From Kiritimatiellia bacterium (GTDB lineage: Bacteria; Verrucomicrobiota; Kiritimatiellia; RFP12; UBA1067): DNA of 64,000 nt. Made by a program: the position numbers and the translations under genes. Positions 1-64,000 of this stretch are shown piece by piece. The notes under the pieces were generated by a model that was given only the letters and a program-made list of their open reading frames with translations, had not been told where the DNA came from and made no database searches. Positions within the stretch are counted from its first letter, which is position 1; the number at the start of each line of letters is the position of its first letter. The stretch covers positions 2,091 to 66,090 of the forward strand of contig JAZLMR010000035.1 of assembly GCA_045598785.1 (NCBI GenBank), in the 5' to 3' direction.

Positions 1-1084
1 AGTTGACCATGCAGCTCGTGCCCCAGGCGCCGCCATGACCGAACCATTCGTCCTCGCCGTCCTGGACCGGCGCCCACAGCCCCAGCGAATAGCCGCCGAA
101 ATCGTCGCCGTTCGCCTGCTTGCCCAGGGGCCGCGTGGAAACCGCCAGCAACTGCTTGACAGTCTCCTCCTTGAGGATCCGCACCCCGTTGTCGCCCACG
201 CCGAGATTCATCAGCATCTTGTAGAACTTGTACTGGTCGTTAGCCGTAGTCCAAAGCCCCGCGCCCGCCGAGGCAAACACGCGGCTGCGGTCGTTGTAGG
301 GGCGCTGCTGGTTGCCCGCGCAGCTGAGCCAGGTCGGCTTGCCGCCCTTATGGCACTTGTAGAGCTCGACCTGATGCGCAAGCTGCTCGTCCGTCGGCCA
401 GAAGCCGCTTGAAGCCATTCCCAGCGGATCCAGCACCGTCTTCTGCAGGTAATCCTCCCACCGCATGCCGGTAATCACCTCGACCACCGCGGCGCCGATG
501 TCGATGCCGGTATTGGAATACTGCACCCCCGTGCCGGGCTCGAACAGCAGCGGCGAAGCCGCCGCGCAAGCGGCATTCGGCCGCAGCGGCGAGCCACCCG
601 ACCAGCCGCCGGTCGGAACCGCGTCGTTCTTCACCGAGGTCTCGAACGGAAAGCCGCCGGTATGGTTGAGGCACATGCGGACGGTAAGCACGTTCTTCGC
701 CTGCCGCAGCAGCCGGACGCCGTCCCGCTCATAATCGCGCACCCAAAGGGTCTTGAACTCCGGCAGATACTTCGAGACCGGATCGTCCAGGTTGAGCCGG
801 CCCTCTTCGACCAGCTTGGCGATCGTCACCCCGCAGAAGCCCTTGGTCTGCGAGCACTGCATGTAGACGTCGTCGGCAGTGATCTTCCGCTGCGAGCGCG
901 GGTCGGCATAGCCGAGGCAGCACCGCTCCTCGACCCCGTCGCGGTACATGATCGAAATGGCGCCCGGCAAATCGCCGTTGTCGACATAAGGCTGCAGCGC
1001 CTCCGTCATGGTCGCCGTTGCCGCCGGCTGCGGCGCGGCGGCGAAAACGCCGACGGCGAAAATCGCGGAAATCAAGGTGATCAT
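1..1084 (-). CDS. Beta-lactamase/transpeptidase-fold serine hydrolase (partial; C-terminus continues past window start)
   Basis: Minus-strand frame is open from pos 1 up to the ATG at comp(1082..1084). Hand translation gives a signal-like MITLISAIFAVGVFAAAPQPAA, then ...YMQCSQTKGF..., an S-x-x-K active-site motif. Window-start end translates ...FGHGGAWGTSCMVN with no stop, so it is absent from the ORF track. Start overlaps the upstream synthetase stop (ATGA). Confidence 0.6.
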   Translation of the reverse strand, partial: MITLISAIFAVGVFAAAPQPAATATMTEALQPYVDNGDLPGAISIMYRDGVEERCCLGYADPRSQRKITADDVYMQCSQTKGFCGVTIAKLVEEGRLNLDDPVSKYLPEFKTLWVRDYERDGVRLLRQAKNVLTVRMCLNHTGGFPFETSVKNDAVPTGGWSGGSPLRPNAACAAASPLLFEPGTGVQYSNTGIDIGAAVVEVITGMRWEDYLQKTVLDPLGMASSGFWPTDEQLAHQVELYKCHKGGKPTWLSCAGNQQRPYNDRSRVFASAGAGLWTTANDQYKFYKMLMNLGVGDNGVRILKEETVKQLLAVSTRPLGKQANGDDFGGYSLGLWAPVQDGEDEWFGHGGAWGTSCMVN

Positions 1085-2814
1085 GCATTTGGCCATAACT
1101 CGTGTGCCCTTTCCCTTAGTTTGTATTTTTGAATCTTCTGAGAAGCCGTCATCGGAAACTCAGTCACGAAAGTCACACATTTCGGAATCTTGAACCAACT
1201 GATGCGGTCCTTGCAGAATGCCTGCACCGCCTCGGCCGTCAGCTCCGACCCGTCGGCGGGAATGATGAACGCCGCCGGCTGTTCGCCGTATTTCTTTGAC
1301 GGGCAGCCAACCACCGCCACGTCCTTGACCCCGGGCATCGTTCCCAGGAAGTCCTCGACCTCCTTCGGCGAAATGTTCTCTCCGCCGCGGATAATGAGGT
1401 CCTTCAGGCGGCCCGTGATGTAGAAATAGCCGTCGGCATCCATGCGCCCGATGTCGCCGGAATGCAGCCACCCGTTCGCATCGATGCACTTCGCGGTCTG
1501 CTCAGGCATATTGTAATAGCCCTTCATCGTGTTGAACCCGCGGCAGCAGATCTCGCCGTCCTCACCGAGCGGCGCCAACTCGCCGGTCTCAGGCGCGATG
1601 ATCGCCACTTCAACGCCCGGCAGCGCCTGCCCGATCGTCTGGCACTTGCGCTCGATCGACGGCTCGAAGTAGCGCGTCATCGTCATCACCGGCCCGGCCT
1701 CCGTCAGCCCGTAGGGATTGCAGATCTCACGCATGAACATCCGCTCCTGGGCCTGCCGCATGCGATGCACCGGACACGCCGAACCCGACATGATGCCGGT
1801 GCGGAGCGAACTTAAGTCAAACCGGGAGAACTGCGGATGATCCAGCATCGCGATGTACATCGTCGGCACGCCGTAGGTGGCCGTGCAGCGCTCGCGCTCG
1901 ATCGACGCCATAACCTGCACGGGGTCGAACTTCTCCAGAAACACCATCGTCGAGCCGTGGTTGACGCAGCTCATCACCCCGAGCACGCACCCGAAGCAAT
2001 GGAAGAGCGGCACCGGAATGCACACGCGGTCGCGGCAGGTCAGGTTCTGACAGGCCCCGATCCAGAAGCCGTCGTTGCCGATGTTGCGATGCGTCAGCTG
2101 CACACCCTTCGGGAATCCGGTCGTGCCGCTCGTATACTGCATGTTGACGACATCGTCGACTTCGCACTCGGTCTGGCGCCGCACATAGTCCGCCTGCCCG
2201 ACCTCGCACGCCAGCGACTTGACCTCGTTGATGGAATACATGCCGCGGTGCTTCTTGCCGCCCAGGTAAAAAATCCGCTTCAGGTGCGGATACCGCGCGC
2301 TCCGCAGCTCGCCGCGCGGACATTCCTTCAGCTCCGGAATGAGCGAATTGAGCACTTCGATGTAATCGCAGTCGCGATAGCCATCGATCACGAAGAGGTT
2401 CTCGGCCTCGGACTGCGACAGCGCAAAGTCGATCTCATGCGACTTGTAGTTGATGTTGAGCGGCAGCAGGATGGCGCCGATCTTGGCGGTGGCGAACATC
2501 AGCACCACCCAGTGCGGCACGTTGGTCGCCCAAAGCGCCACCTTCTCGCCGCGTTTCACCCCCAGCGCCATCAGACCCTTGGCGACATAATCGACTTCTT
2601 CGGCAAACTCATACCAGGTAAGCCGGTAGTCACGGTCGGCATAGACGACCGCGTCGTTTTCGCCGCAACGCGCCACCGTCTGATCAAGCAGCTGCCCGAG
2701 CGTATATTCCCGGGTAATCGGCACATTGTGCCAGGGCCGCCCGGTGGAAACGGACTGGTCGAACGGCGCCACCGACGGCGCGCTGCCAAAGGGATCTGTC
2801 AGCTTAAAGTTCAT
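1081..2814 (-). CDS. AMP-dependent acyl-CoA synthetase / fatty-acid--CoA ligase
   Basis: 577-aa ORF with the AMP-binding signature YTSGTTGFPKGV and overall adenylate-forming architecture. ATG at comp(2812..2814). A TGGTATAAT extended -10 lies 8 nt upstream. Confidence 0.85.
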   Translation of the reverse strand: MNFKLTDPFGSAPSVAPFDQSVSTGRPWHNVPITREYTLGQLLDQTVARCGENDAVVYADRDYRLTWYEFAEEVDYVAKGLMALGVKRGEKVALWATNVPHWVVLMFATAKIGAILLPLNINYKSHEIDFALSQSEAENLFVIDGYRDCDYIEVLNSLIPELKECPRGELRSARYPHLKRIFYLGGKKHRGMYSINEVKSLACEVGQADYVRRQTECEVDDVVNMQYTSGTTGFPKGVQLTHRNIGNDGFWIGACQNLTCRDRVCIPVPLFHCFGCVLGVMSCVNHGSTMVFLEKFDPVQVMASIERERCTATYGVPTMYIAMLDHPQFSRFDLSSLRTGIMSGSACPVHRMRQAQERMFMREICNPYGLTEAGPVMTMTRYFEPSIERKCQTIGQALPGVEVAIIAPETGELAPLGEDGEICCRGFNTMKGYYNMPEQTAKCIDANGWLHSGDIGRMDADGYFYITGRLKDLIIRGGENISPKEVEDFLGTMPGVKDVAVVGCPSKKYGEQPAAFIIPADGSELTAEAVQAFCKDRISWFKIPKCVTFVTEFPMTASQKIQKYKLRERAHELWPNA

Positions 2815-2822
2815 TTTGGGGT

Positions 2823-2831
2823 ATTATACCA
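2823..2831 (-). promoter_or_regulatory. Extended -10 promoter element (TGGTATAAT) for the acyl-CoA synthetase; predicted leaderless transcript
   Basis: Minus-strand sequence cgTGGTATAATaccccaaaATG. The -10 hexamer ends 8 nt before the ATG, so the start site is predicted at or within 2 nt of the start codon. Confidence 0.45.
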
Positions 2832-2839
2832 CGATTTTA

Positions 2840-2894
2840 GTGTCCATAAAACCGAGAAAAGAGGTCAGACCTCTAATCCTGATTTTATGGACAC
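2840..2894 (-). other. Perfect 12-bp inverted repeat (GTGTCCATAAAA / TTTTATGGACAC) with a 31-nt loop containing a nested GAGGTC-a-GACCTC hairpin; candidate terminator or operator between lpxK and the synthetase
   Basis: Read directly: 2840-2851 gtgtccataaaa, 2883-2894 ttttatggacac (exact reverse complements). Inner palindrome gaggtcagacctc at 2861-2873. No strong U-tract follows. Confidence 0.5.
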
Positions 2895-2898
2895 GCTT

Positions 2899-4071
2899 TC
2901 AGTGACGCCGGAAGCAGATGCGGTTGATGATTTCGGCGAAGCTCTCGCCGCCGGCCAGAATCTCAATGGCAATGCGCAGGTAAAGGCACTTGACCGGCGA
3001 AGTCTCGAGCCGCGGAAAGCGAACCGCGTCCTTCTCCGTCGTGATCAACGCTTCCGCGCCCTCGTCCGCCGTCCGGTTGAGCGCGTAGAGCACTTCCCGC
3101 GCATCATAGCGGTGATGGTCGGCATAGCGGTCGCACCACACGACCTTGGCGCCCAGGCGCCGGAGGGAATTCTCAAACCCCTTGGGCGAGGCGATGCCGG
3201 CGAGCGTGCAGGTGGTCTTGCCCTGCAGCCAGCTGAGCGGATACTCCTCGCGGCTCCAGACATCCTTCAGCGACTTCGGGGTATGATTGCACTCGACGAT
3301 CTCGGCCGTCTGGTTGTAACGGCGAATCTGCGCCTTGACCGCGCTGACATCGCCGCGGCACTTGGTGAGGAAGATGATGTCCGCCCGCTTCAGGTTGCGG
3401 ACCGGCTCGCGCAGGATGCCGCGCGGCAGCAGGTGGCCGTTGCCGAAGGGATTGGTGGAATCGACCAGCACCACCTCGATCGAGTGCTTGAGCTTCTGAT
3501 ACTGAAAGCCGTCGTCCAGAATGAGCGTGTCACAGCCGAGGCGCTTGATCGCATACCGCCCGGCCTTCACGCGGTTGCGGTCGACAACTACCGCCACCCC
3601 CGGCAAGTTCGAAGCGAGCATATAGGGCTCGTCGCCGCCCGTCGCGGAATCCAGCAGCACCCGCTTGCCGTCGGACACCACCAGCGGCGGCTCGATGACC
3701 TGGGTGAAGATCCGCTGCCACCAGGGCGCCTCCTGGCGCCGATAGCCGCGGGAGAGAATCGCGACCTTGCGCCCCTCCGCCGCCAGCGTCCGGGCGAAAA
3801 TCTCCGTCACCGGCGTCTTGCCGGTGCCGCCAGCGGTGACATTGCCGATGGATATGACCTGAATGCCCAGCGGGTAGCGGCGGATCAGCCCCACGCGATA
3901 CAGGAAATAGCGAATGCCTACCACCGCCGCGAACAAACCGCTGACCACGGTCAGAAACCCGAGCAGCAACCGAATCGACGAAGGCTGGTCCTGATCGGCG
4001 CCGGGCTCCTGGATCAGCTTGACGAGATAGTTCTCCAGCCGTTCGAACCCGCTCTGCTTGGCCTTGCGCAT
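2899..4071 (-). CDS. lpxK: Tetraacyldisaccharide 4'-kinase (lipid A biosynthesis)
   Basis: 390-aa ORF with the LpxK P-loop [14 protein letters not shown] and an N-terminal membrane helix. Size and architecture fit LpxK. Adjacent to lptD. Confidence 0.85.
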
Positions 4072-4076
4072 CGTCG

Positions 4077-6320
4077 TCAGTCGGTGAAGATACTGCTGGC
4101 CGCCGGCCCAAACGCCCGCAGATAGATGAAGAACCCGATCGTCCAGTCCTCGTCATGCGAATAACCGTTGATCATCGTATACTCGTTCTCGTACTGGACG
4201 GTAAGCCGGAAACCGAGGCAGTCGGTCAGATAGTCGAACCAGGCGCCGACGCAATCGAGCGAATTGTCGCGAAAGTCCCAACGGACGAACGGACTCCAGG
4301 CAAACCAGTCCAGCGGCTGCTGGGTGCACTCGATGAGCAGGTTGTGGCATTTGACATCGTTAAAATCATCCGACTGCATCTGCTCGGGACTAAAGGGAGC
4401 GGAAGCGAAATCCCAATACCGATAATCGCGCATCACGTAGCGGACATTATATTGAAAATCCTTGGAAACCACCTGCTTGAAGCCAAAGTCGGCCACTGCC
4501 AGCCGATTGTTGTCGGCATCATATTCGCAACGGGCCATCAGCATCAGGTCATCGCTCGGCTGCCACCGCAGCCGTGCTCCCGGCGCAAACGAACAGTCCT
4601 GCTCGGCATAGGGGGAACAATCCCGGTCCGGCAGCCGATGGTGTTCGTTGGCGAGCGTATACGAGGCCGGATTGAACTGCAACGCCGCATAGATGTCAAG
4701 ATCCACCACGCGACCAAGCCGCCCGCGGCCATCCACCTGACTCCAAGCGTTGCGCCAGCCCGGCGTAACCCCGTAGTAAGTATAAGGCAAGCTGCGCCCG
4801 CGACCGGCGAACTGATCCTCCCACATCTGGGTGGCGTCGAGATTGTCAAACACATACGGGCGATTATTATCGCCAGTACCGCCCCAATAGGCCTGCTGGG
4901 CCAGCACGTCCAGATAAGGCTCGGTCAAATGTCGCCAGCGCTCGTTCACCCACGCGCTGCCGCGAGCGGCAAAGGTAACTCCGCCTTCCAGAATCGACCG
5001 CTGCACCGCCGCAGCATCATACGCGCAATCCCAACCGTCCGAACGGTCCGTCTGCCCGCTCTGACTCCAAAAGGTGCCGCGATAGCCAATGCGCGGCACC
5101 ACCGCCACCACCTCGTCAAAAGTGCGGAACGGCAAAGTCAGCCGATGGTAGGTGTCAAGGCGAAAGGCGTCGTAATCCGCCCAACGCCCGGGGTTGTAGG
5201 CATAGGCGCTGAAGATGTTGCCGTTGCCGTTGACCGCAGGATCGCGCTTCAGATACCCGATGCGGTTCTCCGACTCGTAGTTGACCGGCAGCCCCCATAA
5301 CGGTTGGGGATGAACGTCAAGATAGAATTCCGGCAACCGGCTCGTCGAACCGTAGAAGTCGTTCAGCCGCCCCGACACCTCAGCGCCGACCGCGAAAGCG
5401 TTTTCCAGATGTTCCCAAAAGACGCCGTTGCCATTGTGCCCGAGCCACTGGCTCTTGGCGTTGAACAAAGTGCGCCGCAAAAAGTCGCTTTGAAAATACG
5501 AATCCGAAAAGTAACTACCCTGCACTCGCACCCGATCGCGCTCGGTCAAGTCCAGCTGATGCTCGAAGCTGAAGCCATAGCGATGCTCTTCGAGGTCACT
5601 GCCCCAGAAGTCGCGATCCCACTGCTTGCCGTAGGCATTGTTCCACGACTGATCCTTGGCCTCCTGATCCCAGGCATAGTACACGCGGAACTTGCCCTCG
5701 CCGAATCGTCCCAACCCCCAGTTGACATCTTCGCCGAAGGCCAAGCCCTGGCGCTCGCGCAGATCAAAGCGCGTCGCCGCCGCCAGCCACGGTGCCTGCT
5801 CGCTATGCGCGGGATCGCCTAACAGATGATACGAGTACTTCGTGAGCAGGTAAGCCCCCCAATGCCCCATATAGCCCGGCATCCAGCTGAACCCGCAGTC
5901 GGTTTCCAGCGGATAGTAGAAATAGGGCAGATAGAAAACCGGCAACTCGTAGAAATGCAGCCAGACGTTCCGCAGAATCACGCAGTCGCGGTCATGGTAT
6001 TCCAATTCGCCGGTCACATTCCAGTGCGTGTGGCCGACTTCATTGGTACAGGTGGTGACGCAAGTCGGGTCCGCAAACAGCAAAGTGCCGTCGGCGCGGC
6101 GGACCAGACTTTCGGAACGCATTGAAACCGGATGCGAAACCGCATGGACATGGCCGGTCGCATGGGTTGCATGCGTATTCATGTCCACCGCAATCCGATC
6201 GGCGGTGAACTTCAGTTCCGATTTCCCGGCCTCGCCTTCGCCGACCGACTCCGGTTGCCCGGCCGCCAGAAGCGTCACGCCGAGGAAAAGCCCGCCGGCA
6301 GAAAAGATAAGGGATCTCAT
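4077..6320 (-). CDS. lptD: LPS-assembly outer-membrane protein LptD (OstA family)
   Basis: 747 aa with a signal peptide and an aromatic-rich predicted beta-barrel. C-terminal segment ...TDCLGFRLTVQYENEY...DWTIGFFIYLRAFG parallels the E. coli LptD C-terminal pattern (...CCYAIRVGYERKL...NAIGFNIELRGLS), recalled from memory. Adjacent to lpxK. 4-nt ATGA overlap with the rng stop. Confidence 0.65.
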   Translation of the reverse strand: MRSLIFSAGGLFLGVTLLAAGQPESVGEGEAGKSELKFTADRIAVDMNTHATHATGHVHAVSHPVSMRSESLVRRADGTLLFADPTCVTTCTNEVGHTHWNVTGELEYHDRDCVILRNVWLHFYELPVFYLPYFYYPLETDCGFSWMPGYMGHWGAYLLTKYSYHLLGDPAHSEQAPWLAAATRFDLRERQGLAFGEDVNWGLGRFGEGKFRVYYAWDQEAKDQSWNNAYGKQWDRDFWGSDLEEHRYGFSFEHQLDLTERDRVRVQGSYFSDSYFQSDFLRRTLFNAKSQWLGHNGNGVFWEHLENAFAVGAEVSGRLNDFYGSTSRLPEFYLDVHPQPLWGLPVNYESENRIGYLKRDPAVNGNGNIFSAYAYNPGRWADYDAFRLDTYHRLTLPFRTFDEVVAVVPRIGYRGTFWSQSGQTDRSDGWDCAYDAAAVQRSILEGGVTFAARGSAWVNERWRHLTEPYLDVLAQQAYWGGTGDNNRPYVFDNLDATQMWEDQFAGRGRSLPYTYYGVTPGWRNAWSQVDGRGRLGRVVDLDIYAALQFNPASYTLANEHHRLPDRDCSPYAEQDCSFAPGARLRWQPSDDLMLMARCEYDADNNRLAVADFGFKQVVSKDFQYNVRYVMRDYRYWDFASAPFSPEQMQSDDFNDVKCHNLLIECTQQPLDWFAWSPFVRWDFRDNSLDCVGAWFDYLTDCLGFRLTVQYENEYTMINGYSHDEDWTIGFFIYLRAFGPAASSIFTD

Positions 6321-7930
6321 GTCTGAGAGTATAGCACTTGCGAGGTCGCCGCGTCCAGTATCGCGAACGATTCCGGATGGCGGTGCAGTTCCGAAACGAA
6401 GGTAAGGCGCGTGTTGTAGTCCTTCTGGATGCCGGCCAGAATCGCACTGTCCTCCGTACGCAGGCGCTGCATCACCTGCGGCGCAATCACGATCTTCGGT
6501 TCAAACGGCTGCTTGCCGGCCTCGGCCTTGCGCAACAGGGCAATCAGCTGCCGCTGAATCTCAATCGAAATCGCCATCGGCGACTTGACCACCCCATGCC
6601 CGTGGCAATAGGGGCAGGCGGAGGTGAGCTGCGAAAGAATCGACTGGTCCTGCCGCTGACGCGACATCTCCAGCAACCCGAGCTCGGAAATGTCCAGCAC
6701 GTTGGTGCGTGCGCGGTCACGCTTGAGCGCGTCCTTGAGCGCGCGGCAGACTTCGCGCTGATGCTTGCGGCTCTTCATGTCGATGAGATCGAGAATGACC
6801 AGCCCGCCGATGTTGCGCAGACGCAACTGCCGCGCGACTTCGTCGACCGCCTCCAGGTTCACCTCGCGGATCGCCTCCTCCTGGCTGCCCTTGCCCTTGT
6901 AGTGGCCGGTATTGACGTCGACGGCGATGAGCGCCTCGGTTTCGTCAATCACCAAGTAGCCGCCGGACTTGAGCGGCACCTGCCGCGCAAAGGCGTCCTT
7001 GAGCTGCCGCTCGACGCCATAGTGGTCGAAGATGCCGTTGAGCCCGTCAAAGCGGTGGATCTTCGCGCGGGCGCGGCGGGAAATGCGGGCGGTGACCTCA
7101 CGCATCGACTCATAGCTCTTCGCGTCGTCGATGACGATCGCGTCCACGTCTTCCGTCAGCCAGTCGCGGATGACGCGCTCGCACAGATCCGGCTCCTGGA
7201 AAATGCAGCAGGGCGTGCGCAAATTGCGGACATTGCCCTGCATCTCGTTCCAGACCGCCAGCAGATTGCGCAGGTCGCGCGCAAACGCCCGCGCCGTGGC
7301 GCCCTGCCCGACCGTACGCACGACCAGCCCGACGTTCTCCGGCAGCGGCAGCCGGTCGAGGATCTTCTTCAGCCGCTTGCGCTCGGCGGCGTCGCCGATC
7401 TTCTTGGACACGCCCCGGATCTTGGTGCCGGGCATCATCACCAGATAGCGCCCCGGAATGGACAGGTTGGCGGTGACCCGCGGACCCTTGGTGGAAATCG
7501 GCCCCTTGGTGACCTGGACGATGATCTCCGATCCCGGCGGAAAACGCTTGGCGATCTCCTCGTCGGACAAGCGGTTGGACTTGCGCCCGCCCTTCTGCCC
7601 GCCGCGGCTACGCGCGTCGTCGTCATCGTCCAGCAGCGCATCGGCATCGGGCGTCAGGTCCCAGTAGTGCAGAAAGGCGTTTTTCTTCAATCCGATGTCC
7701 ACGAACGCGGCCTGGAGGTCGTTTTCCAGATTCTGGATCCGCCCCTTGAAAACGCTGCCCACCAGTCGCTCCGACTCCGGATGCTCGACCATGAACTCCT
7801 CCAGCCGGCCGTTTTCCAGCACGGCGACGCGAGTTTCCAGCTTCTCGACGTTGATGACGATCTCGCGTTTCAGATGCGAGCGTCGGAACAGTTTGCCGAT
7901 CTTCTCGACGGCATTGGTTATGACTCCCAT
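6317..7930 (-). CDS. rng: Ribonuclease E/G family endoribonuclease (RNase G-sized)
   Basis: 537 aa with an N-terminal S1 domain (VGSVFKGRIQNLENDLQAAFVDIG) followed by the RNase E/G catalytic core. Too short for full RNase E. Confidence 0.8.
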   Translation of the reverse strand: MGVITNAVEKIGKLFRRSHLKREIVINVEKLETRVAVLENGRLEEFMVEHPESERLVGSVFKGRIQNLENDLQAAFVDIGLKKNAFLHYWDLTPDADALLDDDDDARSRGGQKGGRKSNRLSDEEIAKRFPPGSEIIVQVTKGPISTKGPRVTANLSIPGRYLVMMPGTKIRGVSKKIGDAAERKRLKKILDRLPLPENVGLVVRTVGQGATARAFARDLRNLLAVWNEMQGNVRNLRTPCCIFQEPDLCERVIRDWLTEDVDAIVIDDAKSYESMREVTARISRRARAKIHRFDGLNGIFDHYGVERQLKDAFARQVPLKSGGYLVIDETEALIAVDVNTGHYKGKGSQEEAIREVNLEAVDEVARQLRLRNIGGLVILDLIDMKSRKHQREVCRALKDALKRDRARTNVLDISELGLLEMSRQRQDQSILSQLTSACPYCHGHGVVKSPMAISIEIQRQLIALLRKAEAGKQPFEPKIVIAPQVMQRLRTEDSAILAGIQKDYNTRLTFVSELHRHPESFAILDAATSQVLYSQT

Positions 7931-7931
7931 G

Positions 7932-9092
7932 TTAACTTTTCTCCTCTCTGTGAATGGATATGCTTTGAACTAAACCCAGTCCGCACAGCACCGTCAGCAA
8001 GAAGGTGCGTCCGGACGAGACAAATGGCAGCGGCAAGCCCGTAATGGGCACCAGCCCGATGGACATCGCGATGTTGACATAGACATGCGCAAACAGCAGC
8101 GTAGTCATGCCCAGCGCCAAAAGCCGCCCGCGGGCATCGGTGGCGACGAAGGCAATGCGGCACCCCGAAAGCAGCAGCAGCGCGAAGATCGCGAGCAGCG
8201 CCACCGAACCGACATAGCCGGTCTCCTCGGCGTAGACGCAGAAAATGAAGTCGTTCATCGAAATCGCCTGCGGCAGATACTTGAGATGGTTAGACTCGCC
8301 CTTGCCGATGCCCTTGCCGCGCAGCCCGCCCGAGCCGATGGAGATCTTCGCCTGCTTGAGATTGTAGCCCGCGTTGCGCGCGTCGCGCTCGGGAAACAGG
8401 AAAGTCTCGACCCGCTTCAGCTGATGCGGCCGGAGCGGCACCCAAGTCAGGATCTGCTCCCGGCGCGCATCGCTCACGCCCGGCTTTTCCGCCTCATAGA
8501 CCGCCCCCAGCACCGTTAGCGCCGCCACCATGCCGACGGCCACGATAGTCACCAGCCCCTTGCGCCACACCCCCGCCGCGAAGAGCATGACCGCCGCCGC
8601 CGGCACCAGCGTCAGCGTGGTTCCGAGATCGGGCTCGGCCAGAATCAGCGCCGCTGGCACCCCGACCAGCGCCACCGCCAGCAAGGCCCCGCTTATGCCG
8701 CGCCAACGCGCGGCCCCCACCCCGCCATAGACGACCGCCAGCAGCATCAGCACCGCCAACTTCGAGATTTCGCTCGGCTGGAAGAACCCGAGCCAGCGCC
8801 GGCCCCCGTAAACGGTCGCGCCGAAAAACAGCACCGCGACCAGACAGGCGAGCGCCACCGCATACGCCGGGATCGCCAGCAGATTCAGATAGCGCCGGTA
8901 GTCAGTAAACGCCAGCGCCCCGTAGACCAGCAACCCGAAAGCCGCGGCCGTGAGATTGGCCTGCCACATCGAATGGAAGATCGCCTCGGACCGGGCGTTG
9001 CCGGCCGACCAGATCGACACCGTGCCCACGGCGATCAGCGCCAACGTCGCCAGGAAGGACAGGTAGTCAAAGCGCTTGAGCTTACCGATCAT
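7932..9092 (-). CDS. rodA: Rod-shape-determining protein RodA (SEDS-family peptidoglycan glycosyltransferase)
   Basis: 386 aa, polytopic membrane protein of the FtsW/RodA/SpoVE family. Immediately downstream of the PBP2 gene with an 11-nt overlap, the classic mrdA-mrdB arrangement. Confidence 0.85.
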   Translation of the reverse strand: MIGKLKRFDYLSFLATLALIAVGTVSIWSAGNARSEAIFHSMWQANLTAAAFGLLVYGALAFTDYRRYLNLLAIPAYAVALACLVAVLFFGATVYGGRRWLGFFQPSEISKLAVLMLLAVVYGGVGAARWRGISGALLAVALVGVPAALILAEPDLGTTLTLVPAAAVMLFAAGVWRKGLVTIVAVGMVAALTVLGAVYEAEKPGVSDARREQILTWVPLRPHQLKRVETFLFPERDARNAGYNLKQAKISIGSGGLRGKGIGKGESNHLKYLPQAISMNDFIFCVYAEETGYVGSVALLAIFALLLLSGCRIAFVATDARGRLLALGMTTLLFAHVYVNIAMSIGLVPITGLPLPFVSSGRTFLLTVLCGLGLVQSISIHREEKS

Positions 9093-10857
9093 TGAACACC
9101 GCCTTTAGGATCGCTCCCGCCTTCGGCGCCGCCGTGCCGCCGCCGGACTGCCCGTTTTCAATGACTAGCGCCAGCGCCACCGTCGGCGCATCCGCGGGCG
9201 CGTAGGCAATGATCCAGGCGTTCTTGCGCCGATTGGTCGCCGGCCCGACTTCGGCCGTTCCGGTCTTGCCCGCCACTGGCACCGCCACCTCGTCGCCAGC
9301 CCGCCAGCCGGTACCGCGGTCCCCGTCGTGTCCGGCCACTACCATGCGCATACCCTCGCGGACCACCTGCAGATGCTCGCGCGGAAACGGCAGCCTCACG
9401 CGCTCGGGGGCCTGGTCAAGCTTCAGATGCGGCCGCACCAGATAGCCGGTGCCCAGAGCCCCGGCCATTCGCGCCATCTGCAACGGCGTCACCAGCAGCA
9501 TTCCCTGCCCAATCGACATCTGCACCAGATCGCCGAAGTACCACGGCTCGTGATAGGTGCGGAGCTTCCAGTCCGCAGTCGGCACCACCCCCGGATGTTC
9601 GCCCATGAAATCAACGCCTGTGCGCGAGCCGAGTCCCAGCGAGTGCGCGGCCTTGACCAGCGCGTTCGTGCCGGCTTCGACGCCGAAATAGCAGAAGAAC
9701 GGGTTGCAGCTTTTCATCATCGCCTCCCGAAGGTCCAGCTCGCCATGCCCCCAGCGAGCCGTGCAGCGCAAGTGCATCTGCCCCAGCGTGAACACGCCGC
9801 TGCAGCCATAGCTTTCCGATTCCGAAAGCCCCTCTCCCAGCCCCGCGAGCGCCGTGACCGGCTTGAACGTGGAGCCCGGCGCATAGGTCCCGTCCACCGC
9901 CCGATTCAAAAGCGGCAACGCGGGAGCTTCCTTCAGCCGCCGATAGCTGGCAAACGGGAAGATCGGCACGCAGTCATTGAGATCGAAGCTGGGCGCGCTG
10001 GCCATCGCCAGGATTTCGCCATTGCGCGGATCCATGACCACGCAGGCGCCGCGTTCGCCCGCCAACTGCGCCTCGACCACCCGCTGCAGCCCGACATCGA
10101 GCGTCAGCCGCAAGTCCGGCCCTTTCTGCGCCTTGACCGCCGTCCACTCCCGGATGGCCAGGCAGCGGGCGTCGACCAACAGTTTCCGCACTCCGCTCAC
10201 GCCGCGCAGATAGCCGTTGTAATAGGCTTCCAGCCCCGACTTGCCGATCGGTTCAGGCAAGACCAGCCGATAGTCGGCGTCCAGCGTCTCGCGCGAACCC
10301 GGCGCCGGCCGACCCACATAGCCGATCAGATGCGCCGCCAGCGAACCCTGCGGATAGATCCGCTCGTCGAATTCCATCAGGTTGAACCCGGGAAATTCCT
10401 GCTGATGCTCCGAAAACACCGCCAGCTCGCGCACGTCCAGATCGCGCCAGACCGTCAGCGGCAGCGCCCGCTCGCGCCGATTGACGTGCTGGCGGATTTC
10501 CTTCCCGCTAATCGTCGCCGGTCGGCCGATTCGCGCCCCGACCTCGGCAATCGCCTGCTCAATCGCCGCAATCGTCGCCTCCCAGCTCCGCCGCTGAAAG
10601 CCAGCCGGCTCGCAGACAATCGCCATCGACACCCGATTGTCCGCCAGCTTCTCGCCATTGCGGTCGACGATACGCCCGCGGATGCCGACCGTCTTGACGT
10701 TCCAGACCGACTGCCGCGAAGAGGCCTCGCCGTACTTGGCCGCCTCGTCGACTTGAATCGCCTTAAGCCGGACGCCGAGATAAGCTAGCCCGACGGCAAT
10801 CACCAAGGCGATGCCGATTGAAGTCAGTCGCCCGTATTCGACCTCATCCGGCTTCAT
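9082..10857 (-). CDS. mrdA: Penicillin-binding protein 2 (elongasome transpeptidase)
   Basis: 591 aa with an N-terminal membrane anchor, the PBP dimerisation domain and a transpeptidase domain carrying the S-T-F-K (SxxK) motif. Follows mreBCD. Confidence 0.85.
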   Translation of the reverse strand: MKPDEVEYGRLTSIGIALVIAVGLAYLGVRLKAIQVDEAAKYGEASSRQSVWNVKTVGIRGRIVDRNGEKLADNRVSMAIVCEPAGFQRRSWEATIAAIEQAIAEVGARIGRPATISGKEIRQHVNRRERALPLTVWRDLDVRELAVFSEHQQEFPGFNLMEFDERIYPQGSLAAHLIGYVGRPAPGSRETLDADYRLVLPEPIGKSGLEAYYNGYLRGVSGVRKLLVDARCLAIREWTAVKAQKGPDLRLTLDVGLQRVVEAQLAGERGACVVMDPRNGEILAMASAPSFDLNDCVPIFPFASYRRLKEAPALPLLNRAVDGTYAPGSTFKPVTALAGLGEGLSESESYGCSGVFTLGQMHLRCTARWGHGELDLREAMMKSCNPFFCYFGVEAGTNALVKAAHSLGLGSRTGVDFMGEHPGVVPTADWKLRTYHEPWYFGDLVQMSIGQGMLLVTPLQMARMAGALGTGYLVRPHLKLDQAPERVRLPFPREHLQVVREGMRMVVAGHDGDRGTGWRAGDEVAVPVAGKTGTAEVGPATNRRKNAWIIAYAPADAPTVALALVIENGQSGGGTAAPKAGAILKAVFNDR

Positions 10858-11302
10858 CGATCGCCGCCTTTCCCTCGGCCCAGATCAGCAACGCGCCAAC
10901 CGCCACCACTGTCACGATGCCCATGGGAATCGCCAGCAGAATCCGATAAAAGACTCCGCCGCCAAAACCGTTGGTCCACACCTCCAGCCAGACCTGGTAG
11001 CCCGGATAGGTCAGCAGGATGGCCGCCCGCGGCAGTTCCGTCCACCGCGTCACCGCCGCCACCAGCAGGAAATAACTGGCGCTAAGCATGACCGGCAACG
11101 ACGAAAGCGCATCCTCCAGCCCGCCGGCCGCCAAGGCGAACAGCATCGCTACCGCCGTCGCCCGCCGATACGCCAGAATCTGCACCGCCGCCAGCAACAC
11201 CGGCAGCCCCATCCCCGCGACCTTCGGCAACAACTCTTCCGCCGCGCCGCCCAAGAGCAGCGTCATCGCGGCGAAGACAAACTGGAGCACACTATTTTTC
11301 AC
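10844..11302 (-). CDS. mreD: Rod shape-determining protein MreD
   Basis: Small hydrophobic multi-TM protein directly after mreC. Start is uncertain. The track ORF starts at 11356, which would overlap mreC by 65 nt. I prefer the GTG at comp(11300..11302) (VKNSVLQFVFAAM...), or possibly the ATG at 11266. Confidence 0.6.
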   Translation of the reverse strand: MKNSVLQFVFAAMTLLLGGAAEELLPKVAGMGLPVLLAAVQILAYRRATAVAMLFALAAGGLEDALSSLPVMLSASYFLLVAAVTRWTELPRAAILLTYPGYQVWLEVWTNGFGGGVFYRILLAIPMGIVTVVAVGALLIWAEGKAAIDEAG

Positions 11303-12086
11303 AACGGATGAAGACGTCCTCCAGCGACGAAAAGTCGACTTGCGGCAGCACCTCACCCTCGCGTACGCGATCCTGTTCGTCCTTGCGGACGGCTAGCAAA
11401 GTGCCCACCTCAATGCCCTTGGGGAAAACTCCCCCCTGGCCCGATGTCAAAACCCGAGCACGCGGAGGCAGCTCCTCCGCGCCCGACCAACGCTTAAGCT
11501 CCAGCTTTTCCTCGCTGCCGCCCGAGAGAATGCCCGTAGCCCGCACTCCCTCGCCAGTTTCCACGACACAGGCGACCCGCACCGACCGGTCAGTCAACAG
11601 CAGCACCTCGGCCGTATGGGGCGAAACCGCGCCCACGCGCCCGACCAGGCCCTCGCTCACCGCGACCGCCGCCCCTTCCCGAATGCCATCCAGCGACCCG
11701 CGGTCAATTCGCAGCGAATGCCGCACGCCCGCCACCCCGCCCTGCTCAGAAAGGACGCTCGCCGCCCGCCAGACGCCGCGGGTGCGCTCGACATAACCCA
11801 GGACCTCGCGCAAACGAGCGTTCTCCGCCTCCAGCCGCTGGTTGTCGCCGCGCAGCATCATGAGCGCGGCCAGCTCCTGCCGCAAGCGGGCATTCTCGGC
11901 CGTCAGGGCCGCACCGCGAAAGCAGGCGACCACCCGATCGATGACCTCAACTCGCAAGAAACGGCCGGCCCGACTCAGCGGATATACCGCCTCGACCGCA
12001 AACGACCGGCAACAGACGAACAGCAGCGTCACCGCCGCCGCCAGCACCATCACGATGTAAGTTCCGGGAGTGCCGCCTGACTTCAC
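11292..12086 (-). CDS. mreC: Rod shape-determining protein MreC
   Basis: 264 aa with an N-terminal TM helix, a coiled coil (ENARLRQELAALMMLRGDNQRLEAENARLRE) and a C-terminal beta-rich domain. 4-nt ATGA overlap with the mreB stop. Confidence 0.8.
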   Translation of the reverse strand: MKSGGTPGTYIVMVLAAAVTLLFVCCRSFAVEAVYPLSRAGRFLRVEVIDRVVACFRGAALTAENARLRQELAALMMLRGDNQRLEAENARLREVLGYVERTRGVWRAASVLSEQGGVAGVRHSLRIDRGSLDGIREGAAVAVSEGLVGRVGAVSPHTAEVLLLTDRSVRVACVVETGEGVRATGILSGGSEEKLELKRWSGAEELPPRARVLTSGQGGVFPKGIEVGTLLAVRKDEQDRVREGEVLPQVDFSSLEDVFIRCEK

Positions 12087-13120
12087 GAAGCTCGCCTATT
12101 CCGGGCGAGGATGTCAAGCTCGTTCATGACCACCCCGGTACCTTCGGCCACCGCCGACAGCGGATCGTCCGCAATCGTGACGGGCAACCCCGTCTGCGCG
12201 GCCAAAAGCTTGTCGAGACCGCGAAGCTGGGCGCTGCCGCCCGAAAGCACGAGGCCCCGATCCACCAAATCCGCTGCCAGTTCCGGCTCGCAGTGGTCAA
12301 GCGTAGTGCGCACGGCATCCACGATCAACGCCACCGGATCCTTCAAGGCGTCACGAATCTCCTCCGAGGTTATGGTCAAAGTCTTGGGCAGGCCCGCCAC
12401 AATGTCCCTGCCCTTGATTTCCATCGTCTGCTCCTCGCCGGTCGGATAGGCGCTGCCGATCTGAATCTTCACCGCCTCCGCCGTGCGTTCGCCGATCATC
12501 AGGTTGTAAACCCGCTTGACATGGCTCATGATGGCATCGTCCATCGCATCGCCGCCCGCCGCGCGCGCGGAATAGCTGTGGACAATGCCCGCCAGCGAAA
12601 TGATCGCCACTTCGCAAGTGCCGCCGCCAATGTCAACGATCATCGAACCCGCCGGTTCCGACACCGGCAGCCCCACGCCGATCGCCGCCGCCATCGGCTC
12701 CTCAATCAGGAAGACCTCGCCCGCCCCGGCGGAATGCGCCGCATCTTCAACGGCGCGTTTCTCGACTTCGGTAATGCCCGACGGCACCGCGATGACCATG
12801 CGCGGCCGGGAATATTTGGAATAGAAGCGCGGCGGACACACCTTTTCGATGAAATACTTGAGCATCGCCTCGGTGATGTCAAAATCGGCAATCACGCCCG
12901 ACTTCATCGGCCGAATCGCCACGATGTTGCCGGGAGTGCGGCCCAACATGCGCTTGGCCTCCTCGCCGACCGCCAGCACTCGCTTCGACCCGGCTTGAAT
13001 CGCCACCACCGACGGCTCGCGCAGCACTACGCCACGATCCTTCGCGTACACCAGCGAATTCGCCGTGCCGAGATCGATGCCGATATCCGTGGAAAAAAGC
13101 GATTTGAGTTTTCCAAACAT
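12083..13120 (-). CDS. mreB: Actin-like rod-shape protein MreB
   Basis: 345 aa. N-terminus IGIDLGTANSLVY matches the canonical MreB/actin phosphate-1 motif, and the protein is MreB-like throughout. Confidence 0.95.
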   Translation of the reverse strand: MFGKLKSLFSTDIGIDLGTANSLVYAKDRGVVLREPSVVAIQAGSKRVLAVGEEAKRMLGRTPGNIVAIRPMKSGVIADFDITEAMLKYFIEKVCPPRFYSKYSRPRMVIAVPSGITEVEKRAVEDAAHSAGAGEVFLIEEPMAAAIGVGLPVSEPAGSMIVDIGGGTCEVAIISLAGIVHSYSARAAGGDAMDDAIMSHVKRVYNLMIGERTAEAVKIQIGSAYPTGEEQTMEIKGRDIVAGLPKTLTITSEEIRDALKDPVALIVDAVRTTLDHCEPELAADLVDRGLVLSGGSAQLRGLDKLLAAQTGLPVTIADDPLSAVAEGTGVVMNELDILARNRRAS

Positions 13121-13129
13121 AGCAAGAAT

Positions 13130-13158
13130 ATTTTATGTGATTTCGACCGATTAGTCAA
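13130..13158 (-). promoter_or_regulatory. Near-consensus sigma70-type promoter (TTGACT-17 bp-TAAAAT) for mreBCD-mrdA-rodA; predicted leaderless or near-leaderless mreB mRNA
   Basis: Minus-strand gtaTTGACTaatcggtcgaaatcacaTAAAATattcttgctATG. -35 at comp(13153..13158), -10 at comp(13130..13135), spacer exactly 17. The -10 ends 9 nt before the ATG and there is no SD. Confidence 0.5.
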
Positions 13159-13161
13159 TAC

Positions 13162-14526
13162 TCAACCGAAGAACGCCTTGTAGAGCGCGCGAACGGCATT
13201 GTCCCGGTCGGCGCTGCGGATGGCAATCATGAACGACACCTCCGACGAACCCTGGTTGACCATCGACATCGAGATGCCCACCGACGCCAGCGCCAGACAC
13301 GCCTTCGCCAGCATGCCCGGAGTATAGCACATGCCTTCGCCGACGATCATCAGCATCGTCAAGTCGCGCTCCACCATCACATAGTCAGGCTCCAGCTCCC
13401 GCTTGATCTCGTTGACGATCAAGTGCTCCTTCTCCCGCGGCAGATACTGCTCCTTGACCACCACGCACTGCGAGTCGACGCCCGAAGGCATGTGCTCGTA
13501 GGAGATGCCCGCGTTCTCCAGCACCTGCAACAGCCGCCGGCCAAAGCCGATCTGCCGGTTCATGAGGTACTTCTCGACCACGATGTTGCAGAAGCCGTCG
13601 GCGCTCGCAATGCCCACGACCGTGCCCGGGATCACCCGGCGCGACTGCTGGATCATCGTGCCCGGCTCCGCCGGATGGTTGGTATTGCGGATGTTGATCG
13701 GAATGCGCGCCTTGACCGCCGGAATGACCGCGTCGTCATTGAAGACGCCAAAGCCCGCATAGGCGAGTTCGCGCATTTCCCGATAGGTCATCGTCGGAAT
13801 GCCCTCGCCGTTCTTCACCTCCTCGACGATGCGCGGATCGCACGGATAGACCGAATCAACGTCCGTGAAGTTCTCGTAGACGTCGGCGCAGACCGCCGCC
13901 GCGAGAATCGACCCCGTGATGTCGCTGCCGCCCCGCGGAAAAGTCGCGACCTTGCCCTCGCGGGTATAGCCGAAGAAACCCGGATAGATGACAATGCCGT
14001 CAAAGTTCGAAAACGCCCGCGAAAGCCGACCGTAACTTTCGGGATCCAGCGTCGCATCGCCGAACTCGCCCTTGAGAATCATCCCCGTGTCCTTGGGGCT
14101 CGCATACCGCGCCTTCTTGCCGCGCGCCTCGAACGCCACCGCCACCAGTTTCGCATTGTTGTCCTCGCCGGCGGCCTTGATGAGATCCAGGAACTCCTTC
14201 GGCTGGAGCGTCGAGGCCTGACCGATCCGGTCCCGAAGGTCCTGCTCGATCGTCTTGACGATCGCCTCGCCCAGCTTAAGCTCGGCCGCCATTTCGGCAT
14301 AGCGCTCGACGACCGCGCCGAACTGCCGGTCGACATTCTCGCCGTTAAGCGCCGCCTCCGCCAGGCGAATCAGCAAATCGGTGACCTTGGTGTCGCCGGA
14401 CTGACGCTTGCCGGGCGCCGACACTACCACGATCCGCCGCGCCGGATCGGCCAGCACGATGTCAATGACCTTATTGAGTTGCGCCGCATTTGCCAGCGAC
14501 GATCCCCCGAATTTACAGACTTTCAT
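13162..14526 (-). CDS. lysC: Aspartate kinase
   Basis: 454 aa. N-terminal MKVCKFGGSSL is the aspartokinase/amino-acid-kinase signature, and the C-terminal half looks like an ACT regulatory region. Preceded by a TGGTATAAT extended -10 and an AGAGGAAG SD. Confidence 0.85.
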   Translation of the reverse strand: MKVCKFGGSSLANAAQLNKVIDIVLADPARRIVVVSAPGKRQSGDTKVTDLLIRLAEAALNGENVDRQFGAVVERYAEMAAELKLGEAIVKTIEQDLRDRIGQASTLQPKEFLDLIKAAGEDNNAKLVAVAFEARGKKARYASPKDTGMILKGEFGDATLDPESYGRLSRAFSNFDGIVIYPGFFGYTREGKVATFPRGGSDITGSILAAAVCADVYENFTDVDSVYPCDPRIVEEVKNGEGIPTMTYREMRELAYAGFGVFNDDAVIPAVKARIPINIRNTNHPAEPGTMIQQSRRVIPGTVVGIASADGFCNIVVEKYLMNRQIGFGRRLLQVLENAGISYEHMPSGVDSQCVVVKEQYLPREKEHLIVNEIKRELEPDYVMVERDLTMLMIVGEGMCYTPGMLAKACLALASVGISMSMVNQGSSEVSFMIAIRSADRDNAVRALYKAFFG

Positions 14527-14553
14527 AAGCTTCCTCTTGCCAAGATTCGGTGA

Positions 14554-14562
14554 ATTATACCA
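14554..14562 (-). promoter_or_regulatory. Extended -10 promoter (TGGTATAAT) for aspartate kinase
   Basis: Minus-strand gcggccgctttttGGTATAATtcaccgaatcttggcaaGAGGAAGcttATG. The -10 sits about 28 nt before the ATG, and the SD GAGGAAG is 3 nt upstream of the ATG. Confidence 0.45.
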
Positions 14563-14574
14563 AAAAGCGGCCGC

Positions 14575-15516
14575 TTAATGGCAACAATTCGCCCAGTCAG
14601 GCTCGGGGGCGCGGATTTCCGTCTCCACGCCCGAAACGGGATGCCGGAAACGCGCCGCCAGCGCATGCAGGCAATGGCCGACCTGATGCTCGACTGCAAA
14701 CGCCCCATAGAGCCGGTCGTTGACGATATGCATTCCCGCCAGCGCCAGTTGCGCCCGGATCTGATGGGTCACGCCGGTGAAGATCTTGACCTCCAGCAAG
14801 GTGCGCACTTCGTTTTCTTCCGTCAAATGCGCAAGCGGACGATAGGCAGTCACGGCCGGCAGCGGCCGGAGCCGGGCGCTTTGCGCTTGCGTCAGCCGAT
14901 TGTGCCGGGCGTCGATCATCCGGCAAAACGGCAAGGTGGGGTCGTGCACCAGCTCGTTGCGGAGCGTGCCGCCTACCGCCACCGAGCCTTCGACCAGCGC
15001 CAAATAGGTCTTCTCCACGGTCTGGGCCGCAAACTGCGCGCGCAAGGCCGAAAAGGCCGCCGCCGTCCGCGCCACCAGCACCAGCCCCGAAGTGTCGGCG
15101 TCGATGCGATGCAGCGCCCCCGCCATCAGCGGCGAATCGCCCAGCGCCCGGCACTCCGGATAGCGCGAAACCACCGCATTCATCAAAGTTCCCGTTTCGC
15201 GGCACGAAAGCGGCTGCACCGGCATGCCCGCCGGCTTATCAAAGGCCAGCAGCGCCGCATCTTCGAAAAGCGGCTGGGGACAGTCCCCCGCCGGCAGCAC
15301 CAGATTGTCCTGCGCCTCCAGTAGTTCAATCACCTGCAGCCGCTCGCCGCCGCGCAACTTAAGCCCCTTGGCCGCCCGCCGCCCGTTGACCAGCACCTTG
15401 CCGCCTTGCACCGCCTCGCGAACAAACGCCCGCGTAGAAGTCGGGAATTCCAAAAGCAAGGCGGCGTCCAACCGAACGCCGCCCTCCGTTACCGTCACCT
15501 CGACCTCGCGAATCAA
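14575..15516 (-). CDS. RluA-family 23S rRNA pseudouridine synthase (S4 domain plus catalytic domain, RluD-like)
   Basis: Has an S4-like N-terminal domain (VRLDAALLLEFPTSTRAFVREAVQGGKVLVNGRRA) and the RluA catalytic core (HRIDADTSGLVLVART). The track ORF extends to 15618, but that upstream part overlaps the small lipoprotein ORF. I place the start at the TTG at comp(15514..15516), overlapping the lipoprotein stop (TTGA). The GTG at 15498 is an alternative. Confidence 0.7.
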   Translation of the reverse strand: MIREVEVTVTEGGVRLDAALLLEFPTSTRAFVREAVQGGKVLVNGRRAAKGLKLRGGERLQVIELLEAQDNLVLPAGDCPQPLFEDAALLAFDKPAGMPVQPLSCRETGTLMNAVVSRYPECRALGDSPLMAGALHRIDADTSGLVLVARTAAAFSALRAQFAAQTVEKTYLALVEGSVAVGGTLRNELVHDPTLPFCRMIDARHNRLTQAQSARLRPLPAVTAYRPLAHLTEENEVRTLLEVKIFTGVTHQIRAQLALAGMHIVNDRLYGAFAVEHQVGHCLHALAARFRHPVSGVETEIRAPEPDWANCCH

Positions 15517-15677
15517 TCGTAGCGCTCCATGGCGGCCGGGGCAATTGGGGCAATGCCCTCCCAGCTCTTGTTCGACGCCCAAGGCAAGTCGGAATCTTCC
15601 GCCGTGTCGGCAATGCACCCCGCCAGCAGCGAAAGTGCAAAGGCCGCCAGAAAAACCTTAGTCAGCGAAAATGACAT
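15513..15677 (-). CDS. Candidate 54-aa lipoprotein (signal peptide plus lipobox LLAGC)
   Basis: MSFSLTKVFLAAFALSLLAGCIADTAEDSDLPWASNKSWEGIAPIAPAAMERYD is the C-terminal 54 aa of track ORF 15513..15977. ATG at comp(15675..15677). It overlaps the end of the upstream coiled-coil gene by 20 nt and the RluA start by 4 nt. Short, so low confidence. Confidence 0.3.
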   Translation of the reverse strand: MSFSLTKVFLAAFALSLLAGCIADTAEDSDLPWASNKSWEGIAPIAPAAMERYD

Positions 15678-16800
15678 CGTTAACCTGAACCTTGTCCTGT
15701 TCCCAGGCGCCCAGAATGTCGCAGACCACGAAGTTCTTGCCCTTGACCTCCTGACGCAGACGGATGCGCCCGACAAATTCGCCCGCCGGGCCCTTGAAGC
15801 CATCGCGGCGAATGCCGAACTCCATCGCCGGCATCGGCTTGTTGCCCTCCGGCCCCTTGAGCTCCTTGATGGCATCGGGGCAAAGCTCGACAATCGCGAA
15901 CATGTCTTCGTTATCCGCCACGATGACCTTGCCCTTGACCCCGGAAGAAAGCGACGAAACCGCCACCATGTCGGCACTGGAGCCGCTGCCCGGGCCCTGA
16001 GTCTGAATCGACTCCTGCAACAGCTTCTTCAACTGATCAATCAGCTTCTGGGCCTTGGCCGTCTCTTCCCGCGCCGCCTCAGTTTCGTCCTTGGCCGTGG
16101 CCACTTCGTCCTTCAACGAGGCAATCTCACCGTTGAGCTCGTCGGTACGGCCCTTGATCTTGACAATCTGATTCGCAAGATCGGCCTTCTCACCCTCCAG
16201 CTTGGTAAGCTTCGCCTGCTGCTCTTCAATCGTCACCTTGTCCTGACGGGCCTCGGGCTTGAGCTTGTTGATCTCCGCCACCACCGATTCCAGCTTTGCG
16301 CGCAGATCCGAAAGCGCGGCGCGCGTGGAATTAAGGCGCGACTGCTGCGTCTTCGCCGATTCGAACAGCTTCGAGAGCAGCTCGTCTTCCGTGCCCTTGC
16401 CGCGCATCAGCGGCTGATTGCCGTCCATCACCGGATTGCCGTCGAAGTCCAGCACGTAAACCTGACGGAGCTGGCTGCGGATGGACTGATCGTCCCAATT
16501 GTAGGTCTCAAGATTGGCCTGCTCCAGCGACGCCGGATACTCCTCCAGCACATTCTCCATGTCCGGCGAATCCACCAGCCGCGCTTCAACCGGCGAAGCG
16601 TCCTTCTTGATTTCAAAAGTCGCATCCTTCGACGGCTCGGCCTTTTCCAGCGTTCGCGCGATCTTGACGAAATAATCTTCCTGAAGACGGTTGCGGTCAG
16701 TCAACAGCGAACGCTTATCATTCAACTGCAGCTCAAAATAGAGCGAAGCACCTGCAAGCAGCAGAAACACGTAAACGAGAACGTGCAGAACTTTATTCAT
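15658..16800 (-). CDS. Membrane-anchored coiled-coil protein of unknown function
   Basis: 380 aa with an N-terminal TM helix (VLHVLVYVFLLLAGASLYF), about 200 aa of heptad-rich coiled coil, a GPGSGSS linker and a conserved-looking C-terminal globular domain. I recognise no family. Confidence 0.6.
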   Translation of the reverse strand: MNKVLHVLVYVFLLLAGASLYFELQLNDKRSLLTDRNRLQEDYFVKIARTLEKAEPSKDATFEIKKDASPVEARLVDSPDMENVLEEYPASLEQANLETYNWDDQSIRSQLRQVYVLDFDGNPVMDGNQPLMRGKGTEDELLSKLFESAKTQQSRLNSTRAALSDLRAKLESVVAEINKLKPEARQDKVTIEEQQAKLTKLEGEKADLANQIVKIKGRTDELNGEIASLKDEVATAKDETEAAREETAKAQKLIDQLKKLLQESIQTQGPGSGSSADMVAVSSLSSGVKGKVIVADNEDMFAIVELCPDAIKELKGPEGNKPMPAMEFGIRRDGFKGPAGEFVGRIRLRQEVKGKNFVVCDILGAWEQDKVQVNDVIFAD

Positions 16801-16832
16801 GATTTTTGGTACCTTTTGACAAACTGCTGGTT

Positions 16833-16861
16833 ATGATACACAATTTTTGGAATTTTCGCAA
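16833..16861 (-). promoter_or_regulatory. Sigma70-type promoter TTGCGA-17 bp-TATCAT upstream of the coiled-coil membrane protein gene
   Basis: Minus-strand gcgcTTGCGAaaattccaaaaattgtgTATCATaacc..., 32 nt before the ATG at 16800. -35 at comp(16856..16861), -10 at comp(16833..16838). Confidence 0.4.
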
Positions 16862-16872
16862 GCGCAAACTGA

Positions 16873-19749
16873 CTAAAGGAACTGCCCGGTGACCGATTCC
16901 CGGCAGGCGCGGACAGTCGCCACCGGGCCTTCGCACACCAGCTTACCACCGGCTTCGCCGCCATCCGGCCCGAGGTCGATGATCCAATCGGCGCTCCGGA
17001 TGACATCCAGGTTGTGCTCGATCACCACCACGGTATTGCCCTGGTCGCGCAGCCGCAGCAACAGCCGCAGCAATTTCGCCACGTCGTCAAAATGCAGCCC
17101 CGTCGTCGGCTCGTCCAGCAGATACAGCGTCTTGCCGGTCGACCGGCGGGAAAGCTCGCTCGCCAGCTTGATCCGCTGGGCTTCGCCGCCCGAAAGCGTG
17201 GTCGCCGCCTGCCCGAGCGCAATGTAGCCAAGCCCGACCTCGTTCAGCGTCGTCAGCTTGCGCCGAAGCGACGGCACCTTGGCGAAGAACTCCACCGCCT
17301 CGGCCACCGTCATCGCCAGCACTTCGGCAATGGTCTTGCCGCCATAGGTCACTTCCAGCGTTTCCGCATTGAACCGCTGGCCGCCGCATTGCTCGCAAGT
17401 GACGTAGACGTCGGGCAGGAACGACATTTCCAGCTTCTGCACGCCGTCGCCGCCGCAGACTTCGCAGCGCCCGCCCTTCACGTTGAACGAGAACCGCCCG
17501 GCGGAATAGCCGCGCGCGCGCGCCGCCTCCGTCTGTGCAAAGAGTTCGCGGATTTCCGAAAAGAAACCGACGTAAGTGGCGGGATTCGACCGCGGCGTCC
17601 GCCCGATCGGCGACTGGTCGATCTCGATCAGCTTGTCGAAATTCTCCACTCCCGTCAACGACGGGCCCGTCGGTTTTTTCCGCTGCTGGCGCCCGCCGCC
17701 GCGCGGCGCACGTTCCAGCGCTGCCGCTAGGAGCGGCTTCAAAGTCTCGTTCACCAGCGACGACTTGCCGCTCCCGGAAACACCGGTCACCACCGTCAGC
17801 GAGCCGACCGGAATATGCGCGGTCAGGCGCTTCAGATTGTGCGCCGTCGCGTTGGCAACCGTCAGGACCGGGCCCTTCGCCAACCCCTTGCCGCCATTGC
17901 CCGCCACGACCCGGCGGCGGCCCGAAAGGTAATCGGCCGTCAGCGAGCCGCATTTGAGAAGCCCCGCGTAATCGCCCTGATACATGAGCCGGCCTCCCTC
18001 GCGCCCCGCCCCGGGGCCGAGATCGACGATGTAGTCGGCCGCGCGCATCATCTCCGCGTCGTGCTCCACGACCACCACCGTATTGCCGCGGTCGCGCAGC
18101 CCCTTCAAAGTGGCGATCAGCCGCTCGTTGTCGCGCGGGTGCAGCCCAATGGTCGGTTCGTCGAGCACATACAAGACCCCGGTCAGGCCGGAGCCGATCT
18201 GGGTCGCCAGCCGAATACGCTGCATCTCGCCGCCGGACAAGGTGGCCGAGGCGCGATCCAGGGTCAGATACTCGAGCCCGACGTCGACAAGAAACTGCAG
18301 GCGCCGGATGATCTCGACCAGGATGTCCCGTAGCGCGTCCAGCTTCGCATTGACCGCCTTCGCCGCCGCCGGACGCCGCTCGCGGCCCGATCCCAGCTCC
18401 CGGAAGAACTTGAGCGACTCGCTGACCGGCAACGCCATCACCTCGGTCAGCGTCTTGCCCGCCACCGTCGCCGCGCGCGAAAACTCGTTGAGCCGGGCGC
18501 CCTGGCAGTCGGGGCAGACCTTGTCGGACTGATACGACTCGTATTTGGCGCGGGTCTCGTCGTCCTCCGCCTCTTCGAGCCGCTTTTGCAAAGTGGCCAG
18601 CACGCCTTCAAAGGGACGATCCACGCTCCGCCACGGCAGCACCAGGTCGTCCTTGAACCCGTGCATCAAGTCGTGGCGGAACTTCGCCGGCAGCCGCTCG
18701 TAGGGCGTGTCGAGCCGCACATGATACTGCTTGGCGATCTGCTCCAGGAGCGCATTGTAGTACATGATCGCGTTATGCCCCGCCCGCCGCCAGGGATGAA
18801 TGCACTCCCGCAGCGGCAAGGTCTTGTCGGGAACGATCAGGTCTTCGTCGAAATAATAAAGCTGCCCGAGCCCCGCGCAAGTGGGACAGGCCCCGAACGG
18901 CGAGTTGAACGAGAACGACCGCGGCTTGAGCGCGTCAAAGGAAATGCCGCAATCCGGGCAAGCGTTGAGCTCGGAAAAGGTCTGGAAGGCCGCGCCCGCC
19001 GCCGCCCCCAGCCGTTCGATCGTCAGGAGACCCTTGCCGGTCTTGAGCGCCAGCTCGACCGAATCCGTCAGCCGCGTGCGAAACGCCTGGCGCTCGGCTT
19101 CGGCCGCCTCGACCGCCGGAATCACCAGCCGGTCGATCACCACCTCGAGATTGTGCGCCTTCTTCCGGTCCAGCTCGGGCGTCTCGTCGAGCGGATACAC
19201 GGTGCCGTCGATCCGCACCCGCACGAAGCCGTTGCGGCGCAGGGCCGCCAGCGTTTCCTCATGGCGGCCCTTCTGACCCCGTACGACCGGCGCGTAGAGG
19301 ATGACCTTGGCGTTCGCCTGCGCCAGAATGGCATCGACGATCTGCTCCGCCGACTGCCGCGTCACCGGCCGACCGCACTTCGGACAGTGCGCCTCGGCGA
19401 CCGATCCGTAGAGAATGCGCAGATAATCGTGAATCTCGGTAACCGTGGCCACGATCGAGCGCGGATTGCCGCCCGTCGTATGCTGCTCGATGGAAATGGC
19501 GGGGCTGAGTCCCTCGATCTTCTCCACCTCCGGCTTGGCCAGTCGGTCGAGAAACTGCCGCGCATAGGCCGAAAGCGATTCGACATAGCGCCGCTGGCCC
19601 TCGGCGTAAAGCGTGTCAAAGGCCAGCGAAGACTTGCCGGAACCCGAAAGCCCCGTGATGACGGTCAGCGAATTGCGCGGAATCCGCACGTTGATTCCGC
19701 GCAAGTTGTGCATGCGCGCCCCGGTGATGACGATGTCGCCCTGGCTCAC
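16873..19749 (-). CDS. uvrA: Excinuclease ABC subunit A
   Basis: 958 aa with duplicated ABC ATPase modules. Walker A TGLSGSGKSSLAFDTLYAEGQRRYVESLSAYARQFL sits near the N-terminus and a second GVSGSGKSSLV later. Zinc-finger cysteine clusters are present. Confidence 0.95.
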   Translation of the reverse strand: MSQGDIVITGARMHNLRGINVRIPRNSLTVITGLSGSGKSSLAFDTLYAEGQRRYVESLSAYARQFLDRLAKPEVEKIEGLSPAISIEQHTTGGNPRSIVATVTEIHDYLRILYGSVAEAHCPKCGRPVTRQSAEQIVDAILAQANAKVILYAPVVRGQKGRHEETLAALRRNGFVRVRIDGTVYPLDETPELDRKKAHNLEVVIDRLVIPAVEAAEAERQAFRTRLTDSVELALKTGKGLLTIERLGAAAGAAFQTFSELNACPDCGISFDALKPRSFSFNSPFGACPTCAGLGQLYYFDEDLIVPDKTLPLRECIHPWRRAGHNAIMYYNALLEQIAKQYHVRLDTPYERLPAKFRHDLMHGFKDDLVLPWRSVDRPFEGVLATLQKRLEEAEDDETRAKYESYQSDKVCPDCQGARLNEFSRAATVAGKTLTEVMALPVSESLKFFRELGSGRERRPAAAKAVNAKLDALRDILVEIIRRLQFLVDVGLEYLTLDRASATLSGGEMQRIRLATQIGSGLTGVLYVLDEPTIGLHPRDNERLIATLKGLRDRGNTVVVVEHDAEMMRAADYIVDLGPGAGREGGRLMYQGDYAGLLKCGSLTADYLSGRRRVVAGNGGKGLAKGPVLTVANATAHNLKRLTAHIPVGSLTVVTGVSGSGKSSLVNETLKPLLAAALERAPRGGGRQQRKKPTGPSLTGVENFDKLIEIDQSPIGRTPRSNPATYVGFFSEIRELFAQTEAARARGYSAGRFSFNVKGGRCEVCGGDGVQKLEMSFLPDVYVTCEQCGGQRFNAETLEVTYGGKTIAEVLAMTVAEAVEFFAKVPSLRRKLTTLNEVGLGYIALGQAATTLSGGEAQRIKLASELSRRSTGKTLYLLDEPTTGLHFDDVAKLLRLLLRLRDQGNTVVVIEHNLDVIRSADWIIDLGPDGGEAGGKLVCEGPVATVRACRESVTGQFL

Positions 19750-19756
19750 TTCGCGT

Positions 19757-21298
19757 TTACAGACTCTTCAGGTCCAGCGCCAGCAGGAACTCGGGATTAC
19801 TCTGCGTCTTGCGGAGCGAATTCAGGACCGACTTCATCGCCGACTCGGAACCGGCCGCCGAAAGGATCCGCCGCAGGCCCCAGGTCTTTTCCAGCTCCAT
19901 CGGGTCCAGCAGCAGGTCTTCCTTGCGCGTGCCCGACTTGTCGATGTCAATCGCCGGGAAGATGCGCTTGTCGGCGAGCGCACGGTCCAGCACGATCTCC
20001 ATGTTGCCCGTGCCCTTGAACTCCTCGAAAATCACTTCGTCCATGCGGCTGCCGGTGTCGCCGAGGCCGGTGGCGATGTTCGTCAGCGAGCCGCCGCCCT
20101 CGATGTTGCGCGCCGCGCCGAAGAAGCGCTTCGGCCGGTGCATCGCGAGCGCGTCCACACCGCCGGTCAAGATCTTGCCCGAATGCGGCTGCACCGTATT
20201 GTAGGCGCGGGCCATGCGGGTGATCGAATCCATGAGAATGATGACGTCCTTGCCGTTCTCCACCTGCCGCTTCGACATCTCCAGCACCATCTCGGTCACA
20301 TTGACATGATGCTGCGGCTCCTCGTCGAAAGTCGACGACAGCACCATCGCCTTGGTGTTGCGCTGCATGTCGGTCACTTCCTCGGGCCGCTCGTCAATCA
20401 GCAGGATGATCAGCATGGCCTCGGGGTGGTTCTTGGAAATGGCGTTGGCCATTTTCTGCAGCAGCACCGTCTTGCCGACTCGCGGCGGGGCGATGATGAG
20501 CCCGCGCTGGCCGAAGCCGATGGGCGTGAACAGGTCGATGACGCGAGTCGAGAACTCCTTGGAGTCGGTTTCCAGCAGAATGCGCCGCGTCGGAAAGGTC
20601 GCGGTAAGGTTCTCGAAATGCACCACCCGCGCCGCCACCGACGGCTCCTTGTCGTTCACCAGATTGACGTTCCCCAGGCAGAAGAACCGATCGCGGTCGC
20701 GCGGGTCGCGAATCGGGCCTTCGATGATGTCGCCCGTGCGCAGCGCATGGCGGCGAATCTGCTGCTGGGTGACGAACACGTCTTCGGGAAACGCCAGGAA
20801 GTTGTTCTTGGCGCTGCGCAGAAAGCCATGGCCCTCGCGGACGATTTCCAGGCAGCCCGACGCGATGACCGCCCCGCCGTGGGCCAGATAGGCGCGAATG
20901 GCCGCAAAGATGAGCTCGTGCTTGCGGTAGGAGCCCAGCTCCTCGGGATCCGCCCCGGGCATCATCCGGTCGACAATCACCTGCGCCGGCCAGGTCTGGA
21001 TGTCGGCCAGCCGATACTCCGGCAAGTCCGGATTGCGGTGCGGATTCTGATTCTCAGTCTCGGCCGCGCGCGGCTCGGTGGGAAGCGGCGCATTCAAAAG
21101 CGGATTCACCGACTCGGCACCGTTCGCCCCGCGAATCGGCGAATTGTTGGGCTTCGGCTGATGGCCGCGATTGAACCCGCCCTTGCGATTGTGGAACCTG
21201 CCCTTGGGCGCTCCCGCCGGCGGCGGATTCTGATTCTGCGGATTCCCCTTCTTCGCCGCATTTACGGCACCGGCAAACACATCGAGTTCTTCAGCCAT
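19757..21298 (-). CDS. rho: Transcription termination factor Rho with a ~160-aa low-complexity N-terminal extension
   Basis: Conserved Rho core with RecA-like ATPase ([25 protein letters not shown]) and the CSD/OB domain. N-terminus is N/Q/P/G/R-rich ([36 protein letters not shown]...). Confidence 0.9.
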
Positions 21299-21801
21299 GA
21301 TATGAATTTTTCTGCTTCGCGTTCCAGATCCTCGGCGGACCCGTCATTGTTGATTACGTATTGGGATTTTTGCGCCTTGACCGCAACCGGCAGCTGCGCC
21401 GCCAACCGGGCCTCGGCCTCCGACCGCGAGTAGCCGCGATTGGAAATCATCCGGGCGATCTGCGTTTCCCGCTCGCTCCGAATGCACGCTATTATATCAA
21501 ATTCTTCTTCCCAATGCACCTCGAAGAGGAGCGGAATTACCGCGATGCGCAACTGCCGGCTCGGCTCATCCAGCCACGCCGTCAGCCGCGCCTTCACCAG
21601 CGGGTGCAGCCGCGCTTCGAGCGCCCGCCGTTTTTCAGAATCGCCAAACACCTCCGCCGCGAGGTGCCGCCGCTCGGCCGGATCGGGAATGAGCTCGTGA
21701 ACGACGGCATCGGCATCGAGCGTTTCAATGCCGCGCACGTTCAGATAATGCGAAAGGAGGGACTTGCCGCAGGCAATCCCTCCCGTAAGTGCAATTTTCA
21801 T
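21262..21801 (-). CDS. coaE: Dephospho-CoA kinase
   Basis: P-loop [14 protein letters not shown] at the proposed start, ATG at comp(21799..21801). The track ORF extends 22 codons further upstream into a basic, probably untranslated region that would overlap the secretin. 37-nt overlap with the rho start. Confidence 0.8.
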
Positions 21802-21814
21802 TGCCCCTTCGCGC

Positions 21815-24800
21815 TTACTCGGCCTTCGGCGCTTCCTTGACTTCGGCTTCCGAGGCCGCGCCGTCATTGACGCGCAGTTCCCGGCCCGAAGGCGTAATCA
21901 GCCGGCCGGTGACGAAGATGAGCAAATTGCGCTTGATCGTCTGCTCGGCGTGGCTGCGGAAGAGCCGCCCGATGAACGGCAGGTCGCCGAGGAACGGCAC
22001 CTTGTCATCCATCGCCTTGCGCTGCTCGGTAATGAGCCCGCCCATCACCACCGTCGAACCGGGGGTAATCGAAACCTTGGAGTCGATCGACCGCGCGGCG
22101 AAGAACGGCTGTTCCATCGGCGCATCGTAATATTCGATCGTCGACGGATTCATCGACTTAAGCGCACTGTCCATATACGCCGTAGCAACAGCCTCAGATT
22201 GCGCTCCGATCAGCTTGTTTACCGCGTCGGCCAGTGTTTCTGCGGCTCCAGGAATCCAGTTGAAAAGCGTTCCCGGATCCGGCACGACCCCGGTGCTGGG
22301 ATTGCCGGTAAACGGAATCTTCATACCGTAGTTCTTCCAGCTGTCGAGTTGCACCACCGACGGCTTCATTTCGAGATCAATGGTGCCACCATTGGCCTCC
22401 GAATAGGTCGGAGTCACATCAAGAACGACGCCGACTTCGCGCATAGTGAAGTTCTGGGGCTCCACCACCGCCAGAATCGCCGACGACGAGCCGCCCGAAC
22501 TGCTGCCGCCACCGCCGCTCGACGAGCTCGACTGCAGCTGCACATCATAGTCCTGCGGATAGATGTATTCGGTAACCACCTTGATGACCGCATTCTCGCC
22601 CGACTTGGTGACCACCTTCGGCGCCGACAAGAGGTCGGTATCGCTCCGCTGCGAAAGCATGTGGAGAATCATCGAGAGGTCAGCCGAACCGAGGAACGCA
22701 TTGACGCGCATAAACTGGTCATTGGTCGACTTCGACTCCCCGGAGATAAAGTTGCCCGTCGTCGACAAGTAACGGCTGCCGCTGCCATATTGGGAATTAC
22801 CGCCAAAGGCATTCACCCCAACACTGCCGTCAGCGCCGTCCCTTCTCACCCAAGTCGAACCATCGCCGATAACCGTCTTAGTGGTAACAGTTCTGGTTGT
22901 TTTCTCTTCGTATTTGGCCAACGGTGGGTTTGCTTGCCCATAAGCCTCGCTTTGAATCGTCTCTGTATTTACATCCGTATTCACCGTCTCGCTACGAGTG
23001 GACTTGGACGGCGAAAACTCACCGCTCTTAAGCCCCAGGGCGCGATTGAGCTTGCCGCCCAAATCCAGCGAATAGTCGCTGTTGAGGATCCACTCGAAGC
23101 CGAGCGAATTGAGATCTTCCTGCGAGACTTCGACGAAACGAGTCTCAATTTCAATCAGCATCGTCTGCCCGCCCAGTTCCTCAATCACCTTTTCAAACTC
23201 CGCCAAGTTTTCACGGGTGTTGCGGACATAGAGCTTGCCCAGCGACTTGATGTGCTTGATGGACGAGCCCTCCGGCCACTGGACGCCGAGTTCGGTAAAG
23301 AAGCCCTTCCAGTCGCGATCCTCGCTTTCCGTCTCCTCTTCATTATTGTTCTTGGAGCGGTTGCTCGACCCGAAGCCGCCCATTTCCTTCATTTCGCTCG
23401 ACGCGGAATTGAGGCGCTCCACAAACGCTTCCGGCACATTGTACTTGCGCGAAAGGAGCTCGGCCGTCGACATGTCAACCGGCATCACCATCACCACCGG
23501 CCCGCGCACGATGAACTTGTAGCCCACCGAATCGCAGACGAGCTTCAACGCCTCGTAGAAGGTGATGTCGCTCGCGGTAATCGTCTGAATCGGCTCCAGC
23601 CCGTTGGACGGCGCCGCCGCGCCCTCGTCGCCCGACGAGAAGTCATCGGAGCTTTCTTCCGCCTGCTGAGTCTTGATCGCACCCTGCGGCGTACGCAACA
23701 CGAAGTTGAAGCCGCGCTTTTCAATCGGGATGTCGGGGCGGTCATAATCCTTCGACGCCGTGCGGAAGAACTCCACCGCCTCGATGATCGTCGCCGGCGG
23801 CTTGAACGAAATCGTCGGCAGGCGCATCTCCTTCATCCGCCGCACGATGTCCTGCTCCTGCGTGCGCTCGGGGTCGTCACCCGTCTGCGTCTTGACCGTC
23901 TCGGCCGACGACTCGTTAAGCCGCGCCGCGTTAACCGCGTAAACCGGCCGCCACGCCTCGTCGACATCGGCAATCATGCCGTCACGCGCCGCCTCGCGCT
24001 CCTGCTTCAGGATCGTCTGGCGCTTGCGCTCGATCGCCCGCCGGATCCGCAGCGCATCCTGATTGTAAGGATCGTTCACGAGCACGATCTCCGCCTCCTC
24101 GAGCGCCTTCGCCATGTCGCGCACCGCCAGATACTGCCGGCTACGGCGCAGATGCTTGCGGATCTGCTCGCGCTCATTCTTGAAATCCTGCTCGTTGATG
24201 CGATGGGCGTATTCGGCGCCATCGGCCTTGACCTCGGTCTCATTGCCTTCGGCCACCCACTTCTCCAGCACGCGCCGCGCCTTCGGGTGGCGCATACCAA
24301 TCGCCTTCTCCATCAACTGAACCGCCCGCTCGCGGCGGCCCAGCTCTTCTTCCTGCAACGCCGCGCGGAACAGCCCCTCGGCAATACCCTGGTCGCATTC
24401 CTTCTTGAACTGCTTGGAACCCGCACGGTCGTTAAGGAGCTTGAGCGCCAGCCCGTAGTGGCGCACGGCATCGGAATATTCGGCGTTCGCCATGCACTCG
24501 CGCGCCTCGGCAATTTCCCGCATGGCCTGCGCGTCCAACGACCCCCGACGCAACTTCTCGGTGGTGCGAAGGTTCTCAAGCAGCTCGGCATCGGTTGCCG
24601 CCACGGTCGCCGCCGGTTTGGGCGCCTCGGCCTTCGGCTCCTCGACCTTGGCTTCCTCGGCCTCCACCTTCGGCTCCTCGGCCTCCACCTCCACCTTGGC
24701 TTCGGTCTTCGCCGCCGGAGTTGTCGCTTCCGCTTCCAGATCCTTCAGCAGGTTGTCAAGATCGTCCTGCGCCAACCCACTCTGACCGACGGCGACCAAC

Positions 24801-24853
24801 GCCACCACCGCACTCAGGGCGATCCCATTTCTGATGTTCATCATATCGACCAC
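21815..24853 (-). CDS. Secretin (GspD/PilQ superfamily outer-membrane channel) with N-terminal E/A/K-rich repeats and a TPR-like region
   Basis: 1012 aa with a signal peptide. The C-terminal secretin domain carries the conserved VPFLGDLPFIGRLFR motif. Start is GTG at comp(24851..24853), preceded by AAGGAG 4 nt upstream. Position in the cluster corresponds to Akkermansia Amuc_1098 (from memory). Confidence 0.8.
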   Translation of the reverse strand: MVDMMNIRNGIALSAVVALVAVGQSGLAQDDLDNLLKDLEAEATTPAAKTEAKVEVEAEEPKVEAEEAKVEEPKAEAPKPAATVAATDAELLENLRTTEKLRRGSLDAQAMREIAEARECMANAEYSDAVRHYGLALKLLNDRAGSKQFKKECDQGIAEGLFRAALQEEELGRRERAVQLMEKAIGMRHPKARRVLEKWVAEGNETEVKADGAEYAHRINEQDFKNEREQIRKHLRRSRQYLAVRDMAKALEEAEIVLVNDPYNQDALRIRRAIERKRQTILKQEREAARDGMIADVDEAWRPVYAVNAARLNESSAETVKTQTGDDPERTQEQDIVRRMKEMRLPTISFKPPATIIEAVEFFRTASKDYDRPDIPIEKRGFNFVLRTPQGAIKTQQAEESSDDFSSGDEGAAAPSNGLEPIQTITASDITFYEALKLVCDSVGYKFIVRGPVVMVMPVDMSTAELLSRKYNVPEAFVERLNSASSEMKEMGGFGSSNRSKNNNEEETESEDRDWKGFFTELGVQWPEGSSIKHIKSLGKLYVRNTRENLAEFEKVIEELGGQTMLIEIETRFVEVSQEDLNSLGFEWILNSDYSLDLGGKLNRALGLKSGEFSPSKSTRSETVNTDVNTETIQSEAYGQANPPLAKYEEKTTRTVTTKTVIGDGSTWVRRDGADGSVGVNAFGGNSQYGSGSRYLSTTGNFISGESKSTNDQFMRVNAFLGSADLSMILHMLSQRSDTDLLSAPKVVTKSGENAVIKVVTEYIYPQDYDVQLQSSSSSGGGGSSSGGSSSAILAVVEPQNFTMREVGVVLDVTPTYSEANGGTIDLEMKPSVVQLDSWKNYGMKIPFTGNPSTGVVPDPGTLFNWIPGAAETLADAVNKLIGAQSEAVATAYMDSALKSMNPSTIEYYDAPMEQPFFAARSIDSKVSITPGSTVVMGGLITEQRKAMDDKVPFLGDLPFIGRLFRSHAEQTIKRNLLIFVTGRLITPSGRELRVNDGAASEAEVKEAPKAE

Positions 24854-24893
24854 CTATCTCCTTAATTTAGGCAACAGTATACTATAAGTTTGC

Positions 24894-26033
24894 TTATCGT
24901 TCAAGTGCTTCAAGCGTCCGCTTCTTGCCGGAAAGCACACTTTCCAGGGTCACTTTGGCCCCTTTGCCAACCGGCGTAATGTCCGTAATTCGGTATTTGG
25001 AGCCGTTAAGATCAATCTCCGAACCCGGGACCACGTCGAGGTTGCGGACCTCCCCGCGATTATAGGCCAGCGTCGCCTTGACATCCACCGCCGCCAGCTT
25101 CATGCCCTTGATCGGCTGCAGCACCAGCGTCATGACCTTGCCGTCCCGCTCGCGCTCCAGCACCACCTCGGAAACATCCACCGTGACGAACATGCCCTTC
25201 ATGCCCTTCTTCTCGCGCTTTTCCGACTTGGCGGTATAGCTCTTAAGCGTCCAGCCATAGTCCACCGGATTCTTGGCGTCGCTCGCATCCACGATCTTCT
25301 CGCCCACCTTGACCGTGACCTTGCGGCCCAGCTTGCCGTAGTCGTTGCGGCGCGAAGGATCAAGGAACTCACAGCGCCAGCCGCCGGGAATCTGATTGGC
25401 CGTCACGAAGGCGAACGGCATCTTGGTCTCCTGAAGCGGCAACACGATGGAGAGCGAATCGAGATAATCGGGATGGTCGTTGGGATTCAGCGGATCGGTC
25501 TTGGCCAGGAACTCCTCCAGATTGGTGAAACCGTCCTTGTCGGCATCCTGCTCGGCATCGGCGGCATCGGCAATGTTGAAGCCGAACTTCTTCTCCCAGT
25601 CGTCCGGCATGCCGTCCTGGTCGGCGTCGACCACGACCACCTTCTCCTCCTCCTGCTGCTCCCCGCAGTACGGACACTTCGGGAACGCCTTGGTGTCACC
25701 GGGAATCACCTTCTTGCACTTGCACAGGACGCGCCGTTCGCTCGTCAGGAAGTTCCCCTGCTTTTCCGAGACCTCCGCCAGCGTCTTCGGGCTGCGCACC
25801 AAACGCAACGCCTCCTGATACTCGGACATGTCGACCGCCTTAACACCGGTCTCGCCCCGATCCAGCCGGGCGATGCGCGCGACTTCCTCGGCCGCCGCCT
25901 CCTCGGGATCGGCGCCCATCGACATCACAAACATGGCCGCCCCGCCCGCCAGCGCCAGCAACCCCAAGCCGGCGACAATCCAGTCGTAATGGGCCGCCAA
26001 AAAATTCTTATTGCCAAAACGCGAGACCATCAC
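24894..26033 (-). CDS. Pilus-cluster membrane protein with a zinc-ribbon motif and thrombospondin-type-3-like Ca-binding motifs (Amuc_1099 position)
   Basis: 379 aa with an N-terminal TM helix, a CKCKK...CPYCGE four-Cys motif and two D-x-D-x-D-G-x-x-D motifs (DADQDGMPDDWE, DADKDGFTNLEEF). 4-nt overlaps with both neighbours. Confidence 0.6.
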   Translation of the reverse strand: MMVSRFGNKNFLAAHYDWIVAGLGLLALAGGAAMFVMSMGADPEEAAAEEVARIARLDRGETGVKAVDMSEYQEALRLVRSPKTLAEVSEKQGNFLTSERRVLCKCKKVIPGDTKAFPKCPYCGEQQEEEKVVVVDADQDGMPDDWEKKFGFNIADAADAEQDADKDGFTNLEEFLAKTDPLNPNDHPDYLDSLSIVLPLQETKMPFAFVTANQIPGGWRCEFLDPSRRNDYGKLGRKVTVKVGEKIVDASDAKNPVDYGWTLKSYTAKSEKREKKGMKGMFVTVDVSEVVLERERDGKVMTLVLQPIKGMKLAAVDVKATLAYNRGEVRNLDVVPGSEIDLNGSKYRITDITPVGKGAKVTLESVLSGKKRTLEALER

Positions 26034-27037
26034 TTAACCTCCTCGCTCTTGTCTTCGTCTTCCAACGACCGAAAGTCGTAAACCGAAACCGTCATCGTCA
26101 CCGCAAACGGCTCGTCCAGCAGCGGATCGGTGACAATGCCGTTCTTGAGATTGACATCTTCCTTCGGCTCCTCAACGGCTGCCGCCCGGCGACCGCGCCG
26201 CCGGCGACCGCTCGTCTGCTCGTTCTTCTTGGCATCCTCGCCACCCAACGCTGCCGCCAGCTGATCGTGCTGCCGCAGGAAGGAAAAGTCGTCGACGACC
26301 GTGAACCGCTCACCAGTCGCCAGCGCATTCATCGCCTTGATAAAGCCGACCGGTCGCGTCGTGAACGCAAAGGTATAAGTAAAGACCGAAGGCTCCTTAA
26401 CCGGCTCGGGGTCCTTCTTCCCCGCCTTCTTGCCCGCCTTGCGCGTGTTCTTCCGGTCCGCCGCCGACTCCGGGACCGGCCGCGCCGCAAACTGCACGTC
26501 CGTAAGCTCGGCAATGCCCGAAGCCGACAGGAGCTCGACCACCGTGGCGACATCGTCCCAGCGCCGCTGCAATTCCGCCAGCTCGCCCTCGGCCGGCATC
26601 TTGCCCTCGCTGATGTATTCGCCGAAAGGACCGAACTTGAAATCCGGCTTCACCAGCACGTTCTGCACCGCTCCCGGCAGCGTCGCCAGGCGCTTGGCAT
26701 CCGCGACCAAAAAGGTCTTGAACGCCGCCGGCGTCGTCGCCGGAAACACCTTGTCGCCGCGGGACGCAAGCTTCAGCGTCTCGTCCTTCCATTCCACGAG
26801 CGCCTGCTGGTTCGATGCAATGGCGGTCACGCTCTTCTTGCTCGGGAAAATCGGCTTGCGCGAAAGCGACTCCGCCTTTTCCACCACCGTCTCCAGCCCG
26901 TCGGTGCCCTCTTCCTCGTCCCCGGCGATGGCCGCGGTCTTGTCGGCGAACGCCATCCAGGTGAGAAACGCCAGCACCAGAATCACCAGCCCCAAACCGC
27001 CGCCCACGGCGGCCAGAATCATGCGGTTCTTATTCAT
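26030..27037 (-). CDS. Amuc_1100-like pilus-associated protein (membrane-anchored)
   Basis: 335 aa with an N-terminal TM helix. Segments TTPAAFKTFL and FIKAMNALATGERFTVVDDFSF resemble Akkermansia muciniphila Amuc_1100 (TTPTAFQNEL; VLKAMNAITGMQDYLFTVNSIRI). These are recalled from memory and need checking by alignment. ATGA overlap with the PilM/N stop. Confidence 0.6.
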   Translation of the reverse strand: MNKNRMILAAVGGGLGLVILVLAFLTWMAFADKTAAIAGDEEEGTDGLETVVEKAESLSRKPIFPSKKSVTAIASNQQALVEWKDETLKLASRGDKVFPATTPAAFKTFLVADAKRLATLPGAVQNVLVKPDFKFGPFGEYISEGKMPAEGELAELQRRWDDVATVVELLSASGIAELTDVQFAARPVPESAADRKNTRKAGKKAGKKDPEPVKEPSVFTYTFAFTTRPVGFIKAMNALATGERFTVVDDFSFLRQHDQLAAALGGEDAKKNEQTSGRRRRGRRAAAVEEPKEDVNLKNGIVTDPLLDEPFAVTMTVSVYDFRSLEDEDKSEEVK

Positions 27038-28635
27038 TTGAGTTTCATCTCCACGGTAAATTGTTCCAACTGACCGTCAGCGCCCACCGAACTCATGTCG
27101 GCGATTTTCACCGACTGCCCGTCCAGCACCGTCTGCCGCTTGAGCTTGTCGACCACGGTTTCGCTGACCGTCTTGCCGGTCGAGACCTTGACCCGATCCT
27201 TCCAGTAGCGAATCGTCACCTTGGTCGCATCGCACTTGTCGATCCACATGCCGGGCAACAGCGAGCTGCGGACGGCATTGAGGCGCTGCACCGCCAGCGC
27301 GCGGCTGTTCATAAGCTGCCGCACCTTCTCGGCCGCCGCCGTCGCCTCGGCCTCCGCCTCCTGCGCGGCCTTGACCTCGCGATCGAACTTGGAGAGCGAA
27401 TCGAGCTTGACCTGCACTGCATCGCGCTCGGCGACAATGAGTTCGGTGTCGTAGCCGATGCTCAGCATCGCCAGCACCAGCGCCCCGGCGATCAGCACTC
27501 CGCCGGCCGCCACAAACGGAATCTTGGCCTTTTCCGCGCGGGCCTCCACCAACCGCGGCGGCAACAAGTTGACATTGAAGAAAGAAGTGCCGGCCGCATG
27601 CGCCGCCAGGCCGACGGTCGCCGCAATAAGCGCGCCATCGGCCTCCAGCGCCGAAGCCTCGACCTTGGACCCGACCTTGATGGCTTCAAACGGATTGAAA
27701 TACTGCACCGGAATCTGCAGCGCTTCCGAGAAGAAGACGTCCAGTTGCGGCAACAGCGCCGAACCGCCGGTCAAATACAGGACGTCCGGCGCCCGCCCGC
27801 CTTGCTGCGAACGGTAGAAATTGATCGAACGCGAGACCTCGGCATTGAGCCGCGTCATCACCGCGCGGCAAACCTTGGCAATCCGGTCGGCGGTCTCGTC
27901 GTCGTCTTCGGTAACGCCGCCCAGCGAAACATAACCCTTCTCGCGCTTGAGCTGCTCGGCTTCCGCCGGCGAACAGCCGAGGGCGTTGGCGATTTCCTTG
28001 GTGATCGTATTGCCGGCGACGGGAATCGAACGGTTGTAGAGCCGGTCCTGCTCGCTGATGATCAGCGAGGTGGTCTTGGCCCCGATGTCCAGGAGCACCA
28101 CGCAGGCGCCGTCGTTCGGCAGATTCAGCTTCGCCGCGTTGACGAGCGCGATCGGCGCCGCATCCACGACCTCGGGGGTAAAGCCCGCCGCCTGCACCGC
28201 CGAGGTGAGCGCCTCGATCTGGTCGATCTTGGCCGCCACGATCATCACCGACTTGTCGCCGGCGGCCGTGTCGCCGACAATCTGACGGTCGCAGACCATC
28301 TCGTCGATGGGGAACGGGATGTTCTGCTCGATCTCATAGCGGATCAGCTGCTCGAAGCGCTCTTCGCCGCCGGTCGCCGGAATCGCCGCAAACCGCGGAA
28401 AGACCATCTGCCCGGAAACGGACATCGCCACCTTGCCCGGCTTGATCCCCTTCTCCCGCACGATCTCCAGGAGCGCGGGCGAAAGGATCGTCTCCGCATT
28501 GCCGGCGTCAATCGGCGCCGCCAGCTGGGCCGTTCCGTAGTTGAGCAGCGTCAACGCGCCCTTCGCACCCACATCATACTCGGCGAGTTCCACCGTCGCC
28601 GCGCCGATGTTCAACGTTAGGAATTTCTTAGCCAT
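27034..28635 (-). CDS. Type IV pilus assembly PilM-PilN fusion protein (actin-like ATPase fold, TM helix, coiled-coil/periplasmic domain)
   Basis: 533 aa. The N-terminal ~350 aa is a PilM/FtsA-like actin-fold ATPase. A TM segment follows (IPFVAAGGVLIAGALVLAMLSIGY), then a PilN-like coiled coil and beta domain. Strong SD GAGGAG 5 nt upstream of the ATG. Corresponds to the FtsA-annotated Amuc_1101 position. Confidence 0.75.
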   Translation of the reverse strand: MAKKFLTLNIGAATVELAEYDVGAKGALTLLNYGTAQLAAPIDAGNAETILSPALLEIVREKGIKPGKVAMSVSGQMVFPRFAAIPATGGEERFEQLIRYEIEQNIPFPIDEMVCDRQIVGDTAAGDKSVMIVAAKIDQIEALTSAVQAAGFTPEVVDAAPIALVNAAKLNLPNDGACVVLLDIGAKTTSLIISEQDRLYNRSIPVAGNTITKEIANALGCSPAEAEQLKREKGYVSLGGVTEDDDETADRIAKVCRAVMTRLNAEVSRSINFYRSQQGGRAPDVLYLTGGSALLPQLDVFFSEALQIPVQYFNPFEAIKVGSKVEASALEADGALIAATVGLAAHAAGTSFFNVNLLPPRLVEARAEKAKIPFVAAGGVLIAGALVLAMLSIGYDTELIVAERDAVQVKLDSLSKFDREVKAAQEAEAEATAAAEKVRQLMNSRALAVQRLNAVRSSLLPGMWIDKCDATKVTIRYWKDRVKVSTGKTVSETVVDKLKRQTVLDGQSVKIADMSSVGADGQLEQFTVEMKLK

Positions 28636-28693
28636 ATTCTCCTCGCATTAAGCACTAGGCGCCCGGCACTGCGCACCCGGCACCCGGCACTTC

Positions 28694-29407
28694 TTACTGC
28701 ATCGTCGTTTCGTAATCGTTCGGATTCACCAGCGCCCAAATCGTCTTCGAGCGGTCCATCAGGCCCTGACGGCGCTCGATCAAGGGCTTGCCGTTCGCGC
28801 CCATCTTGTTCATGACTCCGTCCTGATCTTCCCAGAACTTCGAATCATTGGCAATGCCCTTGATTTCGCTGACCGTGCCGCCGCCCAGTTCGTCGCCGTT
28901 CTGGTTGGTAATGGTAAAGCCAATCGCCCGCGCCTCGCCGTAAAGCTCAAGATAGGACGGCGGCAGGCACACGCAAGCCGCATGCGACCCCTGCGGAATG
29001 TTGTAATAGGAGACCGAAGTGTTGAAATAGCTGTACTGGGAATCCAGCCCGAGCTTGTTGCCCTTGTTCTCCTTCGCCGACTTCGCATCCAGGACGACAT
29101 GCCAGTTGAAGGTGAGCTGGTCGAGGAACTTGGCGTAAGTCGTGTACTTCGTCTCGATCACGATCCACTTGCGCGGCTTGGTGTAGCACTGGCCGATCAT
29201 CGAAGCCCCCGGCACCGCCGGCGCCGCCAGCGTCGACTGCTGGCCCGTCTTGGGCATCTGATCGATCAGGATCTTCGCCTCCTTGCCCGTAGTCTGAACC
29301 TCGTCCGCGCCCGCCATCGCCTTGACATTCTTGTTCTTGCCCTTCGGGGCCGCCGCGAAAGTCGTCGCCGCCAGCACCACCGTCATCGCCATCATCAGCT
29401 GCTTCAT
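28694..29407 (-). CDS. Secreted pilus-cluster protein (Amuc_1102 position; pilin-like/unknown)
   Basis: 237 aa with a signal peptide (MKQLMMAMTVVLAATTFAA) and no other recognisable motifs. Size and position match Akkermansia Amuc_1102. AAAGGAAC SD-like motif 6 nt upstream of the ATG. Confidence 0.55.
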   Translation of the reverse strand: MKQLMMAMTVVLAATTFAAAPKGKNKNVKAMAGADEVQTTGKEAKILIDQMPKTGQQSTLAAPAVPGASMIGQCYTKPRKWIVIETKYTTYAKFLDQLTFNWHVVLDAKSAKENKGNKLGLDSQYSYFNTSVSYYNIPQGSHAACVCLPPSYLELYGEARAIGFTITNQNGDELGGGTVSEIKGIANDSKFWEDQDGVMNKMGANGKPLIERRQGLMDRSKTIWALVNPNDYETTMQ

Positions 29408-29462
29408 GTTTTCGTTCCTTTCTGGTTAAGAGTTTTCAAGTTGTTCGAGTCGCTCCAGACTT

Positions 29463-30467
29463 TCACAATACTTTCATCTTGGGCAAATCCTGCAAATCGA
29501 CGATCCCCACCACCTTGCCCTTGCGGTCGCAAACGGGCAAGTCGTCAATCCGCTTGCGCTCAAACACCTTCAGGAGCTCCGCCGCGTAGACGTCGGAGTA
29601 GACGAAGGAGGGCTTCGCCGTCATGTAACGGGAAATGGGCGATTCCAGAACGTCTTCCCGCTTCCCGCTTCCCGCTTCCCTTTCCGCCGCCACCAGGCGA
29701 CGGAAGTCCCCGTCAGTAAAGATTCCCTTCAACTTGCCGGCCCGGTCCACGACAATGGCGCTGCCGCCATGCGAATTAGTCATCGCCAGCGCCGCATCCA
29801 TCACCGTCGCCGTCGGCTTGACGAGCGCGAGGGCGTCACCCGTGCGCATGATGTCGGACACCTTCAGGATGAGCGCCCGGCCAATCGCCCCCGCCGGATG
29901 ATTGCCCGCATAATCGGCGAGCGAAAACTTCCGCGCGTCGATCATCACCATCGCGAGCGCATCGCCCATCGCCATCGTCGCCGTCGCGGAATTGGTCGGC
30001 GCCATGCCGAAGGGGCAGGCTTCCTGGCCGCACGGGATTTCAATATGGATGTCGGAGAGCTTTGCCAGTGTCGAACCGGGATTGCCCGTCAGCGAGATCA
30101 CCTTGAGCCCGTGCCGCCGGATCGCGGGAATGAGCCGCAGCACCTCGTCGGACTCGCCGCTGAAGCTCAGCGCCACCAGAATGTCGTTCGCGGAGACCAT
30201 CCCCAGGTCGCCGTGCATCGCCTGGACCGGATTGAGCACGATCGAGCGCGTGCCGGTCGAAGCGAAAATGGCGCTCATCTTTTCCGCAATGTGCAGGTTC
30301 TTGCCGACGCCGGTAACGACCACCAGGCCGCCGCGCTGGGTTGCCGCCAGCATCAGCTGCACTGCCGCGACGAAACTCTCCCCGATCGAGCCGCGGGTTC
30401 GCTTCAGACCCTCGATCTCAATCGCGAAGACTTCCTTCGCCCGTTTGATCTGTCGTTCCTTCGTCAT
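29463..30467 (-). CDS. kdsD: Arabinose-5-phosphate isomerase (KpsF/GutQ family; SIS domain plus tandem CBS)
   Basis: 334 aa. SIS-domain phosphosugar-binding signature VVTGVGKNLHIAEKMSAIFASTGTRS and a C-terminal CBS pair. Confidence 0.85.
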   Translation of the reverse strand: MTKERQIKRAKEVFAIEIEGLKRTRGSIGESFVAAVQLMLAATQRGGLVVVTGVGKNLHIAEKMSAIFASTGTRSIVLNPVQAMHGDLGMVSANDILVALSFSGESDEVLRLIPAIRRHGLKVISLTGNPGSTLAKLSDIHIEIPCGQEACPFGMAPTNSATATMAMGDALAMVMIDARKFSLADYAGNHPAGAIGRALILKVSDIMRTGDALALVKPTATVMDAALAMTNSHGGSAIVVDRAGKLKGIFTDGDFRRLVAAEREAGSGKREDVLESPISRYMTAKPSFVYSDVYAAELLKVFERKRIDDLPVCDRKGKVVGIVDLQDLPKMKVL

Positions 30468-30477
30468 CCTTACCGAT

Positions 30478-31515
30478 TCACTTCGTCTGGCTCTGCAGCA
30501 TCGTCACCGCCACGGTCGCGACGATGTCGTCGGCCGAGCAGCCGCGCGACAAGTCGTTCATCGCCTTGGCGAGCCCCTGCAGATTCGGACCGATCGCTTC
30601 CGCACCGCCGAGACGCTGCGCCACCTTATACGCGATGTTGCCCGCCTGCAGGTCCGGAAAGATGAAGACGTTCGCATTGCCCTGAATCTCGCCGTTCGGG
30701 TTCTTCTGCTTGCCGACCGACGGCACGATCGCCGCATCGAACTGCAGCTCCCCGTCCATCTTGATGCCCGCCTCGGCGAACTTCGGCTTGGCCAGCGCCA
30801 CCGCCTGCTGCACCTTCTCGACGAGGTCGCCCGCCGCCGAGCCCTTGGTGGAAAAACTGAGATACGCGACTCGCGGCTCGTTGCCGGTGAGGTCGCGGTA
30901 GCTCTGCGCCGTCGCGAGCCCGATGTCGACGAGCTGCTCCGCCGTCGGGTTGGGAATGACGCCGCAGTCGCCGAACGCGAGGACACCGTCGCCCGCTTCC
31001 GTCGGGGTCTTCAAGTCGATGATGAAGCACGAGCTCGCCGTCTTCACGCCCTTCTGGGTGCCGAGCGTATGGAACGCCGCGCGGAGCATGTCGCCCGTCG
31101 AGGCGATCGAACCGGCGACGAGGCCCTGCACGCGGCCGAGCTTGACCATCATGCCGCCGAAATAGATGCGCTTCGTGCGAAGCGTCTGCTCGGCGCCCGC
31201 GAGATCGATGAGCTTCTGCTTCTCCGCCGGCTTCTTCGCCTCCTTCGCGTTCCACGCCTCCAGATAGGCGTTTTCAAGCTCCGCGTCACCGGCCGTGTAG
31301 TCGATCGCCTGAATGCCGAAATCGGCAAGACGCTTGCCGGCCTTCGCCTCCGCCGCGGCAATTTCCGCCGCCGTACCCAAAACTACCGGAGTTGCGAGCT
31401 TCCGTTCGACGCACGCGCACGCGGCGGTAATGACGCGCGGATCCTGCCCTTCGGGAAGGACGACCGTGCCGTTAAGTTTCGAAGCCCGCTCAATGATGTT
31501 CTTAATTGCGTTCAT
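30478..31515 (-). CDS. pta: Phosphate acetyltransferase (short-form Pta; phosphate butyryltransferase not excluded)
   Basis: 345 aa phosphate acyltransferase family, directly downstream of acetate kinase. A heptamer-repeat element lies between the two genes. Confidence 0.8.
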   Translation of the reverse strand: MNAIKNIIERASKLNGTVVLPEGQDPRVITAACACVERKLATPVVLGTAAEIAAAEAKAGKRLADFGIQAIDYTAGDAELENAYLEAWNAKEAKKPAEKQKLIDLAGAEQTLRTKRIYFGGMMVKLGRVQGLVAGSIASTGDMLRAAFHTLGTQKGVKTASSCFIIDLKTPTEAGDGVLAFGDCGVIPNPTAEQLVDIGLATAQSYRDLTGNEPRVAYLSFSTKGSAAGDLVEKVQQAVALAKPKFAEAGIKMDGELQFDAAIVPSVGKQKNPNGEIQGNANVFIFPDLQAGNIAYKVAQRLGGAEAIGPNLQGLAKAMNDLSRGCSADDIVATVAVTMLQSQTK

Positions 31516-31525
31516 TTTTGTTTAA

Positions 31526-31616
31526 GTATGAAGTGTGAAGTATGAAGTATGAAGTATGAGTGAAGGAATTTATCGTTCATAGTTCATAGTTCATAGTTCA
31601 TCGTTCATAGTTCATA
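31526..31616. repeat. Two mutually inverted tandem heptamer arrays, 5x GTATGAA and 6x GTTCATA, separated by a 14-nt spacer, in the ackA-pta intergenic region
   Basis: Read directly: 31526-31560 gtatgaa gtgtgaa gtatgaa gtatgaa gtatgag; 31575-31616 gttcata gttcata gttcata gttcatc gttcata gttcata. The TATGAA/TTCATA cores are reverse complements. The last unit overlaps the ackA stop codon. Confidence 0.9.
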
Positions 31617-32763
31617 GTTTCTCCAACACTCTCACCGTGTCCCGCGCGATCATCAGTTCCTCGTTGGTCGGGATCACGATCACCGGAATCTTGGAGCCCT
31701 TCGCCGAAATCACCGCCGTTTCGCCGCGCTTCTGATTGGCCTTGGCGTCAAGCTTGATGCCCAGCGCCCCGAGCCGACCGAGAATGCGCTGGCGAACTTC
31801 GCTGGAATTCTCGCCAATGCCGCCAGTCATGATGATCGCATCCGCGCCGCCGACAATCGTATTGTAGGCGCCGATGTAGAAGGCGACGCGATACGCCAGC
31901 ATCTCCAGCGCCAGTTCCGCGCCGCGGTCGCCCTTCGCCGCCTTGGCGCAGAGGTCGCGGCAGTCGCCGCCCGGCACGCCGCCGACCGCCTGCAGGCCCG
32001 ACTGCTTATTCAGGAGCTTGTCCATTTCCGCGGGACCAAGCTTCTCGCTTTCCATCAGCGACAGCACCGCCGCCGCGTCGATGTCGCCGCAACGAGTGCC
32101 CATTATGAGCCCCGCCAGCGGCGTGAGGCCCATGGAGGTGTCCACCACGCCGCCGTTCTTGATCGCCGCCAGCGACGAACCGTTGCCGAGGTGGCAGGTG
32201 ACGAGATTGACCTTCGCCAGCGGCTTCTTGAGGAACTTGGCCGCCGCCTGGGTGATGAACTTGTGCGAAGTGCCGTGGAAGCCGTACTTGCGAATGCCGT
32301 ACTTTTTGTAGAACTTCGGATCGATCGCATACATGCCGGCGCAATCGGGCATCGTCGCGATATGGAAGGCGGTGTCGAAGACGCCGACGTTCGGCACACC
32401 CTTGAAGATCTTCTCGCACGCCTCGACGCCGCCCAGATTGGCCGGCATGTGCAGCGGGCCGAACTTGACGAGCTTCTTGGCCTTAGCGAGATTGGCCTTG
32501 TTCATGAGCGCGGAATCGCGAAAGACTTCACCGCCGTGCAGGATCCGGTGGCCAATCGCGTCAATGCCCTTCGCCGCGTCGCCAAGATCGGCGACCACCT
32601 GCCGGAGCGCCTCGGCGTGGTTGGCGGGGCCGCCGGCGCCGATGCGCTCGACGAGCCCCTTGGCGAGCCGCTGCTCCCGCTGCATGTCAAAGAGCTGATA
32701 CTTGAGCGAACTGGAGCCGGAGTTGACTACGAGAACCTTGCGAATAACCTTTTTCATTTGCAT
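31612..32763 (-). CDS. ackA: Acetate kinase
   Basis: 383 aa. N-terminal VLVVNSGSSSLKYQLFDM is the acetate/propionate kinase signature. Confidence 0.9.
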   Translation of the reverse strand: MQMKKVIRKVLVVNSGSSSLKYQLFDMQREQRLAKGLVERIGAGGPANHAEALRQVVADLGDAAKGIDAIGHRILHGGEVFRDSALMNKANLAKAKKLVKFGPLHMPANLGGVEACEKIFKGVPNVGVFDTAFHIATMPDCAGMYAIDPKFYKKYGIRKYGFHGTSHKFITQAAAKFLKKPLAKVNLVTCHLGNGSSLAAIKNGGVVDTSMGLTPLAGLIMGTRCGDIDAAAVLSLMESEKLGPAEMDKLLNKQSGLQAVGGVPGGDCRDLCAKAAKGDRGAELALEMLAYRVAFYIGAYNTIVGGADAIIMTGGIGENSSEVRQRILGRLGALGIKLDAKANQKRGETAVISAKGSKIPVIVIPTNEELMIARDTVRVLEKL

Positions 32764-32778
32764 TTGGACGATTGTGAT

Positions 32779-35700
32779 TTACTTGTAAAGCGAGACGCGG
32801 AAGAAGCCGGCATCGCCCTCGACCCCGCGAACGGGAACCTTGGAGGCGCCGGCACCGACGGTGATGGTCTGGGTTTCGCCGACCTTGATCCAATTGACAT
32901 CCGCAAGGCTGGCCTTCCAGTAGACGTCGCACTTGACCGTCATCGTCTTGCTGACGATCGCCTGGGCGAGCACGCTGTCGTTGCGAGCCGGCTCCGTCTG
33001 AGCTTCAACCTCAATCACGACATCGCCGTTCTCGTCAAACGCGAGCGAACTGATGATGACGCCGTCTTCGACCAGTTCGTTGCTGACCGCCGCCGAAATC
33101 GCCGCCGCGAAGGTGTCGTAAGCCGAGACGTCGCTGCCCAGCGCCAACGCCATCGCGCCGGCATTGCTCAGGGTGAACATCGCCTGCGCCGCGAGCCCGC
33201 CGTTGATGTCCTGGGCGCCGATTCCAAGCTCCTGCATCAAGTTCTCGGTCAACACGTCGCTGATGGCGAACTCCCCGGCCGCCGAGAGGTTGAGCTCCTC
33301 GACGCCCTTGGTCGTGAGGTTGCCGTACATGGCAAATTCCCAGGCATCCGGCAGCCCGTCGCCATCGGTATCGGCATCTTCGAGGAAGATCTCGCAGAGA
33401 TCCCCTTCGCCAACCACGTTTGCGATCTTGACCGCCACCGGGTTGAGATAGTCAGCCGTGGTGCCGTTGCGCTGACAGAAGTAGCCCATCGTCTCCCATT
33501 CGTCGCAAACGCCATTGGCATTGGAATCGATGAACGCCTGGAGATAATAGGTGCCCGGAGGCAGCCCGATGAGCGTGCAGTTGGCCGTAAGCTCCCGATT
33601 GGTAACCGCCAGGCCCGTAATCGCGTCGGCAGGCTGAGCCACATAGCCCGCCGCCACCGGCGTGCCGGTAAAGTCAGGCGAGGTATAGGCGCGGACGCGA
33701 ACCTGCTTGCTCGCGAAGCTCTCCGCCGGACCGAAGTAGCGCACCGCCACCGGCACCTTGCCGCTCGACCAGCCGTTAGTCTGCACCGCCATGCGGAACG
33801 ACGGCGCGTCGGAACTGAAGACATCGGTGCTGAACTTCGCGTTGTACATCGCGACCTTCCAGCTGTAGTTGGTGTTGTTGTCAAACACCACGCCTTCCTG
33901 CGTCTTATCGCCCACGAAGAGCGGCGCCGCCCAGACATATTCGTTCTTGCCATTGCGCGCCGGCGCCGGCAGGATGCCCGAATCGTAGACCTTGGTCTTA
34001 GCCGCATCCGTCTTCAGCACCTGAATGCGGAAAGCCGGATAGCCTTCTTCGTCGGGGCAGTCGAGCTTCCAGGTGAAGGTCGGATTGGCCGTGCGCACCA
34101 CGCCGCCGACTTCGCCCGCCGACACCGGCTCCGGCAGCACGCGATCCTTGCCAAACTTACGGGTTACGAGCGTATCCAACGCCGTCACCGTATAATTCGT
34201 CAACACGGTCGACCACCAGTCAACTCGGGCATCGCCAGTCACCACCAAATAGGTCACATTGGTGATTCCCAGCTGCTTACTCTTCACGACCGAATTGTTG
34301 ACCACCTCAGAATTGAGATATTTCCAATCCAAGTCAAGTTCACCGTTAGCGAAAATATCAGCTTCCGTCAACACCGACCGAACCGAAGTAGTGACATACT
34401 TGTCAAGCACCACTCGATTCTGAATCCCGCAATCCACCGCCGAATTGCCATCGACCAGCCACCGGACAACGCGAATATGCTGCGCCTTGTCCGAGCTTTC
34501 CAACGCCGTCGACACAATGTTCATCTTCGCCATCCAGCTCAGCGAAGAGGGCAGAATGTAAGACTGCGTCAGCCAGTCATAGTATTCAGGGCGGGAAATG
34601 CCGCGGTCGGACTCCGCATCAACAAGACTAATGCGTGGCGTTACCGGGCTCACGTCAGTCAGCTCGATTTCCGCCGAAGTGCCGCGCCAGGAGACCTCGA
34701 CATTTCGAACGACGCCATAAGGCTCCCCGGCCGAATATTCACCGTCACCGTCCAAATCGGCAAAGGCAATAATCATGTTCTTGCCTTCCCGGACATGGCC
34801 GACCGTCGCCTCGCCGAGATAAAGCTGACGCGGCAAACCGGTCAGCGGATTGGCCTTGTAGGCGATGCGGAAATACTTGTCCTCGAACGAACTCACCTCG
34901 TTCCGATTGGACACGTTGGAGCCATACCAGCCCTTGAAGACGCCCAAGTCGAGGTCAAACTCGCCGGTGGCCAGATTGATCGTGCCGAACTGAGTGCCGT
35001 CCTTGGTCACCCAAACGCCAAAGTCACTGTCGGCCTCAGCGCGAACCTCGGTGCCGACCAGTTCCGAATAAGCCGAGCTGGAAGGCAGCTTCTCGACGCC
35101 GGAGCCGTCGGCATTGGAACCCAAGACCCCGTATTTGCGAACTGCATCCTCATATTCGGCAATCGTGCCGCGATAAACCACGTATTCGCCATTGTAATGA
35201 TACTTCCAGCTGCATACCGTCGCCGACGGGCCGTCGCAGGCCTGGAGCGACATCGAGCTCGCCATCACGCTGCCCGGCGTCAGCGTGCCCACCATGTGAC
35301 GGTCAGACCACTTGCCAAGCACGCGATAGAGCTGATTGCTGCCCACGCCGACTTCCACCTTGTAGCTGGCGTCCGGCTCGGACTCCAGTTCGCCGGTCAC
35401 GAACTTGACGACCATCGGCGCCGACTCGACCGTCGACTGGCGGCGGCCGTTATAGCGGAGGGTGAGCGCAATCGTCGGCACCGGATAATCGGAAACTAGC
35501 TCGCCCGAAGCCGCCATGTGGCGCTGACGGTCGGCGATGATCGGCATGCACAGCTTCGAATAACGCACCTTGCTGCGGTTGCACCAGCCGTCGAGCTCGC
35601 GATTCGCGAAGGCATCGTAAACGAGCCGCGAGGCGAAAGTGCCCGCATACTGATCTTCCCATTCGTCATCGACCAGATCGTGATCGGTGAAGATCTCACC

Positions 35701-38700
35701 CGCATAGAGCTTGCCGATCCGGAAGAAGTAGTCGGGCGTATAGCGATTGACCGAGAACGGATCGGTCGGGCTGAACGTGAACCCGTCGAAGCGGAAGACT
35801 TCCGAGAGCATGTATTCGACATAGTTGGAAAGCCCGTCGTGGTCGCTGTCATCGAGCGCCGACGCGTTCGCGAGTCCATAGATGTTCTCCCACCAGTCGG
35901 GCAGCCCGTTGGCATTCAAGTCGTAAAGCTGCCGATACTTGGGATCGTCGAATACCCCCTCGACGTTCTTGTCGGCATAGGCGCCGCGGGCCAGATCGCG
36001 CAGATACGCTTCGCGCGCCGTCATCTTGACCCCGTTATAGAGGACATAAGTCGAAGGGGCAATCGGGGTCTGCGGATCGTCGGGGAGGCGGTATTCCCCA
36101 TCCGCATAAGCCTCCCACCAGTCCGGCAGCCCGTCGCTGTCGCTGTCATAGCCGGTGATCTCCCAGTTGGCGCTGGCCCCCTGCTTGTCCCACAGCCCGA
36201 CCGTGTTGTCGCAGAACTTCACGAACGCGCCGCCGAGCGGGAGCAGATCGTCGCCACACTGCGCCGCCGTGCGCCCGGCGAAGTTGAAGAGATTGGCCAA
36301 ACCGCCCATCACGTCGCCCGGGCAATAGGTCGGGCTGAACACGAGCTGATGCCGCGCCGCCGTCGTCCGATAGGCATTGTCGGCGGTCGCGAAGTTGCGC
36401 GTATACTGCGTCCAGAGCGAAACCGGTTCCGCGTCACGGGCAAAGCCATAGTTGCCATTGACGCCGCCCGCAAAATCCTGGCTCCAGAAAGCCGAGTCGC
36501 CCGTCGTGCCGTCAATGCGCGGCAAGTGGGCCATCGTATCCGGCACCCAGGTCACCCAACGCGGATCGGCATAACGCGAACCGTACGCATCGAGGACGCG
36601 CTTCCACCAGCCGCAAACCCAGTCGTCCGGACGCGACCAGCGGCCGGCGTCGGAATCGAGGAACCCGACCGGCGCCTGCGCAAGCGACTCCACGTTGTCC
36701 GCGCCGAAGACGGAATCGAACGAATAGTGGTGACGAAGCTCCGGCAGCACGTTCATGCCGCGGGCGAGATCCGAGTAGCGGCTGTAGCCGAACGCCAGCC
36801 ACTTGTCATAGAAGGCCGCGCGGTTGCTGACGGCGTCGGCCGCCGTGAAGCGCTGGCGCATCGCGCCCGAGATCTCCGCCTGGCTGCGCGCGCCGTCCCA
36901 GATGCGGACTTCGTCGACATAGCCCTTGAAGAAGCGGGTATAATAGTCCCAGCCCTTCGCCTCGGTGAGGTCGAGCGCCCGGCCCACGGTCTGCGAAGCC
37001 ATCGGCCCCGGCAGCTCGGCGTAGGTCTTGAGCGACGCACCGACAATCAGCGCGCAGTAGGAATAGGTCTTGCCGAACGAGAAGTCGTCATATTCGTTCG
37101 CCAGTCCTTCCGCATGCCGGGCGACGATGGCGTTGCGGCCATTCTCCGGCCACAGCTTGTTGACCTTGCCGTCAAGGTTTTCGCCGACCGAAATCCCGTT
37201 CACGTAGAAGCGGAGCGATTCGCCGTCATAAGTCGCCGCGAGGTGCACCCAGCGGTTGGGCTCGACGGTCACGCCGCTGTCGACGAAGACCTGGCTCTCC
37301 ACCTTCGTGCCCGTGGTGTCGAACTTGGTGAACCACTTCTGCGACTTGATCGCGATCTGGAAGTTCTTGCGGATGAACTCCTCGTCGGCCGCGCCCGATT
37401 CGGAACCCCAGACGGCGCGTTCGATCACCACCGAATCGGCGTCCGACTCCGGATAGGCCCAGCACTCGACCGTATAATGGCGGAAGGTGTCTTCGGTATC
37501 GAACTTGGTCGCCCCCAGCGGCGAAAGCTCGACGCACCGCGGCATCGTCTGCAGCGCCGACTTGTCGCCCGGGAAGTACATCGCCTGCCGGCGCATCGGC
37601 GCATCGGCATTCAGCGGGCTGGAATAATCGGTGATCTTGCCCGACAGCTCGCTGCTGTCGTTGACGCCGTCATGGTCGGTGTCGTAGCCTTCGTTCTCTT
37701 CGAAGGAACAGACCCAGTTGAAGTTATTCTGGGCGGCAACCGCCCACTTGTCGGGATTGTAGACCCCGAACGCCGGCACTTCGCCGTCCGCCGTCTGGGC
37801 CAGGGTGTAGCCGCCGAAATCGCAGAACTTGTACTCATCGCCTTCCGGAGACGTGAAGGTCGGAGCGCCGAGCAACACCGGGCTGAAGCGCGCCGGCATC
37901 CGGAAGAACAGGCGCACCAGCGAATTCGAGTAGCTCGAATCGGTCATCCACAGCGGCGTCGGGTCGGTGTGGTTCGCATAATCGAGCGCGTCCCGGGTCT
38001 GGATCGCCTCCTCCTCGTTGCGGATGTCGTCGCCATCGGGATCGGCGCCGAGCATGCCGTTAAGCCACGGATAGACGGTGAAGTCCATGCCCGTATTGGT
38101 CGCGCGCGCATCGGCCTTCGCCCGGAGCGGCGAACCGAAGCGCGTCCAGGTGTTGACCAGGTCCAGCGACTCGCTCTGGTCGCGGCGCCAGGCCTTGACC
38201 GGCGACTCGTACATCGTGCCGGCCTCGGCGTTCATGCCGTAGCACCACGCATGGTAGACGAGGTCGCACGGCTGGCCGTTCTCGTTGCGGACGCCTGCGG
38301 CGCCCAAAAGCGGATTCATGCCATGGAAGAGCTCGTAGTAATCGTCCATACCGTCATGGTCGGAGTCGGCCTCGATCGGCGAGGTGCCCATGTAGCACAT
38401 CGGCGTATAAAGCGCCTTGTTCTTGACGAGCCCCGCGCTGACGAACGCCAGGAACCAGTCATTTTCGGGCTTCGCCGAAAGCTCATGGTCGACGCCGTCG
38501 TAGAAGAAGTAGTAGGTGCCGGCATCGGTGAACGCCGGGTCAAACCCGTTCTTCACCCGCGTGAAATACTGCGAGCCGACCGGCGACTGGTCCATGACCA
38601 GATAGGGGTTGTAGATCGGGCTCTGGGTGTTGACCAGGGTCTCGTACCAGAACCTGCCCTCGTCGACCGTATCGTCGAGGAGCTTGAGCTTGGCCGACTC

Positions 38701-41700
38701 GACCGCCTTGTCAATGTTGAACACCCAGGCGTGTTCGTCTTCGTTCCAGTCGAAATAGGCTTCCTTCGGCGTCGAGTCCCAGCGCGAGATCGGGTCGTCA
38801 TAACGCCAGCAGCGCATCGTGCCGGTCAGATATTCCTGCCAGTTCTCCAGACCGTCGCGGTCATAGTCGCGATTGACGGCGTCTTCGTTGCCGGATCCGT
38901 CGAGAATCGACGCGACCAACTTGTTCCACGGCCGGGTGTAGGCATCCTTGACCGTGCCGTCCATGCCGTTGACAATGCCGTGGTTCTTGTCGGCAATGCC
39001 GTTCGCTTCGTCAAAGCGGCCGGCATACTGCGCTTCCCAGACGTCGGGCAGGCCGTCAAGATCGGTATCGATCGCGCACGGATTGAGGCCGCCGCCGGGG
39101 ATGCAGGTCGAACCGTCGTCAACCGGCTCGCCGTAAATGAAGCGGCCCGCCATGAACGAACACGCTTCCGCGCTGTTGGCGATGATCGCGATGTTCTTGA
39201 TTTCCGCCCCGTCGGCAAGGCCGTCCTGATCGGTGTCGGCGCCCCACGGATCGGTCGGGAAGAACTTGTTGATCCACTTCTCGTTGCCGCCCGGCGCCCC
39301 GTTCACCGTCGCCGAATATTCCGTATAGTAGGCGGTAGTGTCGGTGCCCGAGAATTCATTGAGTTCCGTAAGCCCGTCACCGTCGCCGTCGGTAGTCGCC
39401 AGCATCTGCGAGAGCGGCTGCCACGGATCCAACTCGCTCGAAGCCACGAAATTGTAGCAAAGCGCCGTCCCCGTCAAGCCAATCTGCTTTTCCACCTTCG
39501 GACCGGCCATCACATAGAGCTCCCAGCCGTCCGGCACGCCGTCGCCATCGGTATCGGCGCCGTTGTCGCTGCCCGCGGCCTCGGTAACCGCCGCCTTGGC
39601 CGTTTCCGTGCCTTCGTCCTTGGAGTTCGCCACTTCGGCGACCGCCGTCTCGCCCGGACCGCGCGGATTGGTGGTGAACTTCGCGAAAATCGTGCTCCAG
39701 GGCTGAGTGAGCGACGGCGTCACCTCCGACTCCTTCAGCACCCCGTTGTTCATCAGGAACGAGAGCGTCAGGAACTCGTCATAGGCCGTAAACGCGCGGG
39801 TGCGGGTGGCGATGCCGGCATAGCCGCTGAACGAGCCGTCGCGGGCGGTGCCGTCGGCCTCCTTCGCCCCCCAGCGCGCGTTGAGCGGAGTGAAGGGATT
39901 CCACGCCGTGCGCGGATCAAAGCCGAACTCCTGATAGACGAGGTAGTGGAGATACGCGACGCTCCGCTCGGTCGACGGCGCTTCGACGATCACCGCCTCC
40001 GCCGGCGCCTTTTGCGAACGCCCGACGGCGATCTGGCCGAAGCCGACCATGTCGGAAACCGACTCGTTCGCCGAAGTCGCGAGTCCGCCCGCAGCCGTCG
40101 TGCCGTAGATCCAGGCCGCGTTGCAGAGGTGCTCGGGCACTTCCGCCGTCAGCACCAGCTCGGCGCAGGGCACCGTCGACTCGGCCACGTTCCGCAGCTG
40201 CGTGCCCGCCAGCACCCGGATCGGCAGCCCGCGGCAAATGACCACCGGCTCTTCGCCCGACTCGGTGATCTTGAAAGTATCCTCGCGGTTCAGGTCCTTG
40301 GCCAGCATCGGCGCAGCGCCGGCGCTCTTGCGGATGGTCGCCTTGGTAGCCGCCTTGATCCAGTCGCCCGACGCGACGTCGAAATACTCGAAGACCGTCA
40401 CCGCCGGAATCGAATCGGGCCTGAGCTCGGTCTGCACGAGCGCGGCGTCGGTGACGACATACCACTGCACGCCGTCGGAATCGCCCGCGTCGTCGGCCAG
40501 CGCGAAGCTCGTCGGCGCAAGCGGATCGTACTGCTTGGGCCGGTAGCCCTCGGCCTCGTACTTGGCGGTCGTGAACGCCATCGCGTCGCCATCGGCGTTG
40601 CGCAAGCCGTCCGCCACCTCGCCGTCGGTCGCATACTTGATCGGGCTCGTGCCCGCGACCATGATTTCCCAGCCGTCGGGCAGGCCGTCGCGGTCGGTGT
40701 CGAAATCGAACGGATTGGTGCCGAGATAGAACTCGATCACGTCCGGCAGGCCGTCGTTGTCGGTATCCTGCACCTTGGCCTCGAAATTCGACGCCTTGGT
40801 CGGATTCATCGCCTTTTCGATTTCCGACGCCGGAATGAAGTCGCCCTCGGACGGATGCCGCGGATTGAAGCGGCGACCGGTCAGGTAGACATGGTTCGGG
40901 CCGTCCATATAGCCGACGTGCGCGCGATACCAAAAGTAATACTCGAAGCCGTCGTTGAAGCCGTCGCCATCGGTATCGGCGAGCGTCGGATCGGTCGGGT
41001 TCTCCGGCGTCCACTGCGACCACTTGGTCTCGTCGTCCAGCGACCACTCGTGCGCGTAGGCGTAATCGACCCACGCCAGATACTCGACCGGCGACAGCGT
41101 CGAATCCCCGTAAAGGTTCGGATCGATATACTTGAGAACCGGCTTGACCCCGGTCACGCCCGCAATCGCCGGCGCATTGTTGAGATGATCGTCCAAGCCG
41201 CGGATTTCCAAGACCGCGCTGAACTCGATCGGATTCGCCAGCGCCGCCGAAAAATCAATGAAGCTCGCGGTGAGGCTCGCGGGCAGATAGTCGCCGACCG
41301 CCGCGCCCGACTCGTCCTTGTCGTCATTGTAGGCGGAAAGCGACTTGATGTCGTCGACCGTCGTCTCCTCGGTCGAAGTGGTGCCGCGCGCATCCGTCAC
41401 CTCGGCCGACTGCGAGAAGTTGTACTTGGTGAAATACAGGTCGGGGATGCGGTCCATGTTGATGTCGCCCATGTTGTCGGAGGCGTAGTATTCCTTCGAG
41501 AAGATCGCCTCGACGGTGGTCATGGGCCACGACTTGCTGTTTTCCCCGAGCTGCGTCGGCAGGTCGACCGAGCCCGCCTGCGCCCCGCGTTCGGGCCGCT
41601 CCGGCGAAATCACCGCCGAAACCGATTCGCCCTCTTCGGCACCCTCGCCCTTCTCCGCCGCACTCGGCATCAGCCAGGCGTAGAAGAAGGAGTCGCGCAT

Positions 41701-44700
41701 GTCGCCGTCGCGAAAGGACTTGTAGACATAGGGACTGGTCACGGCCACGCCCGCCGTCGCCGAACCGTCCGATTCCAGCGCCTGGTCGTGCGTGTCCAGG
41801 GTGCCGTTGTCCGTCGGCTTCTCGATCTTGTAGCCCCAGGCATAGAGCGGCACGTTCACTTCGCTGGAGCAGTTCCACACCAGCCGGAAGTCGCTCGCCG
41901 TATTGAAGGTCGCGTTGCCCGCCGCGTAGACGTGACCTTCGCCGATGCCCGAAGCCGCCACATACTTCTGCGAGAGCTTCAGGGTCGAGGTGCCGCCCGA
42001 AGGCGCGGTCGCGATCGTGGTCAGGAACTTGGAGGCCGTGACCGTGAAGTACCAGGTGCGGGTCACGCTGCCGCCGTCCTTGTCGGCGATGGTGATCGTG
42101 ACCTGCTGATCGCCCTGCGCGGTACCGAAGTCCGGGATGAAAGTGCCCTCGGCCGCCTTGTAGTAAGTCGTGGTCGAGCCGCCGCCGCCGGTGATCGTGA
42201 CCGTGATGCCGGCTTCGAAGTCCTTCTCCACGTCGCTGCGGAGCCGCCAGGAGAGCGGATGCTGGGTGGCCGCGCCGCCCGCCACTTCCCAACGCGAGGT
42301 CGGGTTGGAATCCGGCGAGAAGGTAATGCCGTCTTCGCCGTTGTTCGGCGCCATGTTGCGCGGATGGATCTTGGTGTTGAGATTGGCCGTATAATACTGG
42401 GTCCAGGGCTCGCTCGTCTTCGGGTTGTTTCCGAGGTTGATCACCTCGGCCCGAATCCAGAACCCGTGCAGGTCGGAGGAGCTCGTGCCGTCCATCCGCT
42501 GGATGGTCACGTCCTGCGCCGCGTCGGAATTGAAGGTAAGGAAGTAGACGTTGTCGCCCGCGTGATCCATGTAGCCGGGCGGCGGCGCCTTGAGCGTCTC
42601 GTCGAGCAGCACCTCGCCGTCCTTGGCGGAATCGCCCGTCTCCTTGACCGGCGAAACGGTCAGCTTGACGTAAATCGGCTCTTCGGCGTCATAGTAGGTG
42701 AGACCGACCTTGACATAGGCGTCGCGAATGGCCGTTTCGAGGATGTTGTCTTCCGACGGCTCCACCGTGATGCCGGGATTGGACAGGACTTCGACAAACG
42801 CCGCGAAGGTCGTGTCCTTCCAGTCGTCCATATCCTTGTCCTTCACCTGCAGGACGATCTTGTTCCAGCCGGTATACGGGAAGGTGTAAAGCGTCTTCAC
42901 CTGGTTGGGATTGCCCGTCTGGGTAAGCGTATCCTTCGGGATGTAGGTGCCGTTGCGCGTCGACGCGACGCTGATCTGCCAGCGGCACTGGAAGTCGTTG
43001 TTGAGGTCGTAGGTCGAAGGATCGTCGACAAACGCCTGCAGCTCCTGGTTCTGGCCCTTCGGAAGCTTGAAGTTGTATTCGTAGCCGTCGACGTCGGCGG
43101 CAAAGCCGTTGAGCTCGATGCGCTTGATCCGCGGCTCGACGTTGTTGACCGTCACCGAGAAGGTGGAGGACTCGTAGCCCTTGACGATCTTGCTGGGCAC
43201 CGAACTGGTGGCCGTATCGTAGTCCTGCACCGTGGCGAGCACCACCTCGAAGTCGGTGTTCAGGTATTCGCCGGTCGCCGGCCCGTAGCCGTCGAGCAGC
43301 TTCAGCTTCGCCGCCGCCGCGAGCTTGTTGCCCTTGTTGATCTTAAGGCCGCGCGTATTGGACATGCCGATCACGAACGGCGTCGACGAGGAGAACTGCT
43401 GCGGCGACACGTCGTCGCTCATGATCTGCAGGAAGGCGTAGAGATCGACCTTGGTTTCCTCGCTCAGTTCGATGCGGATGTTCACCTGGTCGCCTTCATC
43501 GGCCTCAATGGCGTTGTCGCCGTCGGCGGTGGTCACCGAAACGCTCTTCGTCTTGGAAATGATCACGTTGAGCTTGCGGTAGACCGCCGTCGTGCCGCAG
43601 GACTTGTTGCCGCTCACCGGCGCGACGACATAGAACTCGGTCTCGTACTCGCCGGTCGTATCCCAGACGAAGCTCGGCATGTCGCGTGAGCTGTCGTCAC
43701 AGCGCTCCAGGACGCCGCCGTCGCCGGGCTTGAACTTGCCGTCGAGCTTCTTGAAGCCGGCCGGCGCGTTCGGCGCATGCTCGGTGTCGCTCGGATGATA
43801 CTTGACGAAGATCTCGTAGCCGTCGTCGCTCGCCATGTCGGCATAGGTGTCGGACACGCGGATCGTGACCGGGGTTTCGTCAAACTGGATGGCCGTCAGC
43901 TCCTCGCCCTCGGCCGGCGCCACGATTTCCGGATTCTGGGCGACCAGGTTCATCGACACGCCGCTGAAGCCCTGGATGATCGTCGGATAGGAACCGACCG
44001 CCACCGGCTCGAAGGCGATCTTGTTCGCCTCGCCGACCGTCTTCTCGTCACCGCGCAGCACGAACATGTAGAGCGTAACCGAATTGACATTGCCGCCCAG
44101 TTCGACCTCCGTCGTCGCGGCCTTCGGATCCGGCAGCGAAGCGACCACGTCGGAAGTCTTGGAGAAGCGGACGTACTCGCCCCATTCCGCCTCAGTGAGC
44201 GACGTCGCCGACCCCTCGAACTTCGGGTTCAGGCACACCTTGAACTTCTGCGAGACCGGCTGGGAAAGCTTGACCGTCAGCCGCGCCGCGCAAGTCTTGT
44301 AGTCGCTCGTCGCATAGGCCGAGGCGCGGTCGGCCTCGACAATCACCGACGGCGGCAGCGGCTCGACGCAGCGAACCGGCACCACCATGTAGTCTTCATA
44401 GGCCTCGCCGAGGGAGTTGCGCTTGTTGAACTTGTTGTAGGAGCTGAGCACCAGGCCCGACCAGCCGCCGGCCGCCGACTGCGAAACGCCGCGGATGGTG
44501 AAGTCGCTGAACGCATTTTCGCTGATGCTGGCGCCGATGGTGATCTTCGCCACATGGAACTTGACCCCCGGCTGCTTGGGGTCGCATTCGACCTCTTCCA
44601 CGTTCGGGCCGCTCACGACGACGGCGTTCTCGTTCGTCGACCACACGTAGAGCGACACCGACTCGTCGGCGGCCGACTTGCGCACGATCTGCGGCGCCAG

Positions 44701-45456
44701 CCCGTCCACGGTAATCGAAGTGTCCTGATGGACCGAACGCCACACGACGCTGTTAGTCTCCCAGGTCGAGGAGAAGTCCACCGTCTGCACGTTAAAGCCG
44801 GCGTTGACCAGCGCCGTGTCGGCAATGCGCTCGACGCCGCTCTTGCCGCTCGCCGAAATCCACCAATTGGGCTCGACGACCTGCATCGAGCTCTTCACAT
44901 ACTTGAACTGCCACTTGCCGCGCAAGTCGATCGCATAGTGCGGAGCCGATTCCGTCGGATCGAGCGCCGGCTGGTTCTTGCCGCCCACCACCGCGCCCAA
45001 GACGAGCGGCAGCGCGAAGTCGCCGGGCTTGGTCGTATACTTGAAAATGCAGTCGGTGAACTTGTAGCCGTTGACTTCCACGTTACGGACGTCGCACAGC
45101 CGCGCCCAACGCTCCTTGCCGGAAACGAAAATGCAGATCTGCGGCGGGTAGAGCGCCATGTCGGTCTCCTCGGACGAGCCGCCGAGATGCACCAGGCTCC
45201 AGTAGTTGACGCCGCCGTCTTCCGGCGCCACCAGCCGAATCCGGAAATAGGCGGTTTCACCGGCGTTCAGGCACGCATCCGAGCCCTTGGCCCACAGCGG
45301 ATACGCCGAAGTCGAGATGTCGCCGCCAATTTGCGTACAGGCCGCGACCTCGTAAATGTCGCCGGATTCCGCCGCATACAAGTCTGCACCGGCCACCGTC
45401 GTCACCAGCGCGAGCATCGAGAGGAGTTTCTTCATCATATTATGCCTCGTTTCCAT
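32779..45456 (-). CDS. Giant secreted surface protein (4225 aa) with about 16 thrombospondin-type-3-like Ca-binding repeats and a LamG/concanavalin-like lectin domain
   Basis: Single uninterrupted 12.7-kb ORF with a signal peptide (MMKKLLSMLALVTTVAGA) and an AAGGGA SD. Recurrent DTDxDGxPDxWE motifs (e.g. DTDRDGLPDGWEIM, DSDSDGLPDWWEAY). LamG-like block around comp(36850..37600) (...RFYVNG...YVDEVRIWDGARSQAEI). Acidic, no TM segments beyond the signal. Confidence 0.85.
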   Translation of the reverse strand: METRHNMMKKLLSMLALVTTVAGADLYAAESGDIYEVAACTQIGGDISTSAYPLWAKGSDACLNAGETAYFRIRLVAPEDGGVNYWSLVHLGGSSEETDMALYPPQICIFVSGKERWARLCDVRNVEVNGYKFTDCIFKYTTKPGDFALPLVLGAVVGGKNQPALDPTESAPHYAIDLRGKWQFKYVKSSMQVVEPNWWISASGKSGVERIADTALVNAGFNVQTVDFSSTWETNSVVWRSVHQDTSITVDGLAPQIVRKSAADESVSLYVWSTNENAVVVSGPNVEEVECDPKQPGVKFHVAKITIGASISENAFSDFTIRGVSQSAAGGWSGLVLSSYNKFNKRNSLGEAYEDYMVVPVRCVEPLPPSVIVEADRASAYATSDYKTCAARLTVKLSQPVSQKFKVCLNPKFEGSATSLTEAEWGEYVRFSKTSDVVASLPDPKAATTEVELGGNVNSVTLYMFVLRGDEKTVGEANKIAFEPVAVGSYPTIIQGFSGVSMNLVAQNPEIVAPAEGEELTAIQFDETPVTIRVSDTYADMASDDGYEIFVKYHPSDTEHAPNAPAGFKKLDGKFKPGDGGVLERCDDSSRDMPSFVWDTTGEYETEFYVVAPVSGNKSCGTTAVYRKLNVIISKTKSVSVTTADGDNAIEADEGDQVNIRIELSEETKVDLYAFLQIMSDDVSPQQFSSSTPFVIGMSNTRGLKINKGNKLAAAAKLKLLDGYGPATGEYLNTDFEVVLATVQDYDTATSSVPSKIVKGYESSTFSVTVNNVEPRIKRIELNGFAADVDGYEYNFKLPKGQNQELQAFVDDPSTYDLNNDFQCRWQISVASTRNGTYIPKDTLTQTGNPNQVKTLYTFPYTGWNKIVLQVKDKDMDDWKDTTFAAFVEVLSNPGITVEPSEDNILETAIRDAYVKVGLTYYDAEEPIYVKLTVSPVKETGDSAKDGEVLLDETLKAPPPGYMDHAGDNVYFLTFNSDAAQDVTIQRMDGTSSSDLHGFWIRAEVINLGNNPKTSEPWTQYYTANLNTKIHPRNMAPNNGEDGITFSPDSNPTSRWEVAGGAATQHPLSWRLRSDVEKDFEAGITVTITGGGGSTTTYYKAAEGTFIPDFGTAQGDQQVTITIADKDGGSVTRTWYFTVTASKFLTTIATAPSGGTSTLKLSQKYVAASGIGEGHVYAAGNATFNTASDFRLVWNCSSEVNVPLYAWGYKIEKPTDNGTLDTHDQALESDGSATAGVAVTSPYVYKSFRDGDMRDSFFYAWLMPSAAEKGEGAEEGESVSAVISPERPERGAQAGSVDLPTQLGENSKSWPMTTVEAIFSKEYYASDNMGDINMDRIPDLYFTKYNFSQSAEVTDARGTTSTEETTVDDIKSLSAYNDDKDESGAAVGDYLPASLTASFIDFSAALANPIEFSAVLEIRGLDDHLNNAPAIAGVTGVKPVLKYIDPNLYGDSTLSPVEYLAWVDYAYAHEWSLDDETKWSQWTPENPTDPTLADTDGDGFNDGFEYYFWYRAHVGYMDGPNHVYLTGRRFNPRHPSEGDFIPASEIEKAMNPTKASNFEAKVQDTDNDGLPDVIEFYLGTNPFDFDTDRDGLPDGWEIMVAGTSPIKYATDGEVADGLRNADGDAMAFTTAKYEAEGYRPKQYDPLAPTSFALADDAGDSDGVQWYVVTDAALVQTELRPDSIPAVTVFEYFDVASGDWIKAATKATIRKSAGAAPMLAKDLNREDTFKITESGEEPVVICRGLPIRVLAGTQLRNVAESTVPCAELVLTAEVPEHLCNAAWIYGTTAAGGLATSANESVSDMVGFGQIAVGRSQKAPAEAVIVEAPSTERSVAYLHYLVYQEFGFDPRTAWNPFTPLNARWGAKEADGTARDGSFSGYAGIATRTRAFTAYDEFLTLSFLMNNGVLKESEVTPSLTQPWSTIFAKFTTNPRGPGETAVAEVANSKDEGTETAKAAVTEAAGSDNGADTDGDGVPDGWELYVMAGPKVEKQIGLTGTALCYNFVASSELDPWQPLSQMLATTDGDGDGLTELNEFSGTDTTAYYTEYSATVNGAPGGNEKWINKFFPTDPWGADTDQDGLADGAEIKNIAIIANSAEACSFMAGRFIYGEPVDDGSTCIPGGGLNPCAIDTDLDGLPDVWEAQYAGRFDEANGIADKNHGIVNGMDGTVKDAYTRPWNKLVASILDGSGNEDAVNRDYDRDGLENWQEYLTGTMRCWRYDDPISRWDSTPKEAYFDWNEDEHAWVFNIDKAVESAKLKLLDDTVDEGRFWYETLVNTQSPIYNPYLVMDQSPVGSQYFTRVKNGFDPAFTDAGTYYFFYDGVDHELSAKPENDWFLAFVSAGLVKNKALYTPMCYMGTSPIEADSDHDGMDDYYELFHGMNPLLGAAGVRNENGQPCDLVYHAWCYGMNAEAGTMYESPVKAWRRDQSESLDLVNTWTRFGSPLRAKADARATNTGMDFTVYPWLNGMLGADPDGDDIRNEEEAIQTRDALDYANHTDPTPLWMTDSSYSNSLVRLFFRMPARFSPVLLGAPTFTSPEGDEYKFCDFGGYTLAQTADGEVPAFGVYNPDKWAVAAQNNFNWVCSFEENEGYDTDHDGVNDSSELSGKITDYSSPLNADAPMRRQAMYFPGDKSALQTMPRCVELSPLGATKFDTEDTFRHYTVECWAYPESDADSVVIERAVWGSESGAADEEFIRKNFQIAIKSQKWFTKFDTTGTKVESQVFVDSGVTVEPNRWVHLAATYDGESLRFYVNGISVGENLDGKVNKLWPENGRNAIVARHAEGLANEYDDFSFGKTYSYCALIVGASLKTYAELPGPMASQTVGRALDLTEAKGWDYYTRFFKGYVDEVRIWDGARSQAEISGAMRQRFTAADAVSNRAAFYDKWLAFGYSRYSDLARGMNVLPELRHHYSFDSVFGADNVESLAQAPVGFLDSDAGRWSRPDDWVCGWWKRVLDAYGSRYADPRWVTWVPDTMAHLPRIDGTTGDSAFWSQDFAGGVNGNYGFARDAEPVSLWTQYTRNFATADNAYRTTAARHQLVFSPTYCPGDVMGGLANLFNFAGRTAAQCGDDLLPLGGAFVKFCDNTVGLWDKQGASANWEITGYDSDSDGLPDWWEAYADGEYRLPDDPQTPIAPSTYVLYNGVKMTAREAYLRDLARGAYADKNVEGVFDDPKYRQLYDLNANGLPDWWENIYGLANASALDDSDHDGLSNYVEYMLSEVFRFDGFTFSPTDPFSVNRYTPDYFFRIGKLYAGEIFTDHDLVDDEWEDQYAGTFASRLVYDAFANRELDGWCNRSKVRYSKLCMPIIADRQRHMAASGELVSDYPVPTIALTLRYNGRRQSTVESAPMVVKFVTGELESEPDASYKVEVGVGSNQLYRVLGKWSDRHMVGTLTPGSVMASSMSLQACDGPSATVCSWKYHYNGEYVVYRGTIAEYEDAVRKYGVLGSNADGSGVEKLPSSSAYSELVGTEVRAEADSDFGVWVTKDGTQFGTINLATGEFDLDLGVFKGWYGSNVSNRNEVSSFEDKYFRIAYKANPLTGLPRQLYLGEATVGHVREGKNMIIAFADLDGDGEYSAGEPYGVVRNVEVSWRGTSAEIELTDVSPVTPRISLVDAESDRGISRPEYYDWLTQSYILPSSLSWMAKMNIVSTALESSDKAQHIRVVRWLVDGNSAVDCGIQNRVVLDKYVTTSVRSVLTEADIFANGELDLDWKYLNSEVVNNSVVKSKQLGITNVTYLVVTGDARVDWWSTVLTNYTVTALDTLVTRKFGKDRVLPEPVSAGEVGGVVRTANPTFTWKLDCPDEEGYPAFRIQVLKTDAAKTKVYDSGILPAPARNGKNEYVWAAPLFVGDKTQEGVVFDNNTNYSWKVAMYNAKFSTDVFSSDAPSFRMAVQTNGWSSGKVPVAVRYFGPAESFASKQVRVRAYTSPDFTGTPVAAGYVAQPADAITGLAVTNRELTANCTLIGLPPGTYYLQAFIDSNANGVCDEWETMGYFCQRNGTTADYLNPVAVKIANVVGEGDLCEIFLEDADTDGDGLPDAWEFAMYGNLTTKGVEELNLSAAGEFAISDVLTENLMQELGIGAQDINGGLAAQAMFTLSNAGAMALALGSDVSAYDTFAAAISAAVSNELVEDGVIISSLAFDENGDVVIEVEAQTEPARNDSVLAQAIVSKTMTVKCDVYWKASLADVNWIKVGETQTITVGAGASKVPVRGVEGDAGFFRVSLYK

Positions 45457-45465
45457 TTAAATCCC

Positions 45466-45846
45466 TTATTGCTTCGGTTGCGTGGGCTTCAGCCGCTGAC
45501 GGACGATTGCCTCCGTCTGGCGCGTCGACGCCTCAAATTCCCTGGCCAGCTCCTCCAGCTGGGCCTTAAGTTCCTGCGCCCGCGCGCTGCCCGGCGCCTG
45601 GGCGTTTTCCTGATCATATTCCCGCTTGAGCTCCAGGTGGCGCTTGATCAGCGACTGCTTGGCCTGCTCCTGCCGCTTCAGCTTGCCCATGAACTCCTGA
45701 TCGTTCAGGTAACTGGCGGGCGACGACGGATCCACCGCCGGCGCCTCCTCGCGGCTGCAGCCGACAACCGCTCCCGTCAGCATCAACGCCAACGCGAGCG
45801 TTCTTGGCCAGCACCAGAACGTTTTTATTTTCGCCATTTGAAACAT
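45466..45846 (-). CDS. Small coiled-coil lipoprotein (126 aa) between two giant genes
   Basis: Signal peptide plus lipobox (LALALMLTGAVVGCSRE), then a charged coiled-coil segment (KLKRQEQAKQSLIKRHLELKREYDQENAQ...LKAQLEELAREFEA). Confidence 0.5.
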   Translation of the reverse strand: MFQMAKIKTFWCWPRTLALALMLTGAVVGCSREEAPAVDPSSPASYLNDQEFMGKLKRQEQAKQSLIKRHLELKREYDQENAQAPGSARAQELKAQLEELAREFEASTRQTEAIVRQRLKPTQPKQ

Positions 45847-45879
45847 TTTACCATCTTTCCGCCATTTCAGGCAAGCGCA

Positions 45880-48800
45880 TTACCAGAAATCCTCATAATA
45901 GTTTCGGGGCCTCAAGACCTCAATCGTCATCAAGAGCTGCCGTTCGTCGATCGCCCAGCCGTTGAATACCGCCGGCCGCCAGCCGTGCTTCTTCGCCCAT
46001 TCCGCCCAGCCGGCCGCATAGCCCGGCGAATCGGTGGCAAACGGATCCTTGATCTCGATTTCCGTCGTAAACGCCTGTTCGCCGGCATTCGGCCCGTAGA
46101 AGGAGTTCTCGTCGAACACGAACCAGCGCAGCGACACCCAGTTGTCCTTGTTCGACTCCTGCGTCAGCCCGTTCGCCAAAATGCCGTTCACCTTGAAGCT
46201 GGCGTTCGTCCAGTTGAACCCGAGCGAATTGGTCGCATAGTCCCAGGAAGTGTAGCCCGGAGTCAGGCCGCGAATCACATAGGGCGAATACATCGTATTG
46301 GTAACGCCCGCGTCCGTGACCCGCCCGATGCCGTTGGAAATCGCCATGTAGATGGACATCTGCCGGTTGGTGAGCGACGCATCGCCCTCGTAGCCGGCAT
46401 ACTCGGGCCGATCCGGAAGCGGCCGCTCGACCGGCGTCGGCGGCAGGGCGAAGCCGGCGATCAGATACTGGTCGTGCGGCAGGGTCGGGCACATGTCGAG
46501 CCAATACATGTCGGTCAGCGACATGTCGGTGGCATAGTCGATGCCCCGGCGATACGGCACGAACTTCGCCAGCCGCACCGGGCCTTCCGGCCATTCGACG
46601 CCGTAGAGGTTGCGGCCCTTGGAGAACCAGTCGATGATGGCCTCGGAATAGCGGTTCTGCTCGTCAACCCCCAAGTCGCGCAGTTCCTTGCAAACGCGCG
46701 CTTCGGCCACGACCGTGACATTGCTCTCGGCATTGAGGCCGATCGTCACCATATAGGAGTTGTCCAGCTCGTTGGTGACCACCGAAGCCACTTCCACGTC
46801 ATTCGCCCTGACCGACCCGAGCTCATACCACTTGTCGACGCGATAGGTGACGTTCGTGCCGCGCTGCGAGTTCTTCTGGATCACCAGGATCTGCGACGCC
46901 GTCGAATCGACCGCCTCGCCGCAAGTCTGGTAGATGTGCGGACCGAGCAGGTTGCAGTAGACGTAAATCGAAGTTCCGAACGGCGAAGGATGGTCTGGGT
47001 CGATCTCCTGCGGGGTGCCGTCGGCATAAGTGTTGATCCGGCCCGGGGTGTGCACCATCACCCGGTCCCAGTTGTTCGAGCTCTCGCCGCGCCCGGTCGC
47101 CACGCTGAGCGACTTCGTCTCGCCCCCGTCGTCGTCGCCGACATAGACGAAGTCGGCCCCGCTCATGTGCGCATTCAGGAAGTTGACCGTATTCGTCGGG
47201 CTGTACTGATCGCGCAGATACTCCGAACCCGCCCAGAAATTGGTGCCGATCACGACGATCTCGTCTTCGACGATGCCGCTCGAACGCACCAGCTGGATGC
47301 CAAACGGCGACATCTCCGAAATGCGCCCGTCGGCCTTCAGGATGTTGCCGTCCCAGTTCTTGAAGTTCCAGACGCCGTCCAGCGTGCCGTCATTGAGGCT
47401 GAGCCGCCCGGTCTGATAGGTCGGCAGGCTCGCGATCACGCGGAAGACCATGCCCGACGCCTGGCCGAGCAGATCCTTCTTCATGCCCGTCAGCCCGTCC
47501 TGGCCGAAGGTGGCGGCCTCGTTGGTAAGCACCGAACCGCTGCCCGTCTGCGCCACCAGCATCCGCACCGACCAGCCGGTGATGTCGGCCTCGCTCGGCA
47601 CCGCGATTTCCAGATACTGATAGTCCTTGTCGACGCTGGCCCCGCTTTGCGCATAGCCGCCGAAGAGATTGACCTCGTTGATCCACGCCCAGCCCGGAGC
47701 CACGGTATCGAGAATGTTGTAGGCCGAGAACGCGCCGTTGCCGTATTGGGCGTTGCAGTCGACCGGCTCGAACCAGGCCGGCTTCTGCCAGTCGGCCGCC
47801 GACAGCGCATTGGTGAGCGGCAGATCCTGGCCCTTCATGTAATAGACGACTTCCAGCGAATACTGCACCACCGTGCCCGACTTCTCCGACGGCGCCACGA
47901 CCGAACCCGCCGCCGACAGGTGGCTCGACCGGTAGACGAGGCTGTCCGTGCCTTCGGCGCGCGCCAGCTCGGCGGACTTGGCGTCGGCATGGTCGCGCCA
48001 GTTGTCGTAGCCCCAGGGATAGACGTTCTCGTACCAGTGGAAGAACACCCGCGGCGCGTGTTCGGGCGTGTCCAGGTCGATCTTGTTGGAAAGTTGCGCG
48101 GCGTAAAGCTCGGTCTGGATGCCCCACTCCTCGTTGCAAAGCGGCTGCTGGTCCTTGCGCGGCATGTTGGGAAGGTAACGCGCGTCGCCGAGATTCGTGC
48201 GGAAGGTGCCGGTGTTGCGGAAGCCGAGGCGCGCCCGAATGGCCTCGAAGACCGCCACTTCGTCCAAAAGCACCCGCTGCACGTTGCCGGCCGCCGGATA
48301 GGGCCCGGCCTCGCCGGTCACGCCCGCCACCCCCGTCACCGCGAACCGGAACGCCGTATAGTTCTTGGTCAGCGGCGCCTGGAAGGAGAAGGTCTCGTAA
48401 CGGTCGCAGCCGATTTCGATTTCGCCCAAATACTCGAAGTCGGAATCTTCCGCCGCCGGATCGGTCGAAGTCGTGCCGTAGATCGTCACCGTCGGATTAG
48501 CGTCGCCGGGATTGTACTTGCGCGCCTTGAAGGAAACCTCGCCGACCACGCCCTTCAGGAAGATCGGCGTCTGCAGGAACGGCATGTGCGGCTTGTAGTC
48601 CTGATCGGCGCGCACGTCGTCGGTCACCGAATTGTTGAGCGCATAGCTCAGCCCGTGGGTGCGGAGATCGCCCTTGGTGCCGTCGCTCAGCAGCCACATC
48701 GACTCGTCGTCGGTCGTGCGCAGGTTCCAGCCCCACCAGCTGCCGCTGTCAAGCGTCGGATTGTCGCGGGCGCCGGCCATGGTGATGAAGACCCGCCCGA

Positions 48801-51800
48801 ATTCCGGATCGTTGTTTTCGTTATAAAGCGGATTGTGCGCCTGCCGAGCCAGTTCTGGATCGACCACCGCCCGCATGACGCCGACGATGCCGTGCTGCCC
48901 GATGTAAGTGGAGATAATGCCCTGCTTGCGGTCGTCGGCGCTCAGCGCGGAGAAATCGACCGTCTCGACCGTTTCCCAGCCGAGCTGGCTTTCGGTGATG
49001 CTCGCCAGCGTCGTGTAGTCGACGTCATTGGTGGCGATCTGCACCAGGAGGCGCGCCTTGGGATGGGCGTCGCGATAGGCGAAGCTGAAGGATCCGAGGC
49101 CGGTGCCGCGGCCGTTGCGGCCGTCCATCAGCGGCGAACGGACGCTGGCCGGCGTCTCGGCGGTCGCCCGCATCGGATTGAGCTCCACTTCGCTCCGGTC
49201 GTTGATCCAAGCCGTGGTGTAGATGAAGTTGGACGGCGCTCCGTAGCCGACATCCGGGAAGAGGTAGCGGTCGGGGTTGCTGGCATCGTCATAGTCTTCA
49301 CCGCGCCACTGCCGCAGCGAGAGCGAATCGATGACCACGTCGGAGCTGCCCGACTCCAGCCCCGTATGCAGCAGCACGTCGACATCCTCGGCGAGATACA
49401 GCTTGATCACCTGCTCTTCGAAGCCGAACGAACGCACGTAGTTGGTGCAGACGGGAGTGAAGTTCTCCTCCAGGTGCGGCGAGGTCTCGACAACGACATA
49501 CTGGTTGGGAACCTGCGCCTTGAAGCCGTAGACTTGCGCCGGCACGTCGTTGGAATAGTCCTTGATGTCCATCCGGTCGCGATAGATGTTCCAGTTCTCG
49601 TAATCTTCGTCGAAATTGATCAGCGGCTGCTCGTTGGCGAAGGTGACCGTCTTGGAACTGGTCCAGTGATGGAAGCCCGGGTCGTTGCCCGCCGCCGCCG
49701 AAGCCCAGTCGGTCGCCCACGCAACGGCATTCGGCGACAGCACCGGCCGCGCAAAGACCGCCGGACAGTCGCGGGAGCCGACGCCGAAGGTGCCCGAAAC
49801 GTAGTTGACCGTATTCGAGTCGCAAAAGCAGACCTTGTAGAACGGCGAGCCGGAAAGCCGCGTCGACTTGTCGACCTTGACGCCGCCCGGCGTGTTCAGG
49901 ACGCCCGCCACCACGCGCACGCCGTCGACCGCGTTGCTGCACGAAATGAAGAGCGCGCCCAGGTGATTCTGATAGCCGTCCAAGCCCATGCCGCTGGAAC
50001 CGCCGTACTGGTAATAGGAGGAGCGGCCGAGCGCCTGCACCGTGCCGTTCGCCAGCCACTTGTAGAGGCAAAGCTGCACCTGGTCCTCCGAAACCCGCTC
50101 CAGCCGCGCCTCGTAGCCGCCCTTGGAATCGCGGAAGTTGGCGACCACCGAAACGCTCCCGACGCCGGTGAACTCCTTGTCGTCCAGCGTCGCCATGCCG
50201 CAGTTCACCGCGAAGGTGTAGTTCTTCATCGCGTAGACGTCGTTCGTGGTGCCGGTATAGTAGTTGAACGAATGGATGTTGTAGGACTGCGCGATGCGCG
50301 AGGAGAAGGTGAAGGTCTCGACGCCGCGCGGCGTCTGCTTGGCCGGGAACTGGATCGAACCGTAGCCCTCGCCCTTCATCTGGAAGGCAATGGACGGCCA
50401 GTTGATCTCGCGATAACGCTCCGACACCCACATGCCGTTCATGGCCGTCCAGCCGTTCGGCGTGAGCTTCTTGCCCGAGAACGGCTTTTCAATCGCCCAG
50501 TCGCCTTCCGTCTCCGCGACGACATTGAAAAACTCAGTCCACCACGAGCCGTTGGTCGCCGCCGTTTCGGCAAACATCGTAAAGGTCTCGGCCCAGTTCT
50601 GCGCCTTGCGCGAAGCTCCGGAGCGGCGGTCGACGTCGGTGAAGGTGCCGACGAAGTGACCGTTCACGTCGCCGTCGGGCAAGTTCGCATCCGTCCACCG
50701 GTTGAAGTTCTGGTAGTCGGCGTGGATGACGGTCAGCGTCCGCGTCTGATCCTCGACCTGGAAAAGCAGATAGCCGGTAACGCCGTCGCAGGGCACCTTC
50801 GCCCACTCGTCGGCGCCGCCGTCGACCAGCACGTCATTCACCGGCAGCTCCCGCTGGTCGACGCCATGCAGGTAATTGGTGGACCACTGGTAGTCGCTGC
50901 CGCCATTGACCTGCGGATTGAGCGCCACGATGCGGTACTCCAGCCCGGCGGTGAAATTGGTCAGCGTCTGGTAGAAGCCGCGCCAGATGTGGTCGTCGGC
51001 CAGCTTCATGGGAATCATGCTCACTTCCGCCGGGCGCTCCGGTCGCCGCACGTAAAGCCGGAACGCCTCATAGGCGCTCGCCCCGTCACGAAGCCGCACG
51101 AAATAGTCGGTGCCCATGGCCGGAGATGGCTTCGCCTCGGAATAGACGCCGTCGGCCACGGCTGAAATGCGCACGTTGTCGCGCCGCTCGGTATAGCCGT
51201 CGGGCCAACGCCAGCCGCTCAGGCCGGAGTAATCCCAATACTCGTAGAACGGCGCGTTGACCGTCGCCTCGACCGAATACTCGATGTCGCCCGTGCCATC
51301 GGCCTCCAGCGGCGCCGTGGTGACGAATTTCGTCGGATCCGACTCGCTGGGATTCATCAGCAGCCGCTTCCACGGATTGACCTTCTGGTTAAGATAGCGC
51401 CAGCGGTAGTTCATCGTCATCGCCCCGACAAACGAGGCATCGACCTCGTTCGTGCCGTTGACGATGTACTCCACCTTCGCCAGGCCATGCAGCCGCCCGA
51501 TGTCGGCCGCGGTCGGGAAGGCGATGTCAAACGGCGCGCGCTGGCCGCAGAAGGCATCGGCGAAACGCTCGGTCGGAATGTCGCGGGTGTCGTCTTCGCC
51601 ATAGGCCGGCGCCCCGTACTGCCGGAGCCGCGCGCCCATCGCCGGCGCGGATACGATGATGTTGTCGACAATCACCAGCCCTTCGCCGTCGGGGCCGACA
51701 TCCGCGGCAAAGCCCACGCCCGGCGCATCGACGCGCACAATGCGGATGCGCGCCGGACCCGTATGGTCGATGGCCGCGCGAACGCGGTAGAACCAGTTCG

Positions 51801-54504
51801 TCGTCCCCTCCAGCTCGCGCATCGCCAGCCGCGCCACGTTCGTGCCGAAGACCGACGAATCCAGCTCCGTCACGCCGTCGCAGATCGCAAACACGTCGAA
51901 CAGGACGTCCTTCCACTCGCCTTCGGTGACCACCGCCTCGTCGCTCTCGCACAGCTGCACCTTGAGCTCGCCGGCATAATCGCAATAGGCGTTGACCGCA
52001 TCGAAGTAAACCGTGCCGACGCCATTGGGATAATAGGGCGAATAGGCGGCCGCCGGATCTTCCGCGTCAGTTTCGAGCGACCGGTTCTGCAAGATCAGCG
52101 TACCGGCATAGCGCTGGCCGTTCGCCCGCTTTTCGGAATCCTCGAAGCGGCAGGCGTTTCCGCCCCAAGGCAGCATGTTCATGCCCTCCTTGAGCGTCCA
52201 GTCGTTCTGGAAGAGGTTGCCGATGCGGGCATGGCGGAAATGCCACAGCGGCCGGCCGGTGTCGGGCTCGTTGTAGACATGCATGTCGCCATCCATCACG
52301 AAACGCCCGCTGCCGTCCCAGGCCGAACCCGAATGCTCCCAGACCTCGTTCGTCGTCGAGTCCACGTCATAAAAGCCCTGCAACGCCACCGGGCACTCCG
52401 GCGACTCGTCGGAATTGAAGAGCATCACCCGGTCATAGCCCGAAAGCTGCCGATAGGCGCGCTGCTCGAAAATGACGAAATACAGCTCGTAGGTAAGCCC
52501 CGAGCGCACGCCCGCCGGCACGTCGGCGACCACCCGATAGGTGCCCGGCACCGTCGGCCGCGCCTTAAGCTCGCGCCCGTCGAGATCGTAATACTTGAGA
52601 ATCGAAACGCCGTAACGCGGGCGACCGGCGTAAACCACCAGCGAATCCACCTCATCCAGCGACACCGCATTCGGAATCACCTGCGGCTCCTCAACCCAGT
52701 AGTTGTCGGAATCCTTCGTCGAGCCGTTGCCGTACTTCAGATAGCCGGCGTCCAGTTCCTGATTGTATTCCGCCTGGATCCAAATCTCGCTCCGCACCGT
52801 CTTCGCGATGCGGATTTCATCGCCGCAGAACCCGTTGAGAAACACCTGGAAGCCGCAGTTCGTAGGCGCATAGGCGTAGACGCCGCCGTTGACCAGCCGC
52901 CCGTTGGCATAGAAGGCGAACGCATCGTCGGGCGTATGCGAGAAGCCGACATGGAACCAATTCTTGGTAATGTCGGGGAGGCCGGAAAGCGTATACCCCG
53001 CCGCCCCTTGCGCCAGATAGTGGATCGAGCCCAGGCCCTTGGTCGCCACGCCCCACCCCGCCAAGGCCGAACTCGCCTGCCCGGCCTTGTAGCCGACGAA
53101 CGGCACATCGCCAAACGCCGTCAGGTCGCGGGCCAGATACCAGCCGGTCAGGGTGAATTCGCCGTCGACCAGCTGCCGCGACAGGTCGGCGGCCATCAGC
53201 GACGCCGAACCCTCCGCCTGCTGGGCCAGATAACCCGCCGGGCCGACCATCGGCTCCGCCGCCACCACCAGGTTGCCGTTCTCCACCCGCGCCGTCCAGC
53301 CGTTGCCCGTCGAATCCTTGGCCGAACCGGCCGCCGCGTCGCTGAAGTGCCAGACCGCCACGTAGTCGCTCCAGACCTCGCGCGGATTGTTGGGCGGCAG
53401 GGCCGAACCGCTCTGCTGACCCCAGTGCATGCGGATGCGCGCGCCGTTGCGCATGAGCGGCACCTTGACCCAGAAGAGCGACTCGCCGCCCGGATTCCAG
53501 GTGTCGATTTCAAACGGCAGCAGCTTGCCGTTCTCGTCGGTGAAGCGAATGTCATTGCCGACATAATCGGCCCGCGAATAGTAGAAGCCCGCGATATTCG
53601 CCTCGGAAACCCGCACCAGCAACGGGAAGCCGATCAGCGAGTTGACGCCCTTGGGGAAGCCTTCGACGACGATTTCGGCGCTTTCGCGCAGCATCGTGAC
53701 GTCGTCCTGGTCATAGCCGGGATTCTCCTGCGGATTCACTCCCGTAAAGTTGATGTTCTCGACGGCGGCCGCACCCGAAACGCCGAACGAATAGAGCCGC
53801 TCGGCATATTCCGAAGTCGGCTCGACCATGCTCGGGAAGAGCGTGACCTCGTCGGCCGCGACCAGACGGTCGTCAACCCGCACCTCGAACCCGATCAGGC
53901 CCGGCACGCCCGGCACCGCGTTCGCCCGCGCCCGCAAGGTGAGCCGGAACGGCTTGCCGGGAATGACCGAGGCGTCGGTGACGTAGTTGGTCGCGGAAAT
54001 CACGCCGCCGTCCGACACCAAGCCGGCGGTAACCACGAAATTCGTCACCGTCTTGTCGGGGGAGACGTAAATCCAGCAGTTGATCTTGTCGCGCTCGCTG
54101 AACCGCCGCGGCATCACCAGGTTGTCGTGGGCATAGAGCGTCACCGTCGAGTCGATGTAGATGCCGACTTCCGGCACCGCCTGACCGTGAATCGCCGCCG
54201 GCCCCGAGGATTCCAGCGCCGTCAGCGGCGAAATCGTACGGTGCACTTCGGAGTCGGCCGAGGTCTTCAGATAGCCCTTGGCCTGGCCCACGTGCTGCAC
54301 GATCTTGCCGACCCCGTCGTCGATGCCCAGATACCAATGCGTCGCTCCGGTGTAGTTGCCGCTGTCGTCAAACCCGAAGCGAACTTCCTTGTCCCACAGC
54401 AGATAAGCCGTAAAATCAATGGAGCCTGGCAACAGGGAAGAGCCGCTGACAGTCCCCGCCGTCAACGAAGCCCAACCGAGCAAAGCCAGCAGTTTCGCTC
54501 TCAC
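45880..54504 (-). CDS. Giant secreted protein (2874 aa) with an N-terminal LamG-like module shared with the adjacent 936-aa protein and a second LamG-like domain
   Basis: 8.6-kb ORF with signal peptide MRAKLLALLGWASLTAGTVSG. The N-terminal ~240 aa parallel the 936-aa protein (SIDF..., TNFVVTAGL, RLTLRARANA, GFEVRVDD). LamG-like block around comp(52750..53400) (CGDEIRIAKTVRSEIWIQAEYNQ). 4-nt overlap with the upstream 936-aa gene. Confidence 0.85.
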   Translation of the reverse strand: MRAKLLALLGWASLTAGTVSGSSLLPGSIDFTAYLLWDKEVRFGFDDSGNYTGATHWYLGIDDGVGKIVQHVGQAKGYLKTSADSEVHRTISPLTALESSGPAAIHGQAVPEVGIYIDSTVTLYAHDNLVMPRRFSERDKINCWIYVSPDKTVTNFVVTAGLVSDGGVISATNYVTDASVIPGKPFRLTLRARANAVPGVPGLIGFEVRVDDRLVAADEVTLFPSMVEPTSEYAERLYSFGVSGAAAVENINFTGVNPQENPGYDQDDVTMLRESAEIVVEGFPKGVNSLIGFPLLVRVSEANIAGFYYSRADYVGNDIRFTDENGKLLPFEIDTWNPGGESLFWVKVPLMRNGARIRMHWGQQSGSALPPNNPREVWSDYVAVWHFSDAAAGSAKDSTGNGWTARVENGNLVVAAEPMVGPAGYLAQQAEGSASLMAADLSRQLVDGEFTLTGWYLARDLTAFGDVPFVGYKAGQASSALAGWGVATKGLGSIHYLAQGAAGYTLSGLPDITKNWFHVGFSHTPDDAFAFYANGRLVNGGVYAYAPTNCGFQVFLNGFCGDEIRIAKTVRSEIWIQAEYNQELDAGYLKYGNGSTKDSDNYWVEEPQVIPNAVSLDEVDSLVVYAGRPRYGVSILKYYDLDGRELKARPTVPGTYRVVADVPAGVRSGLTYELYFVIFEQRAYRQLSGYDRVMLFNSDESPECPVALQGFYDVDSTTNEVWEHSGSAWDGSGRFVMDGDMHVYNEPDTGRPLWHFRHARIGNLFQNDWTLKEGMNMLPWGGNACRFEDSEKRANGQRYAGTLILQNRSLETDAEDPAAAYSPYYPNGVGTVYFDAVNAYCDYAGELKVQLCESDEAVVTEGEWKDVLFDVFAICDGVTELDSSVFGTNVARLAMRELEGTTNWFYRVRAAIDHTGPARIRIVRVDAPGVGFAADVGPDGEGLVIVDNIIVSAPAMGARLRQYGAPAYGEDDTRDIPTERFADAFCGQRAPFDIAFPTAADIGRLHGLAKVEYIVNGTNEVDASFVGAMTMNYRWRYLNQKVNPWKRLLMNPSESDPTKFVTTAPLEADGTGDIEYSVEATVNAPFYEYWDYSGLSGWRWPDGYTERRDNVRISAVADGVYSEAKPSPAMGTDYFVRLRDGASAYEAFRLYVRRPERPAEVSMIPMKLADDHIWRGFYQTLTNFTAGLEYRIVALNPQVNGGSDYQWSTNYLHGVDQRELPVNDVLVDGGADEWAKVPCDGVTGYLLFQVEDQTRTLTVIHADYQNFNRWTDANLPDGDVNGHFVGTFTDVDRRSGASRKAQNWAETFTMFAETAATNGSWWTEFFNVVAETEGDWAIEKPFSGKKLTPNGWTAMNGMWVSERYREINWPSIAFQMKGEGYGSIQFPAKQTPRGVETFTFSSRIAQSYNIHSFNYYTGTTNDVYAMKNYTFAVNCGMATLDDKEFTGVGSVSVVANFRDSKGGYEARLERVSEDQVQLCLYKWLANGTVQALGRSSYYQYGGSSGMGLDGYQNHLGALFISCSNAVDGVRVVAGVLNTPGGVKVDKSTRLSGSPFYKVCFCDSNTVNYVSGTFGVGSRDCPAVFARPVLSPNAVAWATDWASAAAGNDPGFHHWTSSKTVTFANEQPLINFDEDYENWNIYRDRMDIKDYSNDVPAQVYGFKAQVPNQYVVVETSPHLEENFTPVCTNYVRSFGFEEQVIKLYLAEDVDVLLHTGLESGSSDVVIDSLSLRQWRGEDYDDASNPDRYLFPDVGYGAPSNFIYTTAWINDRSEVELNPMRATAETPASVRSPLMDGRNGRGTGLGSFSFAYRDAHPKARLLVQIATNDVDYTTLASITESQLGWETVETVDFSALSADDRKQGIISTYIGQHGIVGVMRAVVDPELARQAHNPLYNENNDPEFGRVFITMAGARDNPTLDSGSWWGWNLRTTDDESMWLLSDGTKGDLRTHGLSYALNNSVTDDVRADQDYKPHMPFLQTPIFLKGVVGEVSFKARKYNPGDANPTVTIYGTTSTDPAAEDSDFEYLGEIEIGCDRYETFSFQAPLTKNYTAFRFAVTGVAGVTGEAGPYPAAGNVQRVLLDEVAVFEAIRARLGFRNTGTFRTNLGDARYLPNMPRKDQQPLCNEEWGIQTELYAAQLSNKIDLDTPEHAPRVFFHWYENVYPWGYDNWRDHADAKSAELARAEGTDSLVYRSSHLSAAGSVVAPSEKSGTVVQYSLEVVYYMKGQDLPLTNALSAADWQKPAWFEPVDCNAQYGNGAFSAYNILDTVAPGWAWINEVNLFGGYAQSGASVDKDYQYLEIAVPSEADITGWSVRMLVAQTGSGSVLTNEAATFGQDGLTGMKKDLLGQASGMVFRVIASLPTYQTGRLSLNDGTLDGVWNFKNWDGNILKADGRISEMSPFGIQLVRSSGIVEDEIVVIGTNFWAGSEYLRDQYSPTNTVNFLNAHMSGADFVYVGDDDGGETKSLSVATGRGESSNNWDRVMVHTPGRINTYADGTPQEIDPDHPSPFGTSIYVYCNLLGPHIYQTCGEAVDSTASQILVIQKNSQRGTNVTYRVDKWYELGSVRANDVEVASVVTNELDNSYMVTIGLNAESNVTVVAEARVCKELRDLGVDEQNRYSEAIIDWFSKGRNLYGVEWPEGPVRLAKFVPYRRGIDYATDMSLTDMYWLDMCPTLPHDQYLIAGFALPPTPVERPLPDRPEYAGYEGDASLTNRQMSIYMAISNGIGRVTDAGVTNTMYSPYVIRGLTPGYTSWDYATNSLGFNWTNASFKVNGILANGLTQESNKDNWVSLRWFVFDENSFYGPNAGEQAFTTEIEIKDPFATDSPGYAAGWAEWAKKHGWRPAVFNGWAIDERQLLMTIEVLRPRNYYEDFW

Positions 54505-57311
54505 TGGACCTCCTCGACCGCATGACCGGTCACTTCATAAATCGGACAATATTCGGTGTAGCGCTCAAATTCTTCCGGCGCCCCCGACTTAAGGCAATTG
54601 CTGAAGAGCGGATCGTTCTTCCCCGGGCGATACGCCAGCCGCAGGCTCCCCGACGCTTGCGCGCCCGCCGCCGTCGAGAAGAACACCACATTGGTCTTGC
54701 CGATCTCCACCTGCAGGTCGGAGAACGCATAGCCGAGACGCGAGCGTCCGTTGGCCAGCACCTGAGCGCCGACCAGATACTCGCCCGAAGTCGCATCATA
54801 GAAGTCGGACCGCGGCGCCGAAACCACCGTCTGCCCCGCCGCCGTCGTCACCGCCAGGTAAGCGGCGCTCTTGGGGTAGAGCAGCGGATTGACGAGCCCG
54901 AACGCAATCTCGTCGATCGCCACCTTGTCCCCGAGCGCCAACCCCGCCCGCGGCGGAATCGTGAACTGCCAGGTGCCGGAATAAGTGCCGTTGGACTCGG
55001 CCACGCCCGAATTGGACCAGGAAATGAGCTCCGCGAGCCACAGCGCCTCCAAATCGAGATTGCCGCTCACCGGGATTTCCGTGCCGACGAAGCAGGCGCC
55101 CTTGCCAACCGCCGCCACCATCCGGCCGGTGTTCCGGTCACGCCAGCCGCCGAAGGTGTAATTGTAGCGCGTCACCTGCGGCAGCGCCGTAAGCTCCCGC
55201 TCGACGGTATACGACCTCAACGCCGTCACCGGCACCGCATAGTCATAGTCGATGACATAGCTGTCGAGCTTCTGCAGCGCCCGGAGCGTCATGTCGCCGG
55301 TCACCTCGTCGCTCGCGAAATTCCAGAACCGGCCCGTGGCCACTTCGCACCAGTTGGTGATCGTCCAGCCGAGCGCCTCGACTTTCGGCTCGACCAGTTT
55401 CCTGCCGACATCCAGATTCAGGTTGGTGCTCGCCGGCGAAACCGTGCCGCTATCGGCTTCAAACTTCACCAGCACCCGGCCGTCATAGGTGACCTGCCAG
55501 TTGCGGCACATCTTCGAGCCGACCGTCTCCGACTCGCCCGGCACGATCGTAAAACGCGACTGGTCGACATGTTGAGCGAGATAAAACGTATCGCGCGGCT
55601 CCAGCGACGGCGGCGTGAGATAAGTGCCGCCGCAGATCGCCAACGTCCCCTTCGACACCCGCACGCGCCCCCGCACCGAGAAATCATTGGCGATGGCCGT
55701 CGACCCGAGCGTAAGCGCCGCCGTCTGGTGCTTCACCTCCAGCGCGTCGTTGTCGGCCACGACCTCGACGGCATTGCCCGGCGCCACGATCGCCCCGCCG
55801 CCGACGGAATCGACGATCGTCAGCCGCCCCTGATCGTAAATCGCCGCTTCATCCTGGAAATGCTCGCCGGTGATCCGCCGGCCGTGCAGGTCCAGCGTAA
55901 TCTCATGGGTCGAGCGGATCCAGAGCTGCCCGTTCTCGGTCGTCGGATCCAGCGTGACGTCCTTCTCCATCACCAGCGGCGACTTCGACGCATTGGCCGC
56001 TTCGAGCGCATCCTCGAAGAATTCGTAAGTCCCGTCGCCGACCCGGAAATAGGAATCGCCGACATTGACCCGCGCCACCAGCTCGGCATCGTCGGCAAAC
56101 GCCAGCCCGCCCGTCAGCGCAAACTCATAGCCCGACTGCGACGCGACGGCGGCGGGATTCCCGACCAGCGCCAGCGCCGGCGCCGGCGCAAAGCCATGGC
56201 CCGCCAGCGCCGTCACCTTCACCTTGTCGCCCGGACGCACGGTGAAGACCACTTCGGCCTCCGCCACCGAATTCGTCGTGAAGTAAGGCGCCGTCGCCCC
56301 GGCCGCCGTGACCGCGCAGACCACGTTCGTGACCTTCGCCGGATCCAGCACCACCCGGACCGAAAGCTCGTTCGCCTCGCGCGCAAAGGGATTGCCGTCA
56401 TTCACCACCGCAAACTCGTCGTAAGCCGCGATGCCCTGCACGCCAAAGCCGGAAAGCGACGGCTTGACCGTCTCGTAGGCGCAGATCGGCGGGAAGAGCG
56501 ACCGGCGCTCGTAATGCGGATTGCCGGCAAAGGTATCCGCGATCGCCGCCGGCTCGTCGCCCAGCACATAATCGACGGCGGCGGCGCTGAGCGGCACGCC
56601 GTCGAGATACGCCACGAACCCCGGCGCCTCGACCCCGCGCTGCGTCGCGGCGTTGGCAATCGCCCGCACCGTCAGCCGATACCACCGGCCGACCTCGACC
56701 TGGTTGGTGACCGGATAGTTGCAGCGGTAAAGCGAGCGCGACGAAGTGTAGCGACCGCCGGTCACCACCAGGTTGGTCACGCCCGAACCCGGCGGCGAGG
56801 ACAGCCAGACCATGAACTTCGCCTTGCCGTCGATGTCCTGCAACGGCACCGAATAAAGCGAATTGGTCGACGGATGGAAACGCACCAGCTTGTCGATGAA
56901 AAGGTCGTTGGCCGCCGGGATCGTCAGCGCCGCGGACGCGCCGCCATCGCTCACCGGATTGAAGGCCCGCACCAGCGGCGACAGCGCCCGCACGGAAACA
57001 TAGCCGTTGTTGTCCGACCTGCCGTGCATGTAGCTCGGCCGCGGATTGCGAAGCTGGTTGAAGCGATCGTAGCGAGTCTCGCCGTAGTTGTAGTTGGTGA
57101 TGAACGAAAGGTTCATCTCGGCGCCGCCATAACGCCAGTAGCTGTTGCCCTGCCCGCCCTCGATGCCGCTTTCGTCCAGCCCGTAGCGCGGCACCTTGCC
57201 CCAGAGATTGGAGTTCTCAAAATCAATGGAAGTGACGGGCGTAATCGCGTTTGCAACCAACGCGACCATGCCAACGGCATAGCACATTATCAAGGAAAGT
57301 GCTCTTCTCAT
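54501..57311 (-). CDS. Large secreted protein (936 aa) with an N-terminal LamG/concanavalin-like module
   Basis: Signal peptide MRRALSLIMCYAVGMVALVANA. Jelly-roll-like pattern (KAKFMVWL...GSGVTNLVVTGG...RSLYRC...GRWYRLTVRA...GFVAYLDG). N-terminal domain paralogous to that of the 2874-aa protein. Confidence 0.8.
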   Translation of the reverse strand: MRRALSLIMCYAVGMVALVANAITPVTSIDFENSNLWGKVPRYGLDESGIEGGQGNSYWRYGGAEMNLSFITNYNYGETRYDRFNQLRNPRPSYMHGRSDNNGYVSVRALSPLVRAFNPVSDGGASAALTIPAANDLFIDKLVRFHPSTNSLYSVPLQDIDGKAKFMVWLSSPPGSGVTNLVVTGGRYTSSRSLYRCNYPVTNQVEVGRWYRLTVRAIANAATQRGVEAPGFVAYLDGVPLSAAAVDYVLGDEPAAIADTFAGNPHYERRSLFPPICAYETVKPSLSGFGVQGIAAYDEFAVVNDGNPFAREANELSVRVVLDPAKVTNVVCAVTAAGATAPYFTTNSVAEAEVVFTVRPGDKVKVTALAGHGFAPAPALALVGNPAAVASQSGYEFALTGGLAFADDAELVARVNVGDSYFRVGDGTYEFFEDALEAANASKSPLVMEKDVTLDPTTENGQLWIRSTHEITLDLHGRRITGEHFQDEAAIYDQGRLTIVDSVGGGAIVAPGNAVEVVADNDALEVKHQTAALTLGSTAIANDFSVRGRVRVSKGTLAICGGTYLTPPSLEPRDTFYLAQHVDQSRFTIVPGESETVGSKMCRNWQVTYDGRVLVKFEADSGTVSPASTNLNLDVGRKLVEPKVEALGWTITNWCEVATGRFWNFASDEVTGDMTLRALQKLDSYVIDYDYAVPVTALRSYTVERELTALPQVTRYNYTFGGWRDRNTGRMVAAVGKGACFVGTEIPVSGNLDLEALWLAELISWSNSGVAESNGTYSGTWQFTIPPRAGLALGDKVAIDEIAFGLVNPLLYPKSAAYLAVTTAAGQTVVSAPRSDFYDATSGEYLVGAQVLANGRSRLGYAFSDLQVEIGKTNVVFFSTAAGAQASGSLRLAYRPGKNDPLFSNCLKSGAPEEFERYTEYCPIYEVTGHAVEEVQ

Positions 57312-57326
57312 CTTTGGAGAATTGTA

Positions 57327-58046
57327 TCAAAAAGGCGGACGAAAGAGCAAGTGGTTTTCCAGTTGCATGAGGAGCGGAGGCATGCCAAAATAAGCACAGG
57401 TCCCCGAAAAACAACGGTGAGGATATTTGCGCCGCAGATACTCCAAATGCCGATAAAGCCGATTGGTCACCGGACTGCCGGAATGGTGGCAGGCGCGAAG
57501 CGCGACAATCCGAGTCGGCACTGCGTCCGCCACCCAGGCCTGGGCGCAGAAATCCTCGACGTAAAGATCGAACTCCAGCGTCTCGTCAAACCGCAAGTTG
57601 AGCCTCTGCACCAGCGACGAATGCACGATGAGCGCACAGCAGTCCACCGTCTCCACCCGAGTGCCGGTTTTGACCGCCCGCCCGGGCATCCACACGCGCC
57701 CGGGATCATTGCGATTGCATTCGGTAATCCCGCCGAGCACCTGCTGCCAGCCAATTCCCCAAAGCCCGAAACGCCGACTGCCCACCGGGCCATAAATCGC
57801 GGCCGGCGACAAGGCCTGCAATTTTTCCAGCAACGGCTCCTGAATTTCAAAGTCTTCGTGCAAAAATACGAACCACGCCGCCCGCGAAAAGTCCCAACTG
57901 GCTAGAAATTGGTTATATCGAAGCGGAATTGGCAAATTTTCTTCCTTATTAGCAAATACCCGCTTCTCAATGCCAGCCACAAAAGGATTTTTCGCGATCA
58001 AGCGCTCATATCGGTCGCTATCGCGCACGACCGTCACCATCACCAC
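57327..58046 (-). CDS. Glycosyltransferase-like protein (GT-A/GT2-like C-terminal signature)
   Basis: 239 aa with ...VDCCALIVHSSLVQRLNLRFDETLEFDLYVEDFCAQAWVADAV..., resembling the GT2 xGFDExFFxYxEDxDLCxR region. No signal peptide. Confidence 0.45.
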   Translation of the reverse strand: MVMVTVVRDSDRYERLIAKNPFVAGIEKRVFANKEENLPIPLRYNQFLASWDFSRAAWFVFLHEDFEIQEPLLEKLQALSPAAIYGPVGSRRFGLWGIGWQQVLGGITECNRNDPGRVWMPGRAVKTGTRVETVDCCALIVHSSLVQRLNLRFDETLEFDLYVEDFCAQAWVADAVPTRIVALRACHHSGSPVTNRLYRHLEYLRRKYPHRCFSGTCAYFGMPPLLMQLENHLLFRPPF

Positions 58047-58066
58047 ATCCTCGGCTCTAACTGCCG

Positions 58067-58789
58067 TTATTTAAGCATATTTCGCGCTTTCAGCGCATTT
58101 AACGCCGAAAAGCCATGGAAGCCGAATGGCAATTCCCTGCCGGTAAAGCCTTCCCCCAGCTCCACATGGGCAAACCGCATCGCCTCGGCCACCCCCGGAA
58201 AGCGCATTTGCCGCCGATAATCGGGCTCCCGGCGAACGAGATAGTCAGTATAAAAGCCGTCTTCGCACGCCTCTTCAGGCGAACATAAGTCTTTATACCG
58301 ACGATTCCAATACCAAGCGGCACGCGCGCAACATTCGCGGGAGCGCAGGGAAAAGCCCCCGTTCATCGGATGCCGACCTAGCATACGCGCTCCCCACCGC
58401 GTCCACCAGCGATTGCGGATATGCGAGCCGCCGATGAAATCCCACCGGCCCAAAAACTCCTCAACCCCCGGTCGGAGCGGCCAGCCGTCATTCTGGACAA
58501 TCAGCACGTAGTCGGTCTCAAACCGCGAATAAAGCCGCGAATTGCAGTCCACGCTCATCGAATGCAGCTGGCCGGGAACCAAAGTCGGCTCCACTTGCAG
58601 CTCGAACGGCGGATTCTCCGCGGCAAACCGCTCCAGGTGGGGCCACGCCCGGTTGGTCACCAGGACGCTCGGCCGCCTTCCGCATTGCCGCCATGTCTCC
58701 CGATAGGCCGCCGCCAGTTTTTCAAAGGCGAACTCGTTGCCGGAGTCCGCCCAAAAATGATACGCGAGAATGGTCAGCGACTTTGCCAT
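58067..58789 (-). CDS. Hypothetical nucleotide-sugar-transferase-like protein (DUF5672-like?)
   Basis: About 240 aa from MAKSLTILAY (ATG at comp(58787..58789)), chosen to avoid a 31-nt overlap with the upstream gene. Motifs DYVLIVQNDGWPL and NGGFSLRSR are reminiscent of GT-A-like transferases. Weak call. Confidence 0.4.
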   Translation of the reverse strand: MAKSLTILAYHFWADSGNEFAFEKLAAAYRETWRQCGRRPSVLVTNRAWPHLERFAAENPPFELQVEPTLVPGQLHSMSVDCNSRLYSRFETDYVLIVQNDGWPLRPGVEEFLGRWDFIGGSHIRNRWWTRWGARMLGRHPMNGGFSLRSRECCARAAWYWNRRYKDLCSPEEACEDGFYTDYLVRREPDYRRQMRFPGVAEAMRFAHVELGEGFTGRELPFGFHGFSALNALKARNMLK

Positions 58790-58791
58790 GC

Positions 58792-61149
58792 TCAGGGCTT
58801 GACTACCACCACCCGGTCGCAAAGCACCCGGTTCTCCAGCGTGTCGCCGGGATAGAACTTCGGACCTTCGAACTTAAGCGAAGCATAGATCTTGACCCGA
58901 TTGAACGAGCCTTCCTCGTAGGCGGCGTTGAGATACGCCCGGAAGTGGTAGCTGTTAAGTTCCACATAGCAATTCGGCGTAATCGTCGCCTCGCCCAGGT
59001 AATAGAACTTATACTTGCCCTGCGGCCCGAGGTTGCCTTCGTCAACGCCGCGCCCGATCTTCGGCTGCCAGGTGACCATCGGATTGATCGTCTCGACATT
59101 GCCGACGAACGGCAGCGACATCGCCTCGGGCTTCCAGACGCCCTTGAACGCAAACGCCACGCCGTAGGCGGCATCCGGATCGTCGACCTTGCCCCCGTCG
59201 CAGCCGCTCGCCACTGCCGTCACCAGCTTGTTTTCGGGAATCTTGCCGAATATCTCCGCCGGCAGCGGCTTGGCGTCCTTGCGGTTCTGCAAGGTCAGGA
59301 TGAAAAGCTCGTCCTCGATGGCCTTGCTGACCCGCTGGAACTGCCCCTGATTGCGCGCGCTGTAGCAGTCTTCGCCAATCTGCTTCAGCTCCGTCCGGAA
59401 GCGCTTCAGGACCGACTCGAAGTCCTTCCCCCAAGCCGGCTGCGCCGCCAGGACCTCGGCATGCTTTTTAACGAGCACAAAGTCCAGATTCGTCCGCAGG
59501 CGCTGGACATTGCGCTGCGCGCGCCGATCGTCAGCCGTAATCGCCTCCAGCCGGTCAAAGGCCTCGTCCCACCGGACGAGCCGCTCCGGCGTCAGATACG
59601 GGAAGTTGCCCAGATAGCGCGACGCATCCCACGGAATGCGGTTCGTCATCGCCTTGCGCAGCTCCTCCAGCTTGGCGAGATAGGCCTTCACGCCGGGGGC
59701 CGCCTTGCCGTATTCAAACGCCAGGAACTCGTCCATCAGCGCCCGCCAGTCACAGTCGAGGTCCTTGAAAAGATGCACCATCAGAAAGGTCTGGAGCTCG
59801 GTAAAGCCGGTCATCGTCTCCAAGCCGACGTTGTGCTCGAAGCCGGCAAAGCGCGTGCCCGCCGCGTGCATGAAGCGAATGTCGTTGACGAGCCGCTCGA
59901 TGTTGCCGAACGGCGGCGTGATCTCCCCGCCATAAGGATTCGGATAATACCACATGAGAATGCCCGCCTTGCACATCTGGCCCCAGGTCTTCAGGTCGGC
60001 GGCGGTGTCGGCGTTCTGCGGCGAAAGCCAGTCCTTGGAGAAGTCGTCGTCGATCGGCGCGAAGTCCGGGACGAAATTGTCGGGCATCTTCGTCAGCGAC
60101 TTCGGCGGATGCTGCGTCTGCGCCTTGCGATAGACGAGCGTCATCAGCCGGTGCTGCGGATAAAGCCTTTCGGCCTCGGGGCAGAACTCCAGGAAGACAT
60201 CGATGATCGGCCCGGCGTTCGAGCCGTATTTCTTCTCCAGCGCCAGGCAGTCGGGGCAATTGCAGAAGCGCCCGGGCACGTCGGCCGCCGAAATGTCCAC
60301 CAGCGACGGCTTCGTCTCCCGCGCCAGCTGCTCGAAGACGAGCTTTTTAAGGAGCGCCCGGCAACCGGGATTCGAGAGGCACCGCTGACCGGCGAAATTG
60401 CGCGAGCCGTCGGCATTCATCGAGAAATACTCGGGATGCGTGACCTCCAGATCCTGATCGCCCAGAATGTCATTGATCCACTTGATCGTGTGCGGCGCCT
60501 TGCGGTTGCGCGGCAGATAGCTCGGCAGCGAGGAATTGTTCGGCCGCGGCTTGTGGATCTCGTCCACCGCCGTGCCGAGCTTTTCGCGCTCCAAGAGCGT
60601 GTTGAGCCCGTCGTTATAGGCGTTGCGCAGGCAAAAGAGCGCCCATTCCGGCCCGGTGAAATGCCAGTAAGTCGACATGCCGCGCACCTCGAACGAAAAC
60701 CGATGCCGCCGCACCATCGGTTTCGGCTCGTACGCCTTCAGGTCCGGCACCTTCATGCCGCCGCGCCAATCGTAAAAGCGATAGCCGAGCGTCGTCTCCA
60801 GATAGTCATAGGCCGCGTAGCGCATGCCGTTCGCGCCGCCGCCAAAGAGCCGGATGTCGCCGTTCGGCTCGACCATGGTGACGAATTCCTGCGACGCGAG
60901 CTTCTCCAGCTTCGCCCCCGCCGGCGCCATTCCCATGAAAATGCGGTTGGCATTCGGCGCCTCACCCGGCGCCACCACCTTGAGCTCGGAGCCGAGCGAC
61001 TTCGCCAGGAGCGCATTGAAGTCTCGAATCACCAGCGCTTCCGCTTCCGACGGCGATTCCGGCTGCACGATCACATAATCGCGAAGCGTCGCCGCCAGCG
61101 TCGCCGAAGATGCCACGGCCAGCCACATCGCCATCCCCAGTCTCTTCAT
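58792..61149 (-). CDS. DUF4838-family secreted protein (glycoside-hydrolase-like fold)
   Basis: About 785 aa from MKRLGMAMWLAVASSATLAA (signal peptide; ATG at comp(61147..61149)). The earlier in-frame Met codons in the track ORF precede the signal. Family call is from overall recollection of DUF4838 proteins in Bacteroidota/Verrucomicrobiota and needs HMM confirmation. Confidence 0.6.
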   Translation of the reverse strand: MKRLGMAMWLAVASSATLAATLRDYVIVQPESPSEAEALVIRDFNALLAKSLGSELKVVAPGEAPNANRIFMGMAPAGAKLEKLASQEFVTMVEPNGDIRLFGGGANGMRYAAYDYLETTLGYRFYDWRGGMKVPDLKAYEPKPMVRRHRFSFEVRGMSTYWHFTGPEWALFCLRNAYNDGLNTLLEREKLGTAVDEIHKPRPNNSSLPSYLPRNRKAPHTIKWINDILGDQDLEVTHPEYFSMNADGSRNFAGQRCLSNPGCRALLKKLVFEQLARETKPSLVDISAADVPGRFCNCPDCLALEKKYGSNAGPIIDVFLEFCPEAERLYPQHRLMTLVYRKAQTQHPPKSLTKMPDNFVPDFAPIDDDFSKDWLSPQNADTAADLKTWGQMCKAGILMWYYPNPYGGEITPPFGNIERLVNDIRFMHAAGTRFAGFEHNVGLETMTGFTELQTFLMVHLFKDLDCDWRALMDEFLAFEYGKAAPGVKAYLAKLEELRKAMTNRIPWDASRYLGNFPYLTPERLVRWDEAFDRLEAITADDRRAQRNVQRLRTNLDFVLVKKHAEVLAAQPAWGKDFESVLKRFRTELKQIGEDCYSARNQGQFQRVSKAIEDELFILTLQNRKDAKPLPAEIFGKIPENKLVTAVASGCDGGKVDDPDAAYGVAFAFKGVWKPEAMSLPFVGNVETINPMVTWQPKIGRGVDEGNLGPQGKYKFYYLGEATITPNCYVELNSYHFRAYLNAAYEEGSFNRVKIYASLKFEGPKFYPGDTLENRVLCDRVVVVKP

Positions 61150-61177
61150 CTGCCTGTTCCTTTCCATTGTCATTGCG

Positions 61178-61186
61178 ATTATATCA
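61178..61186 (-). promoter_or_regulatory. Extended -10 promoter (TGATATAAT) for the DUF4838 / glycosyltransferase / giant-protein gene series
   Basis: Minus-strand ggggatTTGATATAATcgcaatgacaatggAAAGGAACaggcagATG. The -10 sits about 29 nt before the ATG. The AAAGGAAC SD-like motif is the same as ahead of the Amuc_1102-like gene. Confidence 0.45.
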
Positions 61187-61207
61187 AATCCCCTGCGCCC
61201 GGCCAGT

Positions 61208-64000
61208 TCAGCTTTCCCACGGCTTGGGCTTGGGCGGCTCAAGATAAATCTGGTCCGACGGCCGGAACGCCGTATCCGCCTGCGGCACGATCTTCCCCAG
61301 CCCCGACAGGAATTCGATCGACGCCGCCACCCGATATTCCGGCCCCAGATCCACTTCCACCGCCGTGCCGTCCGGATAGTGCAGCTCCAGCTTGACCGGC
61401 AGCGCGCCGGGATACTTCCGAATCGTCTCCCGAAGCTTCAGGACCTTGGCCTTGAGCTCCGGATCCTCCTGCCGCAGCGAAATGCGCAGGCCCTGCGACA
61501 AGAGCGGCAGCGCCTGCTCCAGCGGATAGGCCTCCCGCACCGTAAAGTTCAGGTCGCCGACCGTCGGCTTCTGCTTCGTCAGCTTGTCGTCCTTCTCGTA
61601 ATTGACGCGATACGACACCTCGCCGCACAGGAGCACCAGCCGGTCTAGGGCGTTTTCGACCTCGTGATACTGCTCCCAGGCGTTGGCAAAGCAAAACGCA
61701 TCGAGCGACGCGCCGTCGTCCAGCTGCAGGATCGCCCACTTCTTGCCCGGCGTGCCGTCCGGCCGCGGGCGGCCGAGCTTGACCGTGCAGCCGGAAAGGA
61801 TGCCGACCATCCGCACGTCCAGATGCTTGAGCGCCCGCTCGTCCTTGAGCTTCGGATTCGACTTCTGCTTCCACTTGTCGACCGGCTGCGACTTCAGGAG
61901 CTCGTCCACTTCCGCCGGCGCGGCGAGCTGCGCCGCCCGGAAAGTCGCCACTTCCGAAATCACCCGCCGGCAGCTCTGCAGCGGATGCCCGGAAATGTAG
62001 ACGCCCAGCAGATCGCGCTCGTTCTTGAGGTCCTCGGCCGGCGCAAACGACGGGAAGTCCACCAGTTCCGCGTCCGACACCCGCTCCTCGCCGCCGTCCA
62101 TCAGATCGAAGAAGCTGGCCTGGGCGCTCGCCTTTTCCTTCGCCCGCTGCTGCGCCTTCTTGAGCGCGTATTCGATGTTGTTGAAAAGCTTCGCCCGATT
62201 CGGCTCCAGCATCGAAAAGGCGCCGGTCCGGGTGAGATTCTCCAGGACGCGCTTGTTGCACGCCTGGGTGCCGGCGAGCCGGATGCAGAAGTCGAGAAAG
62301 CCGGTGTAGGGCCCGTGCTGGCGCCGCTCCTCGACAATCACCTCGCCGGCGTTGCCGACCCCCTTGATGCCGGAAAGCCCGTAGCGGATGCCCTTCGCGT
62401 CCGGCGTCGGCACGAACCGCGCGCCCGACTCGTTCACGTCCGGGAGCTTCAGCTCCAGCCCCATTTCCTGCGCCTCGGCGACAAAGCCCGGGAGCTTGTC
62501 GAAGTTGCCGATTTCCGACGAGATCTGGGCGCACATGAACTCGGCCGGGTAATGGGCCTTCAAATAGCCGGTCTGATAGGCCACCCAGGCGTAGCAGACC
62601 GAATGCGACTTGTTGAACGCATAGGACGCGAACGCCCGCCAGTCGTTCCAGATCTTGTCGATGAGCGCCTTGGCCTTCGCCTCGTCCTTCCACTCGCCGA
62701 CGCGGAACTCCGGGTTCTTGAGACAGCCTTCGTCAAACTTGACCTTCAGCTTCTCCATCACCGCCAGCTGCTTCTTGCCCATCGCCTTGCGAAGCTTGTC
62801 GGAGTCGCCGCGGGTGAAGCCGCCGAGATCGCGCGACAGCAGCATCACCTGTTCCTGGTAGACGGTGATGCCGTAGGTGTCCTTGAGCCGGCTCTCCATC
62901 AGCGGATGGTCGTATTCGACCGGCTTGCGGCCCTGCTTGCGCTCGATGAACTCGGGAATGTACGCCATCGGCCCCGGCCGGTACAGCGCGTTCATGGCGA
63001 CGAGGTCGGTCAGCTTCTCCGGCTGCAGCGCCATCAGGTGCTTCTTCATCCCGTCGGATTCGAACTGAAAAAGGCCCGTCGTCTCGCCGCGGCCGAAAAG
63101 CGCATAAGTCTCCTGGTCGTCGTCGGGAATCTTGTCGGGGTCAAGGCAACCGTCGGCGCCGCGCAGGAATTCGGGGACCCGCGGATTGTTCGGCCCCAGA
63201 ATCGCGACGCATTCCTTTTCGACGGTCAGCGTCTTGAGCCCGAGGAAGTCCATCTTCAAAAGCCCGACCGGCTCCACAAAATGCCCGTCATACTGCGTTG
63301 TCAAGAGCGACTCGCCCTCGGTCGGCATCACCGGCAGCGTCTCGATGAGCGGATCGCGCGAAATGATGACGCCGCAGGCATGCACGCCCGGCTGGCGCAT
63401 GCCGCCCTCCAGCCGCCGCGCGCGCTCCATCAGCAGGTGCACAACCGGATTCTCGGAATTGAACGCCTCCACCAGCCCCGCCGAATAATCGCCATTGGGA
63501 TTGCCGTTCTTGTCGAGGGGACTGGTCGCCTTCTTGAAGGTGATCTTCGGCGTTTCCGGCACCAGCGCCACCAGCTTGTTCGTCTCCGGCAGCGGATAGG
63601 ACATCGCGCGGGCGACGTCCTTGATCACCGACTTGGCCGCCATCTGCCCGAAGGTGACGATGTGCGCGACATGGTCCTGCCCGTATTTCTGCGTCACGAA
63701 CTCCAGCACCCGCCCGCGGCCGTTGTCGTCGAAGTCAACGTCGATATCGGGCATGGAGATGCGGTCGGGGATCGGGAACCGTACGAGCAGCAGTTCGTAC
63801 TTGAGCGGATCGCGGTTGGTGATGCCGAGCGCGTAGGCGACGGCCGCGCCGGCCGCCGAACCGCGCCCCGGCCCGACCCACACGCCCATCCGCCGCGCAT
63901 TGGCGATGTAGTCGTTGACGATGAGGAAGTAGCCGGGAAAGCCCATCGTCTTGATGACATTGAGCTCGAAGTCGATTCGCTCCTTGATTTCCGGCGCGAC
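61208..64000 (-). CDS. dnaE: DNA polymerase III alpha subunit (partial; N-terminus beyond window end)
   Basis: The frame stays open upstream of the track start: 63947-64000 translates ...VAPEIKERIDFELNVIKTMGFPGYFLIVNDYI. Conserved Pol IIIα core and a C-terminal OB domain. The stop is comp(61208..61210). Confidence 0.9.
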   Translation of the reverse strand, partial: VAPEIKERIDFELNVIKTMGFPGYFLIVNDYIANARRMGVWVGPGRGSAAGAAVAYALGITNRDPLKYELLLVRFPIPDRISMPDIDVDFDDNGRGRVLEFVTQKYGQDHVAHIVTFGQMAAKSVIKDVARAMSYPLPETNKLVALVPETPKITFKKATSPLDKNGNPNGDYSAGLVEAFNSENPVVHLLMERARRLEGGMRQPGVHACGVIISRDPLIETLPVMPTEGESLLTTQYDGHFVEPVGLLKMDFLGLKTLTVEKECVAILGPNNPRVPEFLRGADGCLDPDKIPDDDQETYALFGRGETTGLFQFESDGMKKHLMALQPEKLTDLVAMNALYRPGPMAYIPEFIERKQGRKPVEYDHPLMESRLKDTYGITVYQEQVMLLSRDLGGFTRGDSDKLRKAMGKKQLAVMEKLKVKFDEGCLKNPEFRVGEWKDEAKAKALIDKIWNDWRAFASYAFNKSHSVCYAWVAYQTGYLKAHYPAEFMCAQISSEIGNFDKLPGFVAEAQEMGLELKLPDVNESGARFVPTPDAKGIRYGLSGIKGVGNAGEVIVEERRQHGPYTGFLDFCIRLAGTQACNKRVLENLTRTGAFSMLEPNRAKLFNNIEYALKKAQQRAKEKASAQASFFDLMDGGEERVSDAELVDFPSFAPAEDLKNERDLLGVYISGHPLQSCRRVISEVATFRAAQLAAPAEVDELLKSQPVDKWKQKSNPKLKDERALKHLDVRMVGILSGCTVKLGRPRPDGTPGKKWAILQLDDGASLDAFCFANAWEQYHEVENALDRLVLLCGEVSYRVNYEKDDKLTKQKPTVGDLNFTVREAYPLEQALPLLSQGLRISLRQEDPELKAKVLKLRETIRKYPGALPVKLELHYPDGTAVEVDLGPEYRVAASIEFLSGLGKIVPQADTAFRPSDQIYLEPPKPKPWES

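Follow-up and report, generated by a model that had tools for sequence, protein, structure and literature searches.

A distant but complete counterpart of the Akkermansia Amuc_1098-1102 (MUL2) cluster in a Kiritimatiellia gut bacterium

The 64-kb stretch of DNA analysed here, referred to as the window, derives from a Kiritimatiellia gut MAG and carries on its minus strand, from position 29407 to 21815, a block of five ORFs (Table 1). An earlier sequence-only reading had described these genes as co-directional and overlapping. The ORF listing places all five in one shared orientation at the coordinates first given for them, whereas overlap is found at only two of the four junctions, between the genes for the 533- and 335-aa proteins (ATGA at 27034-27037) and between those for the 335- and 379-aa proteins (GTGA/TGATG at 26030-26033); the remaining two are short intergenic spacers (58 and 40 bp). 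In the NCBI gene call the 379-aa protein begins one codon further on and has 378 aa, and for the secretin gene the precise start codon is uncertain, as the collection lacks the protein that begins at GTG. GC content along the block (~0.58-0.63) equals that of the remaining window, in agreement with the initial estimate of about 62%, and the non-Akkermansia host proposed at the outset is confirmed by Rho, which clusters at 90% identity with 'MAG: transcription termination factor Rho [Kiritimatiellia bacterium]'. Among the flanking genes, coaE is a neighbour that lies outside the machine; it is probably translated from the ATG at 21801, and tblastn matches to CoaE begin at residues 20-25. On the other side, three housekeeping genes (ackA, pta and a kpsF-like gene) stand between the block and a giant gene, whose 4225-aa product contains 10 DxDxDGxxDxxE motifs of the same kind as those in the 379-aa protein.

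Table 1. Genes of the block, their domains and motifs, and the conserved downstream neighbours.
Feature	Position (nt)	Strand	Residues (aa)	Remark
237-aa Amuc_1102-like protein	28694..29407	-		First gene; putative fibre or periplasmic subunit
533-aa PilM-PilN fusion, Amuc_1101/MUL2B-like	27034..28635	-		
Cytoplasmic actin-like PilM domain (533-aa)	28611-27601	-	9-345	
Transmembrane helix (533-aa)	27528-27445	-	370-397	
Periplasmic PilN-like part (533-aa)			after helix, to 533	
335-aa bitopic membrane protein, Amuc_1100 remote homologue	26030..27037	-		PilO-like fold
379-aa bitopic membrane protein, Amuc_1099 family	24894..26033	-		
N-terminal TM helix (379-aa)			17-41	
CxC...CxxC zinc-ribbon-like motif (379-aa)	25724-25665	-	104-123	
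Two TSP3-type Ca-binding motifs (379-aa)	25628-25482	-	136-184	
C-terminal beta-rich domain (379-aa)			after TSP3 motifs	
1012-aa outer-membrane secretin, Amuc_1098-like	21815..24853	-		
CoaE (dephospho-CoA kinase)	21262..21867	-		Conserved downstream neighbour; Pfam CoaE 6.4e-33
Rho, transcription termination factor	19757..21298	-		Conserved downstream neighbour; taxonomic marker of the window

For all five products, the top match among the curated NCBIfam families is the corresponding Amuc_1098-1102 family, and these matches follow the Akkermansia gene order, as the sequence-only reading had proposed: Amuc_1102_rel for the 237-aa protein (1.3e-4, its sole match), Amuc_1101_fam for the 533-aa protein (2.1e-119), Amuc_1100_fam for the 335-aa protein (7.7e-9), Amuc_1099_fam for the 379-aa protein (6.3e-20; 72 bits, passing the curated cutoff of 50) and Amuc_1098_fam for the secretin (7e-124). 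Judged by sequence, the resemblance to the Akkermansia counterparts is remote, with four of the proteins falling far under the NCBIfam equivalog cutoffs (415, 35, 400 and 22 bits against 750, 180, 650 and 55), and the PDB entries for Amuc_1100 and Amuc_1102 were not reached by direct phmmer searches or first-generation profiles.

For the 533-aa protein and the secretin, the original assignment holds. The 533-aa protein, read as a PilM-PilN fusion, matches Pfam PilM_2 (4.8e-44) and the TIGR01175 pilM model (170.6 bits, over the cutoff of 133), has a single hydrophobic segment with the PilN signature 'NVNLLPPR' directly N-terminal of it, and yields, from its C-terminal 188 aa, a profile that matches Myxococcus PilN (3jc8_Na) from residue 3 of the latter (E=1.4e-6). 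Over 375 aa it shares 36% identity with A. muciniphila Amuc_1101 (E=6e-71), and it is shorter (533 aa vs 612); in both organisms the PilM-type protein carries a membrane and periplasmic portion in the same polypeptide. The 1012-aa protein matches Pfam Secretin (1.9e-31) and is composed of a signal peptide, an acidic/Lys-rich linker, a long helical TPR-like N-terminal region and a secretin region with large insertions, including a Ser/Gly run. This is the same unusual long architecture as that of the 907-aa Amuc_1098, with which it shares 26% identity over 964 colinear residues (E=1e-80), and its alignment to Amuc_1098_fam covers model positions 18-804 of 805. The generic models GspD (127 bits), PilQ (115) and MshL (102) cover no more than the last ~80 aa at the C-terminus, and PilQ and GspD chains in the PDB match equally, at aa 912-994 only.

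The 335- and 237-aa proteins are the weak links. The proposed relationship of the 335-aa protein to Amuc_1100 holds at the level of family and fold: all 29 members of its family match Amuc_1100_fam and no other model, and a Foldseek search of the PDB with its AF2 model (mean pLDDT 71) places Amuc_1100 structures (6lad, 6laf, 6kny) at ranks 1-10, with E 1-5e-6, target-normalised TM 0.58-0.67 and 11-15% identity in the structural alignment. PilO follows in the list (3jc8_Oa, E=0.02; 2rjz, E=0.05; probability 0.92-0.93). Pairwise similarity, in contrast, reaches only E=0.1 by BLASTP, and hhalign against the single Amuc_1100 sequence gives E=0.15. Two motifs named in the earlier reading, TTPxAF and (F/V)(I/L)KAMNA(L/I)(A)TG, align colinearly between the 335-aa protein and the verified Amuc_1100 sequence (TTPAAF/TTPTAF and FIKAMNALATG/VLKAMNAITG, the 335-aa form given first). 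The 335-aa protein has a hydrophobic segment near its N-terminus (aa 4-37) and, with a mean pairwise identity of only 42% across species, evolves fastest among the five.

Conservation within the block is highest for the 237-aa protein (68% mean pairwise identity, 28 species). The alignment of this protein to Amuc_1102, also predicted from the sequence, is recovered with an iterated profile of the 237-aa family, which matches PDB 7dsz_A (Amuc_1102) at E=5.5e-18, and by hhalign of that family against the A. muciniphila ORF (probability 99.1%, E=5e-19, 195 columns); sequence identity is ~21-23%, and 59 of the 73 members of the widened family match Amuc_1102_rel and no other model. In the AF2 model, residues 80-215 form a beta-sandwich core; with this low-confidence model (mean pLDDT only 61) Foldseek returned only generic Ig-like beta-sandwiches, 7DSZ being outside the top 50. 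The N-terminal sequence, MKQLMMAMTVVLAATTFAAAP, looks like a Sec signal peptide, in keeping with the small secreted protein originally described and with the Sec signal peptide of Amuc_1102, and the G-F-T-L-I-E prepilin motif was not found there. Three cysteines (C74, C145 and C147) are invariant in the Kiritimatiellia family, whereas Amuc_1102 has none. Because its conservation is unusually high for a surface-exposed pilin, the 237-aa protein may not be an external fibre.

The 379-aa protein contains both motif types named in the sequence-only description of a TSP3/zinc-ribbon membrane protein, but the zinc ribbon falls outside the Akkermansia pattern. Alignment of its family with A. muciniphila Amuc_1099 (hhalign probability 96.7%, E=3.5e-10) spans the TSP3 motif and the C-terminal domain, while Amuc_1099 lacks the second TSP3 motif and the invariant CxC..CxxC. 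Since Amuc_1099 has no cysteine at all, the zinc-ribbon motif is an addition on the Kiritimatiellia side. The four cysteines and the Asp ladder of the 379-aa protein are invariant (n=21 sequences), the Pfam TSP3_bac match is weak (0.0068), and a PDB profile search found no PilP or GspC match.

The block is intact, with ORFs of similar length and in the same core-genome context, in 27 of 27 related species loci. The gene for the 237-aa protein or its counterpart shares the orientation of the PilM-PilN gene and lies immediately before it, at a distance of 3-237 bp, in each of the 27 species as well as in Akkermansia, and in the Kiritimatiellia loci CoaE and then Rho lie downstream of the secretin. 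The A. muciniphila locus (L029) presents the same seven genes in the order 1102-1101-1100-1099-1098-CoaE-Rho, with five families of the same order and orientation, CoaE after the secretin at 14803-15408, and then Rho, which is 46% identical to that of the window (E=6e-105). The two loci differ in GC content (62% in the Kiritimatiellia host vs ~56% in L029) and in their upstream neighbours, and no AckA or Pta match was found upstream of the block in L029. The coaE-rho context common to the 27 Kiritimatiellia species and A. muciniphila points to vertical inheritance of the block, on this sequence evidence, from a common ancestor of the Kiritimatiellia and Akkermansia lineages. The Amuc_1098-1102 cluster was reported to be abundant in the envelope fraction (PMC5332112), and amuc_1099-1102 are now termed MUL2, with Amuc_1102 as MUL2A and Amuc_1101 as MUL2B (PMC13174399). 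Synteny of the locus outside Akkermansia was already published in 2026, the secretin, dephospho-CoA kinase and rho genes flanking MUL2 in Akkermansiaceae and other Verrucomicrobiales (PMC13174399); the Kiritimatiellia block is therefore a very divergent example of a known system. The block reproduces the Amuc_1098-1102 (MUL2) cluster in full, though with great divergence, and we consider it probably the Kiritimatiellia orthologue of Amuc_1102-1098, that is, of MUL2 plus its secretin, encoding an envelope-spanning machine of the type IV filament class.

Genes of a pilMNOPQ operon run in the order M-N-O-P-Q, and the block might instead be an ordinary operon of this kind, serving a type IVa pilus or competence system whose prepilin-type pilins, PilB/PilT and PilC are encoded elsewhere; its likeness to the Amuc genes would then reflect nothing more than derivation of the Akkermansia cluster from pilMNOPQ, and the 237-aa protein would act as an accessory factor in the periplasm, not as a fibre. 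The parts known from Myxococcus and Pseudomonas (3JC8, 2RJZ) are indeed recognisable, namely a PilM domain over the TIGR01175 cutoff, a PilN part with the NLLP motif and a PDB PilN match, a PilO-like fold and a secretin domain matched by PilQ structures, arranged as M-N-O-x-Q with the 379-aa gene in the place of PilP, and strong conservation of the 237-aa protein would be less expected of a major pilin than of an accessory protein that is not exposed. However, all five proteins fit the Amuc-specific models far better than generic PilQ, GspD or PilM models, the secretin doing so with 415 vs 115-127 bits and at full length rather than over its last ~80 aa. Several features also depart from the pilMNOPQ pattern: PilM and PilN form one fused protein, the PilP lipoprotein is missing and a TM/zinc-ribbon/TSP3 protein stands in fourth position, the secretin scores under the PilQ cutoff and has an unlike N-terminal region, and the operon starts with a Sec-exported beta-sandwich protein, consistently adjoining the PilM-PilN gene, and not with a type IV pilin. 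As first noted, no pilin, PilB, PilT or PilC was found in the 64-kb window (scanned ORFs >=150 aa; for Pfam, ORFs other than the 4225-aa one), and a six-frame search for prepilin motifs was negative. We regard an ordinary pilMNOPQ operon as rather unlikely, and this explanation overlaps with orthology to the Akkermansia cluster and is not exclusive of it.

In type II secretion, GspL joins a cytoplasmic actin-like domain, a TM helix and a periplasmic domain in one protein, and GspM is the counterpart of a PilO-like partner. The PilM-PilN fusion follows the GspL layout, which could suggest a type II secretion-like exporter with a GspL-like fusion, a GspM-like protein, a GspC-like bridge and a GspD secretin, its cargo being the giant TSP3-repeat surface proteins encoded upstream. 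GspD tops the generic secretin models (126.8 bits), and the 4225-aa neighbour, which shares its motif kind with the 379-aa protein, is conserved upstream in at least 21 of the 27 loci. Yet the whole region is colinear in these closely related species, so conservation of the neighbour says little; the three housekeeping genes separate the giant gene from the block, and the A. muciniphila locus lacks the giant neighbour. The GspD score lies well under the cutoff of 351 and PilQ structures match as well as those of GspD, the gene order is unlike that of gsp operons, and GspC, GspE, GspF and pseudopilin genes were not found at the block, nor GspE, GspF or pseudopilin genes in the window, leaving such an exporter improbable. 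Finally, pairwise similarity of the 335-aa protein to Amuc_1100 and of the 237-aa protein to Amuc_1102 is not significant by itself, as would be expected of a chance resemblance in gene order among unrelated membrane proteins; this is refuted by the five top family matches in matching order, the family-wide HMM matches behind both weak links, the significant fold and profile links and the seven-gene synteny seen directly in A. muciniphila.

As an orthologue of the MUL2 cluster and its secretin, the block would encode a PilM/N/O and secretin envelope machine with a Sec-exported beta-sandwich subunit. The PilM-PilN fusion and the PilO-like protein would form the inner-membrane platform, and the 379-aa protein may link this platform to the secretin in a PilP-like role. 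Sec would export the 237-aa protein, which, as a fibre or periplasmic subunit, would be assembled or would travel through the secretin; should the machine require a motor ATPase and a platform protein, their genes would lie in another part of the genome. The mul2 genes of A. muciniphila are described as needed for mucin acquisition (PMC13174399, PMC12418764), and by analogy with them, as known via secondary sources, we tentatively suggest that the machine might serve the capture or uptake of complex glycans in gut Kiritimatiellia. The presence of the same two adjoining housekeeping genes in both lineages indicates that this pili-like system is an ancient piece of cell-envelope machinery passed down by descent and not something peculiar to Akkermansia.

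Each of the five block proteins found its Akkermansia counterpart as its top NCBIfam model, which bears out the order 1102-1101-1100-1099-1098 proposed in the sequence-only reading, and this order is identical in the A. muciniphila locus used for comparison (L029, GC 56.4%), which was recovered in a metagenome scan with a verified Amuc_1100 sequence as query (100% against 6LAD and 6KNY over residues 31-317). The ORF map likewise agrees with the five co-directional ORFs and positions given earlier, while the description of these genes as overlapping stands for two junctions, 533/335 (ATGA at 27034-27037) and 335/379 (26030-26033; GTGA, or TGATG with the ATG one codon later), and fails for the other two, which are gaps of 58 and 40 bp. 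Pfam recognized only Secretin (1.9e-31), PilM_2 (4.8e-44) and a weak TSP3 repeat across the block. Four of the five proteins fell below the curated equivalog cutoffs of NCBIfam, that of Amuc_1099_fam alone being passed, and they are therefore remote homologues lying outside these narrow equivalog families. The GC content of the block (0.58-0.63) is the same as in the remainder of the window, and a promoter and terminator scan returned counts no better than chance.

Coordinates of features in the window and in L029, with NCBIfam matches and mean pairwise identities among Kiritimatiellia species
Sequence	Feature	Position	Strand	Length	NCBIfam match (E; score; cutoff)	Mean pairwise identity	Remark
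Window	237-aa gene	29407-28694	-	237 aa	Amuc_1102_rel (1.3e-4; 22 bits; 55)	68%	ORF map
Window	533-aa gene (PilMN)	28635-27034	-	533 aa	Amuc_1101_fam (2.1e-119; 400 bits; 650)	63%	ORF map
Window	335-aa gene	27037-26030	-	335 aa	Amuc_1100_fam (7.7e-9; 35 bits; 180)	42%	ORF map
Window	379-aa gene	26033-24894	-	379 aa	Amuc_1099_fam (6.3e-20; 72 bits; 50)	51%	ORF map; NCBI version 378 aa; passes curated cutoff
Window	1012-aa gene (secretin)	24853-21815	-	1012 aa	Amuc_1098_fam (7e-124; 415 bits; 750)	63%	ORF map; model positions 18-804 of 805
Window	CxC...CxxC motif	25665-25724	-				aa 104-123 of 379-aa protein
Window	CoaE	21867-21262	-			63%	longest ORF
Window	Rho	21298-19757				83-85%	
Window	KpsF					73%	
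Window	Pta, AckA					83-85%	
Window	4225-aa protein	32779-45456	-	4225 aa			
Window	Giant ORF	45880-54504	-	2874 aa			
Window	ORF overlapping the 2874-aa ORF	54501-57311	-	936 aa			
Window	Rod-shape cluster	7932-13120	-				
Window	MreB	12083-13120	-				
Window	MreC	11292-12086	-				
Window	ORF at MreD position	10844-11356	-	170 aa			no Pfam match
Window	PBP2	9082-10857	-				
Window	RodA	7932-9092	-				
L029	Amuc_1102	7268-7996	+	242 aa			
L029	Amuc_1101	8043-9881	+	612 aa			
L029	Amuc_1100	9911-10864	+	317 aa			
L029	Amuc_1099	10900-11913	+	337 aa			
L029	Amuc_1098	11985-14708	+	907 aa			
L029	CoaE	14803-15408	+				
L029	Rho	15272-16825	+				

The likeness to A. muciniphila extends over seven genes, the five of the block followed by CoaE and Rho in both L029 and the window, in agreement with the synteny of secretin, dephospho-CoA kinase and rho drawn for the Akkermansiaceae (PMC13174399). 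Between the window and L029, PilMN shares 36% identity (E=6e-71), the secretin 26% over 964 colinear residues (E=1e-80) and Rho 46%; CoaE matches at 9e-14, and hhalign connects the 379-aa family with Amuc_1099 at E=3.5e-10. Chance resemblance to the Akkermansia cluster is excluded. The two loci differ in the lengths of PilMN (533 aa vs 612 aa in Akkermansia) and the secretin (1012 aa vs 907 aa), and in the upstream neighbours of the block. The longest CoaE ORF of the window would overlap the 3' end of the secretin gene by 53 bp (21801-21867); the true start is probably the ATG at 21801, 14 bp past the secretin stop, because homologues align only from residues 20-25 onwards.

For the 335-aa protein, which has a single N-terminal hydrophobic segment, neither phmmer nor a 29-sequence profile of its family (alignment A1) returned an Amuc_1100 entry from the PDB, and hhalign found no significant match between A1 and the single Amuc_1100 sequence (E=0.15). 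BLASTP against Amuc_1100 gave E=0.1, and in that alignment both motifs named in the sequence-only reading pair colinearly (TTPAAF/TTPTAF and FIKAMNALATG/VLKAMNAITG). Amuc_1100_fam was the sole model matched by all members of the family (29/29; best E 5.3e-15), and for an AlphaFold2 model (mean pLDDT 71) Foldseek ranks 1-10 were all Amuc_1100 (6LAD, 6LAF, 6KNY; E 1-5e-6, probability 1.00), with TM scores normalized to the target of 0.58-0.67 at 11-15% identity; on these two results the protein is a remote relative of Amuc_1100, as had been claimed. The next Foldseek matches were PilO of Myxococcus (3JC8, entry 3jc8_Oa; E=0.02) and Pseudomonas (2RJZ; E=0.05), at probability 0.92-0.93. Pfam and NCBIfam gave no PilO match at the sequence level, so the likeness to PilO is one of fold only, and the protein is predicted from its model to carry the Amuc_1100/PilO fold.

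The 237-aa protein has a Sec-type signal peptide, lacks a prepilin motif, and carries three invariant cysteines, whereas Amuc_1102 of Akkermansia has no cysteine. Direct phmmer and the first family profile (A2) gave no Amuc_1102 entry in the PDB, and the AlphaFold2 model, of low confidence at pLDDT 61, contains a beta-sandwich core and drew only generic Ig-like matches from Foldseek; PMC13174399 takes superposition of the predicted structure on 7DSZ as its criterion for MUL2A (Amuc_1102). The link to Amuc_1102 is transitive and depends on a single exhaustive round of profile searching that widened the family: an HMM search of 1.84 billion representatives found 168 related clusters (50% identity) at E<=0.001, and 73 full-length members of the widened family were aligned (A3). 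The A3 profile matched Amuc_1102 in the PDB (7DSZ_A) along almost the entire domain (E=5.5e-18), Amuc_1102_rel was matched by 59 of the 73 members, and hhalign of A3 with the Amuc_1102 ORF of L029 gave a probability of 99.1% (E=5e-19, 195 columns); the homology suggested from the sequence thus withstands scrutiny. Mean column identity in A2 is 84%, and some long stretches, among them NIPQGSHAACVCLPPSY and ERRQGL.DR, are invariant, a conservation unusually high for a putative pilus subunit. The C-terminal ~20 residues are highly conserved yet unstructured in the monomer model, and might take part in strand exchange between subunits. Precomputed Pfam accessions on homologues (PF28028.1 for the 335-aa family, PF28178.1 for the 237-aa family) indicate that newer Pfam releases apparently already define both families.

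The 533-aa protein is a PilM-PilN fusion with the layout of GspL, composed of a PilM domain (aa 9-345), the PilN signature 'NVNLLPPR', a TM helix (aa 370-397) and a periplasmic part. Its PilM part scores 170.6 bits against TIGR01175 (cutoff 133) and 4.8e-44 against PF11104, and a profile of its last 188 residues matches Myxococcus PilN (3jc8) from residue 3 at E=1.4e-6; a Pfam scan of this PilN-like C-terminus at E<=1 found no PilN, and no family in more than 2/18 members. In the 379-aa protein, an N-terminal helix precedes an invariant CxC...CxxC, followed by two TSP3-type Asp ladders and, at the C-terminus, a beta-rich domain; the protein holds the position of PilP, with a TM helix where PilP has a lipobox. 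Pfam, NCBIfam and a PDB profile search gave no match to PilP or GspC, the PDB returning only weak calcium-binding/zinc-ribbon noise. The sequence-only reading had implied that a zinc ribbon is part of the Akkermansia pattern; this does not hold, and the zinc-ribbon-like insert is a Kiritimatiellia-side feature because Amuc_1099, with its one TSP3 motif, has no cysteine at all. The CxC...CxxC motif falls in the predicted periplasmic part, and an extracytoplasmic zinc ribbon would be unusual. The secretin shares the entire unusual architecture of Amuc_1098, while the generic models and the structures of PilQ and GspD match only its last ~80 residues, and do so equally well.

When GTDB species representatives were scanned with the 237-aa family, 27 related loci emerged, most of them in MAGs of rumen, sheep, goat, chicken and human-gut origin. 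Every one of them, as far as the contig reaches, has the order AckA-Pta-KpsF-[237-PilMN-335-379-secretin]-CoaE-Rho-UvrA, the exception being a single locus (L014) without a KpsF match, and the block ORFs are intact and of similar length throughout. The block is a core-genome feature and vertically inherited, because gene context and intact ORFs are kept across these loci; horizontal transfer was rejected because its GC equals that of the genome and the core-genome context is conserved. Among the five proteins, the Amuc_1102-like is the most constrained and the Amuc_1100-like the least. As to the host, clustering at 90% identity groups the Rho of the window with 'Rho [Kiritimatiellia bacterium]', and the 237-aa and 379-aa proteins both have close homologues that were deposited under the title 'hypothetical protein [Kiritimatiellae bacterium]'. 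Seven records (L022, L027, L001-L003, L018, L021) bear the titles 'Faecalibacterium sp. CAG:74', 'Anaerovoracaceae bacterium' or 'Lentisphaerae/Lentisphaeraceae'; these GTDB representative titles look wrong or outdated because gene content and synteny match the Kiritimatiellia loci.

Upstream of the block in the window, the 4225-aa protein carries ten DxDxDGxxDxxE (TSP3-like) motifs of the same type as in the 379-aa protein, and its gene lies upstream of the block in the same direction (giant-AckA-Pta-KpsF-block), a neighbourhood conserved in at least 21 of the 27 Kiritimatiellia loci, judged from the first ~6.5 kb of L001-L027. Beyond it lie the 2874-aa ORF, with a DUF2341 match only, and the 936-aa ORF, with a Listeria-Bacteroides repeat, both of which are likely large surface proteins. 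The window also holds a complete rod-shape cluster in transcription order from MreB to RodA.

Taken together, PilM-N and the PilO-like protein would form an inner-membrane platform, which a bridge and the secretin would complete as one envelope-spanning complex, with the 237-aa protein as its putative exported subunit; the homologies, topology elements and synteny of the block are themselves established. The statement that no pilin, PilB/PilT or PilC gene lies in the window was corroborated: Pfam on ORFs >=150 aa (apart from the 4225-aa ORF) and a six-frame prepilin-motif search found no prepilin-type pilin, PilB/PilT, PilC or PilD in the 64 kb. Much of the evidence is also compatible with an ordinary type IVa pilMNOPQ operon, an explanation that overlaps with ours: TIGR01175 above its cutoff is what a type IVa PilM calls for, as are 'NVNLLPPR', the TM helix and the 3jc8 match for a PilN, here fused to PilM and not separate. 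Against such an operon, the fit to the Amuc-specific models is far better and covers the full length, there is no PilP, and the 1102-type gene is always attached to the block, and we regard this explanation as rather doubtful. That the block is a type II-like exporter of the neighbouring giant TSP3 protein appears highly improbable; the giant protein and the 379-aa protein share TSP3-like motifs and the neighbourhood is conserved, but three housekeeping genes intervene, colinearity is general among these species, and Akkermansia lacks the giant neighbour.

As for function, according to PMC13174399 and PMC12418764 A. muciniphila needs the mul2 genes, described as genes of a pilus and a periplasmic complex, to acquire mucin, and the Amuc_1098-1102 proteins are abundant in the envelope (PMC5332112). 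Because of these Akkermansia reports, we propose tentatively, and by analogy, that the block could serve glycan capture or uptake in gut Kiritimatiellia, a role we consider somewhat short of an even prospect.

Few 'probiotic' proteins have been studied as much as Amuc_1100 and its neighbours, and mucin foraging by A. muciniphila is reported to rest on the MUL2 genes. The cluster itself has been known since 2017, and the secretin-coaE-rho synteny in Akkermansiaceae and other Verrucomicrobiales since 2026, with weaker conservation in Chthoniobacterales and none in Methylacidiphilales (PMC13174399); in the literature searched, we found no paper tying Amuc_1098-1102/MUL2 to Kiritimatiellia. What is new is that Kiritimatiellia of gut and rumen carry the complete locus, highly divergent and followed by coaE and rho, which extends the phylogenetic depth of the system; the advance over the 2026 synteny report is incremental, and no new type of system is described. 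The machine is ancient and vertically inherited because the NCBI taxonomy treats Kiritimatiellota and Verrucomicrobiota as two distinct phyla within the PVC group and identity falls to 11-36%. A basic role specific to host or mucin is unlikely, and the divergent locus points to a general envelope function. Both lineages retain a fused PilM-N protein, a PilO-like fold, a TSP3 motif, the same secretin architecture and an 1102-type subunit of very high conservation, whereas the zinc-ribbon-like insert and the cysteines are lineage-specific. This contrast can guide experiments on the workings of the machine and help to refine family models, because four of the five proteins at present fall below the cutoffs at which NCBI assigns a name, and homologues carry the title 'hypothetical protein'. 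A more speculative reading, which taken whole we consider unlikely, is that Amuc_1098-1102 would represent an envelope machine ancestral to the Verrucomicrobiota-Kiritimatiellota lineage and part of its core genome, and not an adaptation of Akkermansia or to mucin. It would be a pilMNOPQ derivative with a dedicated Sec-exported, non-prepilin beta-sandwich subunit, and it might dispense with type IV pilins and perhaps also with a PilB-type motor, for instance in secretin-based capture or import of glycans. If this is true, the 'host-interacting' Amuc_1100 would be a fast-evolving, PilO-like inner-membrane part of an ancestral machine.

Follow-up and report, generated by a model that had tools for sequence, protein, structure and literature searches.

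The 96-nt spacer between ackA and pta in the 64-kb window (the whole stretch of DNA analysed here) is filled by two inverted arrays of tandem heptamers, and this element is an intergenic heptamer-repeat hairpin, a known kind of structure in a new lineage. That it is a real, non-random structure was confirmed by our searches. The element, young and lineage-specific, is no conserved regulator of the ackA-pta operon. We consider it probable that this pair of inverted arrays, similar to the hairpins of the cyanobacterial STRR, is of recent, lineage-specific origin, was built in place and is likely a substrate of RNase III.

The arrays lie between two genes on the minus strand, ackA (acetate kinase; 31612..32763; PF00871, E-value 1.4e-126) and its downstream cistron pta (phosphate acetyltransferase; 30478..31515; PF01515, E-value 5e-98). 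Downstream of pta are a kdsD-like SIS+CBS gene, an Amuc_1102-like ORF and pilM; the ORF before pilM has no Pfam match in the window, and its orthologues in relatives are annotated as PF28178 Amuc_1102. TRF resolved two period-7 arrays in the ackA-pta spacer, one at 31524-31559 (unit AAGTATG, 5.1 copies, 93% matches) and the other at 31575-31619 (unit GTTCATA, 6.4 copies, 94% matches), with a gap of 15 nt between them. A repeat search aligned them as inverted 36-nt arms (31524-31559 with 31577-31612, or with 31584-31619) that are 81% complementary, the best-aligned arms being 17 nt apart and the units being reverse complements at six of their seven positions. When the window was probed with the two-unit sequence GTATGAAGTATGAA, allowing up to two mismatches, there were seven matches, all inside the element, where shuffles expect 0.04; the window has a G+C content of 62% and the region 31516-31625 is A+T-rich. 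An earlier, sequence-only reading of this DNA had described inverted tandem heptamer arrays between ackA and pta, and TRF, the inverted-repeat search and the shuffles all bore this out. Its counts of five and six units held in part: the 3' arm on the mRNA does have five, but the 5' arm has seven if the degenerate CGATAAA is counted.

The spacer occupies 31516-31611, and the second array runs into the end of ackA as that reading had said, with the TGA stop codon (31612-31614) inside a CTATGAA unit of the array at 31575-31619. Because the array supplies the stop codon, the C-terminus encoded by ackA (..RVLEKL*) exceeds that of 119 homologues by one residue, in a comparison of 120 C-termini. On the mRNA, ackA ends with ...GAG AAA CUA UGA and leads into (CUAUGAA)n with two variant units, then the loop CGAUAAAUUCCUUCACUC, then (AUACUUC)n, and finally UUAAACAAAA-AUG of pta. 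As delimited by TRF and by the sequence, the 5' arm (31575..31619, minus strand) is made of five CTATGAA units, one CGATGAA and a last, degenerate unit, CGATAAA; within it lie the ackA stop and successive AUGA overlaps of start and stop, which link three five-codon frames that we read from the sequence (MNYER, MNYEL and MNYER). The loop region (31560..31574, minus strand), with CGAUAAAUUCCUUCACUC on the mRNA, holds AATTCC, a match to the GGAATTCC core found in those relatives, described below, whose spacers are short and of ancestral type. The 3' arm (31524..31559, minus strand; TRF and inverted repeat) has four ATACTTC units and one ACACTTC, and its end is 9 nt from the pta ATG. The remaining stretch (31513..31523, minus strand) is the A-rich leader AAACAAAA followed by the pta ATG (31513-31515), with a tail, AAAAATG, that is common to the spacers of relatives. 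We found no Shine-Dalgarno sequence before pta (CUUAAACAAAAAUG), confirming the earlier description of a 96-nt gap that lacks one.

RNA folding, which had been proposed as a check, gave a predicted free energy of -22.1 kcal/mol for the sense RNA of 31516-31625 (z -8.1 relative to shuffles) and -25.6 kcal/mol for a 136-nt version (z -4.1). The predicted stem is about 36 bp long and is interrupted by a C.C mismatch in each heptad on the mRNA, agreeing well with the hairpin of about 35 bp with a mismatch at each seventh position that had been foreseen. The antisense strand of the element folds far better than the sense strand (-40.8 vs -22.1 kcal/mol). A further suggestion, that the hairpin acts as an attenuator, was not upheld: it has no U-run and no G+C-rich stem, the stem being A+U-rich and then followed by UUAAACAAAAAUG, and our scan for intrinsic terminators found no terminator-like site at the element. 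An internal pta promoter was likewise rejected, as the sigma-70 scan found no promoter-like site there. A covariance-model scan of Rfam (cmscan, E-values up to 10) placed no family over the element and gave only chance-level matches elsewhere in the window.

We also considered a dispersed mobile element of the REP or MITE type. REP, BIME and REPIN sequences are imperfect intercistronic hairpins able to stabilise the upstream segment of an mRNA; REPs, which RAYT transposases mobilise, are scattered through genomes as near-identical copies and are not composed of tandem heptamers. A description of REPINs is given in PMC3116915. The ackA-pta element resembles them as an intercistronic imperfect hairpin, a likeness of functional analogy, but the 64-kb window contains it only once and the sole candidate for a target-site duplication is a shared ATGAAC, and on the strength of these 64 kb we set this candidate aside. 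Further copies of the CTATGAA/GTATGAA element, the object of another check raised by the sequence-only reading, were not found anywhere in the 64 kb, and the arrays at the junctions of relatives are different ones.

Homologues of ackA with 84-90% identity are abundant in metagenomes, the named ones being called Kiritimatiellia, and we compared 13 distinct ackA|pta junctions, drawn from at least four close relatives (identified by scanning a genome collection with ackA) and from per-protein look-ups. Three of these junctions (L001, L003 and L233) have no spacer at all, the stop and start codons overlapping as ATGA (AAATGAACGC), and this overlap is the state of the closest relatives among the matches listed (89% ackA identity). 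One (L231, with L232 as a second contig encoding an identical ackA product) has a 1-nt spacer with a 5-nt duplication of the junction (AAATGAAATGAAC), and two have spacers of 15-19 nt with a GGAATTC(C) core (L229, 15 nt, AGGAATTCCGGAAAA; and L008, GGAATTCTAGAAAA). Other junctions are expanded in ways of their own, including a 157-nt spacer with a different hairpin of about 45 bp whose exact centre is GGAATTCC (L002), a hairpin-forming stretch of 121 nt composed of CTAGARTAA 9-mers (L230), heptamers of CGTAAAT type (L004), four copies of the 8-mer CCAACTNN (L005), and about 140 nt of G+C-rich sequence (L007). At one junction (L006) a 126-aa gene of the PF05635 / TIGR02436 family lies between inverted heptamer arrays, with (GCATTGA)n and (ATTTGCG)n upstream and their inverse, (CGCAAAT / CGTAAAT)n, downstream; the L004 array aligns with the pta-proximal array of L006. 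Alongside these, the window has its 96-nt spacer with inverted arrays of CTATGAA/GTATGAA type. The varied states at these 13 junctions indicate a hypervariable ackA|pta junction, and the arrays of the window do not occur at this junction in its nearest relatives among the matches listed. The idea of a conserved ackA-pta device, for which the sequence-only reading had itself named absence from close relatives as the contrary outcome, can accordingly be set aside, with overlaps in L001, L003 and L233, 1 nt in L231 and 15 nt in L229.

At the ancestral junction, stop and start would have overlapped (AAATGAAC) or been separated by about 15 nt that had GGAATTCC as their core, and tandem duplication of a 7-nt unit in situ, by slippage, would have enlarged the junction to 96 nt. 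We favor growth in place over import since the repeat unit contains the junction's own ATGAA, and since AATTCC, a feature of the short spacers, persists in the loop. Template switching within quasi-palindromes is a process known from E. coli genetics, and the complementarity of the two arms was probably kept in this way, at the level of DNA.

Unit-7 duplication is demonstrably an active process in this genome. Four period-7 arrays were located by TRF within a 3-kb stretch of the window, i.e., the two ackA-pta arrays and two others downstream. One of the latter, (CGGGAAG)x3.9 (29654..29680, minus strand; TRF, 100% matches), is inside the kdsD-like SIS+CBS gene, and a protein alignment showed the product to have seven additional residues relative to its closest orthologue, corresponding to 21 nt or exactly three units, the only multiple that preserves the kdsD frame. 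The other, of (GTGCCGG) type with 4.7 copies (28658..28690, minus strand; TRF), lies in the spacer that separates pilM from the Amuc_1102-like gene, and is followed by a normal Shine-Dalgarno sequence (GAGGAG). The same tendency extends to the clade, as two more junctions of the operon in the relative L230 (89% ackA identity) form inverted-heptamer hairpins, one of GAGACNN type (-74 kcal/mol) where kdsD is missing, and one of GTTTGAT / GTCAAAC (-36 kcal/mol) before pilM. We know of no agent that produces duplications of exactly 7 nt, which counts against growth in place as the best explanation.

A scan of JGI metagenomes with (TATGAAN)3 matched at least 120 contigs, which ranged in G+C content from 0.24 to 0.63. 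Excluding the seed arrays, the listed heptamer-match contigs held at least 93 additional arrays of period 7, compared with at least 15 of period 6 and at least 26 of period 8. The density of period-7 arrays among the matches listed was 141 per Mb, compared with a control density of 15 per Mb, from unrelated loci totalling 1.17 Mb. Among the matches listed, unlike heptamer arrays often adjoin one another and often stop at a start codon, and at least about two dozen inverted pairs have short loops and no ORF, some with the same GTATGAA / ATACTTC unit as in the window (e.g., L086, L201 and L202). Cyanobacteria-like contigs had TATGAAT arrays beside arrays of CAGTCAA type, CAGTCAA being a classical STRR unit. 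The ackA-pta element is a member of this class of intergenic heptamer repeats, which is specific to period 7.

The statement in the sequence-only reading that no element of this form had been described is too strong, given the hairpins at hupS-hupL (PMC2670836) and the heptamers upstream of start codons (PMC4679880). The cyanobacterial STRR are 7-bp tandem repeats, and in several species hupS and hupL are separated by an STRR able to form a hairpin, for which roles in transcript stability or translational coupling have been proposed (PMC2670836). Shared with the ackA-pta element are the 7-bp tandem units, the position in the intercistronic spacer of a co-transcribed pair and the potential to form a hairpin. 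The differences are that STRR families are dispersed with many copies per genome, whereas the arrays in the 64 kb inspected each have their own unit, and that the phylum (here Kiritimatiellota) and unit sequence are not the same. With a Kiritimatiellia MAG as its host and a private unit that has no other copy in 64 kb, the element falls outside the STRR sensu stricto; with three or more tandem units in an operon spacer lacking a Shine-Dalgarno sequence, with relatives in which the arrays are absent or different, and with period 7 favored, it falls within the wider heptamer-repeat class. A second precedent is the TAACTGA repeat of Beggiatoaceae, Cyanobacteria and Bacteroidetes (MacGregor 2015, PMC4679880), which is mostly found just upstream of start codons without a Shine-Dalgarno sequence, has other heptamers mixed in, and is absent from the spacers of close relatives; IVP genes (PF05635, discussed below) are unmentioned in that paper. 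Like these repeats, the ackA-pta element is intergenic and a few nucleotides upstream of such a start, and the corresponding spacers in its closest relatives among the matches listed are shorter and repeat-free. However, the TAACTGA repeats are almost all direct and of one dominant heptamer (169 direct sets vs one inverted), while the window has an inverted pair with a private unit.

The gene between the arrays at L006 belongs to the PF05635 family (IVP / S23p / Avd-like four-helix-bundle proteins). A PF05635-like gene was enclosed by inverted arrays in three of the 120 listed heptamer-match contigs (L083, L133 and L179), and a fourth (L112) has an array immediately before an IVP-like N-terminus. 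In L133, a fliP-like gene with a TAA stop is followed by (AATTATG)x4, then by the IVP gene and (AATTCAT)x4, and finally by the ATG of a fliQ-like gene; folded as a whole, the element is predicted to be closed by the arrays, which pair as a stem of 29 bp. To remove selection bias, IVP loci were also fetched from viral contigs by protein similarity alone. By eye, about 20 of 26 IVP loci had an array directly before the start codon and the inverse array directly after the stop codon, each locus with a private unit, e.g., TAATTCG / CGAATTA x4.7 (perfect) in L212, GATTGCG x8.7 in L216, TTAGGAG x8.9 in L221, AAAATAG in L225 and ACTCATT x7.4 in L227; at one IVP locus the unit was an octamer instead. 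An inverted-flank score of 15 or more was reached by 13 of 21 distinct IVP loci, as compared with one of 909 genes in control loci and 14 of 406 genes in the heptamer-match contigs among the matches listed. Similarity between IVP sequences was correlated with similarity between their heptamers (Mantel r of 0.31, a value reached in one of 5000 permutations), and therefore the arrays are inherited with the IVP gene. Within the IVP stems, 88% of the pairs are Watson-Crick.

Neighboring genes were on the strand of the IVP gene in 15/24 and 14/24 cases, figures that are uninformative since our crude ORF caller picks antisense ORFs (the fliP- and fliQ-like genes of L133 were mis-called). The notion that arrays always mark IVP genes was rejected, with an IVP gene adjoining an array in only three to four of the 120 listed contigs; among the matches listed, genes resembling ribH, queD and a ferredoxin gene are flanked by arrays as well. 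We found no IVP homologue in the 64-kb window.

A related system is the intervening sequence (IVS) of the Coxiella 23S rRNA gene, which has an S23p (PF05635) ORF and a stem of 28-bp terminal inverted repeats that is cut by RNase III, with tandem GACAGAT (two to three copies, the number varying among strains) in the region of its 5' arm (PMC4990558). The window element is similar to the IVS of Coxiella and Leptospira in that its inverted repeats form a long closing stem (36-nt arms, 81% complementary). It is different in lying between protein-coding genes and not in helix 25 or 45 of 23S rRNA, and in having no ORF in its loop of about 15-17 nt; the ORF-bearing form is that at the ackA-pta junction of L006. 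In the searchable literature we found no paper with a general link between PF05635 and inverted heptamer arrays, the Coxiella paper alone joining both topics.

Another history can be considered for the ackA-pta element, in which an imported IVS-type element, an IVP gene with inverted arrays, was inserted and later lost its ORF, leaving the stem as a remnant or miniature. L006 has just such an ORF-bearing element at the identical junction, and L004 retains only a pta-proximal array homologous to the downstream array of L006; in addition, a near-identical unit, TTATGAA, occurs in the IVP elements of L133, L209, L179 and L083, and the Mantel correlation indicates that arrays and IVP genes are co-inherited. 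Against import, the loop of only about 15-17 nt has the ancestral AATTCC and no remnant of an IVP gene, the unit has the local ATGAA of the junction, there is no IVP gene in the 64-kb window, and arrays flank ordinary genes (ribH, queD, ferredoxin) in other contigs too. We regard import as unlikely, and growth in place as the probable origin of the arrays.

With respect to what the arrays might do, the perfect 7-bp register of direct and inverted units could suggest a DNA-level binding array, i.e., iteron-like or heptad operators in which a protein reads each 7-bp unit. Ribbon-helix-helix proteins use operators of this heptad kind, the omega repressor of inc18 plasmids being one example. The complementarity of the arms at the DNA level, including the high Watson-Crick fraction in the IVP stems, would fit with such a protein, and a partner that binds heptamers was proposed in work on Nostoc recO and recF, where reporter expression is affected by the heptamer repeats that precede recF and recO (bioRxiv 10.1101/2022.06.06.494920). 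The element is, however, inside a transcription unit without a promoter-like site, and because the heptamer differs at every locus, and even from array to array in one operon, a single sequence-specific binder (iteron or response regulator) is disfavored. We think it very improbable that the arrays are binding sites of this type.

On the bicistronic mRNA, the interrupted stem of about 36 bp would end 9 nt before the pta start codon, and direct translational coupling of ackA and pta through ATGA would have been lost through the element. The stem is most likely a substrate of a double-strand-specific RNase, namely RNase III, by analogy with two experimental systems with heptamer-repeat hairpins, the Coxiella IVS (PMC4990558) and hmw1A of Haemophilus influenzae (PMC12721329); a processing site, another of the roles offered by the sequence-only reading, may to that extent be considered plausible. 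In the hmw1A 5'UTR, (ATCTTTC)n forms one arm of a hairpin that RNase III processes, altering expression of the downstream gene, and RNase III is required for change in repeat number (PMC12721329). Both hmw1A and the ackA-pta element have a transcribed heptamer array in a leader that forms one arm of a long hairpin, but in hmw1A the repeat pairs with a non-repeat G-rich arm, and the locus is a promoter-proximal contingency locus of a surface adhesin for which phase variation has been demonstrated. In the window, cleavage would split the ackA and pta messages and change pta expression, with pta being translated from the unstructured A-rich leader after cleavage or once ribosomes open the stem. 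It is conceivable that the chained AUGA mini-ORFs of the 5' arm let ribosomes do so, and copy number would probably vary through slippage.

Evidence from the pairing itself counts against a selected role at the RNA level, as the sense stem is weak (-22 kcal/mol, with a C.C in each heptad) and is outdone by the antisense fold. In 21 IVP-type stems the sense-strand mismatches were A.C in 21 cases vs G.U in seven, the reverse of expectation, and we therefore do not claim selection for a sense-RNA helix; wobble pairing lends no support to the idea that the sense RNA is under selection. From this mismatch pattern, pairing may matter on the DNA, on the other strand, or not at all. The same statistics weigh on a stronger version of the transcript role, that of a selected, tunable cis-regulator in which the copy number of the hairpin sets the pta:ackA ratio through RNase III processing or start-site occlusion, in the manner of hmw1A. 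Such a regulator would be in keeping with the repeat-number dependence of hmw1A expression under RNase III processing (PMC12721329), with a stem that ends 9 nt from a start codon lacking a Shine-Dalgarno sequence, and with AUGA overlaps that occur in all frames of the 5' arm and could relay terminating ribosomes to open the stem. On the other hand, the closest relatives among the matches listed keep tight coupling without the element, neither sequence nor copy number is conserved at the junction, and contingency loci are not typically genes of central metabolism. Selection for tunable expression is to our minds a distinctly unlikely explanation, and we retain the reading of a young hairpin, built in place, that is probably cut by RNase III.

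With this gut-type bacterium, intergenic heptamer-repeat hairpins are now represented in a fourth lineage, the Kiritimatiellia of animal guts, within the PVC group, where a tightly coupled ATGA junction was turned into a structured 96-nt spacer over a short evolutionary distance. PF05635 genes lie between private-heptamer inverted arrays across unrelated contigs, including at the ackA-pta junction of a relative, and this pattern joins the literature on 23S rRNA IVS with that on heptamer repeats and with the Avd-like family of diversity-generating retroelements. We tentatively propose that heptamer arrays and PF05635 genes may be one system, in which IVP genes would travel inside inverted heptamer stems, hairpins without an ORF would be their non-autonomous counterparts or by-products, and IVP might recognise the 7-nt register or drive expansion of the 7-nt unit. 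The puzzle of the STRR and of heptamer repeats dates from 1990. IVS proteins have been known since at least 1993, going by the citation of Ralph and McClelland in the Coxiella paper (PMC4990558). If true, a single system would explain the heptamer repeats (cyanobacterial STRR and others) and the function of the IVS proteins together.

Tandem heptamers were also found on the minus strand within the coding region of the kdsD-like gene (window 29463-30467), where a perfect (CGGGAAG)x3.9 array occupies 29654-29680; relative to the closest orthologue, that of the related contig L231, this array corresponds to an insertion of 7 aa in the SIS-CBS linker, i.e., 21 nt or three heptamer units. Where the Amuc_1102-like gene meets pilM, the spacer is filled by another array, of 4.7 GTGCCGG-type heptamers (window 28658-28690); its units are direct rather than inverted, and a good SD (GAGGAG) follows it. 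The relative represented by contig L230 (ackA identity 89%) lacks the kdsD gene and carries two inverted-heptamer hairpins, one of the GAGACNN type (-74 kcal/mol) inside the pta/Amuc_1102 spacer (L230:4806-4950) and a second, GTTTGAT/GTCAAAC, upstream of pilM (L230:5676-5800).

In the metagenome contig L133, a gene for an IVP (the PF05635/TIGR02436 "23S rRNA intervening-sequence protein") is flanked by inverted (AATTATG)/(AATTCAT) arrays (L133:4648-5093), and the element is inserted exactly between the stop of a fliP-like gene and the start of a fliQ-like gene. The next junction downstream holds an inverted pair, GAATTAG/CGTAATT, with no ORF (L133:5372-5478). Another probe-matched contig (L112:2180-2409) shows a tandem duplication in which the duplicated block combines a heptamer array with roughly the first 20 codons of a gene resembling those for IVPs. 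Among the IVP loci fetched by protein similarity, L203 (1-3330) and L220/L221 hold their elements in tight slots between long ORFs on the same strand, the termini of which may resemble those of restriction-modification or BREX-type genes. Four further loci of this set (L210, L211, L214, and L219) have IVP genes without heptamer arrays, a subset with a different flank type: upstream of the IVP start are several small, spaced hairpins, each with a CTTCAC or TTTCAC end.

Directly upstream of ackA on the minus strand of the window are two giant ORFs of 4225 aa (32779-45456) and ~2875 aa (45880-54504), the counterpart of which has Laminin_G_3/TSP3 matches in relatives L001, L231, and L233; a 126-aa ORF between the two (45466-45846) had no Pfam match. 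The strongest hairpin of the window other than those already described lies in a long ORF region (2840-2894); it is an inverted repeat whose 27-nt arms are 81% complementary and only 1 nt apart.

In the IVP stems of L006 (the relative with an IVP gene at its ackA-pta junction), the metagenome contigs L083, L133, and L179, and loci L203-L227, transition-type mismatches on the sense strand of the gene comprised 21 A.C versus 7 G.U. For the window element (31516-31625), predicted folding was -40.8 kcal/mol for the antisense RNA versus -22.1 kcal/mol for the sense RNA. It looks as though the antisense or template strand is the better paired one.

Follow-up and report, generated by a model that had tools for sequence, protein, structure and literature searches.

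What do three very long open reading frames that follow one another in the same direction encode, and are they genes at all? This question is raised by the 64,000-nt stretch of Kiritimatiellae DNA analysed here, which we call the window. An earlier note had described three co-directional ORFs of 936, 2874 and 4225 aa, and the analysis confirmed all three with these lengths, on the minus strand. Gene A (936 aa) occupies positions 54501–57311, gene B (2874 aa) positions 45880–54504, and gene D (4225 aa) positions 32779–45456. Between B and D lies gene C (45466–45846, minus strand), which encodes a lipoprotein of 126 aa with a coiled-coil-like, charged body. The GTG start codon of B overlaps the stop codon of A. 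The database calls on the same contig are slightly shorter for A (928 aa) and D (4218 aa), owing to later start codons. Altogether, the operon of ~24 kb (8,161 codons) is without annotation and thus represents a large blind spot.

The strand opposite to the giants carries equally long ORFs (2723 and 2462 aa), and gene D is split by a frameshift in one relative (L014), both of which would be compatible with artefacts of assembly, with pseudogenes, or with shadow ORFs that do not code for protein. However, a codon-usage count gave GC3 values of 0.81–0.86 for the minus-strand giants, the same as for dnaE, ackA, rho, and uvrA, and the codons TTA, CTA, and TCA are nearly missing from this strand. 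The GC3 bias, with values of 0.84–0.86, marks the minus strand as coding and, together with the near absence of the three codons, identifies the plus-strand ORFs as codon-bias shadows. In addition, no conservation of the antisense ORFs was found in the relatives, whereas intact full-length homologues of the giants exist in many independent assemblies, in conflict with the frameshifts or assembly errors that had been considered as a possible source of the ORFs. The artefactual reading is refuted by these data and retains practically no probability; all four are genuine, uninterrupted genes of the minus strand.

Copies of the A-B-C-D cassette are present in other, independently assembled sequences (L001, L002/3, L004, L009, L013, L014, and L094), with identities of 35–61% for B and 30–49% for D. 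The four genes make up an operon that is conserved within the class Kiritimatiellae, in gut as well as in environmental members. The named relatives of the giants are all annotated as “hypothetical”, “LamG domain-containing” or “DUF2341 domain-containing”, and all of them belong to the Kiritimatiellae. A published description of the cassette was not found in the literature on giant, thrombospondin or LamG proteins of Kiritimatiellae or on DUF2341-LamG proteins, in agreement with the view of the earlier note that the locus is undescribed.

The same note had placed two glycosyltransferase-like genes and a DUF4838 gene upstream of the array. In the window, gene A is indeed preceded by a DUF4838 gene and a DUF5672 gene, but the match of the third gene to a glycosyltransferase family is weak (E 0.011). 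These genes are not regular partners of the giants; in the relatives the cassette is preceded by radical-SAM, TP_methylase/NUDIX, C39-peptidase or other genes.

The domain annotation that had been suggested for the locus revealed Flg_new in A, DUF2341 in B, and LamG and TSP3 in D. Flg_new (residues 699–729) is the sole Pfam match of gene A, the homologues of which form 12 clusters with 46–53% identity and a narrow length range of 927–952 aa. The AF2 model of A is all-beta and multidomain, albeit of low confidence (pLDDT 63), and a Foldseek search with it yielded no PDB match below E 1e-3. PDB sequence searches with A and B were also without a match. The N-terminal domain of A (residues 1–319; 56355–57311, minus strand) is homologous to the N-terminus of B (residues 1–281, consisting of the signal peptide and the A-like domain; 53662–54504, minus strand), with 26% identity and an E value of 1e-9 in BLASTP, and with a probability of 99.5% and an E value of 4.5e-22 when the two family profiles were compared using hhalign. 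An A/B-type N-terminal domain is also carried by a protein of 698 aa that is encoded at the A position in locus L094. In distant homologues of B, a Gly_rich_2 (PF21722) region is found in its place.

Among the three giants, conservation is most even in gene B. Its homologues fall into 34 clusters, and full-length homology (query coverage of at least 88%) extends down to 27% identity. The cassette-type members have 2824–2893 aa, and in one cluster all 14 members, which stem from independent assemblies, have a length of 2826 aa. From residue 600 to the end, the conservation profile contains few indels. A DUF2341 domain (PF10102; residues 316–403; 53296–53559, minus strand), with 29.4 bits versus a cut-off of 23.4, is followed by a jelly roll similar to LamG and tetanus toxin Hc (residues 426–584; 52753–53229, minus strand). 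The latter was recognized by a match of the family profile to tetanus toxin Hc in the PDB (E 6.5e-5) and by several homologues that match PF13385 at this position; a match to the LamG domain of D was also detected with hhalign, but it is weak. The C-terminal half (residues 1700–2874; 45883–49407, minus strand) is modelled as an array of CBM/MAM-like sandwiches that also includes lamin-tail-like folds, and the only folds matched by this model are those of reelin, MAM, Eph, and CBM. A CBM-like fold is a generic beta sandwich, from which sugar binding does not follow.

A small lipoprotein inside the block had been noticed before, and gene C turned out to be a conserved member of the cassette. Its G-C lipobox is invariant in an alignment of seven cassette copies, and the gene is also present in locus L094. 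The protein has no match in Pfam or NCBIfam.

The product of gene D consists of a signal peptide, a variable N-terminal part of 1450 aa, a TSP3-rich centre, a LamG domain, and a beta-rich C-terminal third. It shares 49% identity over 3180 aa with its counterpart in the cassette of L009. The family of D is large and lacks annotation. Its size was taken from a search with the C-terminal 1196 aa, in which 763 representatives reached E ≤ 1e-3 and 343 of them E ≤ 1e-30; most are giants of 3900–7800 aa. With the N-terminal 1450 aa as query, only two homologues were matched, and in some lineages the relatives have large extensions, up to a total of 7774 aa.

About 16 dispersed TSP3 motifs had been counted in the largest protein. 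In a motif scan the number was lower, i.e. 12 with the strict pattern DxDxDGxxDxxE and 14 with a loose pattern; A and B contain none. Nine of the 12 strict calcium-binding motifs are concentrated in a central region (residues 1494–2603; 37648–40977, minus strand). TSP3_bac (PF18884, cut-off 25) scored 29.5 bits with full-length D and 46.7 bits, in five stretches, with the central piece. The adjacent LamG domain (Laminin_G_3, PF13385; residues ~2640–2840; 36937–37539, minus strand) was recognized with 72 bits versus a cut-off of 27.6 (E 8e-20), and the LamG domain of pappalysin is the sole sequence relative of D in the PDB. LamG domains had been expected in all three giants; the expectation holds for D on the basis of Pfam and for B indirectly, while for A, Pfam gave no LamG match, and only the homology of its N-terminal domain to that of B was found. 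Beyond the weak LamG core, hhalign revealed no relationship between A and D or between B and D. The lectin-type domains encountered in the giants are LamG, DUF2341, CBM/MAM-like, and lamin-tail-like domains. Pfam leaves more than 85% of D, and the greater part of A and B, without a family, so that unrecognized activities could be hidden in these parts.

The last ~120 residues of D form a C-terminal beta domain (32782–33141, minus strand) that ends with GF[FY][KR]V.[IVL], two to five residues before the stop codon. The strict GF[FY][KR]V-type end motif is present in 89 of the 119 long representatives, and the relaxed version F[FY]x[VI] occurs within the last 15 residues in 117 of 149 representatives; the end motif was likewise present in nearly every one of the 79 metagenome loci. 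A search with an HMM among the 2211 ORFs of the window and the loci (~1.5 Mb) revealed no other carrier of the domain, which argues against a general sorting tag. The conserved domain is a candidate for a module of anchoring or recognition.

The N-termini of A, B, and D resemble Sec-type signal peptides on visual inspection and with a simple heuristic. For the other end of the proteins, the earlier note had seen no known sorting signal, and the Pfam and NCBIfam scans agree, i.e. PEP-CTERM, LPXTG, autotransporter, RTX, and T9SS signals are absent from the giants. In particular, NCBIfam models for PEP-CTERM, LPXTG, the T9SS C-terminal domain, MYXO-CTERM, and similar signals did not match the C-termini when full-length proteins were searched, and ten C-termini of the D family yielded only scattered matches at chance level at E ≤ 1. 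HemolysinCabind/RTX families in Pfam and NCBIfam were matched neither by full-length proteins at E ≤ 0.01 nor by the C-termini at E ≤ 1, and Pfam identified no Type V translocator barrel or TPS domain, neither with the full-length proteins nor, at E ≤ 1, with the C-terminal 240 aa of D and 306 aa of B. All-against-all BLASTP revealed no internal repeats in A, B, C, and D; the A/B N-terminus was the only match. Pfam matches to Big, cadherin, and VCBS families were not obtained with the giants, and Pfam, NCBIfam, and fold searches detected no dockerin, toxin, hydrolase or lyase domains. TcA, SpvB, and RHS/YD-repeat domains were also absent from the Pfam and NCBIfam results, and the fold searches returned only jelly-roll and CBM folds. 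The Verru_Chthon cassette, Tc toxins, T9SS cargo, and prepilin-type proteins were considered as candidate families and rejected, based on missing HMM matches and missing pilin-like N-termini.

Directly downstream of D are ackA (31612–32763), which starts 15 nt after the stop codon of D, and pta (30478–31515), followed by a kpsF-like SIS-CBS gene, g237, pilM (533 aa), g335, g379, and a secretin gene (1012 aa), which together occupy positions 21815–30467, all on the minus strand and assigned using Pfam. Behind the genes with matches to PilM_2 (E 4.8e-44) and Secretin (E 1.9e-31) come those for CoaE and Rho. The contiguity with ackA-pta and with the PilM/secretin cluster on the same strand had already been observed for the window, and it is by no means restricted to it. 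In 64 of 67 testable metagenome loci ackA directly follows D, with a median gap of 29.5 nt, and the order of pta, kpsF, and the pilus-like cluster behind D-ackA is kept. These loci were found with an alignment-based scan, whereas the single C-terminus of D as query yielded nothing. The order from D to the secretin gene is kept even when the identity has dropped to 26–35% for the C-terminus of D and to 58–60% for AckA. In three loci (L067, L086, and L090), D is not followed by ackA, and two of these loci have a gene for a secreted M4 protease in its place. A terminator-like site between D and ackA was not found, and in general the promoter and terminator scans gave matches at or below chance. 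Gene D is probably co-transcribed with ackA-pta.

Based on gene order and family profiles, the genes behind ackA-pta form a type-IV-pilus-like cluster resembling MUL2 (Amuc_1102–1098) of Akkermansia. The profile of the g335 family matches the Amuc_1100 structures 6KNY and 6LAD (E 2e-4), although Amuc_1100 was not detected with the single sequence. For the g237 family profile no Amuc_1102 chain was found in the PDB, and the agreement is one of position only; g379 has a TM helix, a zinc-ribbon-like motif, and TSP3-like motifs. In Akkermansia MUL2, a small secreted protein, PilM, an Amuc_1100-like protein, a protein at the Amuc_1099 position, the secretin, coaE, and rho follow one another as they do in the window. 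This gene order has been published for Akkermansiaceae (PMC13174399, PMC5332112), and the uptake of mucin by Akkermansia depends on MUL genes for pili and periplasmic complexes (PMC12418764, PMC13174399). The likeness concerns the neighbouring genes and not the giants, the sequence similarity is very low, and, unlike in the window, neither adjoining giants nor ackA-pta are described in these papers on MUL2 of Akkermansiaceae (PMC13174399, PMC5332112).

The giants are non-repetitive, almost wholly beta, and contain many different jelly-roll and sandwich domains of the lectin type. The window also contains lptD, lpxK, and kpsF, indicating that the host is double-membraned and has LPS. Kiritimatiellae are LPS-containing, double-membraned PVC bacteria and known degraders of polysaccharides. 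The reading that we favour, tentatively and with slightly less than even confidence, is that A-B-C-D encodes a lineage-wide, Sec-exported, lectin-like envelope complex, and not a classical repeat adhesin. After export via Sec, the giants would assemble into one large polysaccharide-binding complex of the envelope or surface, in which assembly or attachment would rely on the N-terminal domain that A and B have in common, on lipoprotein C, and on the domain at the C-terminus of D. Calcium would stiffen the central part of the D protein. The passage through the outer membrane would occur without a recognizable dedicated signal, and the secretin of the MUL2-like cluster is the nearest candidate for a conduit. 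Observed directly are the reality and conservation of the genes, their domain content, the lack of known anchors, and the synteny, whereas localization, complex formation, glycan binding, and the export route are what we infer for A-B-C-D.

The synteny with the pilus-like cluster could also mean that the giants are part of the MUL2-like type-IV-pilus/secretin system itself, either as cargo of the secretin or as the glycan-capture arm of a pilus-driven uptake machine. The order D-ackA-pta-kpsF-g237-pilM-g335-g379-secretin is kept in 64 of 67 loci despite low identity, g335 is Amuc_1100-like, the TSP3-like motifs of g379 resemble those of D, and B and D contain lectin-like domains; in Akkermansia, moreover, mucin uptake requires the MUL genes (PMC12418764). 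However, because ackA, pta, and kpsF, three unrelated housekeeping genes, sit between the two blocks, the order from D to the pilus genes may reflect inheritance within one class and not function. Furthermore, Akkermansiaceae keep MUL2-secretin-coaE-rho, with no mention of such giants in the work consulted on them (PMC13174399), D has a different context in L086 and L090, A, B, and D lack a pilin-like N-terminus, and the window contains neither a pilus ATPase nor a platform gene, and we regard membership in the pilus system as unlikely. A more specific version, in which A-B-C-D is the outward polysaccharide-capture part of this uptake machine, forms one super-operon with ackA-pta, and employs the GF[FY][KR]V-terminated domain of D as a novel module for attachment or recognition, appears rather improbable; if true, it would add a third “selfish” design of glycan import to the Sus systems of Bacteroidota and the MUL loci of Akkermansia.

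It is similarly improbable that the giants form a calcium-stabilized structural scaffold of the envelope, periplasmic or S-layer-like, that does not bind ligands. The core-genome location would fit well, among envelope genes that are all on one strand (mreBCD, PBP2, rodA, lptD, lpxK, and kpsF), and so would the strikingly constant length and uniform conservation of B, the lack of a detected signal for outer-membrane export, and the probable co-transcription of D with the constitutive ackA-pta. In contrast, the variable 1450 N-terminal residues of D and the extensions up to 7774 aa are as expected of an exposed surface, the domains are of types typical of binding modules, and an S-layer is usually made of a single, far smaller protein. 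The designation of the locus as one for surface adhesins in the usual sense is doubtful because tandem repeats are missing, B is evenly conserved and poor in indels, and the locus is a syntenic feature of the core genome and not a variable island. Classical fibrillar adhesins or antagonistic “weapon” proteins, as in Omnitrophota and other PVC lineages, are very unlikely in view of the missing tandem repeats and the syntenic location in the core genome, and the lack of dockerin, RHS, toxin, hydrolase or lyase domains and of T1SS, T5SS or T9SS signals is in line with this assessment. Size, signal peptides, and the combination of TSP3 and lectin domains do resemble those of PVC giants (10.1101/2023.11.21.568195, PMC12057145), and NCBIfam gave weak matches to CglD and to internalin repeats, but CglD reached only 37.9 bits versus an equivalog cut-off of 400, restricted to residues 1487–1675 of D.

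Whichever role applies, the products of A-B-C-D must rank with the largest and most expensive constituents of the Kiritimatiellae envelope. These bacteria are common, poorly understood glycan degraders of guts, rumens, and sediments. The fixed place of the giants ahead of the principal ATP-yielding fermentation genes and the MUL2-like cluster offers a testable link between giant lectin-like proteins and the acquisition of polysaccharides. Their non-repetitive, evenly conserved architecture differs from that of textbook adhesins, and they provide many new families of beta-sandwich domains as well as a candidate for a new C-terminal module.

For comparison, known systems with partial likeness were considered. 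The sprCDBF-type operons of Flavobacterium encode a giant surface adhesin, SprB, together with large and small accessory envelope proteins and are similar in composition to A-B-C-D. SprB is highly repetitive and requires a T9SS C-terminal domain and the PorP-like SprF, whereas neither a T9SS signal nor repeats were found for A-B-C-D. The Myxococcus gliding and cohesion lipoproteins CglD and MtsD share with D the dispersed TSP3 motifs and the location, presumed in the case of D, in the envelope of a double-membraned host. Their models (NF033765 and NF047639) match only the TSP3 region of D, far below the cut-offs; D, in contrast, lacks the lipoprotein character, is longer by a factor of four, and has nothing in common with them outside of the TSP3 stretch. 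The “dockerin-type giant proteins” of Omnitrophota (10.1101/2023.11.21.568195) and the giant of Ca. Menyafoubacter (PMC12057145) stem from the PVC lineage, as do the proteins studied here, and they agree with A, B, and D in signal peptide, size, presumed extracellular role, TSP3 calcium motifs, and carbohydrate-binding-type domains. These PVC giants are repeat-rich and often have TM anchors and catalytic, RHS or dockerin modules, whereas tandem repeats and catalytic or dockerin domains are missing from A, B, and D, which, unlike them, form a fixed trio accompanied by a lipoprotein at a fixed chromosomal position.

All genes called in the window are on the minus strand, including the cassette of the giants A (57311-54501, 936 aa), B (54504-45880, 2874 aa) and D (45456-32779, 4225 aa) and the small lipoprotein C (45846-45466, 126 aa). 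The database gene calls for A, B and D on the same NCBI contig (69,274 bp) are 928, 2874 and 4218 aa, respectively. The GTG start codon of B overlaps the stop of A, and the spacers B-C, C-D and D-ackA are 33, 9 and 15 nt long. A scan of the window found no terminator-like site between A and ackA; the cassette is probably transcribed together with ackA-pta. The GC3 values of the cassette frames are 0.81-0.86, equal to those of dnaE, ackA, rho and uvrA, and the codons TTA, CTA and TCA, the complements of stops, occur at 0-0.5 per 1000 codons in the four genes.

The possibility that the giant ORFs are an artefact was considered, as the D homologue of one related locus (L014, 8483-21093) is split by a frameshift into calls of 1867 and 2307 aa. 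However, homology to the window D continues clearly in another frame past that site, so that the frameshift is a property of that assembly, and the window copy is unbroken. Long homologues and the cassette order recur across assemblies and, together with the codon bias, exclude an artefact, so that the three giant ORFs proposed in the earlier note are genuine. Two plus-strand ORFs of 2723 and 2462 aa (35518-43689 and 43777-51165) lie antisense to B and D. They were rejected as genes, because the near absence of TTA, CTA and TCA in a high-GC3 genome generates such shadow ORFs; GC3 follows the minus strand, and no conservation of these ORFs was found in relatives.

The relatives come from metagenome-assembled genomes of the human gut, the rumen and other samples, which bear the label Kiritimatiellae or “Verrucomicrobia”. 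Homologues of A form 12 clusters (46-53% identity, all 927-952 aa) and those of B form 34 clusters, with full-length homology down to 27% identity; both cluster counts are lower bounds, because the search depends on shared words. Cassette-type B proteins have 2824-2893 aa, and one cluster comprises 14 independent assemblies with exactly 2826 aa each. The order A-B-C-D recurs in several loci, with lengths of 927, 2826, 127 and 4185 aa in L001, 944, 2852, 112 and 7774 aa in L002 and L003, 942, 2854, 122 and 4201 aa in L009, and 941, 2868, 141 and 7634 aa in L013, the B of which is only 35% identical. It is also present in L004 and in L014 with its split D. The window D and the L009 copy are 49% identical across 3180 aa. 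C recurs in the related loci and thus belongs to the block, as had been proposed; the G-C lipobox of this lipoprotein is invariant, and its body is charged and prone to form helices. A more distant version is found in L094 (401-24126), with an A' of 698 aa that has the same N-terminal domain, and with B', C' and D'. In this B', as in the distant B homologues P0031, P0038 and P0039, a Gly_rich_2 (PF21722) region replaces the A-like N-terminal domain. P0039 (2210 aa) is solitary, without a cassette, and is located beside ribosomal protein genes.

Few known domains were recognized. The sole sequence-family matches of A and B were Flg_new and DUF2341, respectively, while D contains one Laminin_G_3 domain, TSP3_bac and a weak DUF2141 match, with more than 85% of its length without family assignment even at E<=1. 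In searches against PDB sequences neither A nor B had a match, and D matched nothing but the pappalysin LamG domain; the profile of the B family matches tetanus toxin Hc, namely its lectin-like jelly roll, at residues 426-584. A and B share an N-terminal domain (BLASTP E 1e-9; hhalign probability 99.5%, E 4.5e-22), beyond which no similarity between the cassette proteins, and no internal repeats, were found. The AF2 model of A is all-beta (pLDDT 63), without a significant PDB neighbor. For B, the segment 1700-2874 was modeled as consecutive beta sandwiches (pLDDT 76), for which Foldseek returned reelin repeats (7.7e-8), RPTPmu MAM-Ig, Eph ligand-binding domains, meprin MAM and tandem CBM22. 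No catalytic fold was among the structure-model matches. B is evenly conserved, and indels are very rare from residue 600 onward.

With the C-terminal 1196 aa of D as query, 763 representatives of 50%-identity clusters were retrieved at E<=1e-3 and 343 at E<=1e-30; the named members are hypothetical, LamG-domain or DUF2341-domain proteins, all from Kiritimatiellae. Among the best 150 representatives, 69 have 4000-4500 aa and 36 have 5000-7800 aa. In the 119 of these with at least 3800 aa, strict TSP3 motifs number 8-23 (median 12), and 114 of the 119 have signal-peptide-like N-termini by a heuristic. The N-terminal 1450 aa of D are most variable; the center and the C-terminal third are better kept. 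D ends with a conserved domain of about 120 aa, the last strand of which bears GF[FY][KR]V.[IVL] 2-5 residues before the stop throughout the family. This domain may serve as a module for attachment or recognition; it was found on no other ORF of the window and the available related loci, and there is therefore no evidence for a general sorting tag. About one quarter of the family representatives (P0050, P0063, P0066 and others; 5000-7800 aa) exceed the 4000-4500-aa mode by 1000-3500 aa. In P0066, P0074 and P0082 the match to the window D C-terminal 1196 aa stops near residue 4000, so that the extra length lies after the shared core; these proteins still terminate in the conserved motif.

The N-termini of A, B and D, read by eye, are predicted Sec-type signal peptides, and C has a lipobox. 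PEP-CTERM, LPXTG, T9SS, autotransporter and RTX signals were detected neither in the full proteins nor at the C-termini, in agreement with the initial impression that the giants lack known sorting signals.

The gene order in the window is dnaE, DUF4838, DUF5672, a 239-aa gene, A, B, C, D, ackA, pta, a kpsF-like SIS-CBS gene, g237, PilM, g335, g379, a 1012-aa secretin, coaE, rho, uvrA, a 380-aa coiled-coil-like gene, genes for a pseudouridine synthase and an aspartokinase, mreB, mreC, a 170-aa gene, PBP2, rodA, an RNase G gene, lptD, lpxK and an AMP-binding enzyme gene. This content indicates a double-membraned host with LPS and a cassette in the core genome; no island signature in GC content was seen in the window. 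The DUF4838, DUF5672 and weakly GT-like 239-aa genes (57327-61242, minus) stand close together between dnaE and A; their junctions are overlaps or gaps of 15-20 nt. The earlier note raised the GT-like and DUF4838 genes as possible cassette partners, which is not borne out: in all relatives examined the three genes are missing at this position, which holds radical-SAM, TP_methylase/NUDIX, C39-peptidase or other genes. They therefore have the appearance of a lineage-specific insertion bordering the cassette on its 5′ side.

For the downstream side, 79 metagenome loci were recovered with an alignment of D C-termini, 67 of which were testable, being those that include the stop codon of D and 1.5 kb or more of the sequence after it. 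ackA is the next gene in 64 of the 67, at -6 to 211 nt (median 29.5 nt); the figure of 64 is not a tally of independent lineages, because some loci are near-duplicates from related samples. In these loci, as far as the retrieved flank extends, the genes after ackA are pta, g237, pilM, g335, g379 and the secretin, always in this order; the kpsF-like gene escaped detection in several of them. Thus, the contiguity with ackA-pta and the pilus/secretin cluster on one strand, already recognized in the window, extends to the relatives. Identities are 58-87% for ackA and 26-48% for the D C-terminus. ackA is not behind D in L067, L086 and L090; in L086 (10985-15955) and L090 (11317-15981), D is followed by a secreted M4 thermolysin-MAM-He_PIG protease of 1550-1650 aa, and then by an M24 peptidase gene.

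The order g237, PilM, g335, g379, secretin, coaE and rho (21815-29407, minus) is that of the Akkermansia MUL2 locus (Amuc_1102-1098). In Akkermansiaceae, PilM, an Amuc_1100-like protein, a further protein, the secretin, coaE and rho follow one another (PMC13174399, PMC5332112); in Akkermansia, MUL genes for pili and periplasmic complexes are needed for the uptake of mucin products (PMC12418764). The g335 family profile matches the Amuc_1100 structures 6KNY and 6LAD (E 2e-4); no sequence link between g237 and Amuc_1102 was detected.

Giant TSP3/lectin proteins are known from PVC bacteria, but those published are repetitive and have catalytic, dockerin or RHS modules (10.1101/2023.11.21.568195, PMC12057145), whereas A, B and D have a non-repetitive, evenly conserved architecture. 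The match of D to CglD is far below threshold. A literature search found no description of such an architecture, the fixed four-gene set, the shared A/B N-terminal domain, the conserved C-terminal module of D or the near-invariant place before ackA-pta and a MUL2-like cluster.

The best-supported reading, which we hold tentatively and in which the function is inferred, is that A, B, D and lipoprotein C are a lineage-wide, Sec-exported, calcium-binding, lectin-like complex, in which the three giants would join C at the envelope or surface. A functional coupling to the MUL2-like pilus and secretin, as export route or glycan-capture partner, is attractive in view of the conserved gene order. However, that order is its sole basis and comes from one class, and we therefore rate the coupling separately, as rather unlikely. 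Less well supported than either are a purely structural scaffold, which we consider somewhat less probable still, and a classical adhesin or weapon, which is improbable. The even, indel-poor conservation of B differs from that of typical adhesins, and none of the giants has internal repeats, so that of the formerly proposed “undescribed surface-adhesin locus” the first part stands, whereas an adhesin in the classical sense is doubtful.

Two further features of the downstream genes were also observed. g379 (24894-26033, minus) occupies the Amuc_1099 position. Its product has a transmembrane helix at the N-terminus, a zinc-ribbon-like motif (CxC...CPxC) and two DxDxDG motifs of the TSP3-like kind, the calcium motif type of giant D. 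The 96-nt ackA-pta spacer (31516-31611, minus) is filled by two adjoining 7-nt tandem arrays, GAACTAT and CATACTT, with about five copies each, which are possibly regulatory or slippage-prone.
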